NCBI GenBank assembly: GCA_965644265.1 | Contig: OZ286466.1 | Span: 96,782,001-96,846,000, forward strand | DNA: 64,000 nucleotides | Source of the DNA: Glycera tridactyla | Lineage: Eukaryota | Direction: 5' to 3' | In this document: in pieces, positions 1-64,000 of the stretch | How positions within the stretch are numbered: the first letter of the stretch is position 1 | Layout: each line of letters starts with the position of its first letter | Notes under the pieces: generated by a model | The model's database searches: none | The model's input: only the letters and a program-made list of their open reading frames with translations | Told to the model about the DNA's origin: nothing | Position numbers and translations under genes: made by a program

Positions 1-870
1 TTCAACAGGAGGTGAAAATTCATGAAATTCACAGATCCCCCCCCCCCATGTTGGGGCCCCTTGTCGAGTAAAGAATCATAGAATACCGTAACAACAAAAC
101 ATACAGAAAGCATAGAAAATAGTATACAAGTATCACACTGTAATCGAAGATTCTACTTGCGTGACTTAACGACTTAGGTAGTTCAAAAAGGGCGCATACA
201 CAGGGTTAGTATTGAAGAATGAGATTCTGAAGGCTCTTATTAGAGACCAACCTCACATACTGTATGACTCTTTCATGCAAAAGGAGGTGAACATGAACTC
301 AATAACAACGATGATGAGTGTTTGTAATTACAGCGATGCTGAATGGGATCTTGTTAGAAAAATCATCTGCAATTTCGAGGCTCAAAATGCATTTGGTGCG
401 AGTATACCCCAGAGGGTGAGAGCCTCTTCATCCTGAGTCGTCCTTATCTCTTGATACTTTTTCATCTGACCTGGCTGGATATTAGGTCATGAATGTAATG
501 ATATACCTTTATAAATTTCATCAGATGGCGATGAAATGAAACTAGTCATCTATAACAATTATGTGTCAAATGCTATTATAATTTTTGTCCATTCAATGAG
601 TCACCTGGCAGAAATCTCTAGATGAGTGAAAGTGTATCCAATTTTCTGACCAATCTTCTCTTCTGAGTATATTGATTGAGGGCTTCCAACAAAGACCAAA
701 TGCTAAGATTTGGTTTCGGAAGATAAAACTGTGATGATAGTGTGTACTATAGTAGAAACTGTTTATTGTCACAATTTTATCTGTAAATTTCACTGATTTT
801 TGTCTGGTAAAACAATTAATCGGTCTGTTGAATCAGCCTGTTTATTCACGGACATGATGAAAATCTGTAC
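1..870. repeat. Unclassified repeat relic, paralogous to 21155-22945; serves as the empty-site reference for two insertions there
   Basis: Colinear identity with 21155-21561, 21966-22037 and 22553-22945 (e.g. both encode LYDxFMQKEVNMNSITTMMSVC); begins with a family-C fragment. Confidence 0.8.
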
Positions 871-1206
871 ATGATGCCTGTCCGTGTTCTGAGATAAATT
901 ATTCTCAATCTCAATCTCAATGAAAGGTACTGACCAAAACTCTCTATGAGTGTTCACATTCTACCAGAACATAGAAAAAATGAAAGGTCTAAATACAAGA
1001 ATGAAAAACATATTGCAAACACACGATTATCGTTTATGATTCCTGCCTTAGAACAATGTTTTTCTCAATAAAACCGACAATGTCGCGATTAACTTTTGTA
1101 TGTCCACATGGGAAAGCCCCAGACTGCTGGGGTGACTCGTTTTGTTATATGTGATGAATGAGAATAAAGTATCATCTGTCCATCATCTTGGTTTCTACTA
1201 GAAGAG

Positions 1207-1345
1207 ATGACAATGTTAAAGTATGCAGTCGAAACAATCAAAATGTTGAGGAAGGGCTGTTTTCTAGCAAAAACTGACATCGAAACTGCCTTCAGGCTTT
1301 TGCAAATTTGCAAACAAGAATACAGACTTATCGGATTCACTTTGT
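1207..1345 (+). pseudogene. DIRS/Ngaro reverse transcriptase fragment
   Basis: TIKMLRKGCFLAKTDIETAFRLLQI...EYRLIGF matches the KxDIxxAFRLLP motif seen in the other DIRS RTs in this window. Confidence 0.8.
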
Positions 1346-3119
1346 TTTGTTGGGGGTTTAACGTCACGTCAGCTCCATCTGGGCAATATTGTGACGCCCT
1401 CCTTCAGGGTTCCAAACGGAAGGTGAAAATATATGAAATTCATAGACACTCAAAGTGCCATTTCTGCGACGTGCACTTGGGAGGGCAGCAAAGCTCTTCA
1501 CTTGCTGTCAAGTTGCTGTTCTCAGTCAAATAAAGTTGAGAAGATTTCTCGCCGCACACGTAGCGGGCAAATTGAACTTGATTGTCCATCAGTCAATGCG
1601 GATCATAACACCTATATGGGATGGGGCTAACCGCCACGGTCAGCTTCGATCTTGCTACCAAATAAGCTACACCACTTAGAAAAGGTGGAGGAAACTCCTT
1701 TACGTGCCCATTAATGTGGTTTGTTTTGTTTGTTTGTTTGTTTGTTTAGATTTAACGTCCTTTCAACCACCCCTGGACATATCAGACTGTAATACCAATC
1801 TCAGTCACAGATGTGCTTGAGACCTTTGGTCCTAGCACCGATTCATGAAGCAAATCACTGGTTTCTCCTCGTGGCAGACAACATCAATAAAACTGTACAT
1901 GTCCTGGATTCACTGAATAATCAGGAGCGAGTCGAAAGATATCAAGACCTCTGGTGTATTTTCTTGTATTATAAGTGAGTTTCTCGAACGATTTCTTGAA
2001 GAAATCGTTCAAGTCACTGGCAGGCTATTGTTTGTTTGTTTGTTTGGGTTTAACGTCCTTTCAACCAACCTTGGTTATATCAGACTGATAAAGTGAAAAT
2101 GCTGGAGAAAAGGGGCCATCCCTACTCTTTGCGAAAGAGAGTGGTGGCTCTTCTATGTGCATACAGGACCAGACTCACATACACACGGCCAGCCTTCGAT
2201 ATCCCAGTGTGCATGCACTGGGTTTTGCCAAACCCTAATAATTCTACAAATACCAATAAAACGGTTGGAAAATGCTGTCGCAGGCTTCAAATGACAAAAT
2301 GACCTCGTTGACATGAATATAGTGAACATGATTGTGGCATATTCTATAGATGACGTATGTAACTGGTTGTAACCTGATACTCAATAACAATGTTTTTTAA
2401 AGCAAAGCGCAGCACAGGTTGAGCACTTATGTTCGCAGATTACGTAACAAATGTGTTCAATAAGAAACCGTTTGTTGTGTGTTTGTGTTCAACGTTCTCT
2501 CAATCTACTTGGGTTATATTCGATTGGAAACTGAAAATGCTGAATGAAAGAGGCATTAATGCCGGGGAGCCATCCCTACTCTTTGCGAGGGACAGGAGTG
2601 GTTTCTTTTACATGCATGCAGGAATGGACTCCTATATGTTTGATATGCTCAGGCTGCACATGAACAGAGGTAGGTATCCTGGGAATTTCCAAATCTTCTG
2701 TCTTTCTGGACAGTCTGGGAAGTTGTGATTGCAAGTAGAGAGAGGGGGGGGGGGCGCTAATCAGAGGTTGAGATTGTATTCTTAGGGGAAGGGGGAGGTT
2801 CGAGGATCAAGTCTGAGATTGAGATTAAAAAAAAGAAGAGATTGTGATGGAGGAGGAGTGCTGTACTGAGTTGTGTGTGAGTGGTTGTTGGCGTCTCATA
2901 CGTTAAGCTGATCAGTGAATATCTGGTAAATATCTGGTGTCCATCAGAGACTGCTACTTAAAAAACACAAACATTACATAGTTCGTTTTCTGTGTAGGAC
3001 ACGTTTATCCAGTGAGGATGTGTCATGTTTAGGGAGGTTGTTGGAGTCATTCATGATTTCAGGTTGAAACTCAATCTCAACATTACAGTTACACACCCTT
3101 TGCCATATGATACATAAAA

Positions 3120-3780
3120 TATGGAGATGGTTAGACTTTCAGGGAAATCACTGAAAAACTACATGGTGAGCATCCTGCTTCCCCTGTATGCCGCGAAGGC
3201 AAACGACTTGTTGGTTGCAACAACAAAAGAGAGGAGGTAGGGTGCTGTAAAGAGACTTCTAGGCAAGTCCTTGAAGAACAACATGGTAAGCATTCTGCCT
3301 TCTCCTGAAGGTGATCGACTTGTTGGTTGCAACAACAAAAAAGCGGAGGCGGGGTGCTGTGGAGAGAACTTGTATATTACTTGTAGAATGGAGTTGGTCC
3401 GACTACTCGGGAAGTCTCTAAAGAACCACATGGTCAGCATCCTGCTTTCTCCTGATGCAGTGAAGGCGATCAACTTGTTGATTGCAAAGAGGGGAGTATG
3501 ATGATGCAAAGACGTGCACGTATTCCCACGGCTAAGCAGCTAAAGACCACTAGACAGTAGCCAAGAATTGCGGAGGATCGCTGTGGGGTGCCCTGAGTTG
3601 ATATGCCCAGGAAGGGTCACAGCAACGGACATGCGGAAATATGCAGCTGTAGTAATGCAAATGACGGGGGAGAAGCAATGTTTGTTTGTTTGTTTGCAGC
3701 TGGCCGCTGATATTTTGAGAAATTGTAATCTACAATGTATTCAATTTTGGCATATGCAAACAAAACTAGATGCACTCAGG
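3120..3780 (+). pseudogene. Crypton-like tyrosine recombinase C-terminal half, copy 1
   Basis: LVRLLGKSLKNHMVSILLSPDAVKAINLLIAKRGV...LRRIAVGCPELICPGRVTATDMRKYAAVVMQ...LAADILR; resembles the RGKRGRKVPVLL...TSTKLRKHVAT...LADFLGH YR family of animal genomes (alignment from memory). Confidence 0.7.
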
Positions 3781-3960
3781 TGTTCAGGATGTAATTAATC
3801 ATTGTTGGCGTTTCCTACGAGAGAAAATTGCGTTTTAAAACTGAATGAGGATGACTAGATCTCTGCATCACTGATGCTGGCGCGTGCGTTGGAACTTCAG
3901 TTGGATTCTATTGGCGTGATGATGGTTTTTTTTTGTTTGGGTTTAACGTCCTTTCGACCT

Positions 3961-4078
3961 CGACGGCCCCCGGCAGGCAGTGACTCTTTTCTCCAGCATT
4001 TTCAGTTTTTTTTTCAGTCCGATATAACCCAAGTGGGTTTAAGTGACGTTAAACTTAAACAAACAAACAAACAAACAA
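3961..4078 (+). mobile_element. 5'-truncated family-A LINE 3' end in the rare plus orientation
   Basis: ...ttcagtccgatataacccaagtgggtttaagtgacgttaaactt(aaac)n; inserted into the hairpin of a minus-strand A2 copy; empty site near 7475. Confidence 0.88.
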
Positions 4079-5049
4079 CTTCCTATGGTCATATCGAACC
4101 GAAAATGCTGAATAAAAAAGGCACCGCTGCCAAGGGCCATCCTTACTCTTCCCTACAGCAGTGGTTCTTTAACGTGCAGCCTTTGTTGGCATGCACTGGA
4201 TTCAAACAGATGACATTCGAATGACTCGGCACAAACGCCACCATAAACTATCGATTTGATGAGGGATATCCGAAGATTTAACCCATGATGTTTGTTTGTT
4301 TGTTTGTTTGTGGTTTAGCATCCTTTCAACCACCGTTAGTTATATCAGACTGAAAAACTGAAAAAGCTGAAGAAAAGAGGCACTGCCGCCGGGGGCCATC
4401 CCTACTCTTTGCGAATGAAACATTCAATTTATATTAGCTTGCTTATAAAGAAAATAATTCATCCACCATATATCAAGATATCCTGATCTGACATGTGTTG
4501 TTCTTCCGAGGTCATGATACGAGAATTAAAGCAGCTGGTTTGCAAAAGTGTAATCCTATATTGGCGGGGGTCTTACATTTTCACATATTTGGCAGCTTCT
4601 TTGAAACAGATAGAATCCGAAGCGGAAAGTGTGAGCCGCAAAATTAACTTCATCATGAAGAACTTGGTTGGTTGGTTCTTGTTTAACGACACGTCAGCAC
4701 CACCTGGGCTACATTGTGATGCACATGCAATCGGGCATGGGTGGGATCTTCCAAGACTCCTCCTTCTGCGTCCCAAACGGAAGGTGAGAATGTATGAAGT
4801 TCAGACACTCAGCCATTTCCAACTACTGATTACCAGCACATAACCGGACAGCTGACTCACGTGATCTCCCAATATTGGAGTCTTCACCATCTGTGGTTTC
4901 GCTGTCGAAAATGTCTAATTAAATTACACATGTCATGTAATGTGGATTCCCGTAGACACCAAATAAGAACCACATGTACTCGATGACAGGAGAATAGACC
5001 TATTAGATGCAGGCACTCACCATAAAATCTGAGATACAGTTCGCAGCGA

Positions 5050-6058
5050 CAGGATCTGAATAAGTGGATGCAAAGTGACGCCATATTGGCTTATGCCGAT
5101 GACTCTGAAATGAACATGGGTCGTAATAAGGAAGGACACCCTAGCGGGCTTGGATATTCCGTTGTATACACCACCACGCTTAACATACGATATACAAAAT
5201 TGCCAAGTGTTCTTCGACAATTTCTTTACGTCCGTGACCCTGGTTGAGAAATTGCTGCACGTCGGTCTGTATGCATGTGGGACTATACGGGCCCTGAGAC
5301 TTCTTATGTGAAATTACCAATCAGAAACTTGCCCGCAGTGAGAGTGTAATCAAACCAAAAGGGCAGCTTGTTGTGTGCACTTGGATGGTTGGTTGGTTGG
5401 TTCCGGTTTAACTGCCTGTCAGCACCATCTGGGCTATGTTGTGACGCCCATGCAGTGGGCATGGGTGGGATTTTCCGAGACTCCTCCTTCTGGGTTCCAA
5501 ACGGAATGTGAAAATATATGAAATTCACAGACACTCAAAGTGCCATTTCTGCGACGTGCACTTGGGAGGGCAGTAAAGCTCTTCACTTGCTGTCAAGTTG
5601 ATGGTCACAGTCGAATAAAGTTGAGAAGATTTCTTGCCGTACACGTAGCGGGCCAATTGAACTTGATTGTCCATCAGTCATTACGGATTATAACACCAAT
5701 ATGGGTGGCGCTAACCGCCACGATCAGCTTCGATCTTGCTACCAAATAAGCTACACCACTAAGATATGGTTGAGGAAACTCCTTTATGTGCTCATCAATG
5801 TGGTTGGTTTTGTTTGTTTGTTTGTTCAGGTTTAACGTCCTTTCAACAATCCTTGGTTATATCAGACAGAAATACCAATCTCAGTTACAGATGTGCTTGA
5901 GACCTTTGGTCCTTGCGCCGATCTATGAAGCAAATCACTGGTTTCTCCTCGTGGCAGACAACATCAATAAAACGGTACATGTCCTGGATTCACTGAATAA
6001 TCAGGAGCGAGTCGAAAGATATCAGGACCTCTGGTGTATTTTCTTGTATCATAAGTGA
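5050..6058 (+). pseudogene. Ulp1/SENP (peptidase C48) protease relic, copy 2 (paralogues ~1470-1975 and ~8110-9560)
   Basis: LNKWMQSDAILAY (N-terminal WLxDxxIxAY-like motif) and LVLAPIYEANHWFLLVADNINKTVHVLDSL (catalytic His and Asp context); interrupted by tail insertions. Confidence 0.7.
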
Positions 6059-6772
6059 GGAGTTTCTTGAACAATTTCTTGAAGAAATCGTTCAAGTCAC
6101 TGGAAGGCTATTGTTTGTTTGTTTGGTTGGTTGGTTTAACGTCCTTTCAACCAACCTTGGTTATATCGGACTGATATAGTGAAAATGCTGGAGAAAAGGG
6201 GCCATCCCTACTCTTTGCGGAAGAGAGTGGTGGCTCTTCTATGTGCATACAGGACCAGACTCACATACACACGGCCAGCCTTCGATATCCCAGTGTGCGT
6301 GCACTGGGTTTTGCCAAACCCTCATAATTCTACAAATACCAATAGAACAGTTGGAAAATGCTGTCGCAGGCTTCAAATGACAAAATGACCTCGTTGACAT
6401 GAATATAGTGAACATGATTGTGGCATATTCTGTAGATGACGTGTGTAACTGGTTGTAACCTAATACTCAATAGCAATGCTTTTTTTGGAGCAAAGCGCAG
6501 CACAGGTTGAGCACTTATGAACGGCATTAGGTTCGGAGATTATGCAAGCAATGTGTTCAATCATAAACTGTTTGTTGTGTGTTTGTGGTCAACGTTCTCT
6601 CAATCTACTTGGGTTATATTGGACTGAAAACTGAAAATGCTGGAAAAAGAGGCATTGGTGCTGGGGACCGTCCCTACTCTTTGCGAGGGACAGCAGTGGT
6701 TTCTTTTACATGCATGCAGGAATGGACTCCTATATGTTTGATATGCTCAGGCTGCCATATGATACATAAAGT

Positions 6773-7310
6773 ATGGAGATGGTTAGTCTACCAGGGAAGT
6801 CACTCAAAAACTACATGGTGAGCATCCTGCTTCCCTTGTATGCCACGAAGGCAAACGACTTGTTGGTTGCAACAACAAAAAAGCGGAGGCAGGGTGCTGT
6901 GGAGAGAATTTGTATATTACTTGTAGAATGGAGTTGGTCCGACTACCAGGAAAGTCTCTGAAGAACCACATGGTCAGTATCCTGCTTTCTCCTGATGCAG
7001 TGAAGGCAATCAACTTGTTGATTGCAAAGAGGGGAGTTGGATGCCGCAAAGATAATGTGCACGTATTCCCACGGCTAAACAGCACAAGACCACTAGACAA
7101 TAGCCAAGAATTGCGGAGGATCGCTGTGGGGTGCCCTGAGTTGATATGCCCAGGAAGGATAACAGCAAGGGCATGCGGAAATATGCAGCGGTAGTAATGC
7201 AGATAACGGGGGGAGAAGCAAGCTGGCCGCTGATATTCTGAGACATTGTAATCTACAATGTATTCACTTTTAGCATATGCAAACAAAACTAGATGCACTC
7301 AGGTGTTCAG
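6773..7310 (+). pseudogene. Crypton-like tyrosine recombinase fragment, copy 2
   Basis: Same motifs as copy 1; frameshifted; lacks the middle internal repeat. Confidence 0.7.
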
Positions 7311-9851
7311 GATGTAATTAATCATTGTTGGTGTTTCCTACTAGAGAAATTGCGTTTCAAAACTGAGCGAGGATGACAAGATCTCTGCATTGCTGATGCT
7401 GGCGTGTGCGTTGGAACTTCAGTTGGATTCTATGGGCGTGATGATGGGGGTTTGTTTGTTTGGGTTTAACGTCCTTTCGACCTCCTATAGTCATATCGAA
7501 CCGAAAATGCTGAATAAAAGAGGCACCGCTGCCAAGGGCCATCCCTACTCTTCCCTACAGCAGTGCTTCTTTAACGTGCAGCCTTTGTTGGCATGCACTG
7601 GATTCAAACAGATGACATTCAAATGGCTCGGCACAAACGCCACCATAAACTATCGATTTGATGAGGGATATCCGAAGATTTAAACCAAGATGTTTGTTTG
7701 TTTGTTTGTTTGTTTGTGGTTTAGCGTCCTTTCAACCACCGTTAGTTATATCAGACTGAAAAACTGAAAACCTGAAGAAAAGAGGCACAGCCGCCGGGGG
7801 CCATCCCTACTCTTTGCGAATGAAACATTCAATTTATATTAGCTTGCTTATAAAGAAAATAATTCATCCACCATATATCAACATATCCTGATCTGACATG
7901 TGTTGTTCTTCCGAGGTCACGATACGAGAATTAAAGCAGCTGGTTTGCAAAAGTGTAATCCTATATTGGCGGGGGTCTTACATTTTCACATATTCGGCAG
8001 CTTCTTTGAAACAGATAGAATCCAAATAAGAACACGTACTCTATGACAGGAGAATAGACCTATTAGATGCGGGCACTCACCATAAAATCTGAGATACAGT
8101 TTGCAGCGACAGGATCTGAATAAGTGGATGCGAAGTGACGCCATATTGGCTTATGCCGATGACTGAAATGTACATGGGTCGTAATAAGGAAGGACACCCT
8201 AGCGGGCTTGGATATTCCGTTGTATACACCACCACGCTTCACATACGATATACAGAATTGCCAAGTGTTCTTTGACAATTTCTTTACGTCCGTGCCCCTG
8301 GTTGAGAAATTGCTGCACGTCGGTCTGTATGCATGTGGGACAATACGGGCCCTGAGACTTCTCATGTGAAATTACCAATCAGAAACTTGCCCGCGGTGAG
8401 AGTGTAATCAAACCAAAAGGGCAGCTTGTTGTGTGCACTTGGATGGTTGGTTGGTTGGTTCCGGTTTAACTGCCTGTCAGCACCATCTGGGCTATGTTGT
8501 GACGCCCATGCAGTGGGCATGGGCGGGATTTTCCGAGACTCCTCCTTCTGGGTTCCAAACGGAATGTGAAAATATATGAAATTCACAGACACTCAAAGTG
8601 CCATTTCTGCGACGTGCACTTGGGAGGGCAGTAAAGCTCTCCACTTGCTGTCAAGTTGATGATCTCAGCCAGATGAAGTTGAGAAGATTTCTCGCCGCAC
8701 ACGTAGCGAGCCAATTGAACTTGATTGTCCATCAGTCAATGCGGATCATAACACCTATATGGGATGGGGCTAACCCCCACAATCAGCTTCGATCTTGCTA
8801 CGAGATAAGCTACACCACTTAAAAAAGGTGGAGGAAACTCCTTTACGTGCCCATTAATGTGGTTTGTTTTGTTTGTTTGTTTGTTTAGATTTAACGTCCT
8901 TTCACCCACCCCTGGACATATCAGACTGTAATACCAATCTCAGTCACAGATGTGCTTCAGACCTTTGGTCCTTGCGCCGATTTAGACATCCATTAGCGTG
9001 ATTGTGTGCATGAATGTGCGAACAGATGTTTATTGTTTTGGATATGAATGTGAGTATAAATGTATATTGTGTTACTAGTGTTTTCCTCTTCTTGCATATG
9101 ATGTATCGCTTTCTCGCATATTTACGATTGATACAAATACCATATCTTCCAAAATATGTCTATGATTACACGGCACTACATCCAACGGACTGCGTAAGCA
9201 ATTAACACGACCTCTGGGGTCTATTTGTAATCATACTGGTATGACATCGGGCGAATAGATCTGTGACCAGATTTCACCTAGGCATGCGTACCCGCATGCA
9301 CACGTACTTCACCTACATGACATGTGTCACGAATGTACATACTTGATTGATTGATTCATTGTTTTGCTGTACTCCTGTTATACTTGTTCAAATGTCTTAC
9401 GCAATAAACAAATTCTTTATTCATGAAGCGAATCACTGGTTTCTCCTCGTGGCAGACAGCATAAATAAAACGGTACATGTCCTGGACTCGCTGAATAATC
9501 AGGAGCGAGTCGAAAGATATCAAGACCTCTGGTGGTACGTACATTTTCTTGTATCATAGGTGAGTTTCTTGAACAATTTCTTAAAGAAATCGTTCAAGTC
9601 ACTGGCAGGCTATTGTTTGTTTGTTTGGATTTAACGTCCTTTCAACCAACCTTGGTTATATCGGACTGATAAACTGAAAATGCTGGAGAAAAGGGGCCAT
9701 CCCTACTCTTTGCGAAAGAGAGTGGTGGTTCTTCTTTGTGCATACAGGACCAGACTCACATACACACGGCCAGCCTTTGATATCCCAGTGTGCATGCACT
9801 GGGGTTTGCCAAACCCTCATAATTCTACAAATACCAATAAAACAGTTAAGA

Positions 9852-10021
9852 TGGTTGGTTGGTTGGTTCTCCTTTAACGTCACGTCAGCACCGTCTGGGC
9901 TATATTGTGACGCCCATGCAATGGGCATGGGTGGGATCTTCCAAGACTCCTCCTTCTGGGTCCCCAACGGAATGTGAAATGATATGAAATTCACAGACAC
10001 GCAAGGTGCCATTTCAAAAGT
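9852..10021 (-). mobile_element. Full-length family-C short retroposon
   Basis: TSD aacagttaaga (9841-9851, 10022-10032); (GGTT)n tail; empty sites in copies 1 and 2 (~2262, ~6346). Confidence 0.92.
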
Positions 10022-10448
10022 AACAGTTAAGAAATGCTATCGCAGGCTTCAAATGACAAAATGACCTCGTTGACATGAATATAGTGAACATGATTGTGGC
10101 ATATTCTATAGATGACGTATGTCACTGGTTATAACCTAATACTCAATAGCAATGCTTTTTTTGGAGCAAAGCGCAGCACAGGTTGAGCACTCATGAACGG
10201 CATTAGGTTCAGAGATTATGCAACCAATGTGTTCAATCATAAACTGTTTGTTGTGTGTTTGTGGTCAACGTTCTTTCAATCTACTTGGGTTATATTGGAC
10301 TGAAAACTGAAAATGCTGAAAAAAGAGGCATTGGTGCTGGGGACCGTCCCTACTCTTTGCGAGGGACAGCAGTGGTTTCTTTTACATGCATGCAGGAATG
10401 GACCCCTATATGTTTGATATGCTCAGGCTGCCATATGATACATAAAGT

Positions 10449-11075
10449 ATGGAGATGGTTAGTCTACCAGGGAAGTCACTCAAAAACTACATGGTGAGCA
10501 TCCTGCTTCCCTTGTATGCCGCGAAGGCAAACGACTTGTTGGTTGCAACAACAAAAAAGAGGAGCAAGGGTGCTGTAAAGAGACTTCTAGGCAAGTCCTT
10601 GAAGAACAACATGGTAAGCATTCTGCCTTCTCCTGAAGGTGATCGACTTGCTGGTTGCAACAACAAAAAAGCGGAGGCAGGGTGCTGTGGAGAGAATTTG
10701 TATATTACTTGTAGAATGGAGTTGGTCCGACTACCAGGAAAGTCTCTGAAGAACCACATGGTAAGCATCCTGCTTTCTCCTGATGCAGTGAAGGCAATCA
10801 ACTTGTTGATTGCAAAGAGGGGAGTTGGATGCCGCGAAGATAATGTGCACGTATTCCCACGGCTAAACAGCACAAGACCACTAGACAATAGCCAAGAATT
10901 GCGGAGGATCGCTGTGGGGTGCCCTGAGTTGATATGCCCAGGAAGGATAACAGCAAGGGCATGCGGAAATATGCAGCGGTAGTAATGCAGATAACGGGGG
11001 GAGAAGCAAGCTGGCCGCTGATATTCTGAGACATTGTAATCTACAATGTATTCACTTTTGGCATATGCAAACAAA
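10449..11075 (+). pseudogene. Crypton-like tyrosine recombinase fragment, copy 3 (177-aa ORF 10449-10982)
   Basis: Three internal GKSLKNxMVSIL repeats followed by FPRLNSTRPLDNSQELRRIAVGCPELICPGRIT. Confidence 0.7.
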
Positions 11076-11396
11076 TGTTTGTTTGTTTGTTTGTTTGTTT
11101 ATTTAAGTTTAACGTCACTTAAACCCACTTGGGTTATATCGGACTGAAAAACCGAAAATGCTGAAGAAAAGAGTCACTGCCTGCCGGGGGCCGTCCCTAC
11201 TCTTTGCGAAAGACAGCAGTGGATCTTTAACGTGCGTCAAGGAAAAGACTCCTATCAACACGGCCGGCCTTTGATATCCCAGTCGGCATGCACTGGGTTA
11301 GCATTCACACGATTCATATTTGTCTAAATATTCCCAATTCATGCAAATAATCAAATATGTCTGTTGGATCGATTTTCATGAAAAGTTGCGTCATAT
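11076..11396 (-). mobile_element. 5'-truncated LINE (family A): ORF2 tip + 3' UTR + (AAAC)n
   Basis: TSD acaaa; empty site near 7266-7275; includes the ...IFDYLHELGIFRQI* coding tip. Confidence 0.88.
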
Positions 11397-12799
11397 ACAA
11401 AACTAGATGCACTCAGGTGTTCAGGATGTAATTAATCATTGTTGGTGTTTCCTACTAGAGAAATTGCGTTTCAAAACTGAGTGAGGATGACAAGATCTCT
11501 GCATTGCTGATGCTGGCGTGTGCGTTGGAACTTCAGTTGGATTCTATGGGCGTGATGATGGGGGTTTGTTTGTTTGTGTTTAACGTCCTTTCAACCTCCT
11601 ATGGTCATATCGGACTGAAAATGCTGAATAAAAAAGGCACCGCTGCCAAGGGCCATCCCTACTCTTCCCTACAGCAGTGGTTCTTTTACGTGCAGCCTTT
11701 GTTGGCATGCACTGGATTCAAACAGATGACATTCAAATGGCTCGGCACAAACGCCACCATAAACTACCGATTTGATGAGGGATATCCGAAGATTTAACCC
11801 ATGATGTTTGTTTGTTTGTTTGTTTGGGGTTGAACGTCCTTTCAACCACCTTTGGTTATATCAGACTAAAAACCTGAAAATGCTGAAGAAAAGAGGCACT
11901 GCCGCCGGGGGCCGTCCCTACTCTTTGCGAATGAAACATACAATTTACATCACCTTGCTTATAAAGAAAAAAATTCATCCACCATATATCCACATATCCT
12001 GATCTGACATGTGTTGTTCATCAGAGGTCATGATACGAGAATTAAAGAGCTGGTTTGCAAAAGTGTAATCCTACACTGAAGGGGGTCTTACATTTTCACA
12101 TATTTGGCAGCTTCTTTGAAACAGATAGAATCCGAAGCGGGAAGTGTGAGCTGCAAAATTAACTTCATCATGAAGAACTTGGTTGCTTGGTTTTGGTTTA
12201 AAGTCACGTCAGACTCCTTCTGTGTCCCAAACGGAAGGTGAAAATGTATGAAATTCAGACACTCAGCCATTTCCAACTACTGATTTCCAGCACATAACAG
12301 GACACAGCTGACTTACGTGATCTCCCAATATTGGAGTCTTCACCATCTGTGGTTTGTTTGTTTGTTTGTTTTAGTTTAATGTCACTTAAACCCGCTTGGG
12401 TTATATCGGACTGAAAAAACTGAAAATGCTGAAGAAAAGAGTCACTGCCTGCCGGGGGGCGTACCTAGTCTTTGCGAAAGACAGCAGTGGATCTTTAATG
12501 TGCGTAAAGGAAAAGGCTCCTAAATACATGGCCGGCCTTTGATATCCCAGTCGGCATGCACTGGGTTAGCATGCACACAATTCATATTTGTCTAAATATT
12601 CCCAATTCATGCAAATAACCAAATATGTCTGTTGGATCGACTTCCATGAAGAGTTGTGTCATATTTTCTACAGTGTAATACTTTACTCTAGTTTGCGATA
12701 GTTTTCTACAGTCGAGCAATAAATGTTTGACGGTGAGATGGCATCCGCATGCAAAGCAATTAGGATTGCCTTGTTTTTTCAGAAGGTGTGAGTGGGTGA

Positions 12800-12859
12800 T
12801 TGTTTGTTTGTTTGTTTTGTTGGTGGTTTAACGTCACGTCAGCACCATCTGGGCTATAC
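12800..12859 (-). mobile_element. Minimal 60-bp family-C tail insertion
   Basis: TSD tgtgagtgggtga (12787-12799, 12860-12872). Confidence 0.9.
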
Positions 12860-13750
12860 TGTGAGTGGGTGAGATATGTATGTCCTATCCTCAGACGGGA
12901 AAGTACTATCTCCTCTCTTCTATTCATAGTTCTCACAGGGAATCCGTCCTCAAGTTTTGGTCTGATGTGATATAATTTATTTCGCTTTTTGGTTCCCCAT
13001 TCATTCTGCCAGAGTTGGTCAATATAGAGCTTTATTCTTGGTTTGAAGTCAGAATAATGGATTTCCATCTCAGTGACTGGCAAACCTAGAGCCCTTTTGG
13101 CCGCTTTATCCGCTGCTTCATTTCCAGGAATTCCAATATGGCTCGGAATCCAGCAAAGTCTAACAGTCTTTTGATGATCTTTGATTATTTGATACTCTTG
13201 CAAGATTTGCAAGAGTATACAGTTCCTGAGATTTCCTTGCAAGGCCTGCAGAGATGACAGGGAGTCTGTGAAAATCATGAACTTTTGTTTTTCCGACCTT
13301 GATAAGTATTTGAAAGCCATTAGTAAGGCCCTTAGTTCAGCTGAGAACACTGTTGACCAATCAGGTAATCTACAGTAATAAGGTTGTGATTCTGTATAAA
13401 CAGCTGCAGATGCTTTGCTGTCACATTTGGATCCATCTGTGAAGATGGCCTCATGATCACTATAACGTGACCTAATCTCTAGGTATCTACTTTTGTATAG
13501 CGATGGGTTGGTGCTCTCCTTTGTGGACTGAGTCAAGTCCAGATGTATTTGTGGAATGTCACAGTCCCAGTCCGCAATCTGAGCAGGATCCATCTGTGAT
13601 ATTGGGAGTGTGTCAAAGTCACAACTTCCAAAGTGATTTTCGAATCTTATTCCAAGAGGAGCAATGACGTTGAGATTTTCTTGGAATTCCTGTTTATATT
13701 TAGGCCTGAAGACACTCTCATGTGTTGGATTCGTTGGGTTTGCTTTCAAT
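12860..13750 (-). pseudogene. LINE ORF2 RNase H region of the outer copy
   Basis: AIFTDGSK...VFSAELRALLMA...IFTDSLSSLQAL...CWIPSHIGIPGNEAADKAAK...SRLRIGHTYLTHS. Confidence 0.93.
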
Positions 13751-13756
13751 TTCAGA

Positions 13757-14235
13757 CAGTTTGTTTGTTTGTTTAAGTTTAACGTCACTTAAACCCACTT
13801 GGGTTATATCGGACTGAAAAAAAAAAAAACTGAAAATGCTGAAGAAAAGAGTCACTGCCTGCCGGGGGCCGTCCCTACTCTTTGCGAAAGACAGCAGTGG
13901 ATCTTTAACGTGCGTCAAGGAAAAGACTCCTATCAGCACGGCCGGCCTTTGATATCCCAGTCGGCATGCACTGGGTTAGCATGCACACGATTCATATTTG
14001 TCTAAATATTCCCAATTCATGCAAATAATCAAATATGTCTGTTGGGTCGATTTTCATGAAAATTTGCGTCATATTTTCAACATTGTAATATTTCACTCTA
14101 GTTTGCGATAGTTTTCTACAGTCGAGCAATAAATGTTTAACTGTGAGATGGCATCCGCATGCAAAGCAATTAGGATTGCCTTGTTTTTTCAGAAGGTGTG
14201 AATGGGTGAGATATGTATGTCCTATCCTCAGTACT
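13757..14235 (-). mobile_element. Nested 5'-truncated family-A LINE copy
   Basis: ORF2 tip, UTR and tail interrupt the outer frame RRI*LxPQY|CLKLKANP; short agt/cagt duplication. Confidence 0.8.
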
Positions 14236-14492
14236 GGGGACCTAACTATATCCTTCGTAGATGAAGTGAAGGTTCATTGGCTTCCACATGGAGACTTTCA
14301 GTAGGTGATGTCCGAAAAGCTCGGAGGCATATGCGTAAAGCTTGGTTATGGACTGTATCAAGCATTTTGAGGTTGCTTGGGTATGCTGAGCCATAAATCA
14401 TGCACCCATAATCTAATTTAGATCGAATAAGAGATCTGTAAACCATGAGCAGGGTCTCCCGGTCAGCTCCCCAGTCCAGGTGGGATAGCATG

Positions 14493-15430
14493 TTTGTTTG
14501 TTTGTTTGTTTAAGTTTAACGTCACTTAAACCCACTTGGGTTATATCGGACTGAAAAACTGAAAATGCTGAAGAAAAGAGTCACTGCCTGCCGGGGGCCG
14601 TCCCTACTCTTTGCGAAAGACAGCAGTGGATCTTTAACGTGCGTCAAGGAAAAGACTCCTATCAACACGGCCGGCCTTTGATATCCCAGTCGGCATGCAC
14701 TGGGTTAGCATGCACACGATTCATATTTGTCTAAATATTCCCAATTCATGCAAATAATCAAATATGTCTGTTGGATCGATTTTCATGAAAAGTTGCGTCA
14801 TATTTTCAACATTGTAATACTTTACTCTAGTTTGCGATAGTTTTCTACAGTCGAGCAATAAATGTTTGACAGTGAGATGGCATCCGCATGCAAAGCAATT
14901 AGGATTGCCTTGTTTTTTCAGAAGGTGTGAATGGGTGAGATATGTATGTCCTATCCTCAGACGGGAAAGTACTATCTCCTCTCTTCTATTCATAGTTCTC
15001 ACAGGGAATCTGTCCTCAAGTTTTGGTCTGATGCGATATAATTTATTTCGCTTTTTGGTTCCCCATTCATTCTGCCAGAGTTGGTCAATATAGAGCTTTA
15101 TTCTTGGTTTGAAGTCAGAATAATGGATTTCCATCTCAGTGACTGGCAAACCTAGAGCCCTTTTGGCCGCTTTATCGGCTGCCTCATTTCCAGGAATTCC
15201 GATATGGCTCGGAATCCAGCAAAGTCTAACAGTCTTTTGATGATCTTTGATTTTTTGATACTCTTGCAAGATTTGCAAGAGTATACAGTTCCTGAGATTT
15301 CCCTGCAAGGCCTGCAGAGATGACAGGGAGTCTGTGAAAATTATGAACTTTTGTTTTTCCGACCTTGATAAGTATTTGAAAGCCATTAGTAAGGCCCTCA
15401 GTTCAGCTGAGAACACTGTCGACCAATCAG
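14493..15430 (-). mobile_element. Nested 5'-truncated family-A LINE copy (RNase H ORF 14721-15416)
   Basis: Interrupts outer LDMLKV|LSHLDWGADRE; ends in the 3' UTR and (AAAC)n. Confidence 0.85.
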
Positions 15431-16747
15431 GTAATCTGCAATAATAAGTGCACCTTCAGCATGTCAAGTGCCCGCAGGCATTTGACTTTGAGTTGCTGAA
15501 TATGGGGTTTGAAAGTCAATCGTTGGTCAAAGACCAGGCCTAGAAACTTTGTTTGTTCCACTACTGGTATTGCTGATCCACCCAGAAAGAGCTCAGGTTC
15601 ATCATGATGCCTTGTTGATCTACAGAAATGCATGGAAACTGTTTTGGTTTTAGAAAATTTAAAGCCATTCTTGTCCGCCCAGTCTTGAAGTTTGTATAGG
15701 GTTTGCTGTAGTTTCCTCTCCACTACCCAAACTTGTCTAGCTCCATAGCAGATAAGAAAGTCATCTACATATAAGGAGCAATTGGTGTCCTGGGAGAGGC
15801 ATTCAACAATACTATTCATTTTAATGCTGAAAAGGGTCACTGATAAAATGCTTCCTTGTGGGACCCCCATTTCCTGGTCGAAATTATCTGAGAAGGTAGA
15901 TCCAACTCGGACACGGAAAAGACCGATCCCTCAAAAACTCCTCTATGAAAATGGGCATTCTGCCTCTAAGGTTCATTTGGAGTAGATCTTTCATAATTCC
16001 ATATTTCCAGGTGGTGTCATAGGCCTTCTCCATGTCAAAGAAAACTGCAAGTAAGTGCTGCTTCTGAACAAAGGCCTCACGAATAAATGTCTCAAACCTT
16101 ATCAGGTTGTCAAGTGTATTTCTGCCCTTCCAGAAACCATTCTAATATGGTGTTAGCAAGTCACTCGACTCCAAGTACCAAACCAACCTCTTATTTATCA
16201 TTCTTTCCATGGTCTTACAGACACAGCTTGTGAGTGCTATTGGTCTGTAATTTACAGGATCAAATGGATCCTTACCTGGCTTTGCTATGGGGATGACGAT
16301 GGCTTCTGCCCATGAAATTGGGAAGCATCCAGTCTCCCAAATTTGGCTAAAGATATCAAGCATCAGTTGCAAAGAGCAGGCTGGCAGATGTCTCAGCATT
16401 TGATAATGGACGTCATCTTGCCCTGGGGAGGTATTATGGGATGCATTCAATGCAGTTTCTAGTTCAGTCATCGAAAAGAGCTGATTATATTCTTCTGTAT
16501 TATCTGATGTTAAATCAAGTTGTTTTCCTTCAGCCTTTTCTTTATAATTTTGAAATTCCTCTGTGTGATTTTCAGAAGATGAATTTTTTGCAAACTGTGA
16601 TGCCAGTGATTCCGAAATATCCTGAGGTTGTGTGATCAGATGATCATCTTTTTTTAGATGGTGGATTCGTGGGCCTCTACCCTTTCCACGGATTCGTTGA
16701 ATCATATTCCGAGCCTTATTGATGGGTGTGTTTGAATTGAGTCCCAA
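15427..16747 (-). pseudogene. LINE ORF2 reverse transcriptase (stop and frameshift lesions)
   Basis: NYRPIALTSCVCKTMERMIN, FFDMEKAYD, GVPQGSILS, LYVDD, KFLGLVFD. Confidence 0.95.
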
Positions 16748-17054
16748 TACAAACTCCCTCTAACAGTGGCGCTTACTGCTGCGACATGTCCTACGTGACC
16801 CTGCCTTCAGTACTTTGTACTCAGTCAATAAGTCCACAGCAGGTCTTCTGGAGAAGTCTTTCAGTGCTTGTTTTCTTTCATCAATAGCTTCTCTGCAATC
16901 ATCGTTGAACCATGGTTTGGAAGCCTGTCCTTTATAAGGAGAGGTCTTGGGGATAGCTTGTAACGCTACACCATGCATTATCTCTGTGAAGTTTTGAATA
17001 GGATCATCTGCACTCAGAATGTCCACACTGGATAATTTTTCCTTACAGAGACTG

Positions 17055-17771
17055 TCATATAGTCCAGTTTGCTTTTGTGAGATTCCATGTTGGTAGCCTG
17101 TCTGCAATCCTGTTGTCATTACTCAGTATGATAGGGAAATGGTCACTGCCATGTGGATCAGTTTCTGTCTGCCAGGTAAAGTCTAGCAGAAGAGATGGAT
17201 GGCAAATGGAGAGGTCAATAGATGTGAAAGATCCACTCCCTGGGTGAAAATAGGTGGGGGCGCCATCATTCCAAATACTTAGGTTTTTATGGTTGATAAA
17301 TTCTTCAACCACATCACCCCTAGCGTCAGAATTTTTTCCTCCCCATATAGCGTTATGTGCATTGAAGTCCCCAAACATTATGGCTGGGGCTGGTAGTTGA
17401 TCGTAAATTCTATTAAGTTTTCTCACAATAATAGTTTCGCTAGGGGGAAGATAGATTGAACAAATTGAGATTATCCTATCCAATGTGATTCGGGTAGCCA
17501 CTGCCTTCAAAGTTGTAGTCAGTGGGATCTGCGACTGCGGGATGTTCTGCCTGACAAGCAGAGCCACATCTCCATGCGTTCCGTTCGCATGATCGATTGT
17601 GGCTTTTATATTATAGGTAATATATCCACGGAGTTCGATATCTTTTTGCATTAAGGTTTCCTGGAGACATATCACTGCTGGGCAATATTTAGCTACTAAT
17701 AAATCTAATTCATGCTTATTTGCTCTAAATCCACGACAATTCCACTGTAGTAGGACTGTCATGGCTGTCAC
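17055..17771 (-). pseudogene. LINE ORF2 apurinic-type endonuclease
   Basis: LQWNCRGF, ICLQET, SIYLPP, GDFNAHN, SIDLSIC, SDHFPI. Confidence 0.95.
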
Positions 17772-18013
17772 TTGGTTTTAAAACGGCCCTTTTTGTTACC
17801 TCCCCCCTTAATGGGGTGGTGGACCTGATGATCAGCTGATCCCCCCTTGGGAAGACCCCCTGATCCTTTAGTCAGGCGGTCTCGAAGATAAGGAGGGCTC
17901 CGGTTTAGATGGATGCTCTGCCTCACCTGTACCTCAGAGGCAGGTTTTGAGGACGCAGCCGTGTTGTCTGGTTTTGTCTTTGGCTTCTTCTGTGGAGGCG
18001 GTGAGCGTCTCAT
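17768..18013 (-). pseudogene. C-terminal tip of LINE ORF1
   Basis: Basic low-complexity frame ending with an overlap of the ORF2 ATG. Confidence 0.6.
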
Positions 18014-19039
18014 GGGATTGAATTTTCCCAGGCTTGTCTGTGGTTTTGCTGTCGAAAATGTCTAATCAAATTACACATATCATGTGATGTGGATTCCCAT
18101 AGACACCGAACAAGCACCACATGTACTCTATGACAGGAGAATAGACCTATTAGGGGCGGGGACTCACCACAAAATGTGGAATACAATTCGCAACGACTTC
18201 AGACCATATACACAATGTAAACAGTGTCAACTTGACAAACGAGGAATTACGACCGCGTCATCAATGGAAGAAGGTTGTATTGATAGCGACAATGGAGTCT
18301 CTCCTCGCCAATGTGCGTTTCGTGTTAATGCACATAATATTGTCAGGTTACTATACCAATGTTATAATGACTGGGAGATGTGAAAGTCATACTCAGGTAC
18401 TCGAAATGCAGCCCTCAGGTCGATGTTATTGGCTGCGTGACAAGCTTATCGACTCTGGGAATCATCATTAAATATTGGGTTTAGCTGTGTCATTAGAGTG
18501 TGTCAAAGTATGCATAACAGAAAGAGAGTAATTCACCGATGGGTTGCTCAGTTTCAGAAGTTTCAAGCTCATTGCTTGCTTGACACTGAAAACTGTATGT
18601 AGTGATTTGCCTGAACTTGCACAGGTAGGATTATGCAGCAGACACCCAGCCATTCATATGTTTAGATACAATTTCATAGTGCCACTGAAAGGGGTACACA
18701 CATTTCAGGAGACTTGTCTATCAAGCAGAAATGCATCATTCACATTATCAATTAGGGAGTCAAAATACATGTGTTAAAGGTAAATGAAAACTCATGCTGA
18801 CACTTCATATCATATGTCAACATGCGATGATGCAGGTTATGAACAACTACTGTGGATTAGTGGTTTGTTTGTTTGTTTGTTTAAGTTTAACGTCACTTAA
18901 ACCCACTTGTTGATCTCGGAGCCACAAGGAGAGTAGTGAGCCACTTGCTCACACATAGATTGGCTCTTCAATTCAATTGGACTGGCAAGCCTGGCAGCTA
19001 GTGAAGGATAAGTTACAGGATATGATGACGATAAGCCTA

Positions 19040-19315
19040 GCTGAATCCGGTGGTTATTCTGAAAGGGAGTCCGTCTGCCGAAGGATATACCGGCTGGGGT
19101 GATCGTGAAAATGACAGCTAATGTATGGAGTGATGAGGATTGTTTGTTTGATTGGGTCTGACGTTCTTCCAACCACCTTCGGTTATATCGGACTGGAGTA
19201 ATGAGCAGAACGTGCAACATTGGCTGCGGAATGTGTGGCGTCACCAGGGGAACACCCGCCGAATGTTGGTTTCGGACTCGTTCCAGGATCACCTGACTCC
19301 AGAAGTGGACAGAAA
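19040..19315 (+). pseudogene. pogo-type DDE transposase fragment (paralogue ~24330-24590), split by a ~55-bp tail insertion
   Basis: After removing the insert: PKDIPAGVIVKMTANVWSNEQNVQHWLRNVWRHQGNTRRMLVSDSFQDHLTPEV; near-TSD tggagt(g/a)atgag. Confidence 0.72.
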
Positions 19316-19439
19316 AACTGAAAATGCTGAAGAAAAAAGGCACCACCGCTGGGGGCCGTCCCTACTCTTATGGTGATCGGGCATTCCTCTGCTAGGCAAT
19401 TGTTGGAATATTGTCTCATCAAAACCAGCTAACTCGGGA

Positions 19440-20230
19440 TGATGGAAGAAGTTGACTACGGAATCGTAACGCAGGAGCGAGTCAACGCATATGCATTAGA
19501 TGTCCAGCATGTTGCTTTGGACATTGGCTTCTTCATCATTTAGAAAGCTGACAACTGGTACAAACAAGAAGAACTGCATAACTTTGTAACCGAATATCAA
19601 CCTGATTACATCATCTTGATGCTAGGCTCAAACGATTTGGCTTACCTGAACGGTCGTACATCAAGAGAAATTCACAGACACTTAAGGTGCCATTTCTGCG
19701 GTTCTGCTTACAAAGACCGTGAATTTATCATTTCTGGTTTTAAAAATGGTCTCAGTGTAGGGTGGGATGGCGTTGACCACCCTGCTTCCGAGTCCAATAC
19801 CGAATCAGTTATTGATAACTTACAAGTTGCTAAGGATTTGAGAAAGACGTGATAGCTGGGAAAATTTCCGGAACTTTCAAAAACGTCTCTATCCTGAATT
19901 TCTCAATCTCGCCACTTTCTTTGAGACCGAAAAGCAGTCCTGGGAAATTGAGACTGATCCATGATTTATCATACCCATACGATCGAACTTCTATAAACAA
20001 TAGTATTCCCAAGGAACATTCTCGAGTCTCCTACCATTCAGTACAATATGTAGTGAAATTGATATAAAACAACTCGGCAATGGATGCTTTATGCCCAAGT
20101 CAGACATGAAGTCTGCTTTTAGCCTTCTACCATATCTCCATCAGAATATAGATTGTTCGGATTCAGATTAGACAATAGCTACCATTATGACAAGTGCCTC
20201 AAAATGCGTTGCTCAAGTTTGCAAAAGACG
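19440..20230 (+). mobile_element. Ngaro/DIRS relic: SGNH hydrolase piece joined to the RT N-terminus
   Basis: PDYIILMLGSNDL (GxND block); REFIISGFKNG, ISPLSLRPKSSPGKLRLIHDLSYP, KSDMKSAF. Confidence 0.8.
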
Positions 20231-20614
20231 GCAGTGGTTCTTTCACGTACATACAGAAGACTCCTACACACACAACAGGACTTGGATATCCCAGTCAGCA
20301 ACCAGCTGTTCTTTCTCCCCTTAGTTCTTACAACTGAAGAAACAACAGCCTCCCTTGAGGAGCATCATGCTCCAATGCCAGTGAAGCCTGACGGATTCGG
20401 TGAGAGGACATGGCACAAGATAACCAACAGCAAAAACAAAGGTATTTGAGAATGACTGTCTGTCGTTGGTCAGATGGTCAGTTGGAGGGTTACAATTATG
20501 ACTGACCAAATCATCTCTGGGTATGAGCCAGATCAATGTTTTAACAATGCTAGCGACCAATCTTTCCCTGAGATAATATTGCCATCTTCCGTAAACGACA
20601 TGATGGATTTCTTC

Positions 20615-21053
20615 ATTGTTGTTTGTTTGAGTTTAACGTCCTTTCAACCACCGTTGGTTATATCAGACTGAAAAACTGGAAATGTTGAAGAAAAGAGGCA
20701 CTGCTGCCAGGGGTCGTCCCTACTCTTTGCGAAGGATGGCAGTGGTTCTTCAACATGCATACAGGAACAGACTCCTATATACACGGTCGGCCTTTGATAT
20801 CCCAGTCAGCATGCACTGGGTATCACGTACATGGATTGGTTCGCACCTGGAGCACCCTCTCGGTTTGTATCAAATTCAACAGAAGGGGGTTACCATGACT
20901 CCAAAGAGATGAATAGTGAGGTAAGCAATCATCCTATCACCATCCCTAACCACCCCCCCCCCCCCCTCTCATTACTTCAGATTCTTGAGATTTGAAAGAT
21001 TCTATTTCCCCTCTCCAAGGTGAGTTCCTAGGAACATATCTTCCCCTTGTCGA
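20615..21053 (-). mobile_element. Family-A2 tail with an unclassified 5' body (paralogue ~39735-40215)
   Basis: gtttaacgtcctttcaaccaccgttggttatatcagactg tail, cccagtcagcatgcactggg domain, shared downstream body. Confidence 0.75.
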
Positions 21054-21205
21054 TTTGGTTGGTTCTGTTTCAAAATCACATCAGCTCCATTTGTGCTATA
21101 TTGTGACGCCCATACAATGGACATGGATGGGATCATTGAACACTCCTCCTGGATCTTCAAAAGGAGGTGAAAATTCATGAAATTCACAGACCCCCCATGT
21201 TGGAG
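21054..21205 (-). mobile_element. Diverged family-C copy
   Basis: TSD ccccttgtcga (21043-21053, 21206-21216). Confidence 0.85.
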
Positions 21206-21561
21206 CCCCTTGTCGAGTGAAGAATCATAAAATACCGTAGCAACAAAACATACAGAAAGCATAGAAAATAGTATACAAGTATCACACTGTAATCGAAGAT
21301 TCTACTTGCATGGCTTAACGACTTTGCTAGTTCAGAAAGGGCGCATACACAAGGTGAATATTGAAGGATGAGATTCTGGAGGCTCATATTAGAGACGAAA
21401 TTCACATACTGTATGACTGTTTCATGCAAAAGGAGGTGAACATGAACTCAATAACAACGATGATGAGTGTATGTGCTTACACCGATGCAGAATGGGATCT
21501 TGTCAGAAAAATCATCTGCAATTTCGAGGCTCAAAATGCATTTGGTGCGAGTATACCCCAT

Positions 21562-21965
21562 TGATTGTAAAGCTGGTTTGAAGTTGACAGTTCGTAATTG
21601 AAGACATTGTTTGAGTATTCTCCGAACCTAATGCTTTTCCTTGTTTCAAGTACTGCGCTTTGCGTAAAAAAAGCATAGCTATCAGGCTTGAGTGTTAGCT
21701 TCCAGTCAGTTACATAGTTAGCCATCATCAGGTTCAAAATGTCTTTTTTTGTAGTTAGAGTTGGTAGGGGTGTGTCTGAACCATCAGCTACTTCCACTTG
21801 ACAACCTTTCGGGGAGTTCCCCATCATCTTGTGTTCAGGGTTTGTGAGAGTGATGTCTTCAGGGGAGAGACCATCTAGCTTTCATTAACCAGGAACACAC
21901 GGCATACATAATCCTGTGGGTTGATACATGCCGTTAAACCTCAAACAAACAAACAAACAAACAAA
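21562..21965 (+). mobile_element. 5'-truncated family-B retroposon in the rare plus orientation
   Basis: Ends catgccgttaaacctc(aaac)n; duplication acccca; empty site ~405. Confidence 0.88.
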
Positions 21966-22037
21966 CCCCAGAGGGTGAGAGCCTCTTCATCCTGAGTCGT
22001 CCTTATCTCTTGATACTTTTTCATCTGACTTGGCTGG

Positions 22038-22506
22038 TTTTTTGTTTGTTTGTTTGTTTGAATTCAACGTCACTTAAACCCGCATGGCTTATATCGGACT
22101 GAAAAACTGAAAATGCTGAAGAAAAGAGTCACTGCCTGCCAGGGGCCTCCCTACTCTTTGCGAAAGACAGCAGTGGATCTTTAGCGTGCGTAAAGGAAAA
22201 GGCTCCTAAATACACGGCCGGCCTTTGATATCCCAGTTGGCATGCACTGGGTTAGCATGCACACGATTCATATTTGTCTAAATATTCCCAATTTATGCAA
22301 ATAACCAAATATGTCTGTTGGATCGACATTCATGAAAAGTTGTGTCATATTTTCTAGTGTAATATTTTACTCTAGTTTGCGATAGTTTTCTACAGTCGAG
22401 CAATAAATGTTTGACAGTGAGATGGCAGCCGCATGCAAAGCAATTAGGATTGCCTTGTTTTTTCAGAAGGTGTGAAGGGGTGAGATATGTATGTCCTATC
22501 CTCATT
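22038..22506 (-). mobile_element. 5'-truncated family-A LINE with a 46-bp TSD
   Basis: 21992-22037 is identical to 22507-22552; ORF2 tip RIGHTYLT...RQI present. Confidence 0.9.
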
Positions 22507-23009
22507 CTGAGTCGTCCTTATCTCTTGATACTTTTTCATCTGACTTGGCTGGATATCAGGTCATGAATATAATGATATACCTTTATAAATTGCATCAGAT
22601 GGGGATGAAATGAAACTAGTTATCTATAACAATTATCTGTCAAATGCTATTATAATGTTTGTCCATTCAGTGAGTCACCTGGCAGAAATCTAGATGAGTG
22701 AAAGTGTATCAAATGTTCCGACCAATCTTCTCTTTTGAGTATATTGATTGGGGGCTTCCAACAAAGACCAAATGCTAAGATTTGGTTTCGGAAGATAAAA
22801 CTGTGATGATAGTGTGTACTATAGTAGAAACCGTTTATTGTCCTAATATTATCTGTAAATTTCATTGATTGTTTGTCTGGTAAAACAATTAATTGGTCTG
22901 TTGAATCAGCCCGTTGATTCACGGACATGAATAAAATCTGCATATTGGTCGAGGACTCATGCTGTTCCATTCGTCGATAAATCACTGTGCACGTTCTTCC
23001 TTGTCACTG

Positions 23010-23263
23010 ATGCAGAAGAAAGACCGAACAGAAAATTACACATCGACAGAGCTGGAGATCTTGCTCCAGCAGATCGAGAAGTATGCGGACGTCATCAATG
23101 GAAGGGCAATGAATGCTACCTGGAAGGAAGGGGAAGGAGCAGTCATGCAAACAATGTGTGGCACACAATTGCGGGTGCAATGGAGGGCCTTGGTCCCGTA
23201 AAAAGAACAGCTGAGGCGCTTAAGAGGAAGAAGCAGAAGTGGTTCAGCTGTGTGAAAAACAAG
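23010..23263 (+). pseudogene. Myb/SANT-like (trihelix) DNA-binding exon, Harbinger accessory-gene type
   Basis: RTENYTSTELEILLQQIEKYADVING...VWHTIAGAMEGLGPVKRTAEALKRKKQKW (one frameshift), followed by donor GTGAG at 23264. Confidence 0.7.
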
Positions 23264-24759
23264 GTGAGATGTTATCGCTTAGCTAGCACCCATATGCCGT
23301 TGTCATTGTGTCAGCTAATACAGTGAAAGCTATCTTGGGAGACCCCTCTTTTGAGAGACCACCCTCTGATGGAAGACTGCTATTGTTTGTTTGTTTGTAG
23401 CAGTTACTTCAGATCAGGCCAGTGATGCAGTTCCTTTTAACCAGGTTGCAGTGGAAGACTAGGCTTATAGCCTGATGACACATTTTCGATTATTTGTCCT
23501 ATTGTATTTTCTACTACCCTATTCTGTATCGCCTGTCTAAATAAAGTTGTTGTCTTACTGTCCTTTACTTCACTCTCAAATGCCTCAGAAATTAGTCACT
23601 GCCATCCATAACAAGCGGTATGTTGAATCAGTCGATTTACTGCCCCCGAGCCATATGCTCAGTGTCCAGTTTGTTTGTTCAGGTATAACGTCCTTTCAAA
23701 AAACCTTTGGTTATAGCAGACTGAAAAACTGGAGATGCTGAAGAAAAGAGACAACAAACAGGGTCAGGGTTGACTGGACCATAGTGCGTCAACCTATACA
23801 CAACCATATTCAATCTCTGAAATCCAAGTCCTCACGATCTATCAGTCCCATCGCCGTCATACATCCAGTTATGATTCATGACCTAGGGGTCATTGCTATG
23901 ACCATCATTTTCAGGGTAAGAGATGTGCCAACCCTGAAAATTTCACTTTCTGACATGAATGTCTTTGTCTGCTTTAAGGGCTCTACTCAAAGGGCAATCA
24001 TCCGGCATATTCGGGTAGAATTTGGATCAATAGTAGAGCACGCAGTGTTTCTTACCCTCAGGTTTCACATTATCCCAATTATGGAGCACAAATGAATTGG
24101 AGGCCAAGGGCTCCAACGGGTGGTGGTGGACCACTAGTACCATCTACGAGCGACCAAAATTCTTTTGTTCCTCGTCCTTTACAGCCACAGTACAGACCGG
24201 CTTCCGACAACCGAAATTACAGGAATTCATCATATTCAACATCGACGAAGTCGCATCTATCAACCCCGATTTTCGAAAGTCGAGTTGGATTCATTGATAG
24301 AGATTTCATTGCAGCTGACACAAGGTGAGTTCCACAGTTATCCTGATAGGAGTCCGCCCGCCAAATGATATACCGGCTGGGATGATAGTGAAAATAACAG
24401 GCGGAGTATGGAGTGATGGGGATTGTTAGTTTGACTGGGTTTAACGTCCTTCTAACCACCTTGGGTTATATCGGACTGGAGTAATGAGCAGAACGTGCAA
24501 CATTGGCTGCGGAATGTGTGACGTCACCAGGGGAACACTAGCCGAATGTTGGTTTTGGACTCGTTTCAGGATCACCTGACTCCAGAAGTCAAACCCCGAG
24601 TTTGTCTTGAGTCTCTTTTTTATTTGTTTGTGAGTCTCGTGATTTCTTTGGTTGTTTGATATCATGCAAATAATCAAATATGTCTGCTGGATCGACTTTC
24701 ATGAAAAGGTGTGTCATATTTTTTACATTATAATACTTTACTCTAAACTTTAAATTTGT

Positions 24760-26200
24760 CGGCCTGATGGTCGAAGAGTCTGTTGACATTGCTGTCTTCA
24801 AGAAACTTATTATTTACATACAGATAGTAAAAGATGGCGCAATAACAGTTTATCTAGGTAAAAATGTTGATGTCCGGAGATGTCAACAATGTCGGTCAGT
24901 CTCATTTTTATCTGATGCAAATTTGCGATGCCAGGGCAAAATACATAACCACCAGGATCAAACTTGACAGTCTTTAGCTCAGCTGTCACAGGGGAATTTC
25001 AGAAAATTGATGTGTCAAGTGTTGGAATTTGTGGTGATTGGTACATGGCAGAAACTTGTAGCCTTGTTTGACAGCAATTTTTCCTGCTAAAATAGCTTTG
25101 TTAGACATCTCATCATTACATTTATGAGAATGCCCCACTTGTTTGTTTTATTCAGTCATGCAGTCAGAACAGTAAGTTTTCATAGTTTGTTGACAGGTCC
25201 AATCGTGAAAAGTGTCAGTGGTTTGTTTGTTTGTTTGAGGCTTAACGGCATGTATCAACCCACAGGATTATGTATGCCGTGTGTTCTTGGTTAATGAAAG
25301 CTAGATGGTCTCTCCCCTGCAGACATCACTCTCACAAACCCTGAACACAAGATGATGGGGAACTCCCTGAAAGGTTGTCAAATGGAAGTAGCTGATGGTT
25401 CAGACACACCCCTACCAACTCTCACTCTACAAAAAAATAACATATTGAACCTGATGATGGCATATCTAATTACATGTATGTAACTGGCTGGAAGCTAACA
25501 CTCAAGCCTGATAGCTATGCTTTTTTCACACAAAGCGCAGTACTTGAAACAAGGAAAAGCATTAAGTTCGGAGAATACTCAAACAATGTCTTCAATTACG
25601 AACTGTCAACTTCAAACCAGCTTTACAATCATGGCTTGCCCTATGCTTGCAGTACAATGCCATCACACAACCTAGTAAACCTAGTCGCAGCCCTAGTAAC
25701 CCAGAACTGGTGTGCCTGGTACCCGCGTTTTGCATAGTGACAATATCTGCTACAGGCAAACCATCAGCTACCTACACCTGAGACCATTCCACTGAAGAAA
25801 TAAGAAATTACTTAGAGGGATAGGAAAGAGGTGAAGAAAAAGAAATCTGGTGATAGTGCAATTTTGGTAGGAAATGCCTGAAGATAGGTGATAGAAAATT
25901 TTGAAGGTATGTTTTCATTCAACCCCCCATTCCAGAAGATATTGAGAAGAAGAGAAGGGATGATGCTACACCCAGGCCACATCATCCCCGATGGCAACAC
26001 TTCAGAGTAAAAGTCCCGCGCCCATTGGTGGCTGCCATCTATAGAGACCCTGGACTCCCACCCTACCCACTATTCAGTGATGGGATTTGGGTTGGGAAAA
26101 AACGGGTTTTTTTTGCTAGTAATCTGCATTCTGTGAACAAAAACACATTCTCTCCCATTTGAGCGATTGGTTTCGAGTCCTGTCAGCTGTTGAGCGATAT
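24760..26200 (+). pseudogene. hAT transposase relic split by a family-B insertion
   Basis: LMVEESVDIAVFKKLIIY (DEStD motif); after removing B the sequence reads SDGIWVGKK (SDGA...GKK-like). Confidence 0.6.
25221..26070 (-). mobile_element. Full-length family-B non-autonomous retroposon (~830-850 nt)
   Basis: (GTTT)n-gaggcttaacggc tail; conserved far end ccctggactcccaccctacccac; flanking tcagtg repeat. Confidence 0.88.
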
Positions 26201-26559
26201 CGATTGCAGTGCAAAGTGACAGCCCGTACTTGCACATAGAGGCGAGTAAAACAATATGATATTGACCAATGAATTAGTTCCCTACCTCATTGCCCACTCT
26301 TGGAAACATAATTTTAGCATTTATCAGGCTGGTTCATCCAGTGATTTTGAGCCGATCTTTGCTGATTGCGATCAGCAACACAAGCACTGCGATCTATGCG
26401 ATCACTCAGTTGTCGCCCTGATTTTTGAAGCAACGGATTTTTCACCAACTGCTGGTGTGTAAATGTGTTCTGGAGGAAGATTTCTCCAGTAATTCCATGT
26501 TTTGTGTCCGTTCTGGCATGTTTCAAGTGAAAACCATGAATCACGTTCCAAGCTTTGTT

Positions 26560-26690
26560 GATGGGTGTGTTTGAATTATGTCCTGATACGAATTTCCTCC
26601 AACAGTGGCGCTAACTGCAGCGACATGTCCTACGTGACCTTGCCTTCAGGACTTTGTACTCAGTCAGTCAGTTCTCAGCAGGTCTTCTGG
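26560..26690 (-). mobile_element. Internal fragment of the family-A LINE
   Basis: Matches ~16715-16855. Confidence 0.75.
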
Positions 26691-27140
26691 ACAACAACCA
26701 AGATTGATTCTACTTCCAGATGAAAGTCAAGTTCCTCCGCCTCCTGAACGGGCACGTATACAGATATCGATTGATGGTGAGTAGGACTTTTACTACCCTG
26801 TCACAGTTTCTTGTATTCTGTTCTTGGAGTTGGTTGTGGACTCCCCAGACTTATTCCGTGACACAATATGCCCTCTCATTCCTCTATTCAATCAACCATT
26901 ATCTTTTCGTAATTATCTACTCTTCCAGTACAATTACTAATTGTTTGTCTGCATGCCTAATTAATTTCTTTATTTTCTCTTCATGAACAGAACAGTTCCT
27001 GGAGAAGGTGGATACTTTAATTGAAGCAGAGAAGAAGCGCAATGCCCTCATGATTCAGCAGAATAAACGACTCATAAAACAACTCGCTATTCAACAACGG
27101 CTGATCGATCTGCAAACTGAACAGCTTTCATCCCAATGAG
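26690..27140 (+). pseudogene. Two exons and a GT-AG intron (26777-26990) of a coiled-coil C-terminus; paralogue ~41340-41560
   Basis: Splicing gives in-frame ...RIQISID/EQFLEKVDTLIEAEKKRNALMIQQNKRLIKQLAIQQRLIDLQTEQLSSQ*. Confidence 0.65.
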
Positions 27141-27574
27141 GTAAGTTATCAATGGATTAAATTCAACGTACAGTTATGTATCCAGGGTTGGTTGGTTGGT
27201 TCTGGTTCAACGTCACATCAGCACCATCTGGGCTATATTGTGACGCCCATGCAATGGGCATGGGTGGGATCTTCCAAGACTCGTCCTTCTGGGTCTCGAA
27301 AATTTATGAAATTCACGGGTATTAGGAATAGGGGCATCCCACCCATGGCCATTACATGGGCATTTGTTTGTTTGTCTGTTTGAGTTTAACGTCACTTAAA
27401 CCCACTTGGGTTATATCGGACTGAAAAAATTGAAAATGCTGAAGAAAAGAGTCACTGCCTGCCGGGGCCGTCCCTACTCTTTGCGAAAGACAGCAGTAGA
27501 TCTCTAACGTGCGTGAAGGAAAAGGCTCCTAAATACACGTTCGGCCTTTGATATCCCAGTCGACATGCACTGGG

Positions 27575-30330
27575 TTCTAACAATAGAGATTTCCATTCAA
27601 ATATAAGCACATATGGCCACTATATCCGAAAGCTTTACCTCGACGGCATGGATTATAGGCAATACGATATCGAATACAGGCAGCAGCGTGCTGATGACCT
27701 GATCAAATTAGATTGGACCATTGTCCGCCAGCCAATATATAACGGTCTGAGTTCACAAAAGTTAGTCTGCTAGTTCTAGTAACGGTAACAGTAACAACAA
27801 ATCTTTTAAACAGAAAAATCAGAATACAGAAAGTTTTGTCCATTTATCCCTAAGGGACATTGTTACGATTATCATTACCCGGGACGAACAGAGATTTGTG
27901 GTTTCAGACATGACTGCCCTGTGTGTGAGAAAGGCATTCATCAAGCGCACTCTTGTCGTATGTTTAACCCAAATCGCCATCGTTCCACTGCCAGTAGGCC
28001 TGGCTATCAGCCAAGAAATCCGCCTCCCATGAATTTTGGAAATCAGCAAGCACCCGCAAGCTATAATCAGGGCAATAACCCATTCGTGCAACATCCCACA
28101 AGCCCAGTTTTTCGCCCATTGCATGATCAAAGATTCCCACGGAGATGGTGATATATTGTAGTTTCACAACATGGCTTCTAAATTGCCGAGTCCCATATTT
28201 GCCAAATGTACTATCGAATATGTTAACTGCTTTTAAGTACAGGGAATTTTTGGTCGACGGATTTACCAATGGTTTCAATGTTGGGTGGTACGGTGTTTTT
28301 CATTCACACCCCAAGAATAACGCTAGATCTGTCATTGAAAAATTGCAGCTCAAGCTCTAGTAGATAAGGAGGTTAAGGCTGGTAGAGTTGGTTGGTTGGT
28401 TGGTGGTGATTTAACGTCACATCAGCACCATCTGGGCTATATTGTGACGCCCATGCAATGGGCATGGGTGGGATCTTCCAAGACTCCTCCTTCTAGGTCC
28501 CAAACGGAAGGTGAAATTATATGAAAATCACAGACACAATGTGTCATTTCAGAGGGAGGCTGGTAGAGTAGCTGGGCCTTTCAAAGAATATGATAATATC
28601 CCCACTCTCTCTCAGGGAGAAAAAAGATCCTGGGTCTTTTCGATTAATCCATGATCTTGCCTACCCATACGATTTTTCTTCCGTGAACTATGGCATATCT
28701 GAAATACACACCAAAGTCAGCTATCAGTCCCTGGGAGATGCAATAGACTTGATCAAATATGTAGGACAAGGATGCTTTATGTCTAAGTCTGACATAAAAT
28801 CAGCGTTTCGTCTTCTCCCCATTCACCCCAGCCAATAGCATTCATTTGGATTCAAAATTAACGGAAATTACTATTATGACATGTGCCTCGAAATGGGGTG
28901 TTCATGTGCCTTATCTGAAAAATTTCTTCGGCAGTACACTGGATTTTGGAAAACAAATTTAATGTTTATAATATAGTAGACTTTGTGGACGACTTTTTGA
29001 TGATAGATTATATATTTGATTCATGTGCTAAAGACCTCAATACTTTCATAAATGTAGCAAAATTATTAGGACCCTTTCACTTGCACCAGAAAAAACAACC
29101 ATACCTTCACAGAATATCATTTTTCTTGGTTTTGAGCTCTCTTCCACTTTAATGTCGTGCTCCATACTAAAAGAAAAATTATTAGAATATATGTCAGTAG
29201 TAAAAGAAACCATCAATAGGTCTTTGTGTTCTCTCCACGAAATGCAATCTGTCATAGGCAAGCTCCAGTGGACTTGCGCTGCCATTGTTCCCGGAAGACC
29301 GTTTCTACGTCGATTAATAGATTCCACCCGTTTTTTATCAGAGCCATATCGCAGGATCTCCATAGCACCTGATATGAAAGAGGATCTCAACCTGTGGTGG
29401 CAATTCATGCAGCAATATAATGGTATAACAATGTTTATTGACATGCGTCCATTACATTCTGATTCTTTACACATGTTCTCTGATGCTTTTGGACTTGCAG
29501 GGGCTACTTCTCTTGGGAAGTCATGGTTTGTCATTCATTATCCAGACTCCTAGCGTGATTTTCACATTCCAATCAGAGTTTCTACTCATTGTATTGTCAG
29601 TTCATATTTTTCGTAACAAGCTCCGTGATCATCACATCACCTTTCATTGCGACAATTATGCTGTAGTCGAGGTAATAAACAAGAAATCGACAAATTGACT
29701 ATCCTTAGACAATTATTCTTGTCTTCCCTATATTTTAATGTTTTAATATCAGCAATTCACGTACCGGGAAAGCACTAAACAATCGCTGATGGTCTATCCC
29801 GTCTAAAGATGTTCCCGATAATGATTGCACCATTTGTTTTTTTCTGAGATTTTTGCAAACAAGAGAATTCAGTTTTGGACTGATAATCAAGCCAATGTCA
29901 TGGCACTCAATTTCCAGTCTACAAAATACAATCATGTCATGGCTCTCATATGGAAGCTCGTTCTACAATGCCTCAATTTCAATGTGAAATTTACCGCTAA
30001 ACATGTCCCTGGAGTTGATAATGTTTTAGCTGACCGCTTATCTCGATTGCAGGGTATTCCAGATCTGGTCTCCCAATACAAACTTCTTCCAGTAATGGAG
30101 CAAATACCTCGGGAGCTGTTGCCAGCAAACTAAATAGGGATCTAGCCATTCTTGGACAATTCTCTAGCATCTTCTACAAGATGTTTGTTTGTTTGAGTTT
30201 AAGGAAAAGGCCTTTGATATCCCAGTCGGCATGCACTAGGTCATACTCGTCTTCTTGGCGGCATTTGGTTAATATGGCAACCATGTTAGGTGTTACATTG
30301 ACATTCCCGGTTACCGATTACTTCTTGGGT
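27575..30330 (+). mobile_element. Degenerate DIRS/Ngaro element: gag Cys/His tail, RT, RNase H, start of YR
   Basis: HDCPVCEKGIHQAHSC; KEVKAGRVAGPF (rebuilt across a C insert); SKSDIKSAFRLLP; DFVDDFL; LQWTCAAIVPGRPFLRRL; HVPGVDNVLADRLSR; LDNSLASST..SYSSSW. Confidence 0.9.
28389..28556 (-). mobile_element. Full-length family-C copy inside the DIRS RT
   Basis: TSD aggctggtagagt (28376-28388, 28557-28569). Confidence 0.92.
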
Positions 30331-30544
30331 TTGTTTATTGCACAGCTGGTTAGTGAGGGTTTGTTTGTTTGTTTGAGTTTAACGTCACTTAAACCCGCTT
30401 GGGTTATATCGGACTGGAAAAACTGAAAATGTTGAAGAAAAGAGTCACTACCTGCCGGGGGCCGTCCCTACTCTTTGCGATAGAAAGCAGTCGTTCGTTA
30501 ACGTGCGTAAAGGAAAAGGCTCCTGAATACACGGCCAGCCTTTG

Positions 30545-33500
30545 ATATCCGGCAGCACCTGTGGGTGTCACTGTCTCTGGGTCCAGAAATATGCTGGCCA
30601 CTTTTGACAGATCTTTTGCAACTATAACTAAGGCTATGGCCGATATGCAAACCATATTTGTACAATCACAGAGGGCCACAAACTTGATATTACGAACCTT
30701 TTCTACAGAACTTTTCAAATTAAAGAATGTCAATGTTCCAGCTACTATTCCTGAACCCAGAATATCGACATCGATTGTCCATGCCTTTGCGGTGTCTTCA
30801 AGTGATGTTTTCTCTGATGTAAATGTATTACACAATGCTTCTGTTTCAAATGACCACTCACAACACTCAAATGCACACATGCAGTCCACCCTGGGTCAGG
30901 GATACCAAATGATGGGGGCTATACACAGGGACCGATACCATCGGTAGTTCCACAACAATTCTTTTCCACTTCGCAGTCCGCCACACTCACAAACCTAGTC
31001 ACAGGTCCGGGACAGGCGCTAGCGCCCGATGTGGGTAGCACATCGTTCACTCCGGCAGTTATGGGGATGCAACCACCGAGTTATTCTAATGTACAGTCTC
31101 AGTTAGGTGGTGATCGACAGCAGGCTAATGCGCAGGCAATCAAGGATAACATTGCTAGAATTTTACAGGGGGCGGGGCTCACACCTCCCACTACACTAGC
31201 TAGCCCAGTAGCGTTTAATACCCTCACTAATGATCAAGCTGGTGATATTTTATCCGCCTTGACTAAGCCCGTTGAACCACGGTGCGTGGTTACGGCAGGA
31301 CTCCCTTTAGGAGCAACAGTCGATATGAAGATAAAAACGAAGATTTGGGCCGACCAATTTATTGAGTTCGAGGAAATATTGTTCCAGGATGGACGCTCCA
31401 AATATTCTCTACATAGAGCTGACTCCAGCGAGGAGTTTTAGGTTGTTAAGATGGACAAGAAGATAACGACGATCAGTCAATGGTCTCAGGCCTTCGATAT
31501 TTTTGTCGCGGTGTACATACAGAGGCCTGACCCAGTAAGACACTTGCTCGAACTCCTAACTTATGGTAGGGAGATTAAGCGACTTGCTGAAAGGAAGTGT
31601 GATGTTTTGCTTTACGACGAACTTTTCAGACATGAGAGGTCCAGGATGCTACATCCATACTCCTGGGCCTCCTACAGAGAAGACCTTTACCACGAGGCTG
31701 TTCATAGTGAACTCTCCTCAGATACTGACAAGTCTAAGAATAATAACGGCGCCGGTAACAAAAATGCTAAGTCAACTAAGAACAATGCACGCAAGGGCCC
31801 AATAATACCGCGCGGTAACTGTTATGCATTTCACACGTCTGGAATGCAATGCCCATCAGGAAGGGACAGCCCCTACTCACACACTTGCTTCAAGTGTAAG
31901 CATGACGGACACCCTCAAGTCATGTGCAAGGCCAACTCCAACAAATCAGACAAAACGAGTTCACCCACAACTCCCAACTCCAGTTCGAAGTGAGGTCCTG
32001 GAATCGTATATAAGGGATATGATCAGGGTGAAACAGCCTTCTTGGTGGGGGGCTTCAAATTGGGGTTTTCTACTGGATACACTGGTGAGTCCCAACAAAA
32101 TGCAGACAGGAATTCGCTTCTGGTACAGCAATTGCCTGGGCCAACTAGATCCAGTTAGGTAGAATTAAGGGCCCCTTCAGACAGAAACCTTTTAATATTC
32201 ATATTTCGCCCATTAATATCAAGAAGTCGGTGCAGGGTAAATATTCTGCACAACCTTTCCTATCCTTTTGAAGGACCGTCCTTGAATGCTGGTATTCCTG
32301 ACACCGCTAAACACGTACAGTATTCATCACTTCAAGATGTGATCGATATTGTGTTGTCCTTGGGCCCGGGGGCATTTCTGGCGAGGAGTGACATAAAATC
32401 AGCTTTCAGGCTTTTGCCCATACTTCCGTCTGAGCACAATCTCCTTGGCTTTATTTTCGAAAATAACTACTACTATGATACCTGCATGGCGATGGGGTGC
32501 GCCTCGAGCTGCCAGACTTTTGAACGTTTTTTACGTGCATTGCACTGGATCATAGATGAAAAATTTGGTGTTAATAATGTTGTACACATTTTGGACGATT
32601 ATCTCATGGTGGCGAGCACCAGGGTGCAGGCATAGGCTCATTTGGACACTTTTACTAAAGTGTGTGGCAAACTGGGTGTTGCTTTATCTCTGGACAAAAC
32701 GGAGGGACCATCACAAGTCCTCACCTTTTTAGGGGTAGAGCTGGATAGTGTCAATATGCAGGCTCGATTGCCTCATAAGAAAGTAATTGAATATAGACTG
32801 GCAGTCGAGGCAGCACTACATTGGCCTCATTGTACAGTGAAGCAGCTCCAATCTATCCTGGGGAAGCTACAGTGGGCGACTGCTGTAGTTTTCCCTGGTA
32901 GGGCTTTCCTAAGAAGATTGACTGATTTATTGATTGGAAAGTCAGATTCACAAGAAGTTATATATCTGGACAGAGCTGCCAAGCTTGATTTAATTATGTG
33001 GAGGCAATTCCTGTTGAGTTCAATGGAGTTGCCTTCTTCTTGCCTGATTGAATCCTCACATCTAATGACTTACAGTTATTCACGGACGCTTCTTTCAAAG
33101 CAGGAGCGGCAGTATTAGGGTCTCGCTGGTTTGTGGTGGAGTATCCCAAAGAGTGGGGTGAATTAGGTATCATGTTCCTTGAAATGTTTCCTATTGTTAT
33201 CGCTACATACGTTTTTGGACTTTTTTTGCCAACAAAAGAGTTCAATTTTGGACCGATGACCAGGCCAATGTGATGGCTATTAATTTCCAGTCTGTTAAGA
33301 ATCAATTAGTAATGTCTCTCATTAGGAAGCTTGTTCTTCATTGTTTGTGCTTCAACATCAAATTTACCGCCAGACATGTCCCTGGGGTCAGAGCCATCTG
33401 TCGTTGAGGGGCGCTATTACGCCCAATTGTTTATAGCTCTTTTCTCTTGGGCATACTTTGCATGCATGCGCATTGGGGAACTAGTATTATCTACAGAAAT

Positions 33501-34760
33501 TGATCATGTTGTTGGGATGCAAAATTTGTCTTGGCGTCGGGAAAACGGGTTGGTGTATTACTTGAAGGTTCCTACTTTTAAGCACTTGAGGGGGAGACAA
33601 GTAACTTTAAAAATCTCTCAGAAGAATTTATCGGCGTGCCCAGTCCTGGCTATAAGCAGGTTTCTCACATCCAGGGGCACCACAGGTGAATACCTGTTTT
33701 CTCACCCTGACTTGCGACCAGTCACAAGGGACCACGCGGCTCATGTCTTGCGTGATGCTTTGCGTTTTATTGGCATTGAGCCGTCATTGTACTGCACTCA
33801 CTCTTTCAGAGTGGGACGGGCCACTGACCTCTATGCATCGGGGTATACTGATGCTCAACTGCGAGCGATTGGGCGATGGAATTCTGATGCTTTTCATGTT
33901 TATTTGAGGTTTGTTTGTTTGTTTAAGTTTAACGTCACTTAAACCCACTTGGGTTATATCGGACTGAAAAACTGAAAATGCTGAAGAAAAGAGTCACTGC
34001 TTGCCGGGGGCCGTCCCTACTCTTTGCGAAAGACAGCAGTGGATCTTTAACGTGCGTCAAGGAAAAGACTCCTATCAGCACGGCCGGCCTTTGATATCCC
34101 AGTCGGCATGCACTGGGTTGACTATTTCAAGTGCTAATTTCTCTATGACTGGGGGGGGGGGCGGGGGACAGTACTCTCCATGTCCAGTAACTGCGTTTTG
34201 GGGCTCCTATACTGGTGCAGGATAGGAATTTGGCGTATTCAGTTACTAGACATACTTATCCTCAAATAGAGCAGTTTTATTAATTCTGAAATCATATTTG
34301 ATGCATTCAATGCTGATTTGATAATGTCTTCACAGCAGTTTTATAGAATGATAAGTGTACATTTGTTTTTTGGTTTTGTTGGGGGTTTGACGTTACGTCA
34401 GCTCCATCTGGGCTATATTGTGACGCCCATGCAATTTCGGGAATGAAGAACTTCGTACCTTGCCTATTACGGAAACACCTCGTATGGTGGCTCAGAATGT
34501 ATTTGATTTGTGTAGGTCATTTTCCCGCGATTATGAAGTGGATGCAATTGTGAATCTGGCCTGTCTGAAACGATGTACCAATCTGTTATGTAGTGTGGAT
34601 GAGTTCTCCAACCTTACACAGCAGTATAATGAGAAGTTAAAGTCTCTCTGTAGTCACAGCACAGTTTGTTCATTCCACCGTATGTCAGGTTTCTTCACTC
34701 ATCATCATCTCACACAGGACATTAACCTGCCGATTACGGACTTCACCGGATATAACTTCC
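30545..34760 (+). mobile_element. Best-preserved Ngaro-like YR retrotransposon: gag (31031-31993), RT/RNase H (~31960-33390), YR (~33400-33908), SGNH hydrolase (~34150-34760)
   Basis: gag WSQAFDIFVAVY...YDELFR and Cys/His knuckle; ARSDIKSAFRLLP, HILDDYL, FTDASF; YFACMRIGEL...CPVLAI...YCTHSFRVGRAT...IGRWNSDAFHVY; downstream FWGS...YNEKLKSLC SGNH-like frame. Confidence 0.9.
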
Positions 34761-35029
34761 TGAGGTACCCGCTTGGGTTATATCGGACTGAAAAAACTGA
34801 AAATGCTGAAGAAAAGAGTCACTGCCTGTTCGTTGTTTGTTTGTTTGTTTGAGTTCAACGTCACTTAAACCCGCATGGGTTATATCGGACTGAAAAAACT
34901 GAAAATGCTGAAGAAAAGAGTCACTGCCTGCCGGGGGCTGTCCCTACTCTTTGTGAAAGACAGCAGTGGATCTTTAACTTGGGAGGGATCATTCAAGACT
35001 CCTCCTTCTGGATCCCTAACAGAAGGCGA

Positions 35030-35184
35030 AAATTTATGGAATTCAGACACTCGAGGAAAATTTCATAAATTTCATTCGGCCAAAAAAGAAGGGCAAGTAC
35101 CGTTTAATCCAGGACCTATCGTATCCGTACGACAAGACATCTATAAATGGATTGATCCCGGACTCAAGAGGCTTGCGTATCTTA
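35030..35184 (+). pseudogene. DIRS RT fragment that is the Harbinger target
   Basis: KKEGKYRLIQDLSYPYDKTSING; rejoined across the TTA TSD it reads ..CVSYASV, matching VSYxSV in sister RTs. Confidence 0.75.
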
Positions 35185-37557
35185 AGCTGCCTTGACATAG
35201 GGCGGGCGACTACGCGCGACTTCGCGCGATCTCAAATCCGCCCGTCGTCGCAAAGAAATTCGCGCGTGGTCGCGCGTAGTCGCCCGTCGTCGCACGAAGT
35301 CTCGAGCCGTCGCCTGTGTCTACGGGGCCGCCGCGGAAGTTTTGAAATGTTCAAAACTTTCGCGCACGATCGCGCGACTGGAATTAATTCGCCCGGAGTC
35401 GCGAGTTGGCGCGAGCAGTCGCAAGCAGTCACGGGCAGTCGCGCGGCTGCCGCACGGATGCCGCGCGCGGTCGCATTGAAGGGCGATGTCTGCTGGGTGT
35501 GGGGTGCCCGGGCGACAGCGCGCGACTGCCCGTGACTGCTCGCGACCATCTGCGACAACATGCGCCCGTTGGAGACAGCGCGCGATAGCGATGCGACCTG
35601 GGGGGTGTTCGCATGATGATTTTAGCGCTTGCTGGTGGCTTCGGGGCGGCTTCGGGGCGGCGTTGATGCGGCCGCTCGGGACTACAGGCGACTGCAGACG
35701 ACTGCGGGCGACTTTGGGCGACTTGTCAAGGCCTCGCTACGACCAGCTGCGACTACGGGCGACTACGGGCGCCTGCCGGCGTCCCCGCGCAATCGCAGGC
35801 GGTTTATGTCGGATTTCTAGCAAACTGGGTATAAATACAGGTAGATTTCAAAAGTCAAATCAGTCTACTGACTGCTCTTCACGATGGCCTTCATGCTCCC
35901 TCACGATCGTCTTCACCTTCTTCGCCTGTGGCTGCAGCGGAACCAGCAGGACCGGGACCAGCGCATTCATCTCGCACAGTTCATCATCAACATGGAGGCT
36001 GCCAGACCAAGAAGACGTTGGTGGGTCAACCCGTGGCTGGAGAGAAGACCTCTGCAGGGCCAGTACGAGCAACTCATGGTCGAGATGTGGAACGAGGATC
36101 CGGCTGCCTTCCGGAACTTCGTGAGGATGGAGCCTGCGATGTTCCGGGAGCTGCTTGTGCGGGTTGGACCAAGGATTCAAGGCTCAGGGAGCAACTGGAG
36201 GCGGCCCCTGGATGCAGGACTGAAGCTGGCGGTGACCCTGCGGCACCTGGCGACTGGGGACAGCTACGCTTCCCTAAAGTACAGTTTCCGGGTGCACGAC
36301 TCGACCATCGCCAAATTTGTGCCAGAAGTGTGCGACGCCATCCGTGCCGTGCTGGAGAATGAAGTTCTGGGTTTACCGACTGATGCCAACGGCTGGAGGG
36401 ACCTCGCTCAGAAGTTTGGGGACCGGTGGCAGGTGCACCACGCTCTCGGTGCAATCGACGGCAAGCACGTCCGCATTCGCAGGCCACCACACGCAGGCAG
36501 CATATATTTCAACTACAAGGGGTTCCACTCGCTTGTCCTGTTGGCAGTGGTTGATGCTGACTACAAGTTCGTGTGGGTAGATGTTGGCTGCGAGGGATCC
36601 GCTTCTGATGTCCAAGTCTTCAACCAGAGCGACTTGAAAGACTGCATTGAGAGAGGACTCCTGCATATTCCACCTGCATCACCTCTTCCCAACGACGATG
36701 TCGACACCCCGTACTTCCTTCTTGGAGATGATGCATTTGCCCTCCGGACGTGGCTGATGAAGCCATTTCCAGACCGTCAGATACCACACGACGAAAGAAT
36801 TTTCAACTACCGGCTATCAAGAGGAAGGCGGGTCGTTGAGAATGCGTTCGGTATTCTGGCGAACCGGTTCCAGTGCTTGCTGGGGGTGCAGATGCAGCAA
36901 CCGGACGTCGTGATGGCCTGCATCCTCCTGCATAATCTGATGAGGACGAGGTATCCAGGCATTCAAAATGCCCTTTTGGATGTGGACGGCCAGAATGGGC
37001 AGGTGGTGGCAGGTGCCTGGAGACAAGGCCGGGAGATGGTGGATTTGGCTAACGTCGTTGGTGGCAACAGAGATACGAAAGCGGCAAAGAAGCAAAGACT
37101 CTACCTCAAGCACTACTACAATTCACCAGCCGGTTCCGTTCCTTGGCAAGAGGCCAGAATATGAATCTCTGCCATGCCATTTCTGCAGGTGGAATCATCC
37201 ATACACTCAAAATCCTGCTCAGTCGTGTGAACGTCGCCCGTTGTCGCGGGCAGTCTCGGGAAGTCGCGCGAACGCCGCGCGAACGCCGCGGGACCGCCGC
37301 GCGCAGTCGCACGAAGTCGCGCGAAATCGCGCGAAGTCGCCAGCATAAATCCGCGCGTAGTCGCGCGTTGTCGCCTGTCGTCGCATGCAGCCGCGCGCGT
37401 GTGTTTGCGCGGGAAAGCCGCCTCTTGGCGCCAAATCAGCCCGGACCACCCGGATCGCGTGAGAATCGCGCGGCATTCACACGGATTTGGTCGAAAAAAA
37501 GATCGCGCGAAGTCGCAGACTGGCGCCTGCCCTCGCCCGCCCTATGTAAAGGCGCCT
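35185..37557 (+). mobile_element. PIF/Harbinger DNA transposon, 2373 bp
   Basis: ~25-bp TIRs (agctgccttgacatagggcgggcga / rc aggcgcctttacatagggcgggcga), TTA TSD (35182-35184, 37558-37560), CpG-rich subterminal GCGACT/AGTCGC repeats. Confidence 0.95.
35884..37164 (+). CDS. Harbinger DDE transposase, 426 aa, uninterrupted ORF
   Basis: LAVTLRHLATGDSY, GAIDGKHVRI, YFNYKGFHS, LLGDDAFAL, RRVVENAFGIL. Confidence 0.93.
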   Translation: MAFMLPHDRLHLLRLWLQRNQQDRDQRIHLAQFIINMEAARPRRRWWVNPWLERRPLQGQYEQLMVEMWNEDPAAFRNFVRMEPAMFRELLVRVGPRIQGSGSNWRRPLDAGLKLAVTLRHLATGDSYASLKYSFRVHDSTIAKFVPEVCDAIRAVLENEVLGLPTDANGWRDLAQKFGDRWQVHHALGAIDGKHVRIRRPPHAGSIYFNYKGFHSLVLLAVVDADYKFVWVDVGCEGSASDVQVFNQSDLKDCIERGLLHIPPASPLPNDDVDTPYFLLGDDAFALRTWLMKPFPDRQIPHDERIFNYRLSRGRRVVENAFGILANRFQCLLGVQMQQPDVVMACILLHNLMRTRYPGIQNALLDVDGQNGQVVAGAWRQGREMVDLANVVGGNRDTKAAKKQRLYLKHYYNSPAGSVPWQEARI

Positions 37558-37584
37558 TTATGCGTCTGTTGGTTTGATTTTGTT

Positions 37585-38590
37585 TGTTTGTTTGTTTGAG
37601 GCTTAACGGCATGTATCAACCAACAGGATTATGTATGCTGTATGTTCCTGGTTAATGAAAGCTAGATGGTCTCTCCCCTGCAGACATCACTCTCACAAAC
37701 CCTGAACACAAGATGATGAGGAACCTGAAAGGTTGTCAAGTGGAAGTAGCTGATGGTTCAGACTTGTTTGTTTGTTTGTTTGTTTAAGTTTAACGTCACT
37801 TAAACCCGCTTAGGTTCTATCGGACTGAAGAGTCACTGCCTGCCGGGGGCCGTCTCTACTCTTTGCAAAAGACGGCAGTGGATCTTTAACGTGCGTAAAG
37901 GAAAGGGCTCCTAAATACACGGCCGGCCTTTGATATCCCAGTCTACATGCACTGGGTTAGCATGCACACAATTCATATTTGTCTAAATATTCCCAATTCA
38001 TGCAAATAACCAAATATGTCTGTTGGATCGACTTCCATGAAATGTTGTGTCATATTTTCTACAGTGTAATACTTTACTCTAGTTTGCGATAGTTTTCTAC
38101 AGTCGAGCAATAAATGTTTGACGGTGAGATGGCATCCGCATGCAAAGCAATTAGGATTGCCTTGTTTTTTCAGAAGGTGTGAATGGGTGAGATATGTATG
38201 TCCTATCCTCAGACGGGAAAGTACTATCTCCTCTCTTCTATTCATAGTTCTCACAGGGAATCTGTCCTCAAGTTTTGGTCTGATGCGATATAATTTATTC
38301 CGCTTTTTGGTTCCCCATTCATTCTGCCAGAGTTGGTCAATATAGAGCTTTATTCTTGGTTTGAAGTCAGAATAATGGATTTCCATCCCAGTGACTGGCA
38401 AACCTAGAGCCCTTTTGGCCGTTTTATCGGCTGCCTCATTTCCAGGAATTCCGATATGGCTCGGAATCCGATGGTTCAGACACACCTCTACCTACTCTTC
38501 ATGAACAAAGTGAATCTAATGATGGCATATCTAACTATGTAACTGGCTGGAAGCTAACATTCAAGCCTGATAGCAATGCTTTTTTGTGAA
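37585..38590 (-). mobile_element. Family-B fragment carrying a nested family-A LINE 3' piece (37764-38469)
   Basis: TSD gatggttcagac (37752-37763, 38470-38481); RNase H tail ORF 37973-38485. Confidence 0.88.
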
Positions 38591-39469
38591 GCTTCTCCAC
38601 TTGATAGTCTAATATGCCTCTGAAAAGAGACCAACTATTTTGAAACATTGATGGTGGTTTTCAGATTTTCACTTCAAATTCACCTTCTAATGACGACAAT
38701 GACCAAAAGATTCAGTCACTGAAAATGATTTGTTGGCCCTGATGACCAGCCTCAGTTGCATCAGATTGGTCTCTGTAGGCAGGTCACCTTTGTGGAGAGG
38801 TTGGTCACTGTCATAAGATACTGCTCAGGGGGCTGTTGCAGTCAGGTCACATTTATATGGAGGTAGTTTATTGATCAGGTTGGACTGTAAAGTTCAACCA
38901 GTCCACAAAGACCACCCACAGTCATATCAAGCTTTTGTCTTGAAAAAAAAACCATGTGGCTTTTTTTCTGCATGTTACATTATCCGTAGTGATGTGATAA
39001 CTGTGTTTGAAGTTGATGATTGGGTCCATGTTTTCGCATGCCAGGTGTATCATATTGTGAGTGGAAATGACATCATGTTGGTGATATCTATTGTTATGGG
39101 GCTATAATCTCAGTGTTTATGACACTGCTTGTTTTGTTAATCTTCGACCAGCTCTGTGTGGGGGAGGGGGGCACTTTTTGTGACATTTGGGGTGATCACA
39201 CATAGCTAGTTTCATATTGAACTATAATTCTTATGCATCCATCAGCCACGTAGAATCTGCCCATTTGAGAAGCTAACATTGTGTGAGCCATGTTGCCAAT
39301 TACTCTTGATTCATACATCTTCTCATCATCCATTCCCTGGAAATTCCATTTGAGAAAGGCATCTTCTACATGCTGTGAAGATCCTGGAGCAGATTGAGCG
39401 GGTGTATATTATTTCTTGAGATGCTGAATTGCTAGTGGGTTTCATAATTGGTTTGAAGGGGGACAACGG

Positions 39470-39726
39470 GGATGTTTATCTATGTATGTCAGCTGGTATG
39501 GTTGATAAGTGACCGGATCAAAGTAGGCCCGTGTTTCCCTGTGGCACCGCCCTGGTGGCATTATTTCCCCAAAGTGGTGGCATGTGCCTTGTTTGCCCGT
39601 GTGTTTGCAAATCAACGAGTTTGTTTTCATACAGATGATCTTGCACTTGTATCTATTATTAACAGCCAAACATCTAAGGACAAACATGTCATGAGAGTGG
39701 TCGGTTTTGGTATGTCTATGTGTTAA
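39470..39726 (+). pseudogene. DIRS RNase H fragment
   Basis: FANQRVCFHTDDLALVSIINSQTSKDKHVM. Confidence 0.75.
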
Positions 39727-40504
39727 TGTCTTGTTTTGTTTGTGTTTAACGTCCTTTCAACCACTTTGGGTTATATCGGACTGAAGAACTGAAAGTGCTG
39801 AAACAAAGAGGCACTGCTGTTTGGGCCTTTCCCACTCTCTGCGAAAGACAGCAGGGATTCTTTTATGTTCATACAGGAACAGACTCCAATACACGGTAGG
39901 CCTTTGCTATCCCAGTCGGCACGTACTGGGCTTCAGATCATGCATTCAATATTTCTGTTCTAGGTCAGCGCCTCATCATCATCGGTGCAGGGAGTGCAGA
40001 AATTGGTTTTGTACCTGGAGCACACTATCAGTTTGTATCAAATTCAACAGAAGGGGGTCACCATGACTCCAAAGAGATGAATAGTGAGGTAAGCAATCAT
40101 CCTATCACCATCCCTAACCCACCTCCCCTCCTGTAACTTCAGATAGCAGCTTGAGATTTGAAGACTTTCCTTCCACTCTCCAAGGGGCGTCCCTGGGAAC
40201 ATATCCTCACCTTGTCGGGTTGGTTGGTTGGTTCTATTTTAATGTCACGTCAGCTCCATTTGTGATATATTGTGACGCCCATGCAATGTGCAGTGGGTGG
40301 GATCATTCAAGACTCCTCTTACTGGGTCCCCAACAGTAGGAGGAAATTAATGAAAGTCACAGATTTCCGCCTTCCGTTTTGTTAGACGATGCTGGAAATC
40401 AACCGCCTCTGCAATCCATATTGACTTTGGGAGAGCTGTGGGAAGAGACTAGGGACACATAAAAAATGCATTGAGCCTGAGCACAAGGCGGCGCATCAAC
40501 GCAA

Positions 40505-41222
40505 GTGTCGATAAAGTTCATCAGCGATCGTGGCGATCCGAGACTCCTGCAAACGATCCCCATCGAAATGCTCGACCACCTGCTGGGACTTTTTTTTATT
40601 GATCTACGCAAATGCGCAAATGGTGAGTATGAACCAACTTCAATACGATCGTACAACAGCTGCATTCGAAAGCATCTGTCCGGAACCATAAATGGGGTGG
40701 ACGCCCAAAAGGACTTCCGGAATGCGGGAAAGTGCCAGTTCGCCAAACTGAAGGATCTAAAATCGAAGAGGAAGGGGAACATTCTAAACAAAGCCAAAGA
40801 ACTGAGTCCTAAAAATGAAGAACAGCTGGGAAGAGGGGGGCACAGGGGGACAAAATTGCAGAAGTGCTAGTAAATACCATATTGTTTCTTACAACCAAAC
40901 TATTGGGTCTCAGGGGTCAACACGAGAGTCGGCAGTTACAGATTGATGACTTGCGATTGATAGATGATGATGGGGAGGAGGGACCTCATGTTGAATTCAA
41001 GGAGTGCATTACCAAAACCTGGAATGGAACATGCAACATGCAGAGAGAGTTCACGCCAAAAATGTTTCGTAAATAGGAAAATCCGGCGCGCTGCCCAGTA
41101 CACTTGTTTCAGGTTTACCTGTCTCAAAGGCCCGCCGACTGCAAGACACAAGCTTTCTTTCTTGGTGTCAATGGTAATGCAAAGGCCAAGCAGTGGTTTC
41201 TTGACAGCCCTATGGGAGATTT
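40505..41222 (+). pseudogene. CryptonA-type (DUF3504/ZMYM-KCTD1-like) tyrosine recombinase relic
   Basis: LGLFFIDLRKCANGEYEPTSIRSY; LFLTTKLLGLRGQHESRQL; EFKECITKTWNG; PKMF; RCPVHLFQVYLSQRP; WFLDSPMG. Confidence 0.8.
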
Positions 41223-41900
41223 GTTCGTTTGTTTGTTTGTTTGAGTTTAACGTCACTTAAACCCGCTTGGGTTATATCGGACTGAAAAAACTGAAAATGC
41301 TGAAGAAGAGTCACTGCCTGCCGGGGGCCGTATTATCTACTCTTCCAGTACAATTACTAATTCAGCAGAACAGTTCCTGGAGAGGGTGGACACTATAATT
41401 GAATTAGAGAAGAGGCGGAATGCTCTCATAAATCAGCAAAACAATCTACTCATAAAACAACTCACGATTCAACAACAGCAGATTGATTTGCAGACTGGAC
41501 AGCTTTCATCCTGATGAGGTAAGTTATCGATGGATTAAATTCAACTTACAGTTATGTATCCAGGGAATGAGGAATAGGGGCATCCCACCCATGCCCATTA
41601 TACGGGCGTTTGTTTGTTTGTTTGAGTTTAACGTCACTTAAAACCGCATGGGTTATATCTGACTGAAAATGCTGAAGAAAAGTCACTGCCTGCCGGGGGC
41701 CGTCCCTACTCATTGCGAAAGACAGCAGTGGATCTTTAACGTGCGTAAAGGAAAAGGCTCCTAAATACACGGCCGGCATTTGATATCCCAGTCGGCATGC
41801 ACTGGGTTAATTAACACGTATAGTGGTCTCTTCTTGGAAGTTCCACTGAGCATGGAAAAGATTGAGACGGAATTCACCCCACTTAACGAATCTCTCTCAT

Positions 41901-41903
<3 letters not shown>

Positions 41904-41972
<69 letters not shown>
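41904..41972. repeat. (CA)n microsatellite
   Basis: Perfect dinucleotide run. Confidence 0.98.
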
Positions 41973-41974
<2 letters not shown>

Positions 41975-42019
41975 GAAAATAGCATAGTCTCTCTCTGATC
42001 ACTCATATTTCCTCCTTTC

Positions 42020-42800
42020 CCACAGGTTTCGAAGACAACTGGAAAACCTGCCAGATCCGAGATGTGAATTTTCCATGACCGACATGAAGAAGTTCACAGG
42101 GATCCTGATCCTGATGGGGACAAATAAGGTGCGCAGCACCGCTATGACTGGTCGCTCGATGAGAACATCGCTCAACCCGGTGTGAGGAAAACAAAGAGCA
42201 TGAATAGTTTCGTAAAAATAAAAGAGTACTTCCATGTGACAGATCTGCCGAGCCTCCACGATCCACAGAGAACTACTCACGTTTGTACAAAATTCAGGCC
42301 ACCATTGATGATATACCAGCCAATATGAAGCAGCATTTCATCATGGGGAAGCGAATGGCCATTGATGAGGCAATGGTGGCTTGGTGCGGGTGTTTAAGTT
42401 TGTAACAATACCTCCCCGCCACCTATCAAGAGACATCAAAATATGGTGTCGTTGCTGTTCAGAGTGTGGCTACATGGACCGATTCTTCATATATCTCGGA
42501 AAAGATTATGCTACCTCTGAGCACGGACTGGGGTATGACGTGGTAACCAGCTTCGCAGATGACATTTTGTAGTCGAATCATCAGATCTATTACGACTGTT
42601 TGGCAGTGTGAAACTGGCGGAGAGTCTGCTATCAAAATGTCTTTACAGCTGCGCAACCATCAGACAAGGTCGAAATGGGTTCCTCGCATAGCTATAAAAA
42701 ACGGAAAACAGAAATTGCAGCGAGGACAGGCTGGGTCTATGCAGAGAGGCAATTTGGTGGCGACACGGTGGATGGACCGCAAGGCAAGTCACCATGATTT
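42020..42800 (+). pseudogene. piggyBac transposase relic
   Basis: MKKFTGILILMG; AIDEAMVAW; IKIWCRCCSECGYMDRFFIYLGK; HGLGYDVV; GNLVATRWMDRK. Confidence 0.8.
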
Positions 42801-42999
42801 TTACCTTGTCTGATCCACATGTGTTTGACATAATAGATCAGGGTTCAAAAAAGTTAACAGCTTAGGAAATCGGCGTTTTACCAACAACCTGTTAAGACAG
42901 TTAACGGCTTATTGAGTTTTAGCGGGCTGTAGTCCGTTAACAGGTTACGGGAATAAAGATTGTTTTTTTTTTGGGGGGGGGGGGGATATTTTCGCTGAT

Positions 43000-45600
43000 A
43001 CGCGCCTCTCTTCCGGGTATTACTGTCAACATCCTATAGCAGACGAAAACATTCAAAATGGAGCCGATGCTAATTCCAAATCTGTTTTAAGTAATCTGCC
43101 AATTGCAAAGGAGTTGGTCAGCGAAGAAGTTTTGTTAGGTAGAATTGCTGGTCCCTTCGATTCTGTTCCCATCAATAGCATCTTGATTTCTCCACTTTCT
43201 CTTCAGCCAAAAAGTGAAACCGGAAAATATAGACTAATACATGACCTCGCCTCCCCTCACAACCAATCTTTGGTAAATAGTGGAATTCCTAAAGATAAAA
43301 CTCAAGTTTCGTACCAGTCCATCCAGTGCGCAGTAAATTTGATAAAGAAAGTTGGAAAAACTGTTACATGGTGAAATCAGATATTAAATCTGCCTCTAGA
43401 CTTCCTATCACTCCATTGGAGTATAGGCTTTTTGGCCTCAAATTGGACAATAAATATTATTTTGATAGATGCCTGGAAATGGGCTGCGCCAGCTCGTGCG
43501 CCTTATTTGAGTCTTTCTCCACCGCAGTCCATTGGATACTTACAAATAAGTTTGGAATCAATAACATAGCTCACTGTGTGGACGATTTCTTATTTATTGA
43601 AGAGTCTTTTGAAAGATGTCAACACTCTCTTGATGTATTTAAAAAGCTAGCTGATGTCATTGGTCTCCCGCTCTCTCCTGAGAAGACGACCGTCCCTAAT
43701 ACTGATATTGTTTTCTTGGGATTCGCGCTTTCTCCTGTATGGATGTCATGTTCTATTCCATCACCAAAAGTTTCCAAATATACTGTTGCTATTCAAGGTT
43801 TGGTTGGTTCTGGTTTAACGTCACGTCAGCACCATCTGGGCTATGTTGTGACGCCCATGCAATGGGCATGGGTGGGATCTTCTTGCAGTTGGACTAGTGT
43901 AACCTGAAACAAATGCAGCAAATAGTGGGTTGATTACAGTGGGCTTGCGCTGCAATCATCCCAGGGCGACCATTCTTACGCAGCTTAGTTGATAAGACAA
44001 AATTCCTGAGTAAGCCATATCATCGTATTGAATCAAACAATGAAGTGAAAGAGGACCTTCATTTATGGTTGAGCATCCTCAAGCATTACAATGGAGTGAG
44101 GTTGTTTTGGGCAGGACAACCATTTATTGATTCTCTACACGTGTTTACCGGCGCATTAGATCTGGCTGCTGGGGGGGGGGGGGGGGGGGTTCAATGGGAA
44201 ACATTGGTTTGTATTGCCATTCAATGTTGAATGGGAAGCGTTGCATATATCTGCTAGGGAATTTTTACCTATAGTTTTAGCGATGCACCTTGAATTAAGA
44301 GACAAACACCTCGTGGTGCATTGTGATTTTTTGTTTTGTTGGGGGGTTTGTTTGTTTTGTTTGTTTGTTTGTTTGAGGCTTAACGGCATGTATCAACCCA
44401 CAGGATTATGTATGCCGTGTGTTCCTGGTTAATGAAAGCTAGATGGTCTCTCCCCTGCAGACATCACTCTCACAAACCCTGAACACATGATGATGGGGAA
44501 CTCCCTGAAAAGTTGTCAAGTGGAAGTAGCTGATGTAGACACACCCCTACCAACTCTAACTCTACAAAAAAGACATATTGAACCTGATGATGGCATATCT
44601 AACTATGTAACTGGCTGGAAGCTAACACTCAAGCCTGATAGCTATGCTTTTTTTTACGCAAAGTGCAGTACTTGAAACAAGGAAAAGCATTAGGTTCGGA
44701 GAATACTCAAACAATGTCTTCAATTACGAACTGTCAACTTCAAACCAGCTTTACAATCATGGCTTGCCCTATGCTTGCAGTACAATGCCATCACACAACC
44801 TAGTAAACCTAGTCGCAGCCCTAGTAACCCAGAACTGGTGTGCCTGGTACCCGCGTTTTGCATAGTGACAATATCTGCTACAGGCAAACCATCAGCTACC
44901 TACACCTGAGACCATTTCACTGAAGAAATAAGAAATAGCTAAGAGGGATAGGAAAGAGGTCAAGAAAAAGAAATCTGGTGATAGTGCAATTTTGGTAGAA
45001 AATGCCTAAAGATAGATGATAGAAAATTTTGAAGGTATGTTTTCATTCAACCCCCCATTCCAAAAGATATTGAGAAGAGAAGGGATGACGCTACACCTAG
45101 GCCACATCATCCCCGATGGCAACACTTCAGAGTATAAGTCCCGCGCCCATTGGTGGCTGCCATCTATAGAGACCCTGGACTCCCACCCTACCTACTTGTT
45201 GGGGGGTTAACGTCACGTCAGCTCTATCTGTGCTATATTGTGACGCCCATGCAATGGGCATGGGTGGGATCATTCAAAGCATTGTGACAACATTGCGATT
45301 GTTGGGGTTATTAACAGGCAGACAACCAAAGACAGGGCTCTATTGACTCTTCTTAGGCAATTTGTTTTGACTAACCTATATTTCAATATTCTTGTCACTG
45401 CTATTCATATTCCTGGTTTATCCAATCAGGTTGCGAATGTTATTTCTTGCTTACGTATCAACTCTTCAAACGCGTATCGTTTCAGCTTGCACGGCAGTCC
45501 AGTATGTATCCCATCTCAACTAATGCCCATGAATTGCGGTGAGTGACCTTTTGCGTGGATCGCAAGCCATGTCTACTATAAAATCATATACATGTTAGTT
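43000..45600 (+). mobile_element. Degenerate DIRS/Ngaro RT-RNase H-YR start, interrupted by C and B copies
   Basis: EEVLLGRIAGPF, KYRLIHDLASP, VKSDIKSA, HCVDDFL, HCDNIAIVGVIN, HIPGLSNQVA. Confidence 0.88.
44346..45195 (-). mobile_element. Full-length family-B copy
   Basis: Same termini as 25221-26070. Confidence 0.88.
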
Positions 45601-46319
45601 TGCTTTGTTGGGGGTTTAACGTCACGTCAGCTCCATCTGTGCTATATTTTGACGCCCATGCAATGGACATGGGTGGGATCATTCAAGACTCCTCCTTCTG
45701 GGTCCCTAACAGAAGGCGAAAATTTATTAAATTCACAGACACTCAAGGTGTCACTGTGTCTGGAATGACCTTCAAAAATGTATTATTGAATTGAGTGGTA
45801 ACCATATGTCTACCTCTGAGTCCTGTATGGATTTCGCGTTTTATAGCATACAAAGCATCTGAGGGCTTAAGTGCTGCCTTGATTAGGCAATATTATTTAT
45901 GTTTTTTCATATGCATCGGTCGGTTACAATATTCCAGTCGACCTGCACTGGGCTCCCTCTTACGGTAGGCACCACCAATACTCGACGCCCCCTCGTCATC
46001 GCTGCCAGCCGCCGCCTCACCGCCCATGGCTAGCTCTCAAAACAACAATAATACTTCCAAATCCAGGGGCACACCCACTTCAAAGTCTAACGATCTGGCC
46101 TGACTGACAGCTACTCAGGCCCGCACGCACACGAGCCAAAGATCTGTCAGATTTGCTGAAAATGTCAATGTTGTCATTGGTATGTTGCAGGATGTCCAAG
46201 TCTTCGACCCTGCCCTTCCGTCATGGCGTCTTGCACGAAATCTTCGCGCAAAAGTGACTCAGACTGCAGCAGTTTGCTGACAACGACCGCATCCCGAGAT
46301 GTTAAGTCAGCCTGGAGAG

Positions 46320-49300
46320 GTTTGTTTGTTTGTTTGTTTGAAGTTTAACGACATGCATTAACCCTAGGGTTATGTATGCTGTGTGTTCCTGGTCAAGGAA
46401 AGCTTGTTTGTTTGTTGTGTAGATGTTCTCTCCCCTGCAGACATCACTCTCATGAACCCTGGTTGGTTGGTTGTGGTTTAACGTCACGTCAGCACCATCT
46501 GGGCTATATCGTGACGCCCATGCAATGGGCATGGGTGGGATCTTCCAAGACTCCTCCTTCTGGGTCCCAAACGGAAGGTGAAAATAACCCTGGACACAAG
46601 ATGATGGGGAACCTGAAAGGTTGTCAAATGGAAGTAGCTGACAGTTCAGAGACACCTCTACCTACTCTACAAAAAAGACAGATTGAACGTCACAAGGGCA
46701 CATCTAATTATGTAACTGGCTGGAAGCTAACACTCAAGCTTGATAGCTATGTTTTTTTTGTGCAAAGCACAGTACTTGCCACAAGGAAAAGCATTAGATT
46801 CGGAGAATACTCAATGTCTTCAATTACTAACTGTCAACTTCAAACCAGTTTTACAATCATGGCTTGCCCTATGCTTGCAGTACAATGTCATCACACAACC
46901 TAGTAAACCTAGTCGCAGCCCTAGTACTTGAGAACTGGTGTGCCTGGTACCCGCGTTTTGCATAGTGACAATATCTGCTACAGGCAAACTGTCAGCCACC
47001 TACACCTGAGACCATTTCACTGAAGAGATAAGAGCTTAGAGGGATAGGAAAAAGGTTAAGAAAAAGAAATCTGATGATAGTGCAAGGAGGTAGAAAATAC
47101 CTAAAGATAGTTGATAGAGAATTTTGAAGGTATGTTTTCATTCAACCCCCCGCTCCAAAAGATATTGAGAAGAAGAGAAGGGATGATGCTACACCAGGCC
47201 ACATTATGCCGGATGGCAACACTTCAGTAAAATTCCTGCGCCCATTGGTGGCTGCCATCTATAGAGACCCTGGACTCCCACCCTACCCACTTCCTGGTCA
47301 ATGAAAGCTAGATAGCTAGATGTTCTCCCCCCTGCAGACATCACTCACAAACCCAGGACATAAGATGATGGGTATGTTTGTTTGTTTGAGGTTTAACGGC
47401 ATCTATCAACCCACAGGATTATGTATGCCGTGTGTTCCTGGTCGATGAAAGCTAGATGTTCTCTCCCCTGCAATCATCACCTGAAAGGTTGTCAAGCGGA
47501 AGTAGCTGACAGTTATATATATGAAGAGTGGGTAGAGGTGTGTCTGAGCAGAAGTTGGAGTGATCGGTGGCGCTATTGATAATTTCCTCCTTTCTTCATC
47601 ACAAAAATCCCACCATTGAATTGAAATGCTCATACACTGGATATGGGTGGGGGGGGGGGATCATTTTGTTTTCGTCAGGGACCCAGACAAAAAGTGCAAA
47701 TTTATGAAATTCACATACACCATCAGTGTAATTTCTATTTATGTGCGTGCGTGCACACCCGAGCACGTGTGTTTTTGTTTGTTTGTTTGAGGCTTAACGG
47801 CATGTATCAACCCACAGGATAGGAAAAAATCGGACCTATGTTTTGGCAGAGCGTTAATACCACAACCATCATCTGTACAAGAAGCATCATACAAGCATCA
47901 TCGTTAACACAAAGTATCATAGCAGTTACTAGCATCTTCATCGGGTATTGTTTGGCGTGCCAAATGGTCGAAAAGGGTTTGTTTGTTTGTTTGTTTGTTT
48001 GAGGCTTAACAGCATGTATCAACCCACAGGATTATGTATGTAAGCTAGATGTTCTGTCCCCTGCAGACAAACCCTAAACACCAGATGATGGAGAACCTGA
48101 AAGGTTGTAAGTGGAAGTAGCTGACAGTTTATATATATATATGCAGGTAGAGGTTTGTTTGTTTGTTTGTTTGAGGCTTAACGGCATGTATCAACCCACA
48201 GGATTATGTATGCCGTGTGTTCCTGGTTAATGAAAGCTAGATGGTCTCTCCCCTGCAGACATCACTCTCACAAACCCTGAACACAAGATGATGGGGTACT
48301 CCCTGAAAGGTTGTCAAGTGGAAGTGGCTGATGGTTCAGACACACCCCTACCAACTCTAACTCTACAAAAAAAAGACATATTGAACCTGATGATGGCATA
48401 TCTAACTATGTAACTGGCTGGAAGCTAACACTCAAGCCTGATAGCTATGCTTTTTTTTTGGAAGCTTAACGGCATGTATCAACCCACAGGATTATGTATG
48501 CCGTGTGTTCCTGGTTAATGAAAGCTAGATGGTCTCTCCCCGGCAGACATCACTCTCACAAACCCTGAACACAAGATGATTGGGAACCTGAAAGGTTGTC
48601 AAGTGGAAGTAGCTGATGGTTCAGACACTCCTCTACCAACTCTACAAAACAGACATATTGAACCTGATGATAGCATATCTAACAGAAAACAGCTGACTGC
48701 TGACGAGTCGTCCCTATAAAAAGAAATACCATGTCTCTGCATCACAACACCGGATAAGATCAAAATTCATTACTTTTGTTTCTTTGTTTGAGGTTTAACG
48801 GCATGTAGCAACCCTAGGATTCAGTCTGCCATGTGTTCCTGGTTGTAATGAGAGCTAGATGTTCTGTCCCCTGCAGACAAACCCTAAACACCAGATGATG
48901 GAGAACCTGAAAGGTTGTAAGTGGAAGTAGCTGACAGTTTATATATATATATATATATATGCAGGTAGAGGTTTGTTTGTTTGTTTGTTTGAGTCTTAAC
49001 GGCATGTATCAACCCACAGGATTATGTATGCCGTGTGTTCCTGGTTAATGAGAGCTAGATGGTCTCTCCCCTGCAGACATCACTCTCACAAACCCTGAAC
49101 ACAGGATGATGGGGAACCTGAAAGGTTGTCAAGTGGAAGTAGCTGATGGTTCAGACACACCCCTACCAACTCTAACTCTACAAAAAAGACATATTGAACC
49201 TGATGATGGCATATCTAACTATGTAACTGGCTGGAAGCTAACATTCAAGCCTGATAGCTATGCTTTTTTTTAACGCAAAGTGCAGTACTTGAAACAAGGA

Positions 49301-49796
49301 AATGCATTAGGTTCGGAGAATACTCAAACAATGTCTTCAATTACGAACTGTCAACTTCAAACCAGTTTTACAATCATGGCTTGCCCTAGTAAACCTAGTC
49401 ACAGCGCTAGTAACCCAGAACTGGTGTGCCTGGTACCCGCGTTTTGCATAGTGACAATATCTGCTACAGGCAAACCATCAGCCACCCACACCTGAGACCA
49501 TTTCACTGAAGAGATAAGAAATAGCTTAGAGGGATAGGAAAGAGGTCAAGAAAAAGAAATCTGGTGATAGTGCAATTTTGGTAGAAAATGCCTAAAGATA
49601 GATGATAGAAAATTTTTAAGGTATGTTTTCATTCAACCCCCCCCCCCCCCCCCCCCCATTCCAAGAGATATTGAGAAGAGAAGGGATGATGCTACACCTA
49701 GGCCACATCATCCCTGATGGCAACACTTCAGAGTAAAAGTCCCACGCCCATTGGTGGTTGCCATCTATAGAGACCCTGGACTCCCACCCTACCCAC
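46320..49796 (-). repeat. Head-to-tail stack of ~9 family-B copies and fragments, including full-length 46320-47290 and 48973-49796
   Basis: Repeated gagg(c/t)ttaacggcatg tails; TSD atgcaggtagaggt (48959-48972, 49797-49810). Confidence 0.88.
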
Positions 49797-50619
49797 ATGC
49801 AGGTAGAGGTGTGTTTGAACAGAAGTTGGAGTGATCGATGGCGGTATTGATAATTTCCTCCTTTCTACATTAACGAAATCCCGTCAAGTGAATTGAAATG
49901 TTCATGCACTGGACTTCCGGGAGAGGGGGGAAAATTTTGTTTTCTTCAGGGACCCTGACAAAAAGGGAAAATTTATGAAAATCACATACACCATCAGTGT
50001 AATTTCTATTCATGTGCGTGCGTGCGTGCATGCTCTCGTTTAACGTCACACCAGCGACACTTGTATGAGAGTGGATTCGACATTCCTGGGAACTCTGACA
50101 AAATGACGTCCACAGAGAAATACTATATAACTCATTTATTGACACACAGTGATCAACATACTACTATTACGTGGCCAAGGAATAGCTAGGAGGTATTTGG
50201 TAGCATAAGTTCCCCCCTAAGGTTCTGAGTTCTCCTGCAGAAATCCTTGCTTATATTATCAATCTTGCTACCTTCAGCCCCTCCTCCTAGGCTACGCTCG
50301 TTGAACCCCAATCCATACTGCCCCTCTCTTGATTGGCTCTTTGCTCTCGCTTATCTTGAGCTGCTTTCACCGGTTTACTCGATCCCTTCGTGTGTCGGTT
50401 GTAACCATTGCTTACCCATATGCAGTATAGTGACCTCTCACTCCCGATGTTCAATATTCCCGATTTCCCGACATGACACTATGTGCTATGCTGTGACGTC
50501 CATGCAATCTTGTGTCGCTATTGTGACGTCATGCGTCTGACAGAATGACATCATCTTTATTCATACTGGCGGCAAAGATGTAGCGGTGTTCAAAGTACAA
50601 ATATACACACAATATATCG

Positions 50620-52300
50620 CATATACAGCATAACTCAGTGGAGCATCATATCTAGAAATACTTGCTTTCTCAAGAATTGACGTCTTCTGGGGCTTACTGA
50701 AGTTCTGACCTCAATGCCTCCGACAGCCACATCGGAGGCATCCGTGAATAAACGCAATTATCCATTTTTTTCTATCTATTAGCTTTTATTCGCCAACAAC
50801 ATTTAGATACAAGGTCAGTATTCATTTCCAGTTAAAAGAAAGAACATATCTACAAATAATAAAATACGATAGGATGTTAATGAGGCGGAGTATTTACAAA
50901 TTGGATGAGATGAAGATGAGGCGAGTGATAATGAGATATGAGATGATATGATCATTACATTATAAATGACAATCCGATTCAAAAACATGGTAACTCCATT
51001 GTAACCTTCGAGGAACTTCAATCATAACTTGAGGTGTATCTCGACATTTTGGTGTTACACAAATCCTATGATATGGCTTGCTGAATTTCATCTTGAAAGA
51101 CATGTGCTGGAATTAATACCGCACAAGCCCACTGTAATCTACCCACCAACTACTGCATCTGTTACGAAGTATGCCGATTCATCAAGTCGGATTTCTCGAT
51201 GGCCTCCCTGTAATCTGCCACTCTTTCATCGAGGATTGAGCATGGCATATTCACAAAAGCCACGACAAAGTCCAGAAAATAATAGCAATGACAGACGTAG
51301 CTGTCTTTCCCTGACCTGATCACAGTGGACAGTGTTCATAATATCATACTTGTTTACTGAAATTCGGTAATCCGCACTGGAGAAGCATTCAAAGAGTGCA
51401 CAAGAGCTAGAACAGCCCATTTCCAAACATTTGTCGAAGTAATATTCACCATCGAATTTTGAACCGGAAGATGATACTCAGTCGGTGATACTGGAATAAG
51501 CCTAAAGGCAGATTTTATATCAGACTTAGCCAAGAAGCTGTTCTTCCCCAATTGTCGACTGATGAGAGACGTGAGGTTTCTTCATGATTATGCCATTGTT
51601 CATCGAGGTATGATCGTAAGGGAACAAATGATCGTGTATTAGCCTCTACTTGTTCAACTCATTGATTGATTGAGTAGGGCTTACTCACTCTTAGGACAAA
51701 GATATAATAGTAAACTGTGGAAGGAGACCCAGTATAGGTATGTCTGTGAAAGTGGAAGCAGCTCAATCAGAATCAGGATCCCTCATAATATCTAGATTAT
51801 CCAAATCAGATTTTGAATTGCTGCCAGGTGGCAGATGATCAACACCATCCCAACCCATGCTAAAACCATTTTTGAAACCCGACATGAAAAATGTGACATT
51901 CTTCTTAGCCCTCAAGATGATGTGTCTGTCCATCGACAATGACGGGAGTGGGCAAACCAATAATGCTAATGTACAGAATTGCTCGCAAGGCAGTACATCC
52001 TACTGATTTTCATGCCCACCACCAGATTATTGAAATTTTCTTGGCAATTTCGTTAACAGAATCATTAAACAGAGGACCCCACTGAGGTTACCATTATAAT
52101 CCAAAACCTGCTAAATAGGTTGCTGATGTGGCGCAGATTGGGGATGAGCAGGTGGGTCTGGAAGAAGCTGAAGCCCCAATGAGTGTGCCTGATGAACAGC
52201 CCTCTTGCTCATTGGACAGTCGTGCCAGAAGGTACGTTCAAGGTCGTTCACACATCTCCTACCTGGGAAATGAAAATCAAAGCAAAATCCTTTGGTGATA
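50620..52300 (-). mobile_element. Minus-strand DIRS/Ngaro relic (gag knuckle, RT, RNase H)
   Basis: HDCPMSKRAVHQAHS; FFMSGFKNGFSMGWDG; LAKSDIKSAFRLIP; MEMGCSSSCALFE; FLEGYNGVTMF. Confidence 0.85.
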
Positions 52301-52390
52301 AGCGGCATGCATCATATGGTGTACAAGTGGGGAAAAGTCTATTTTGTGTTATTGCTCTAACCGTATACTGTGGGAAAGAGCTGCAGGCGA

Positions 52391-52450
52391 TTGATTGATT
52401 GATTGATTTTGGTTTAACGTCCTTTCAACACCAAATGGGTCATCTCGGAC
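52391..52450 (-). mobile_element. Minimal 60-bp A2-type tail insertion with (AATC)n tail
   Basis: TSD gctgcaggcga (52380-52390, 52451-52461). Confidence 0.92.
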
Positions 52451-52559
52451 GCTGCAGGCGACGATCGACTGTCGACACGTGTTCAACGAAAGGCTGAATA
52501 TTTCCACCGTATTTCTCCAGACACTGCAACAGAGTGAGTAACATTTTATCCGACTTGTG

Positions 52560-53060
52560 ACAACTCTTCTCAATATATTTCGTTTCGAACAAAATGAAAA
52601 TGAATAGTTTAAGCTTGCCTTGAGTACAAAACTATGTGAGCTTATTACCAGGCATATTTTGTTGCAATTTTCCCCATATTCATTTTTGTCTTCCTGCGTT
52701 TCCTGTGGCACCCATTCCGCCACTGGAAACTCATCTGAATCTGCTCTGCACAACACTATTCGAGTATGCTTCGAACCTAACGTTTTTCCTTGTTCCAGGT
52801 ACTGCACTTTACCATCAAGCATGAGTTTCAGCTTCCATGCAGCTACATAGTTACATATATGACATCATTAGGTTCAATATGTTCACGGTAGAGAGGTGAA
52901 AGTGTATTTGGACTGTCAGCTACTTCCACTTGAAAACCTATCAGGTTCTCCATCATCTTGTGTTCAGGGTATGTGAGAGTGATGTCTGCAGGGGATAGAA
53001 CATCTAGCTTTCATTGATCAGTTACACATGTAGCATTCACAATCCTCTGGGTCGAACAAA
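52560..53060 (+). mobile_element. Old, diverged family-B relative in plus orientation
   Basis: ccatcatcttgtgttcagggtatgtgagagtgatgtctgcagggg and gaacctaacgtttttccttgttccaggtactgc align with the B sense strand. Confidence 0.7.
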
Positions 53061-54129
53061 AACTCACGAACACCAAAGCAGCGTTCTAGAAGTTACCTAC
53101 TTTTTTAAGTGGGCTACATCAAAGTTCTGCTCTGCTGTAGCACTTGCCTGGAGGCCCGGTGTCACTAACCAGGGCACGCAGGTGTGGCCACTGTCTCCGA
53201 GGGGCAGAAGCCCTGAATACTTCCAATTTGCAGAATCTCGCTCCATTGATGAATTCACCCAAATGGGTGTATCATGAGTAATTCCTGACCAGCTTGCTTC
53301 CCCATCTCTGAAACACATTGATCCTGAATACAGTCAATTCCATTTATTTTATGACTGCTCCATATGCTGGATAAACATTTAGTGAATTTCGATGCAGTCT
53401 TTGTGTGAAAAACTGGAGTCGATGTGTTTAAATTCATGATGATTTGACAGCTGGCAATCTCCCAAATATATACCTGTCTACATCGACCAGTGACTCTTGT
53501 AGGCAATGATAGAATCACCCTTTTCAGCATGTCTGCACGAAGATATTCATGATAATAAGGAGTCACAGGAAAAGCGAATTTCACTGTATAACCGTGGCAT
53601 TGCAGGCATATCCTCACTCAGTGCTGTGAGCTAAATGGCACATGAAGTCGTAAAAGGGCATATTAAGCCATTTTTCTTGTGCCCAGGAGGCACATGTAAT
53701 TTGCCATACTTTGATATGATTATATGGTTTCGGTAATGGCTTTCAATGAGTGCCAGCATTTATTCATCGTCAATTCAATAGATGATCTATATTCATAACT
53801 TTCATCTGGTGGTATCGATCAAGACATGTATTTGGATGATATCTCAAACTCTTGTCAGAGGCGGTACTGTAGTCTTCTAAGGGGATAACACTAAACCCAA
53901 AATATGATATGAAACTTTCTGAAAATGTTTCAAATTCTCTTCGCACTCATCAATAGTCTTTTCAACGGAATGATAATCATCCACATGAAGAATCACATTC
54001 TTTACATCAAATTACAGATGAAAATCGCTCAAAAAGAGCACATGAACTGGAGCATCCTATTTCCATACATGTATTAAAATGATAATTAGTATCCAACTTG
54101 AATCCATAAGGTCGATATTGACTGGGTTT

Positions 54130-56030
54130 TATTGGCAGGAGTCTGGATGCTGGCTTGATATCCGATTTTGCAAGGTAACACATTCAACACAATGTGTTAC
54201 TAAAGAAATGGTACATTGCACTGGTTGATATCTTACCTCTGAGTACTCCTGGAGTATCCCATTATTCATAGAAGAATCATCATACGGGTACGACAGGTCA
54301 TGGATCAGCCTGTAATCACCCACCTGCTTCATCGGTCTTAAAAATAATGGAGAAATAAAAAAAATCCTTAAAGGTGGTCATGAGAAGGGACATCCCAACC
54401 GAAGAACATCAAGACCTTTTTGAAACAATCCCCAGACAACTTCTGCGTTTTCAACGATTGAGGGGGCATCAGACTTGGGAGTATTATGATATCTACTGTG
54501 ACCGTCCCCATCCCACATCACAGGAATGTGATTGGCTCACCACCAAAAACACTGACCAGGAGCACTTATACCAAAAGTTTGTTCATGATCAAGAATCTGA
54601 AACCCAAACAACTAGTGACTCAGACTGAAGGCTACTAGAACTCCATACAAACACTGTGCTCTATTTCCACCAATACTGATCCGATTGTCATGCTCTAAAA
54701 GCCAAAATAATCAGCAGAGAATGTTCTTCGCTGTCATGTGCATGGTCTGCTGTTTCGCAAAAATACGGAAATCCGCGGGTGCGCGGAACAATCACATCCC
54801 TGACATCAAAATGATTCTTAAATCCATTGACTAGAAATGCCTTATTCTCGTAGCCCTCTTGATAAAGTCTGTCAACTCAAATCGTGGCGGGTATGTTTTT
54901 CGCCCTAGCATCGCCAAATCGCATCCGATTGAAACGAAACTTGCAGACATCTCGGACAATTAGAATATATGATCTCGGCGAAGTCCCCTTGTAATATTTC
55001 ACCTTAGAGTGATAAATATGTCGATTTCACGCTGGTTTCATGGCAAGTGCGGCGGCCGTATCTGCACTGTTTCACATACAAATGATCTCCGATAATGTTG
55101 GCGAATTTGCCGAAAAAATGCGATGAAATGGTGACGTATCTTCTTCAAAAGCATGCAAAATAAACAAAACCAGGCCTCTCACTACTAACGATCTGCTTGG
55201 GCGAATCCGTCCGCTTCTAGGAGCAAGGCATCCGTACATTACCCTGGTTGACATCTTACCTTCGAGTACTCCGAGTTTTCCACTATTCATAGAAGAATCA
55301 TCATAGGGATAAGACAGGTCATGGATCAGCCCACCTCCTTCTTCGGTGTGAAAAATAATGAAGAAATGATGAAATTCTTAAAGGTGGTCATGAGAAGGGA
55401 CATCCCAACTGAAGAACATCAAGACTTTTTTGAAACAATCCCCACACAACTTCTGCGTTTCCCACAATTGAGGGGCATCAGACATGGGAGTATCATGATA
55501 TACACTGTGACCGTCCCCATCCCACATCAAAGCCAAGGGATGTGATTGGCTCACAACCAAAAAGACTGAAAATGCAATGAAATGGTGGCGCAATGCCAAG
55601 CCACCTCTTTAGAAGAGGGAGGCGCCTGAACATACCAGGAGGGTAAGCACACACAATGTAGTGGACACACACACAGACACACACACACAGACACATTCTT
55701 CAAAAACATACAAAATAACCAAAACCAGGGCATCTTACTACTAACGATCCGTTTGGTCGAATCCGTCCGTTTCTGCATTGGTTGACATCTTACCTTCGAG
55801 TACTCCATGAGTATTCCACTATTGATAGAAGTATCGTCATATGGATAAGACAGGTCATGGATCATCCTGTACTTATCCACCTTCTTCTTCGGTCTGAAAA
55901 ATAATGGAGAAATGATAAAATCTTCAAAAGGTGGTGAAGGAAAAGGACCTTCCAACCGAACAGCACCAATTCCATTTTGAAACAAACCCCCACACAACTT
56001 CTACGTTTTCAACAATTAAGGGGGCATCAA
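54130..56030 (-). repeat. Three diverged pieces of a DIRS RT N-terminus
   Basis: YRLIHDLSYPYDDSS/TSIN at ~54300, ~55320 and ~55850. Confidence 0.8.
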
Positions 56031-56035
56031 TAACC

Positions 56036-56748
56036 CTGGTTCATACAGAAATTCTGAGAAAAAATTCAAGCACTTTTCAAGGACTTATCAAGGAAAAATG
56101 ATTTTTCATGCATCAATCTGCTCAAAACCATCATTAGTTATGATTATCACCACTATGCACTAGTTGGCTCTGAGAAAATTCATTAGCTACATTGAACTAC
56201 ACCAATGTTTACCATCTAATAGGAGATGTGATGGATTGCAAATCTCAACGACCTCTTGTTTTCATATATATATATATACAGGGATTTCCTTGCACGGGAA
56301 TATGTATGGGTCTTTCGGGCACATTGATGCAGATTTCATGTGCCATTCCAGATTTGTGTGTGCCACAAACCATGTAATCATATCAAAGTATGGAAAATTC
56401 AATGTGCCTTCTGGGCACAAGGTATATGGTTTGATGTGCCCTTTCACAAGTTTATGTGCCATTTACCACAGGGCACAGTGTGAAATTATCCCTGTGTATA
56501 TATATATATACGCATGATTCTAGCCTTCAATATTGCAAAGTGAGATCCAACTGCTTGCGAGTCATTTTTCTGTCAACGTATGACAAATCTGGTATTTTCT
56601 GGCCATATTTGTTGAAATTCAAGCACTCTATACAGAAATCAAGCACTTTTCCATGATTTTTCACATTTTTCAATACAGCAATCAAATTCGAGCACTTTCA
56701 AGGACTCAAAATGATTTTCAAGCACTTTGTAAGACTGTGCGAACCATG
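56036..56748. mobile_element. Non-autonomous DNA element with a nested TA-flanked element (~56280-56500)
   Basis: Imperfect TIR ctggttcatacag / ctgtgcgaaccatg; internal ttcaagcacttt repeats; inner cagggat..atccctg between (TA)n runs. Confidence 0.55.
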
Positions 56749-56961
56749 TATACAGTTATACACCGTCCAAACCCACATCGAGACCATCCTTAATGCCACT
56801 GACTTGAAATGCCTTATTCTTGTAGTCCTCTTGATAGTACTCGAGCTTCTGTGTAATGTAGGCGTCGGCAGGTTATTTATGACAGTGACTTGACATGATC
56901 AAAGTAAATATACACAAGAAAACACACGTTATGACAGATAATATACTTCTGCGTCAATATA

Positions 56962-57138
56962 CAATCGAACCTGTCTATAAAGACCGTCTTTGGGTGCGTA
57001 AAAAGTTGCCTTCATAGGCTGGTGGTCTTTATAGAGAAGTCATTTACTGTTGAAAATACTACCACGGTCGCAGCTCAGGGTAGCTTTTATAGAGAGGTGG
57101 TCTTTATCAGGAGGTGGTCTTTGGAGCAGGTTCGACTG
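56962..57138. mobile_element. Tc1/mariner-pogo-type MITE
   Basis: TIR caatcgaacctg / caggttcgactg with TA flanks. Confidence 0.75.
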
Positions 57139-57675
57139 TATGCTAGATAATCACTCTCCATCATTTCTCTCCTCATCAAGCGTCACAGGCTGGGACTCGA
57201 ATAGTGTGTGTTTAAAAAAGAGACATGATAAATAAAATGTTGTGTCGCATGAAAGGGGTTGTGATAACATTTTCTTTTCCAGACAAATTTCGAAGTCTTC
57301 CAACATTTCTTCATTTGTATACATCGGGCAGGAGGCAGAAATGAACAGCATAGTCGCCGGCAATATCCCCGACTTCGACACAGGCCGCGTTCGGGCGGGG
57401 TCAATCGAAAAGAGCGGCGCCGTTTGCGTCATGAACGTCACGTCGGTCCCACTCTATGTGTTGACGCGCGTGTCAGTTTAAAATGCCTTACCTTTCAAAG
57501 AATGTCGCATAATATCATCATGACGTCGAGGCGGAATTCTGTATAACATCCTCACGAACTCGTAGGTATGCAATTCATACAGATTAGATGATTATTTTTC
57601 ACGCAATGGCCAGTAATTTGCTAGCAGTGTGAGCAGGTGAGACACAACTGTCTTCCCGGCGTGATTTCAGCTTTG

Positions 57676-57749
57676 CACGTGGTGCGCGCGTTCCCGCCGG
57701 ACCCGCACGTGGCATGATGACGTCATTCGCGCGCCATCCCATCCACGTG
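57676..57749. promoter_or_regulatory. Candidate motif cluster: three CACGTG E-boxes and one TGACGTCA (CRE) in a CpG-rich patch
   Basis: CACGTG at 57676, 57706 and 57744; TGACGTCA at 57718. Confidence 0.3.
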
Positions 57750-57935
57750 TGACATTGATCTTCTTATTGAGTTGCGCTTAACATCATGCCTGACGTTCAC
57801 AAGTAAGTCGACCCTGTTTTTTTGCGGTTGGCCATTCAATGGCATTGGCATTGGGTGGAAGATTCTACAAGAACCAAACAATAAATGCTTGAGTAATCCT
57901 GTACCACATGCACATATCATCGGGTTTCATTTGGA

Positions 57936-58311
57936 NNNNNNNNNNNNNNNNNNNNNNNNNNNNNNNNNNNNNNNNNNNNNNNNNNNNNNNNNNNNNNNNN
58001 NNNNNNNNNNNNNNNNNNNNNNNNNNNNNNNNNNNNNNNNNNNNNNNNNNNNNNNNNNNNNNNNNNNNNNNNNNNNNNNNNNNNNNNNNNNNNNNNNNNN
58101 NNNNNNNNNNNNNNNNNNNNNNNNNNNNNNNNNNNNNNNNNNNNNNNNNNNNNNNNNNNNNNNNNNNNNNNNNNNNNNNNNNNNNNNNNNNNNNNNNNNN
58201 NNNNNNNNNNNNNNNNNNNNNNNNNNNNNNNNNNNNNNNNNNNNNNNNNNNNNNNNNNNNNNNNNNNNNNNNNNNNNNNNNNNNNNNNNNNNNNNNNNNN
58301 NNNNNNNNNNN
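57936..58311. other. Assembly gap (N run)
   Basis: Run of N. Confidence 1.
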
Positions 58312-58419
58312 CTCGCTCTCTTTGCCTGCTGGTTTGTCTCAGTCATTGTTCATAGTTCATAGTCATAGTCAGTGAGCCAGCCCTCCAGCCAGTCAGTTAG
58401 GCGACCAGCCAACCAGTTG

Positions 58420-58690
58420 ATTGATTGATTGATTGTTTGAGGTTTAACGGCATGTATCAACCCACAGGATTATTTATGCCGTGTGTTCCTGGTTAATGAA
58501 AGCTAGATGTTCTCTCCCCTGCAGACATCACTCTCACAAACCCTGAACACAAGATGATGGGGAACCTGAAAGGTTGTCAAGTGGAAGTAGCTGACAGTTC
58601 AAACACACCTCTACCTAATCTAAACATATACAAATAAACCTAGGATGGCATATCTAACTATATAGCTGGCTGGAAGCTAACACCCAAGTT
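58420..58690 (-). mobile_element. 5'-truncated family-B copy with a mixed (GATT)/(GTTT) tail
   Basis: gattgattgattgtttgaggtttaacggcatg... Confidence 0.85.
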
Positions 58691-59267
58691 CGTCGTACAT
58701 CCCTTTTACCAACAATGCCAGTCAGTCAGCCAGCCAATCAGTCAGACAGCCAGCCAGCCAGTCAGTCAGTCAATCAGTCAGTCAGTAAGTTGATTTACAG
58801 GGAGGACCTGCGCTACTCTTTGGAGAAATCGACTGATGAAGATTATAATATGAATATAAAACATCAAGGGGGCGAATCCAGGTTCTCACCAAGGACAGTT
58901 GAACCCGCTCAAAAGACCACCTTTCCACCTCTATACAAAGGCCACCTGCCAACAAAGGCCATCCATGTGCCATTTTGCATTTGTGTGTACCTCAAACCAT
59001 GCAATCATATCAAAGTGTGGAAAATTACATGTGCCTTCTGGGCACGAAATATATTGCTTCATGTGCCTTTAAAAGGGTGTAAATGGATAACAATTTATGA
59101 TAGGATTTGGGATTGACAATTCACTTTCAGAATAACCTTCCCTGGAGTAGCTATGTAGCCTTTTTTTACAGTGAAACCTGCCCAACAGAGCACTCCCATG
59201 CATAGACCACCTATCTTCAGACGCTTAGAGGCCAGCTGGATTGTCAGTCATGATAATTTGGCGACTA

Positions 59268-59434
59268 CAGTCAAACCTGTCTACAAAGACCATCATTTGC
59301 TGTATAGAGCTAAATAAGTGACCTTTGTAGAGAGGGTGTATATTGTACAGTAGCTTTTGCATAGATATCTCAGGGCCGCCTTTGTAGGCAGGTGGGTTTT
59401 GTAGATACTTGGTTTTTCCCAGCAGGTTTTACTG
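59268..59434. mobile_element. Tc1/mariner-pogo-type MITE
   Basis: TIR cagtcaaacctg / caggttttactg with TA flanks. Confidence 0.7.
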
Positions 59435-59639
59435 TATGGACCAGGGCTAGCGGTCAACAAAGACCACTCCAAAGTGCATATATTGTTATAGAGAGGTTTG
59501 ATTGTAGTTCTCTATCTTTGTACAAAGGTGGTCTCTTGAGCAACTTACAATACTATACTACCCAGACTGTGAAGAAGATGAGAAACCACAAATCCACCAA
59601 CTTTCCGGCTGCTTACACATTTATTACATGACTAAGAAA

Positions 59640-61310
59640 GATTTGAATGGAAAGTGAAATATAATAACCAACCAAAACTATCTTTTCAGAGAGATGCCCT
59701 GAAAATGGCATACTACAAGACGTCGCGCACAATCAAAGGGATATTTCATCAACATTTGAAGAATATTGAAGAAAAGAGTAGCCATCAGCCAGAGAACGAT
59801 GATTTGATTTCTAACAGTGGACTTCAGTGCTCAGCTGATTGGGATGATGGGGATGACACGTACATGGAAGTTGGGGATGTCTAGTCACAGGCAGATAATG
59901 TACGAATCAGTTTCAATGATAACAGTGATCGCTCTGATGGAGGAATCGACTATGGCAGTGATGATCATGATGATTACGTTGATGACGATGATGATGACGA
60001 TGATGATGATGATGATGCAGGAAATGATTATGAATTTTCTGTCAAAGACAAGCTAGCGAAGAGGGCTATTGACAACAATAATACTCATGTTGGTTTGGCA
60101 GACTGGCTGAAGTTGTTAAAAGATGTACCAGGTTTGGACAGCCTCCCAAAAGACCCACGGACATTGTTACAATGTGCTAATATTGACATATCTGGTGATA
60201 TACAACAAGTTGGTGGTGGTATGTATTATCACTTTGGAGTGAAGACTGGATTGATTGATCTTATTTCATCAAACCCCTCATTAAAAAAAAAAGACTGAAA
60301 TAAAATTACAGCTGAATATTGATGGTATGTCCATGTACAAAAGCTCTAATAAACACTTCTGGCCCATTCTGGGAATGGTGCAACAGGTTATCAGACCCAA
60401 ACCATTTGTGATTGGAATATTCTATGGACATACACGACCAACGAATGTGCATGATTTCCTGGCTGATCTAATAGAAGAACTACATAAAATCCAAGTGAAC
60501 AAACTAACTCATGGAGGTCACATGTATACAATCGTAGTTGAAAATGTGATTTGTGATGCAGCTGCACAAGCAATTGTAAAATGTATACCACTTCACAGTG
60601 GCTACTCAAGTTGTGAGCGTTGTGCGCATCAAGGTGGTTATGCCAGGAAAATGACGTTCCCAGTGTTGGATGCACCATTATGAACAGATATTACATTCGA
60701 TGAGATGGCAGATGAGGCACACCACAAAAACATCACCTCTTTCCAGCGAATCAGTCTTAGCATGGTCACTTGTTTTCTGTTAGATTACATGCACTTAGTG
60801 TGCCTTGGTGTTATGCAGCGCATGTTGATGATGTGGATCAAAGGGCCATGAATTCTCAATCTCAGTAATTCAACCATCACAAGTATTCAGACACTCTTGT
60901 TGGACTCGTTGGTCATATTTCCAAAGAATTTGCATGAAATCCCCGCAGCCTGAAAAACTGGAACAGTGGAAAGCTAAAGAGTCCCGGTTATTTCTTCAGT
61001 ACACTGGTCTTGTTTGTCTGAGGGACAAAATATCTTCTAAGGTGTATGAGAATTTCCTATTTCTTTCCACTGGAATGCATATATTGCTCAGCCCAAAATT
61101 CTGCAATCCTCTATGCAATTTTGCACAACGAATCCTCACCTATTTTGCTAACTTGTATGGTAACACCAGTATTTTGTACAATGTGCACAATTCAATTCAT
61201 TTACCAGATGATGTATGCAACAGTGAATGCCCACTTGACAAAATATCATGTTTCCCTTTTGAGACATTTCTCCACACCATTAAGAAAATGTTGAGAAAAC
61301 CAAACTGCGC
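59640..61310 (+). pseudogene. Animal EnSpm/CACTA(CMC)-like transposase relic with a poly-Asp (GAT)n tract
   Basis: LPKDPRTLL; GMYYHFGV; LQLNIDGMSMYKSSNKHFWPILG; ICDAAAQAIVK...HSGYSSCERC; PLDYMHLVCLGVM; LQYTGLV; YNVHNSIHL; SCFPFETFLHTIKK. Confidence 0.82.
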
Positions 61311-61504
61311 TCTTCTGAACACTGGTCTTGTTTGTCTGAGGGGCAAAATAAAACCAAACTGCGCTCTACAGCATCTACGATTTTGGAGAGGTCAAAGCTA
61401 CCAAAATCCCTCAAGATAAACATCAATGAATATGTTCTGACGACGCAACACTTTAGAGGACCTATACCCCTTCCTATTCAATTGGTTCCAACTATAAGCA
61501 ATAT

Positions 61505-62043
61505 CTTAGGCTGCCCACCTGAGCCTTTTTCTTCACCACCTAAGCCAATTTCTCTGAAATAAGCCTCATCAACCCAAAAATGCTATGTTTTCCTTTGTTC
61601 AGAATGGGTCATGTAGCCCCTTGCATCATCTCTCAGTGGGCCAATTCAAATTCGAATGTGGCAAATGGTGCAGGGCCTACCCCTCCGCAAGACCCTTTAT
61701 AGTATAATTCAGGGATCTGCGGAGGGGTTGGCCCGGCACCATTTGCCACATTCAAATTTCAAAGCTGAGAGATGATGCAATGGGCCTCATGACCCACTCC
61801 AAAACAATGAACAAGGGCCGCGCCTTGCAGGGGATTGGCACTTCATTTGGTGTATTGACCTGTTGAATACAACTTCAAAGGCTCGGATCAGCAATTCTAG
61901 ATTCAAAGAATAATAAACATGGTCAATGTGCTCAACAAATATGATCTAAAGAACAAGAGAAACAGAATTTTTGGGTTAATGAGACTTATTCCAGAGAAAT
62001 TGGCTTAGGTGGTGAAGAAAAAAGCTCAGGTGGGCAGCCCAAG
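61505..62043. mobile_element. Foldback/MITE: ~75-bp terminal inverted arms plus an internal ~190-bp palindrome (61606-61795)
   Basis: 61505-61580 is the near reverse complement of 61968-62043; tgtggcaaatggtgc...gcaccatttgccaca inner arms. Confidence 0.8.
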
Positions 62044-62384
62044 ACTTTATATAGTAGGGAAATCCCTGGTTCATTGAACATGTCTCAGACTCCGTGCCCA
62101 GGAATGGCCCAATCGAATCCAAAATGACCCACTCAGTTTTATGTCATTGGGTCTCTCGACACATCAGGTTTTTTCTCCGCACATCCCTGTGATCTATCTA
62201 TGTATGTATATTCAGTGGCAGCTCCATACAGAGAACTGAGCAGGATGGTATTTGAGCAGATTCATACCCCTCTTTTTTGTGCCGGATGAGCTCAGTTTGG
62301 ATGTGGTTGGATGCATTCAGAGAAAGATGACAGACACTTCAATCTGCTCCTGGTGCTTTATAGGTAGGTAGCATTTGTTGAGAT

Positions 62385-62730
62385 TTGTTTTTTGTTTATT
62401 TGAGGTTTAACAGCATGTATCAATCCTAGGGTTATGTATCCTGTGTGTTCCTGGTCGATGAAAGCTAAATGCTCTCTCCCCTGCAGATATCTCTGTCACA
62501 AACCCTGAAAAAAAGATGATGGGGAACGTGAAAGCTTGTCAAGTGAATGTAGCTGACAGCTCAGACACACCTCTACCTACTCTTCATGACCAAATTGAAT
62601 CTAATTATGGCATATCTAACTATGTAACTGGCGGGAAGCTAACACTCACGCCTGATAGCAATGCTTTGTTTTTGCAAAGCGCAGCACTTGACACGAGGAA
62701 AATCATTATATTCGGAGAATACTCAACCAA
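62385..62730 (-). mobile_element. Diverged 5'-truncated family-B copy
   Basis: tttgaggtttaacagcatgtatc tail and B body. Confidence 0.8.
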
Positions 62731-63674
62731 TGTTGTTGAGGGATATAGTATGTCAAGTTTAATCATGGTGGGTACGTTTTTTTGCCATAGCATCGCGAAT
62801 TCACATCGATCTTCCAGTGCAGATTCATAGAATCTTTCTCATTGTAGGACACCTGAGTCGTATAGGGCACCCGACACATCCTGGTGAAAACAAGACATCG
62901 GTGAATGGCTGGCTACAAGCAAAGAACATCGAAGTCACTGATAAGATGCTCAAGGCGGAGTTGTTTTAACTTTCCATGGCAACAGTTGACTACAAGTCGG
63001 AAGTATTGGTACACAGATATTGATCTCCAGCATCAGGATTCAAACCTAAAGATCCAACATGCTGACAATAGACGGAAGTACATCTCGGTTGTTCTGGGTT
63101 TCCAGTAGATGCGTTCGATCCCGGGACAACGAGGGTTTTCCAGTTTCACAGATATTTCTACCACGGTCACGACTGTTGTTACAATCCAAACCGGAAAAAG
63201 AAAAATCCTTAGCGTACATGATGCTCCAGGAAACACGACTGAGATCAGAGTACATCTGAGCACTTGGGTACCACTCACTGAAATATGGGAATGTGAGTGG
63301 CGACACCAAGTGCATGATGATCCAAAGATCAGAGCTTTCCCGGGGCAGGCTTTTCCTTTGATGTGCTCCGTCTCCCAACTGATCATCCTGGATTGAATCT
63401 GATTGAGCTCATTCAGGCTCAGGTGAAGAACCATATTGCTGTATGCAACCATTCCTATAAAATGCGAGATGTCAAGCAGCTATTTTTCAGGCGCATGATT
63501 GTGTAGGTCAAGTGAACTGGGAAAACAGCTGCATAGTGAAGAGGTTTGAAACTCCTCCCATGGAGCAGATGGTGTAAATGCAGCACATGTTCCTCCCCTG
63601 ATACTGAAAAATTACAATAACAATGACAAAACCTTTATTTATACAGGTTTTTCACAAGACAGCCCACGACCTAT

Positions 63675-63930
63675 ATGATCCCTTCAGCATGGAAAACCAT
63701 GTACCCTTCGGATTTCAGATTTGAGCCTCTTCAGCGGAACAGTGAAACGGTGGGACTGGCCACAGAGGTTGCTTCTGGACATTTCCTCATATTATACCTT
63801 CAAATGAACCAGTCCGTGCCGAAACTCATGGACACGATTGTCCATGAGATTGGGCACATTTGCCATTTCTGTTTGCAACAATTCAACTGCAAAGAGTGAA
63901 TGACAATCACTGTGTGAAGTGGGTGGTTTT
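63675..63930 (+). pseudogene. HExxH zinc-metalloprotease-like fragment (SprT-like, tentative)
   Basis: MDTIVHEIGHICH, then NDNHCVKW after a frame change. Confidence 0.4.
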
Positions 63931-64000
63931 GACCGGTGGACTGCCTGATTTCTACCCGTCCATCCCACATTCACACTTGCCCCAATACTACCTATGATAC

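What the first reader, a model, noticed from the sequence alone, without database searches (positions are those of the whole stretch)
1..50050. Locus-wide strand polarity: LINE-system inserts almost all minus, every other TE relic plus
Seen: by hand count about 60 tail junctions ((GTTT/GGTT)n + (G/C/A)TTAACG) lie on the minus strand, against only two complete plus-strand tails (3961-4078, 21562-21965). Roughly 45-50 remain independent after collapsing the triplication. In the same interval every recognisable non-LINE coding relic is on plus: seven DIRS/Ngaro pieces, Ulp1-YR, CryptonA, two pogo pieces, hAT, Myb, Harbinger, piggyBac. Copy-specific young inserts (9852, 11076) keep the bias, so it persisted over time. 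The eight TSD junctions I read share no clear target consensus, so sequence specificity does not obviously explain it. Established: uni-strand piRNA clusters such as Drosophila flamenco accumulate co-oriented TE fragments; the antisense bias of LINEs in introns is normally much weaker. Inference: either a uni-strand piRNA-cluster-like trap, or a TPRT machine that nicks only one strand here (transcription- or fork-directed). The two opposite polarities by TE class are what make it unusual.
Basis: partly seen in the sequence, partly recalled or inferred. Interest (0 to 1): 0.8.

Follow-up and report, generated by a model that had tools for sequence, protein, structure and literature searches.

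The report
One-way block of jumping-gene copies
In a 50-kb stretch of this marine animal's genome, about 45-50 separate insertions of one LINE/SINE system all point the same way and only two point the other way, while every other kind of jumping-gene relic points the opposite way; the pattern is real but its cause (most likely one-directional transcription, or else replication) could not be tested here.

Summary
The tail-end motif GNCGTTAA occurs 47 times on the minus strand and 2 times on plus, against 3.7 expected by chance. BLAST with window-derived elements gives 62 minus and 2 plus loci within 1-50 kb. After collapsing a tandem triplication (1398-12345) and smaller duplications, at least 27 independent minus insertions remain, and realistically 45-50 (p 1.6e-6 to 1.6e-11).

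Families A, A2, B and C have different bodies. They share a 3' hairpin, a CGTTAA motif and a microsatellite tail, and they belong to one APE-RT-RNase H LINE that sits on minus at 14.5-18.9 kb.

Pfam scans run per strand find only LINE domains on minus. On plus they find only non-LINE relics (piggyBac, two DIRS, Harbinger, Ulp1, Myb, a Crypton-like domain), about 6-8 independent elements. The LINE system covers 41% of the block and 10% beyond about 50 kb.

The cause remains open. No usable RNA data exist, and skew, CpG and substitution asymmetry told nothing. Both plus copies are among the six datable young insertions (p 0.014-0.037), which hints at a filter acting after insertion.

First readers of this scan noted the same whole-window co-orientation on at least seven other pieces of this genome (unverified). 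It is therefore probably a genome-wide domain property and not a special locus.

The parts
1357..50050 (-). Co-oriented block. All but two copies of the LINE system (families A, A2, B, C and variants) lie on minus. The system covers 40.6% of 1-50 kb. The left edge may lie outside the window.
14492..18862 (-). Longest copy of the autonomous LINE, with its ORF broken into several pieces. APE endonuclease 17058-17777, RT 15430-16759, RNase H 14724-15455. Its last 195 nt are family A, followed by an (AAAC)5 tail at 14492-14511.
   Evidence: Pfam; BLAST
12802..13758 (-). 5'-truncated LINE copy. Its RNase H region (12860-13382) is 97.5% identical to 14926-15448, but it ends in the B-type 3' module (12827-12864) plus a tail.
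33909..34119 (-). Family A unit of 195 nt plus an (AAAC)4 tail. It equals the 3' end of the LINE (99% identity).
25221..26071 (-). Family C full-length copy (835 nt plus tail). Other long copies lie at 44346-45196, 46586-47291 and 48971-49796.
9841..10021 (-). Family B insertion present only in triplication unit 3. Empty sites at about 2259 and 6345. TSD AACAGTTAAGA.
11071..11396 (-). 5'-truncated LINE/A insertion present only in unit 3. Empty sites at 3759 and 7282. 99.3% identical to the LINE 3' end.
22041..22504 (-). LINE/A insertion absent from the paralogous segment 413-478. It is flanked by a 46-bp target duplication (21992-22037 = 22507-22552).
27186..27295 (-). Family B insertion absent from the paralogous segment at 41558-41582.
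3960..4080 (+). Exception 1: a 5'-truncated family A copy on plus, present only in triplication unit 1 (empty sites at 7482 and 11596).
21562..21966 (+). Exception 2: a 5'-truncated family C copy on plus with a (CAAA)6 tail, absent from the paralogous site at 411-413. TSD CCCA.
1398..12345 (.). Direct tandem triplication (U1 1398-4952, U2 4953-8015, U3 8016-12345; 90-97% identity). It multiplies nine ancestral minus copies.
30854..33939 (+). DIRS-type relic. RT piece at 32159-32632, tyrosine recombinase at 33313-33939.
43299..43904 (+). Second DIRS-type RT relic, 51% identical to 32159-32632 and with no similarity to the LINE RT.
35884..37161 (+). Harbinger transposase, an uninterrupted 426-aa ORF (DDE_Tnp_4, E 3.5e-31).
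22931..23323 (+). Myb/SANT-like relic.
5602..5832 (+). piggyBac transposase piece, with its likely paralogues in units 1 and 3 (placed by position, not scanned one by one). Two further piggyBac pieces and a DUF3504 (Crypton-like) piece lie on plus somewhere in 38-50 kb. Two Peptidase_C48 pieces lie on plus somewhere in 1-18 kb.
50014..50050 (-). Last minus-strand tail of the block: the same GTGACGTTAAAC end but with a (GCAC)n tail. Element density drops fourfold to the right of it.
51357..53055 (.). Just outside the block the rule no longer holds: a DIRS-type RT relic on minus (51357-51581) and a family C copy on plus (52753-53055).

Best explanation
SHOWN. The block was built by many separate target-primed reverse transcription events of a single LINE system. 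The LINE encodes an APE endonuclease, an RT and an RNase H. Its dependants A, A2, B and C share only a 3' hairpin that closes on G-CGTTAA, followed by a short microsatellite tail.

INFERRED. The orientation is imposed by a long-lasting strand asymmetry of the block itself, not by target sequence and not by duplication. I think the most likely asymmetry is one-directional Pol II transcription of the plus strand across at least 50 kb in germ-line cells, ending or starting near 50 kb. The unit could be a very long intron, a long non-coding unit or a piRNA-precursor-type unit. Copies whose first-strand synthesis starts on the transcribed strand would end up sense, and these would be aborted (as transcription-coupled repair does for human L1) or lost afterwards. 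Only copies antisense to the transcript, that is minus copies, would accumulate.

The opposite polarity of the other TE classes would be a second, separate consequence of the same transcription unit. This account does not really explain that polarity.
For: Independent insertions are shown by different flanks, different 5' truncation points (195 to about 4350 nt), TSDs and empty paralogous sites.

One machine is indicated by the shared 3' module. G-CGTTAA is invariant across families, and the hairpin arms differ between families yet still pair: GUCAC/GUGAC in B, GGCAU/AUGCC in C, GUCC/GGAC in A2. The LINE itself carries the A-type or the B-type end.

The bias is equally extreme in all families: A and A2 about 25:1, B about 13:0, C about 12:1. 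It holds for old copies (74-85% identity) and young ones (97-99%), so the cause is persistent.

Density and orientation change together at about 50 kb: 40.6% against 9.6% coverage, and mixed orientations beyond. That is what the edge of a transcription unit would give, and a replication fork would not.

Both plus copies are among the 6 datable young insertions (p 0.014-0.037), as expected if sense copies are removed with time.

Human L1 shows an antisense bias in genes that arises partly during insertion through transcription-coupled repair (PMC5717806).

Unverified notes describe same-strand copies of a roughly 200-base element spread through the introns of a giant gene of this genome, and whole-window co-orientation on either strand elsewhere.
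Against: There is no RNA evidence. The unique parts of the locus are absent from all four runs laid, and those runs are contigs without strand information.

No host exon was found in 64 kb by Pfam on ORFs of 60 aa or more.

After masking the elements, the residual skew is weak: GC skew +0.039 in the block against -0.029 outside. The 226 private substitutions show no complementary asymmetry. CpG o/e is about 0.6 on both sides of the boundary.

Known intronic antisense biases of LINEs are below about 2:1, not 20:1 or more.

Non-LINE elements sense to the proposed transcript (6-8 to 0) is the opposite of what is usual for LTR-like elements in genes.

Splice-acceptor-like motifs on the sense strand exist in A and A2 only, not in B, C or the LINE, so there is no common harmful signal apart from the tail.
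Confidence: 0.4

Rival explanations
1. Uni-strand piRNA cluster acting as a trap. The block is the template of a long single-stranded piRNA precursor read on the plus strand. Antisense insertions of the currently active LINE system are kept because they yield silencing piRNAs.
For: The block is at least 50 kb, gene-poor and 41% LINE system plus nested relics of at least six other TE families. It is about 96% co-oriented and has a sharp edge. The elements are abundant and present in a polyA metatranscriptome, so they are expressed somewhere. The number of windows flagged so far in this genome (about 9 of 565) would fit the small genome share that clusters usually take (unverified notes).
Against: No small-RNA or strand data exist. 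All other TE classes lie sense to the proposed precursor, which a trap does not predict. A trap selects for insertions but does not by itself remove sense ones, so 45-50:2 is more extreme than flamenco (about 85% antisense, from my own knowledge). The same bias is reported inside the introns of an ordinary giant gene (unverified).
Confidence: 0.2
2. Replication-coupled TPRT. The LINE endonuclease/RT uses only one template strand relative to the moving fork (for example the lagging-strand template). The block is replicated in one direction in the germ line, so the orientation of copies records fork direction.
For: The bias is shared by all families that use this one machine and is not tied to their body sequences. 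Domains of either polarity are reported across the genome (unverified). No target consensus is seen. Human L1 has a weak lagging-strand-template preference (my own knowledge, not checked here).
Against: It does not explain the fourfold drop in density at 50 kb or the co-orientation of DNA transposons, DIRS and Crypton relics. Two of the six datable young insertions are on plus. No compositional or substitution asymmetry was found. The known effect in L1 is only a few per cent, not 96%.
Confidence: 0.2
3. Majority rule through instability of inverted repeats. In a very dense array, a copy inserted opposite to its neighbours forms close inverted repeats that are deleted, so whichever orientation came first takes over.
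For: Self-similarity in the block is almost purely direct: 990 direct against 103 inverted HSPs. It stays so after masking the LINE system: 54 against 4. Both plus copies are young. Domains of either polarity would arise at random.
Against: Families A, B and C share only about 30 nt, so inverted pairs between families would be harmless, yet all families agree in orientation. Copies of the same family are mostly 1-3 kb apart. The plus A copy survives 17 bp from a minus A2 copy. The idea does not explain the opposite polarity of the other classes.
Confidence: 0.07
4. Artefact of duplication. A few ancestral minus copies and plus relics were multiplied by direct segmental duplications.
For: A direct triplication (1398-12345) turns 9 ancestral copies into 24 loci. 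Smaller direct duplications exist: 43-867 with 21192-22940, and 26912-27180 with 41332-41558. Three piggyBac pieces are best read as paralogues, from their positions in the three units.
Against: After masking the elements, only about 2 kb outside the triplication is self-similar. Flank clustering still leaves at least 27 distinct tailed junctions, and about 45-50 by BLAST. Copies differ in truncation point, age and TSD.
Confidence: 0.03

Closest known systems
Uni-strand piRNA clusters such as Drosophila flamenco (PMC10643416)
   Same: A TE-rich, gene-poor block of tens of kb holding nested fragments of many families, most pointing one way, with a sharp edge.
   Different: piRNA production and a precursor transcript are untested here. 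In this block only one LINE system follows the rule and all other TE classes lie the other way. The bias (about 96%) is stronger. Similar blocks seem common in this genome.
Antisense bias of L1 and LTR elements inside genes, partly set at insertion by transcription-coupled repair (PMC5717806; PMC3088655; PMC1794541)
   Same: Retroelement orientation is tied to the direction of transcription. The cause is a mixture of an insertion-stage filter and a later filter.
   Different: No enclosing gene or transcript is shown here. The magnitude is at least 20:1, against roughly 2:1 or less for L1 (my own knowledge). Here other TE classes show the reverse polarity.
Stringent LINE/SINE partnerships that share a 3' stem-loop and a short-repeat tail (eel UnaL2/UnaSINE1, zebrafish ZfL2; my own knowledge)
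   Same: An autonomous APE-RT LINE and several non-autonomous families share a conserved 3' hairpin and a microsatellite tail. They show 5' truncation and TSDs.
   Different: This LINE also carries RNase H. The same LINE body occurs with two different 3' modules (A-type and B-type). The tail unit differs by family: AAAC, AACC, GCAC, AATC. No orientation domains have been described for those systems.
Replication-linked retrotransposition (weak lagging-strand-template preference of human L1; strong one for mobile group II introns, e.g. PMC8914252)
   Same: It would give strand-coherent insertions over a stretch replicated in one direction, for every family that uses the same machine.
   Different: For LINEs the known effect is small. 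Here it would have to be nearly absolute, and it leaves the density edge and the other TE classes unexplained.

Membership tests
Uni-strand piRNA cluster | Abundant 24-32-nt, 1U-biased small RNAs that map to one strand of the locus | not testable with these tools
   No small-RNA run was offered. The run index uses 31-letter words, which small RNAs cannot fill.
Uni-strand piRNA cluster | A long single-stranded precursor transcript across the locus from a defined start | tested here: inconclusive
   Four runs were laid on 44501-50500. Only the repeated element parts are covered, the unique spacers have zero depth, and contigs carry no strand.
Uni-strand piRNA cluster | TE fragments of several families nested together and mostly in one orientation | tested here: inconclusive
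   Met for the LINE system (62 minus against 2 plus loci). All non-LINE relics lie the opposite way, so 'all TEs antisense' does not hold.
Stringent LINE with dependent non-autonomous families | An autonomous element that encodes an endonuclease and a reverse transcriptase | tested here: met
   Exo_endo_phos_2 E 3e-22, RVT_1 E 3e-16 and RNase_H E 1e-9 to 4e-13, collinear on minus at 14.7-17.8 kb.
Stringent LINE with dependent non-autonomous families | Dependants share the LINE's 3' end (hairpin plus short-repeat tail) | tested here: met
   Family A is the last 195 nt of the LINE (99%). A B-type end sits on a second LINE copy. G-CGTTAA is invariant in 13 ends. Hairpins were predicted in all four families, with z from -1.5 to -3.0, so each is weak taken alone. 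RNAalifold on the cross-family alignment found no consensus structure, because the 5' arms are misaligned.
Stringent LINE with dependent non-autonomous families | Hallmarks of TPRT: variable 5' truncation and target-site duplications | tested here: met
   Copy lengths run from 195 to about 4350 nt with a common 3' end. TSDs of 4-46 bp were read against empty paralogous sites.
Intronic antisense bias of retroelements | The copies lie inside a transcription unit and are antisense to it | not testable with these tools
   No exon, annotation or stranded RNA is available for this genome.
Replication-fork-coupled insertion | Orientation follows fork direction | not testable with these tools
   Only proxies could be tried. 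Residual GC skew is +0.039 against -0.029, and 226 private substitutions show no complementary asymmetry. Both are uninformative.

The most novel reading that the evidence does not exclude
In this animal a stringent LINE system is coupled almost absolutely (about 96%) to a directional chromosomal process, either the replication fork or the transcribing polymerase. Its tens of thousands of copies would then form strand-coherent domains of 50 kb or more across the whole genome. The orientation of these copies would be a fossil map of fork or transcription direction in the germ line. The opposite polarity of DNA transposons, DIRS and Crypton relics would mean that a second, mirror-image rule acts on other TE classes in the same domains.
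Probability: 0.2. Interest if true: 0.85.

Novelty: new variant of a known kind. Interest (0 to 1): 0.6.

Why it matters
If orientation domains of this strength cover the genome, they are far beyond the intronic or replication-linked biases known for LINEs. They would offer a sequence-only readout of a directional germ-line process (transcription units, piRNA precursors or fork direction) in a non-model marine invertebrate. They would also provide a natural system for asking whether LINE orientation bias is set at insertion or by later loss. The mirror polarity of other TE classes has no ready explanation. If it is only a long intron or an ordinary piRNA cluster, the block is still a clean, well-delimited example outside insects and vertebrates.

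Tried and rejected
1. Duplication as the cause. Rejected after the three-unit alignment, self-BLAST with the elements masked, and flank clustering.

2. Homing into existing tails or elements. Only about 5 of about 45 tails are followed by another LINE-system element, although the system covers 41% of the block, so there is no excess.

3. Target-sequence specificity. No consensus appears at 34 flanks or at six exact junctions. The six nicked ends are purine-rich, but the block has almost no purine skew.

4. A harmful signal on the sense strand. Splice-acceptor-like tracts (the TTTTCAG repeats) are sense-specific in A and A2 only. B, C and the LINE are symmetric, and poly(A) signals are symmetric too.

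5. Strand asymmetry of composition, CpG depletion and private substitutions. These were weak or absent.

6. RNA evidence. The single run search gave only contig-type runs with shares of 0.14 or less. Laying them showed repeat pieces only.

7. More DNA of this genome. There was no exact gene on record. The best protein relatives are only 69% (Harbinger) and 63% (LINE endonuclease) identical, from bivalves, annelids and echinoderms. The one metagenome hit, L001, is a chance 20-mer.

8. Rfam and ARAGORN. No RNA family and no tRNA-like head was found.

9. Literature search for the tail motifs. It found nothing relevant.

10. PDB sequence searches of RT pieces. They gave nothing.

11. Limits on the Pfam work.

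Full report
WHAT IS THERE

The window is animal DNA, 43% G+C, with one N gap at 57936-58311 that was left untouched. Tandem Repeats Finder and a regular expression show that (GTTT)n and (GGTT)n runs, which are (AAAC)n and (AACC)n tails of minus-strand elements, occur 48-49 times. All lie between 1719 and 48990. The complementary form occurs only twice convincingly, at 4057-4079 and 21943-21966. The end motif GNCGTTAA occurs 47 times on minus and twice on plus. Both strands together would give 3.7 +/- 1.8 by chance, and no shuffle out of 100 reached 49. Self-similarity of the window is almost purely direct: 990 direct against 103 inverted HSPs.

THE ELEMENTS

The minus strand at 14.5-18.9 kb holds a LINE with an APE endonuclease (17058-17777), an RT (15430-16759) and an RNase H (14724-15455). 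Its reading frame is broken in several places.

"Family A" is not a separate SINE body. Its 195 nt are the 3' end of this LINE, and several "A" copies are simply LINE copies truncated at 292, 427, 442, 457 or 684 nt. A discrete 195-nt form also exists.

A second LINE fragment (12822-13758) is 97.5% identical in the RNase H region but ends in the B-type module.

Families A, A2, B, C and a variant at 50014-50050 have unrelated bodies. They share an invariant G-CGTTAA preceded by a nested hairpin. The outer arms of that hairpin differ between families yet still pair: GUCAC/GUGAC in B, GGCAU/AUGCC in C, GUCC/GGAC in A2. A short microsatellite follows, and its unit differs by family. Each hairpin prediction is weak taken alone (z from -1.5 to -3.0). 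RNAalifold on the cross-family alignment gave no consensus structure, because the 5' arms are misaligned.

This is the anatomy of a stringent LINE with dependent families. No tRNA-like head and no Rfam family is present.

THE COUNT

BLAST with window-derived queries gives these hit counts: A 33 minus to 1 plus, A2 35:1, B 19:2, C 19:2. The two plus B hits are 26-28-nt self-complementary hairpin matches, and one of the plus C hits lies at 52.7 kb, outside the block. The A and A2 queries hit largely the same loci, so those two counts overlap. Merging gives 62 minus and 2 plus loci in 1-50 kb.

A direct tandem triplication (U1 1398-4952, U2 4953-8015, U3 8016-12345) multiplies nine ancestral copies. 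Smaller direct duplications are 43-867 with 21192-22940 and 26912-27180 with 41332-41558.

After masking the elements, only about 2 kb outside the triplication is self-similar. Clustering 100-nt flanks of the exact tailed junctions still leaves 27 groups. The binomial p is 1.6e-6 for 27:2 and 1.6e-11 for 45:2.

The LINE system covers 40.6% of 1-50 kb and 9.6% of 50-64 kb.

OTHER TE CLASSES

I translated every stop-to-stop ORF of 62 aa or more in 1-50.1 kb (147 on plus, 112 on minus) and scanned each strand's set separately against Pfam.
- Plus gave piggyBac (5 pieces), RVT_1 (2), Peptidase_C48 (2), Myb (2), Harbinger, tyrosine recombinase and DUF3504.
- Minus gave only LINE domains.

The plus RT at 43299-43904 is DIRS-type: 51% identical to the DIRS RT at 32159-32632, with no similarity to the LINE RT. 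One piggyBac piece sits at 5602-5832, inside the triplicated unit. The three pieces in 1-22 kb are therefore most likely one relic.

I count about 6-8 independent non-LINE relics, all on plus (p 0.016-0.004). This part of the claim holds but rests on small numbers. Immediately outside the block a DIRS-type relic lies on minus (51357-51581) and a C copy lies on plus (52753-53055).

AGE AND TIMING

Minus copies range from 74% to 99% identity to the reference copies, so the bias lasted a long time.

Six insertions can be dated as younger than a local duplication, because an empty paralogous site exists for each:
- Minus: 9841-10021, 11071-11396, 22041-22504, 27186-27295.
- Plus: 3960-4080, 21562-21966.

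Both plus copies of the block therefore fall in this young class. The probability of that under a constant bias is 0.014 with 47 events and 0.037 with 29. This is a hint, not proof, that plus copies do insert and are later lost.

Ranking by sequence divergence alone does not show the effect. By hand, two plus copies among about 20 copies of 90% identity or more, out of about 45, gives p about 0.19.

MECHANISM TESTS THAT GAVE NOTHING

- No target consensus was found.
- There is no excess of insertion into other copies of the system.
- Residual GC skew after masking is +0.039 in the block and -0.029 outside. That is small, and it is confounded by the plus-strand coding relics.
- CpG o/e is about 0.6 on both sides.
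- The 226 private substitutions show no complementary asymmetry.
- Splice-acceptor-like tracts are sense-specific only in A and A2.
- Public runs: eleven were listed, all kept as contigs, with shares of 0.14 or less. Four were laid on 44501-50500. They cover only element pieces, at very high depth in two runs, and the elements are present in a polyA metatranscriptome. None covers the unique spacers. The families are therefore abundant and expressed somewhere, but nothing is learnt about this locus.
- The genome is not in the protein collections. The best relatives are 69% and 63% identical, from bivalves, annelids and echinoderms. The metagenome pattern hit is a chance 20-mer.

CONTEXT FROM THE SCAN

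These are unverified first-reader notes. The same whole-window co-orientation of these retroposons, on plus in some pieces and minus in others, was noted on at least seven other pieces of this genome: s1-312415, s1-320801, s1-335620, s1-322451, s1-333365, s1-320821 and s1-320750. One follow-up describes same-strand copies of a roughly 200-base element spread through the introns of a giant gene (s1-320755).

This makes a single special locus unlikely and a genome-wide domain property likely.

READING

Shown:
- A real, statistically overwhelming co-orientation produced by many independent insertions.
- One LINE machine behind all the families.
- Persistence of the bias over time.
- A joint edge of density and orientation near 50 kb.
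- Opposite polarity of the few other TE relics.

Inferred: a lasting strand asymmetry of the block. I favour one-directional plus-strand transcription with an antisense-only outcome for this LINE system (confidence 0.4). The reasons are that density and orientation end together, that young plus copies exist, and that a transcription-coupled filter at insertion is documented for human L1 (PMC5717806).

The rivals are an adaptive piRNA trap (0.2), replication-coupled TPRT (0.2), inverted-repeat instability (0.07) and duplication (0.03). No model explains well why the other TE classes are all sense to the proposed transcript. That remains the most unusual feature.

VERDICT

In kind it is a new variant of known orientation-biased TE blocks. 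It is of moderate to high interest because of its strength, its recurrence and the mirror polarity by class.

Noticed in passing
window 12822-13382 versus 14512-15448: The same LINE body (97.5% identical over the RNase H region) occurs with two different 3' ends: a 414-nt A-type end in one copy and a 38-nt B-type end in the other. Either there are two subfamilies with swapped 3' modules, or the RT switched from a B RNA to a LINE RNA during insertion.
   Followed up: partly
window 21992-22037 and 22507-22552: The LINE/A insertion at 22041-22504 is flanked by a perfect 46-bp target-site duplication. That is much longer than the 4-11 bp seen at other junctions.
   Followed up: partly
window 50014-50050 and 52389-52430: Retroposon ends with the same GACGTTAAAC motif carry other tail repeats, (GCAC)n and (AATC)n. 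The tail unit is therefore family-specific: AAAC, AACC, GCAC or AATC.
   Followed up: no
window 35152-37600: A Harbinger transposase ORF of 426 aa is uninterrupted (best relative 69% identical). It sits in a 51-55% G+C island flanked on both sides by degenerate 10-11-bp tandem repeats (35206-35771 and 37243-37374). It is possibly a young, intact element.
   Followed up: partly
window 1398-12345: A direct tandem triplication of a unit of about 3.06 kb (90-97% identity). It contains two copy-specific segments of unknown nature, 2655-3100 in unit 1 and 8984-9422 in unit 3.
   Followed up: partly
window 51357-53055: Right outside the block both rules flip once each: a DIRS-type RT relic on minus and a family C copy on plus. 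This is too few to call a mirrored domain.
   Followed up: partly
window 19544-19849 (+): An ORF with a weak, sub-threshold SGNH/GDSL-lipase-like match (E 0.005). Some LINE ORF1 proteins carry such an esterase domain. If it were real, it would be a plus-strand LINE piece of another family.
   Followed up: no
L001 (Ga0078972_1000035, 4511-4530): The only metagenome contig with the 20-nt A-tail pattern shows no further similarity to the element or to the window. It is a chance match.
   Followed up: yes

What the first reader, a model, noticed from the sequence alone, without database searches (positions are those of the whole stretch)
1345..62460. One conserved 3' stem-loop + GTTAA + tetranucleotide tail shared by a LINE and three unrelated passenger RNAs
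Seen (sense strand): A = GTC-CGATAT-AACCC-aagt-GGGTT-TAAGT-GAC-GTTAAAC; A2 = GTC-TGATAT-AACCA-acgg-TGGTT-GAAAG-GAC-GTTAAAC (compensatory C-G to A-T); C = CGTCAC-AATAT-AGC-ccagatggt-GCT-GAC-GTGACG-TTAAA; B = ACGGCAT-ACAT-AATCC-tgt-GGGTT-GATAC-ATGCCGT-TAAGC. In each, an outer stem, an internal loop and an inner stem keep their geometry while the primary sequence diverges. Established: 'stringent' LINEs recognise their own 3' stem-loop and mobilise SINEs that share it (Okada model). Inference: a multi-passenger retroposition system whose recognition code is structural, possibly served by several related I-clade LINEs.
Basis: partly seen in the sequence, partly recalled or inferred. Interest (0 to 1): 0.72.

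Follow-up and report, generated by a model that had tools for sequence, protein, structure and literature searches.

The report
Shared LINE tail hairpin and passengers
A very active jumping gene (a LINE) of this marine animal and several short non-coding hitch-hiker elements all end in the same small RNA hairpin, a CGTTAA motif and a four-letter repeat. Related LINEs from many other organisms carry the same hairpin with compensating base changes, so it is a real but familiar kind of "copy me" signal.

Summary
About 55 retroposon 3' ends in the window carry a roughly 40-nt two-helix hairpin, then CGTTAA(A/G) and a (CAAA)n, (CCAA)n or (CAAT)n tail.

The LINE (LINE-A) has many intact copies elsewhere in the genome: ORF1 of 457 aa and ORF2 of 1229 aa with endonuclease, RT, RNase H and a Cys/His motif.

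The new result is that homologous LINEs (33-65% ORF2 identity) in metagenome and ENA contigs have the same module 43-388 nt after ORF2. It shows clear covariation: 91% of cells paired against 25-56% when partners are slid, and 43 double-sided changes against 9 in shuffles.

A covariance model built only from those foreign tails finds family C best in the window (E 6e-10). Types A, A2 and D follow (about 1e-4), and B is only marginal (about 0.1) although every one of its pairs forms in register.

- B (851 nt) and C (about 150 nt) share only about 50 nt with the LINE, have fixed 5' ends and TSDs, and no Pol III head.
- A2 is not unrelated: it is the last 210 nt of a LINE 3' UTR.
- LINE-A's own outer stem is only 3 bp.
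- No LINE ending in a B or C tail was found, and trans-mobilisation is untested.

LINE/SINE tail sharing, including Nimb LINEs in bivalves, is published. This is a new member of a known kind. Other windows of this genome carry similar notes.

The parts
12352..17929 (-). One 5'-truncated LINE-A copy. It is broken by two nested 5'-truncated LINE-A inserts (14491-15449 and 13759-14231) and one C fragment (12799-12866), all in the same orientation. Endonuclease lies at 17058-17777, RT at 15430-16759 and RNase H at 14724-15455.
   Evidence: Pfam hits; tblastn with an intact ORF2; blastn against intact copy L043
14491..14559 (-). Type A 3' module at the end of a LINE-A body: hairpin 14514-14551 (outer GTC/GAC, inner AACCC/GGGTT), GTTAAAC, then (CAAA)n at 14493-14508.
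33909..34119 (-). A-type 'tail-only' short element of about 210 nt, 99% identical to the end of the LINE-A 3' UTR. Same class: 27363-27576 and 41608-41809.
20619..20821 (-). A2-type short element of about 205 nt, 85% identical to the end of the LINE-A 3' UTR; inner stem AACCA/TGGTT. Other A2-like copies: 2028-2224, 6112-6310, 9613-9803, 4288-4418, 7695-7823, 11804-11934.
25221..26071 (-). Family B full-length copy (851 nt); hairpin 25240-25280 (outer ACGGCAT/ATGCCGT, inner AATCC/GGGTT), TAAGC, (CAAA)n. Other full copies: 44359-45196 and 48975-49796. 5'-truncated copies: 21562-21965(+), 37579-37763, 48154-48456, 58420-58688.
62388..62733 (-). Older, diverged B-like 3' part (80% to B) with a variant hairpin (inner AACCC/…GGATT). 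A second variant lies at 46321-46461 (inner AACCC/GGGTT).
9850..10021 (-). Family C copy (about 150 nt plus (CCAA)n); hairpin 9873-9912 (outer CGTCAC/GTGACG, inner TAGC/GCTG). Other copies: 28388-28557, 5384-5555, 8442-8613, 45599-45753, 46460-46585, 43798-43882, 27186-27316, 40218-40363, 4664-4822. Short fragments: 1341-1399, 12799-12866, 34364-34435.
52390..52464 (-). Type D tail (outer GTCC/GGAC, GTTAAAC, (CAAT)n). It is the 3' end type of a second LINE family that has intact 1227-1253 aa ORF2s elsewhere in the genome.
57936..58311 (.). Assembly gap; not part of any element. The nearest tail ends at 58420.

Best explanation
The shared end is the 3' recognition module of an I-superfamily (I/Nimb-like) LINE lineage.

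Read as RNA, the module has these parts in order:
- an outer helix of 5 bp in most lineages (7 bp in B and C, 3-4 bp in LINE-A and LINE-D);
- an A/U-rich 5' internal loop ending in AUA;
- an inner helix of 4-5 bp (UAGC/GCUG, UGAC/GUCG or AACCC/GGGUU);
- a variable apical loop;
- a short 3' internal loop (GA, GAA, GAUAC);
- a single-stranded CGUUAA(A/G);
- a short spacer and a tail repeat whose unit differs between lineages.

Shown here:
- The module ends LINE-A and LINE-D.
- It also ends discrete non-coding elements: A/A2 'tail-only' units of about 210 nt, B of 851 nt and C of about 150 nt. These have fixed 5' ends, 5'-truncated copies and 9-13 bp target-site duplications.
- Homologous LINEs of other organisms keep both helices through compensatory changes.

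Inferred, by analogy with the eel and zebrafish L2 systems:
- The LINE's ORF2 protein binds this hairpin on the RNA.
- It primes reverse transcription on the terminal repeats at a nicked target.
- Any transcript that has acquired the module is therefore copied in trans.

The likeliest present driver of B is LINE-A. Both carry (CAAA)n, both have an ACCC/GGGU-type inner helix, and both are young (pairwise divergence 1.1% and about 2%). C is older (about 11%). It carries the most canonical version of the module, and its driver may be LINE-A (identical GTGACGTTAAAC) or a LINE that was not found.
For: - Motifs and counts.
- LINE-A domains and intact copies: at least 17,000 candidate sites and many 1229-aa open frames.
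- B and C share only about 50 nt with the LINE.
- B has at least 5,800 candidate sites with full-length matches of 96-97% identity. 9 of 11 sampled copies have 10-13 bp TSDs directly after the tail.
- B-related contig depth rises 10-60 fold toward the 3' end and stops at the element's ends.
- 3 C copies show 9-11 bp TSDs by eye.
- 9 of 10 A2 copies sampled genome-wide start at the same base with unrelated flanks.
- Foreign LINEs carry the module 43-388 nt after ORF2, in the sense orientation in 40 of 42 hits. These include 10 or more loci that were not in the seed alignment.
- Covariation on the foreign tails: 91.3% of cells paired against 25-56% when slid; 43 double-sided changes against 9.1 in shuffles (0 of 500 shuffles reach it); 6 of 9 pairs show compensatory change.
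- Models built only from foreign tails hit the window's tails and almost nothing else. C scores 41-43 bits, A/A2/D 23-26 bits and B 14-16 bits; 39 of 41 hits are on the minus strand.
- In the model's register B forms all 5 outer and 4 inner pairs.
- Family divergences.
- No Rfam family matches A210, B or C.
Against: - No binding or mobilisation data exist. The function of the hairpin is inferred from covariation and from other LINE clades.
- LINE-A, the most active family, keeps only 3 bp of the outer helix. Its single-sequence minimum-energy fold is a different hairpin. Single-sequence folding z-scores are weak, from +0.5 to -2.3.
- B is individually marginal against the clade model (E 0.07-0.15, and calibration is rough).
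- Tail repeat units differ between C, LINE-A and LINE-D.
- No LINE with a B or C tail was found, but the searches score only the best candidates and cannot exclude one.
- Divergence figures come from top-scoring copies, so they are biased toward young copies.
- Copies within a family are not independent rows in the window alignment.
Confidence: 0.75

Rival explanations
1. Each passenger is served by its own cognate LINE, rather than by one LINE serving all. B and C would have copied their tails from sister LINE families that are rare, extinct or simply not sampled here. Recognition would be specific to each pair, as for ZfL2-1 and ZfL2-2.
For: - At least two related LINE families with different tails coexist.
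- One A2-type copy extends into LINE-like 3' UTR, so a sister LINE with the A2 tail probably exists.
- The apical loops and repeat units of A, B, C and D differ.
- C is much older than LINE-A.
- Strict cognate recognition is documented for L2 LINEs (PMC4176376).
Against: - No ORF2 remnant lies upstream of any B or C tail in the window.
- The 15 best genome-wide model hits are all short C elements, none of them a LINE.
- B is as young as LINE-A and shares its repeat unit.
Confidence: 0.3
2. The hairpin is conserved for a step other than template choice by the RT. Candidates are 3' end formation or termination, RNA stability or localisation, or positioning the terminal repeats for priming and slippage.
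For: - Covariation shows that a structure is selected, not what it does.
- The conserved single-stranded CGUUAA and its fixed distance to the repeats would suit a positioning role.
- LINE-A tolerates a nearly lost outer helix.
Against: - Non-autonomous elements that share nothing else keep the whole module, as expected of the feature that gives access to the LINE machinery.
- Homologous roles are shown experimentally for UnaL2 and ZfL2 (PMC1636434, PMC4176376).
Confidence: 0.15
3. The resemblance is only inherited sequence: the tails descend from one ancestor and the apparent stems have no function.
For: - Primary-sequence motifs are shared (AUA, GUUGA, GACGUUAAAC).
- Single-sequence folding energies are not significant.
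- Simple stem-length tests against shuffles are weak (median p 0.19).
Against: - Both helices change on both sides while keeping pairing across LINEs with only 33-65% ORF2 identity.
- The slid-partner and shuffle controls fail to reproduce this.
- B and C differ at two outer-helix pairs by double changes (G-C against U-A, and U-A against C-G).
Confidence: 0.05

Closest known systems
Eel UnaL2 / UnaSINE1 and zebrafish ZfL2-1 / ZfL2-2 (L2 clade, 'stringent' LINEs; PMC1636434, PMC4176376)
   Same: The LINE and its non-autonomous partner share a 3' tail made of a stem with an internal loop plus short terminal repeats. In those systems the stem-loop is bound by the ORF2 protein and the repeats serve priming.
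   Different: - The LINE clade differs: here ORF2 has RNase H and the I-superfamily architecture.
- The hairpin sequence and the conserved CGUUAA differ.
- The partners here lack tRNA heads.
- Nothing has been tested experimentally here.
Nimb (I-superfamily) LINE partnerships with V and Meta SINEs in bivalves (PMC11481361). Also the shared tail of BivaMeta/BivaMD/BivaV SINEs and gastropod MetaSINEs (PMC4824008), and (CAAA)n-ended mollusc SINEs (PMC4758252).
   Same: - Several different non-autonomous families share a 35-61 bp tail with an I-like LINE in marine molluscs.
- Repeat tails such as (CAAA)n are reported.
- The idea of many passengers and several LINE partners is stated there.
   Different: - Those papers rest on sequence similarity of tails. 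In the text I could search, the 2024 paper does not mention secondary structure, and the 2016 MetaSINE paper shows stem-loops only for CR1 and L2 tails.
- Their SINEs are tRNA-derived.
- Whether LINE-A belongs to Nimb proper was not tested.
CR1- and L2-type tails of bivalve SINEs with compensatory changes (PMC4824008, fig. 5)
   Same: The argument is the same: a stem-loop kept between LINE and SINE by compensatory mutations.
   Different: The LINE clades and hairpins differ. Here the covariation is measured over about 37 distinct LINE tails rather than read from two or three sequences.
LINE-derived non-autonomous elements: Ingi/RIME, SIDEs, LP-SINEs (PMC4758252, PMC11481361 background)
   Same: These are short elements without a Pol III head that depend on a LINE. 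The A/A2 units consist wholly of LINE 3' UTR sequence.
   Different: - RIME and SIDEs keep both LINE ends, and LP-SINEs keep the LINE 5' end.
- A/A2 keep only the last 210 nt.
- B and C share only about 50 nt with the LINE.

Membership tests
Stringent-type LINE with partner elements sharing its 3' tail (Okada model) | An autonomous LINE and non-autonomous elements end in the same 3' sequence | tested here: met
   LINE-A, A/A2, B and C share the roughly 50-nt end. LINE-D carries a variant.
Stringent-type LINE with partner elements sharing its 3' tail (Okada model) | The shared tail forms a conserved stem-loop supported by compensatory changes | tested here: met
   Across foreign homologous LINEs, 91% of cells are paired and 6 of 9 pairs show double changes; controls fail. 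Window tails pair in 82% of cells. Exception: LINE-A's outer helix is only 3 bp.
Stringent-type LINE with partner elements sharing its 3' tail (Okada model) | Short tandem repeats at the very 3' end; 5' truncation and target-site duplications of copies | tested here: met
   (CAAA)n, (CCAA)n and (CAAT)n tails. B has TSDs of 10-13 bp in 9 of 11 copies. Truncated copies and a 3'-biased depth profile.
Stringent-type LINE with partner elements sharing its 3' tail (Okada model) | The ORF2 protein binds the stem-loop and mobilises the partners in trans | not testable with these tools
   This needs a retrotransposition assay and RNA-binding assays.
Classical SINE (Pol III head from tRNA, 5S or 7SL) | A 5' head derived from a Pol III RNA with A and B boxes | tested here: not met
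   No tRNA by ARAGORN. No Rfam match at the gathering threshold, and no relevant match up to E 1 on B, A210 or C. No A/B box pair. T runs of 4-7 lie inside B, C, A210 and A2, upstream of the hairpin.
I-superfamily LINE (I / Nimb / Ingi group) | ORF2 with N-terminal AP endonuclease, RT, RNase H and a C-terminal Cys/His motif, plus a separate ORF1 | tested here: met
   Pfam PF03372/PF14529, PF00078 and PF00075 on the 1229-aa ORF2. Invariant C1172, C1175, H1183 and C1188. ORF1 of 457 aa overlaps ORF2.
Nimb clade specifically | Placement of the RT domain inside Nimb in a phylogeny with reference elements | not testable with these tools
   No Repbase reference sequences were available. The nearest database proteins are about 50% identical and unnamed, or auto-named 'jockey'.
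SIDE / RIME-type internally deleted LINE derivative | The element keeps both the 5' and the 3' end of its parent LINE | tested here: not met
   B and C match LINE-A only in the last roughly 50 nt and not in the 5' UTR. A/A2 match only the last 210 nt.

The most novel reading that the evidence does not exclude
The hairpin-CGUUAA-repeat module would be a deeply conserved, portable 'retroposition tag' of a whole LINE clade spread over many animal (and perhaps other eukaryotic) lineages. About 50 nt would be enough to turn unrelated Pol II-type transcripts without any Pol III head (B, C, and 3'UTR-only units) into high-copy retroposons. One enzyme family would tolerate different helix sequences, loops and repeat units, so recognition would be largely by shape plus CGUUAA. 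The same machinery might also explain the near-total same-orientation clustering of these elements over tens of kilobases.
Probability: 0.25. Interest if true: 0.55.

Novelty: new member of a known kind. Interest (0 to 1): 0.36.

Why it matters
It gives a concrete, testable RNA signal for a LINE group (RNase H-bearing, I/Nimb-like) whose template recognition has not been studied the way L2 and L1 have. The result includes a covariance model and a set of natural variants: different helix sequences, loops and repeat units, and a very active LINE with a nearly lost outer helix. These variants already amount to a mutational series.

It also shows that in this genome the passengers are not tRNA-derived SINEs. 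This matters for repeat annotation, because SINE finders that require Pol III heads will miss families with thousands of candidate sites. As biology it extends a well-known principle rather than overturning it.

Tried and rejected
- **tRNA, 5S, 7SL or ribozyme heads in A210, B and C.** Nothing was found. I considered a self-cleaving ribozyme to explain the fixed 5' end of the 210-nt units, and no Rfam match supports it.
- **B as an internally deleted or promoter-sharing derivative of LINE-A.** There is no similarity to the LINE body or 5' UTR. The exact 5' end of LINE-A was not fixed, because four copies start at different points.
- **Search for a LINE ending in a C or B tail.** No ORF2 remnants lie upstream of those tails in the window, using LINE-A proteins and 120 foreign ORF2s. 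A genome search with a foreign ORF2 C-terminus returned only LINE-D. The top 15 genome hits of the RNA model were all short C elements. This is not evidence of absence, because only the best candidates are scored.
- **Single-sequence folding and a simple stem-length shuffle test.** Both were too weak to decide. The MAFFT/RNAalifold consensus recovered only 4 outer pairs because of one-column misalignments. A model-based alignment was used instead.
- **Naming a taxon for a foreign LINE.** The sea-spider protein P0001 could not be located on a contig. No supplementary sequences were held for PMC11481361.
- **Laying contigs of public runs on B.** This shows abundance, boundaries and a 3' bias. 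It cannot show transcription, strand or RNA ends.
- **Consensus sequences.** Only natural copies and tail alignments were used.
Full report
**Observation**

The four quoted tails are present exactly as written. With up to three mismatches they occur 11 (A), 7 (A2), 9 (C) and 9 (B) times, against none expected in shuffles. Each is followed within a few bases by (CAAA)n, (CCAA)n or a related repeat.

A scan for such repeats finds 59 runs, 57 on the minus strand. It also reveals further tail variants at 1725/8868, 7451/11565, 19139, 46321, 52390 and 62403. Some copies share flanks, because a 3.5-4 kb segment is duplicated across about 1700-12000. Copy counts therefore overstate the number of independent insertions.

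The assembly gap at 57936-58311 lies in unique sequence 109 nt beyond the nearest tail, and no element touches it.

**The elements**

*LINE-A.* The window holds a LINE body with endonuclease, RT and RNase H domains that ends in tail A. Region 12352-17929(-) is one 5'-truncated copy. It carries two nested 5'-truncated copies and a C fragment, all in the same orientation.

Elsewhere in the 2.04-Gb genome the family is very young. There are at least 17,000 candidate sites and many intact 1229-aa ORF2 frames. ORF1 is 457 aa and overlaps ORF2. Pfam confirms endonuclease, RT and RNase H, and a conserved Cys/His motif closes ORF2. The 3' UTR is about 235 nt from the ORF2 stop to the end of the tail.

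*A and A2 short units.* The last roughly 210 nt of the 3' UTR also occur alone. Of 10 A2-type copies sampled across the genome, 9 begin at the same base with unrelated flanks. One runs 140 nt further into LINE-like UTR. A2 is thus LINE-derived, not an unrelated RNA.

*Family B.* B is 851 nt, with at least 5,800 candidate sites and full-length matches of 96-97% identity. 9 of 11 sampled copies have 10-13 bp target-site duplications right after the tail. Contigs of public runs cover exactly the element, with depth rising 10-60 fold toward its 3' end.

*Family C.* C is about 150 nt with 9-11 bp duplications.

*What they share and lack.* B and C share only about 50 nt with LINE-A, and B shares nothing with the LINE's 5' region. 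None of A210, B or C matches tRNA or any Rfam family. All contain T runs upstream of the hairpin. They are therefore not classical Pol III SINEs.

*LINE-D.* A second LINE family has ORF2 frames of 1227-1253 aa. It ends in a variant hairpin with (CAAT)n, which is the type seen at window 52410.

**Is the hairpin real?**

Single-sequence folding is unconvincing. Z-scores run from +0.5 to -2.3, and for A the minimum-energy fold is a different hairpin. LINE-A's outer stem is only GTC/GAC, which is no better than chance.

The decisive evidence comes from relatives. ORF2 homologues of 33-65% identity were found in the protein collection, on an ENA contig and on 80 metagenome contigs. Wherever the contig reaches past ORF2, a hairpin of the same design appears 43-388 nt downstream. 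It is followed by GTTAA(A/G) or GTAAA and a repeat of varying unit such as ACAA, AATC, ACTC, TCAT or TATC.

- Outer helices include GGCAC/GTGCC, GGCGC/GCGCC, GACAC/GTGTC, GGCCC/GGGCC and GACGC/GCGTC.
- Inner helices include TAGC/GCTG, TGAC/GTCG and ACCC/GGGT.

A covariance model built from 20 such foreign tails found 42 sites in those contigs. 40 are in the LINE's sense orientation, and more than ten lie in loci not used to build the model. On that alignment:

| Measure | Observed | Control |
|---|---|---|
| Cells forming a standard pair | 91.3% | 25-56% with partners slid |
| Cells changed on both sides with pairing kept | 43 | 9.1 in shuffles (0 of 500 reach it) |
| Pairs (of 9) with compensatory change | 6 | 3.9 in shuffles (27 of 500 reach it) |

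**The window's tails against that model**

Models trained only on foreign LINEs hit the window's tails and almost nothing else.

| Tail type | Score | E-value |
|---|---|---|
| C | 41-43 bits | about 6e-10 |
| A, A2, D | 23-26 bits | about 1e-4 |
| B | 14-16 bits | 0.07-0.15 |

39 of 41 hits are on the minus strand. B's low score comes from its primary sequence and a longer 3' internal loop. In the model's register it forms all five outer and four inner pairs, and its outer helix extends to 7 bp.

B and C differ from each other by double changes at two outer-helix pairs. C carries the most canonical form. The active LINE-A carries a degenerate outer helix, but it shares the 12-mer GTGACGTTAAAC with C. 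Overall, 82% of cells pair in the window alignment, against 27-51% when slid. Those rows are not independent.

**Who drives whom**

Mean pairwise divergence among sampled copies:

| Family | Divergence |
|---|---|
| B | 1.1% |
| LINE-A 3' UTRs | 2.4% (median 1.6%) |
| LINE-D | 6.6% |
| C | 11% |

The samples are top-scoring copies, so they are biased toward young ones. B shares its age, its repeat unit and its inner-helix type with LINE-A, which makes LINE-A its likeliest driver. C is older and its driver is open.

No LINE ending in a B or C tail was found in the window or among the best genome hits of the model. The searches score only the best candidates and cannot exclude one.

**Known context**

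- Stringent LINEs that recognise a 3' stem-loop and mobilise partners sharing it are established for L2 elements (PMC1636434, PMC4176376).
- Stem-loops with compensatory changes have been shown for CR1 and L2 tails of bivalve SINEs (PMC4824008).
- Tail homology between Nimb LINEs and V and Meta SINEs, several LINE partners per SINE superfamily, and (CAAA)n tails are reported for bivalves and gastropods (PMC11481361, PMC4758252).

I found no description of this particular two-helix module or of its clade-wide covariation, and it is not in Rfam 15. Whether LINE-A is a Nimb element proper could not be tested without reference sequences.

**Verdict**

This is a genuine and well-supported example of a known mechanism. 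The added value is a defined, covarying RNA module for an I/Nimb-like LINE lineage, plus passengers that lack Pol III heads. Trans-mobilisation, protein binding and the claim of a purely structural code remain untested.

Other windows of this genome carry related first-stage notes: head-less retroposon families, same-direction clustering, and LINE tails with hairpins.

Noticed in passing
window 1-64000; also loci L014-L042: There is an extreme orientation bias. 46-57 tailed retroposon ends lie on the minus strand against 2 on the plus strand. In the flanks of LINE-A copies elsewhere, 15 other tails are same-sense against 1 opposite; around B copies the split is 2 against 3. Another window of this genome carries the same remark (s1-320801). 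The cause is open. Candidates are strand-specific target microhomology to CAAA, antisense selection inside a long intron, or a uni-strand piRNA-cluster-like locus.
   Followed up: partly
window 12352-17929 (-): One LINE-A copy contains two further 5'-truncated LINE-A inserts and a C fragment, all in the same orientation. The overlaps at the junctions are 2-13 nt.
   Followed up: partly
window about 1700-12000: A 3.5-4 kb unit is duplicated in tandem, carrying A2-, A3-, A4- and C-type elements with identical flanks (for example 2048/6134/9627 and 4313/7719/11829). Near-identical A2 copies also lie just outside the window on the same chromosome.
   Followed up: no
window 33909-34119, 20619-20821; loci L151-L160: The roughly 210-nt 'tail-only' units start at a fixed base, at a small hairpin (CCCAGT...ACTGGG). 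This suggests an internal start or a processing site in the LINE 3' UTR. No ribozyme or other Rfam match was found.
   Followed up: partly
window 35872-37161 (+) and 30854-33939 (+): Two other mobile elements lie on the plus strand. One is a DDE_Tnp_4 (PIF/Harbinger-like) transposase ORF. The other is a run of ORFs ending in a tyrosine-recombinase (phage-integrase-like) domain.
   Followed up: no
L045:6676-7117: In a foreign ENA contig, the homologous LINE's 3' UTR, hairpin and tail included, is repeated in tandem directly after its own tail. This parallels the tail-only units seen here.
   Followed up: no
window 26296-26697 (-): A diverged LINE ORF2 fragment (79% aa identity to LINE-A over the stretch between endonuclease and RT) lies 225 nt upstream of a full B copy. 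It is not contiguous with B and not a C-terminal fragment, so it was judged coincidental.
   Followed up: partly
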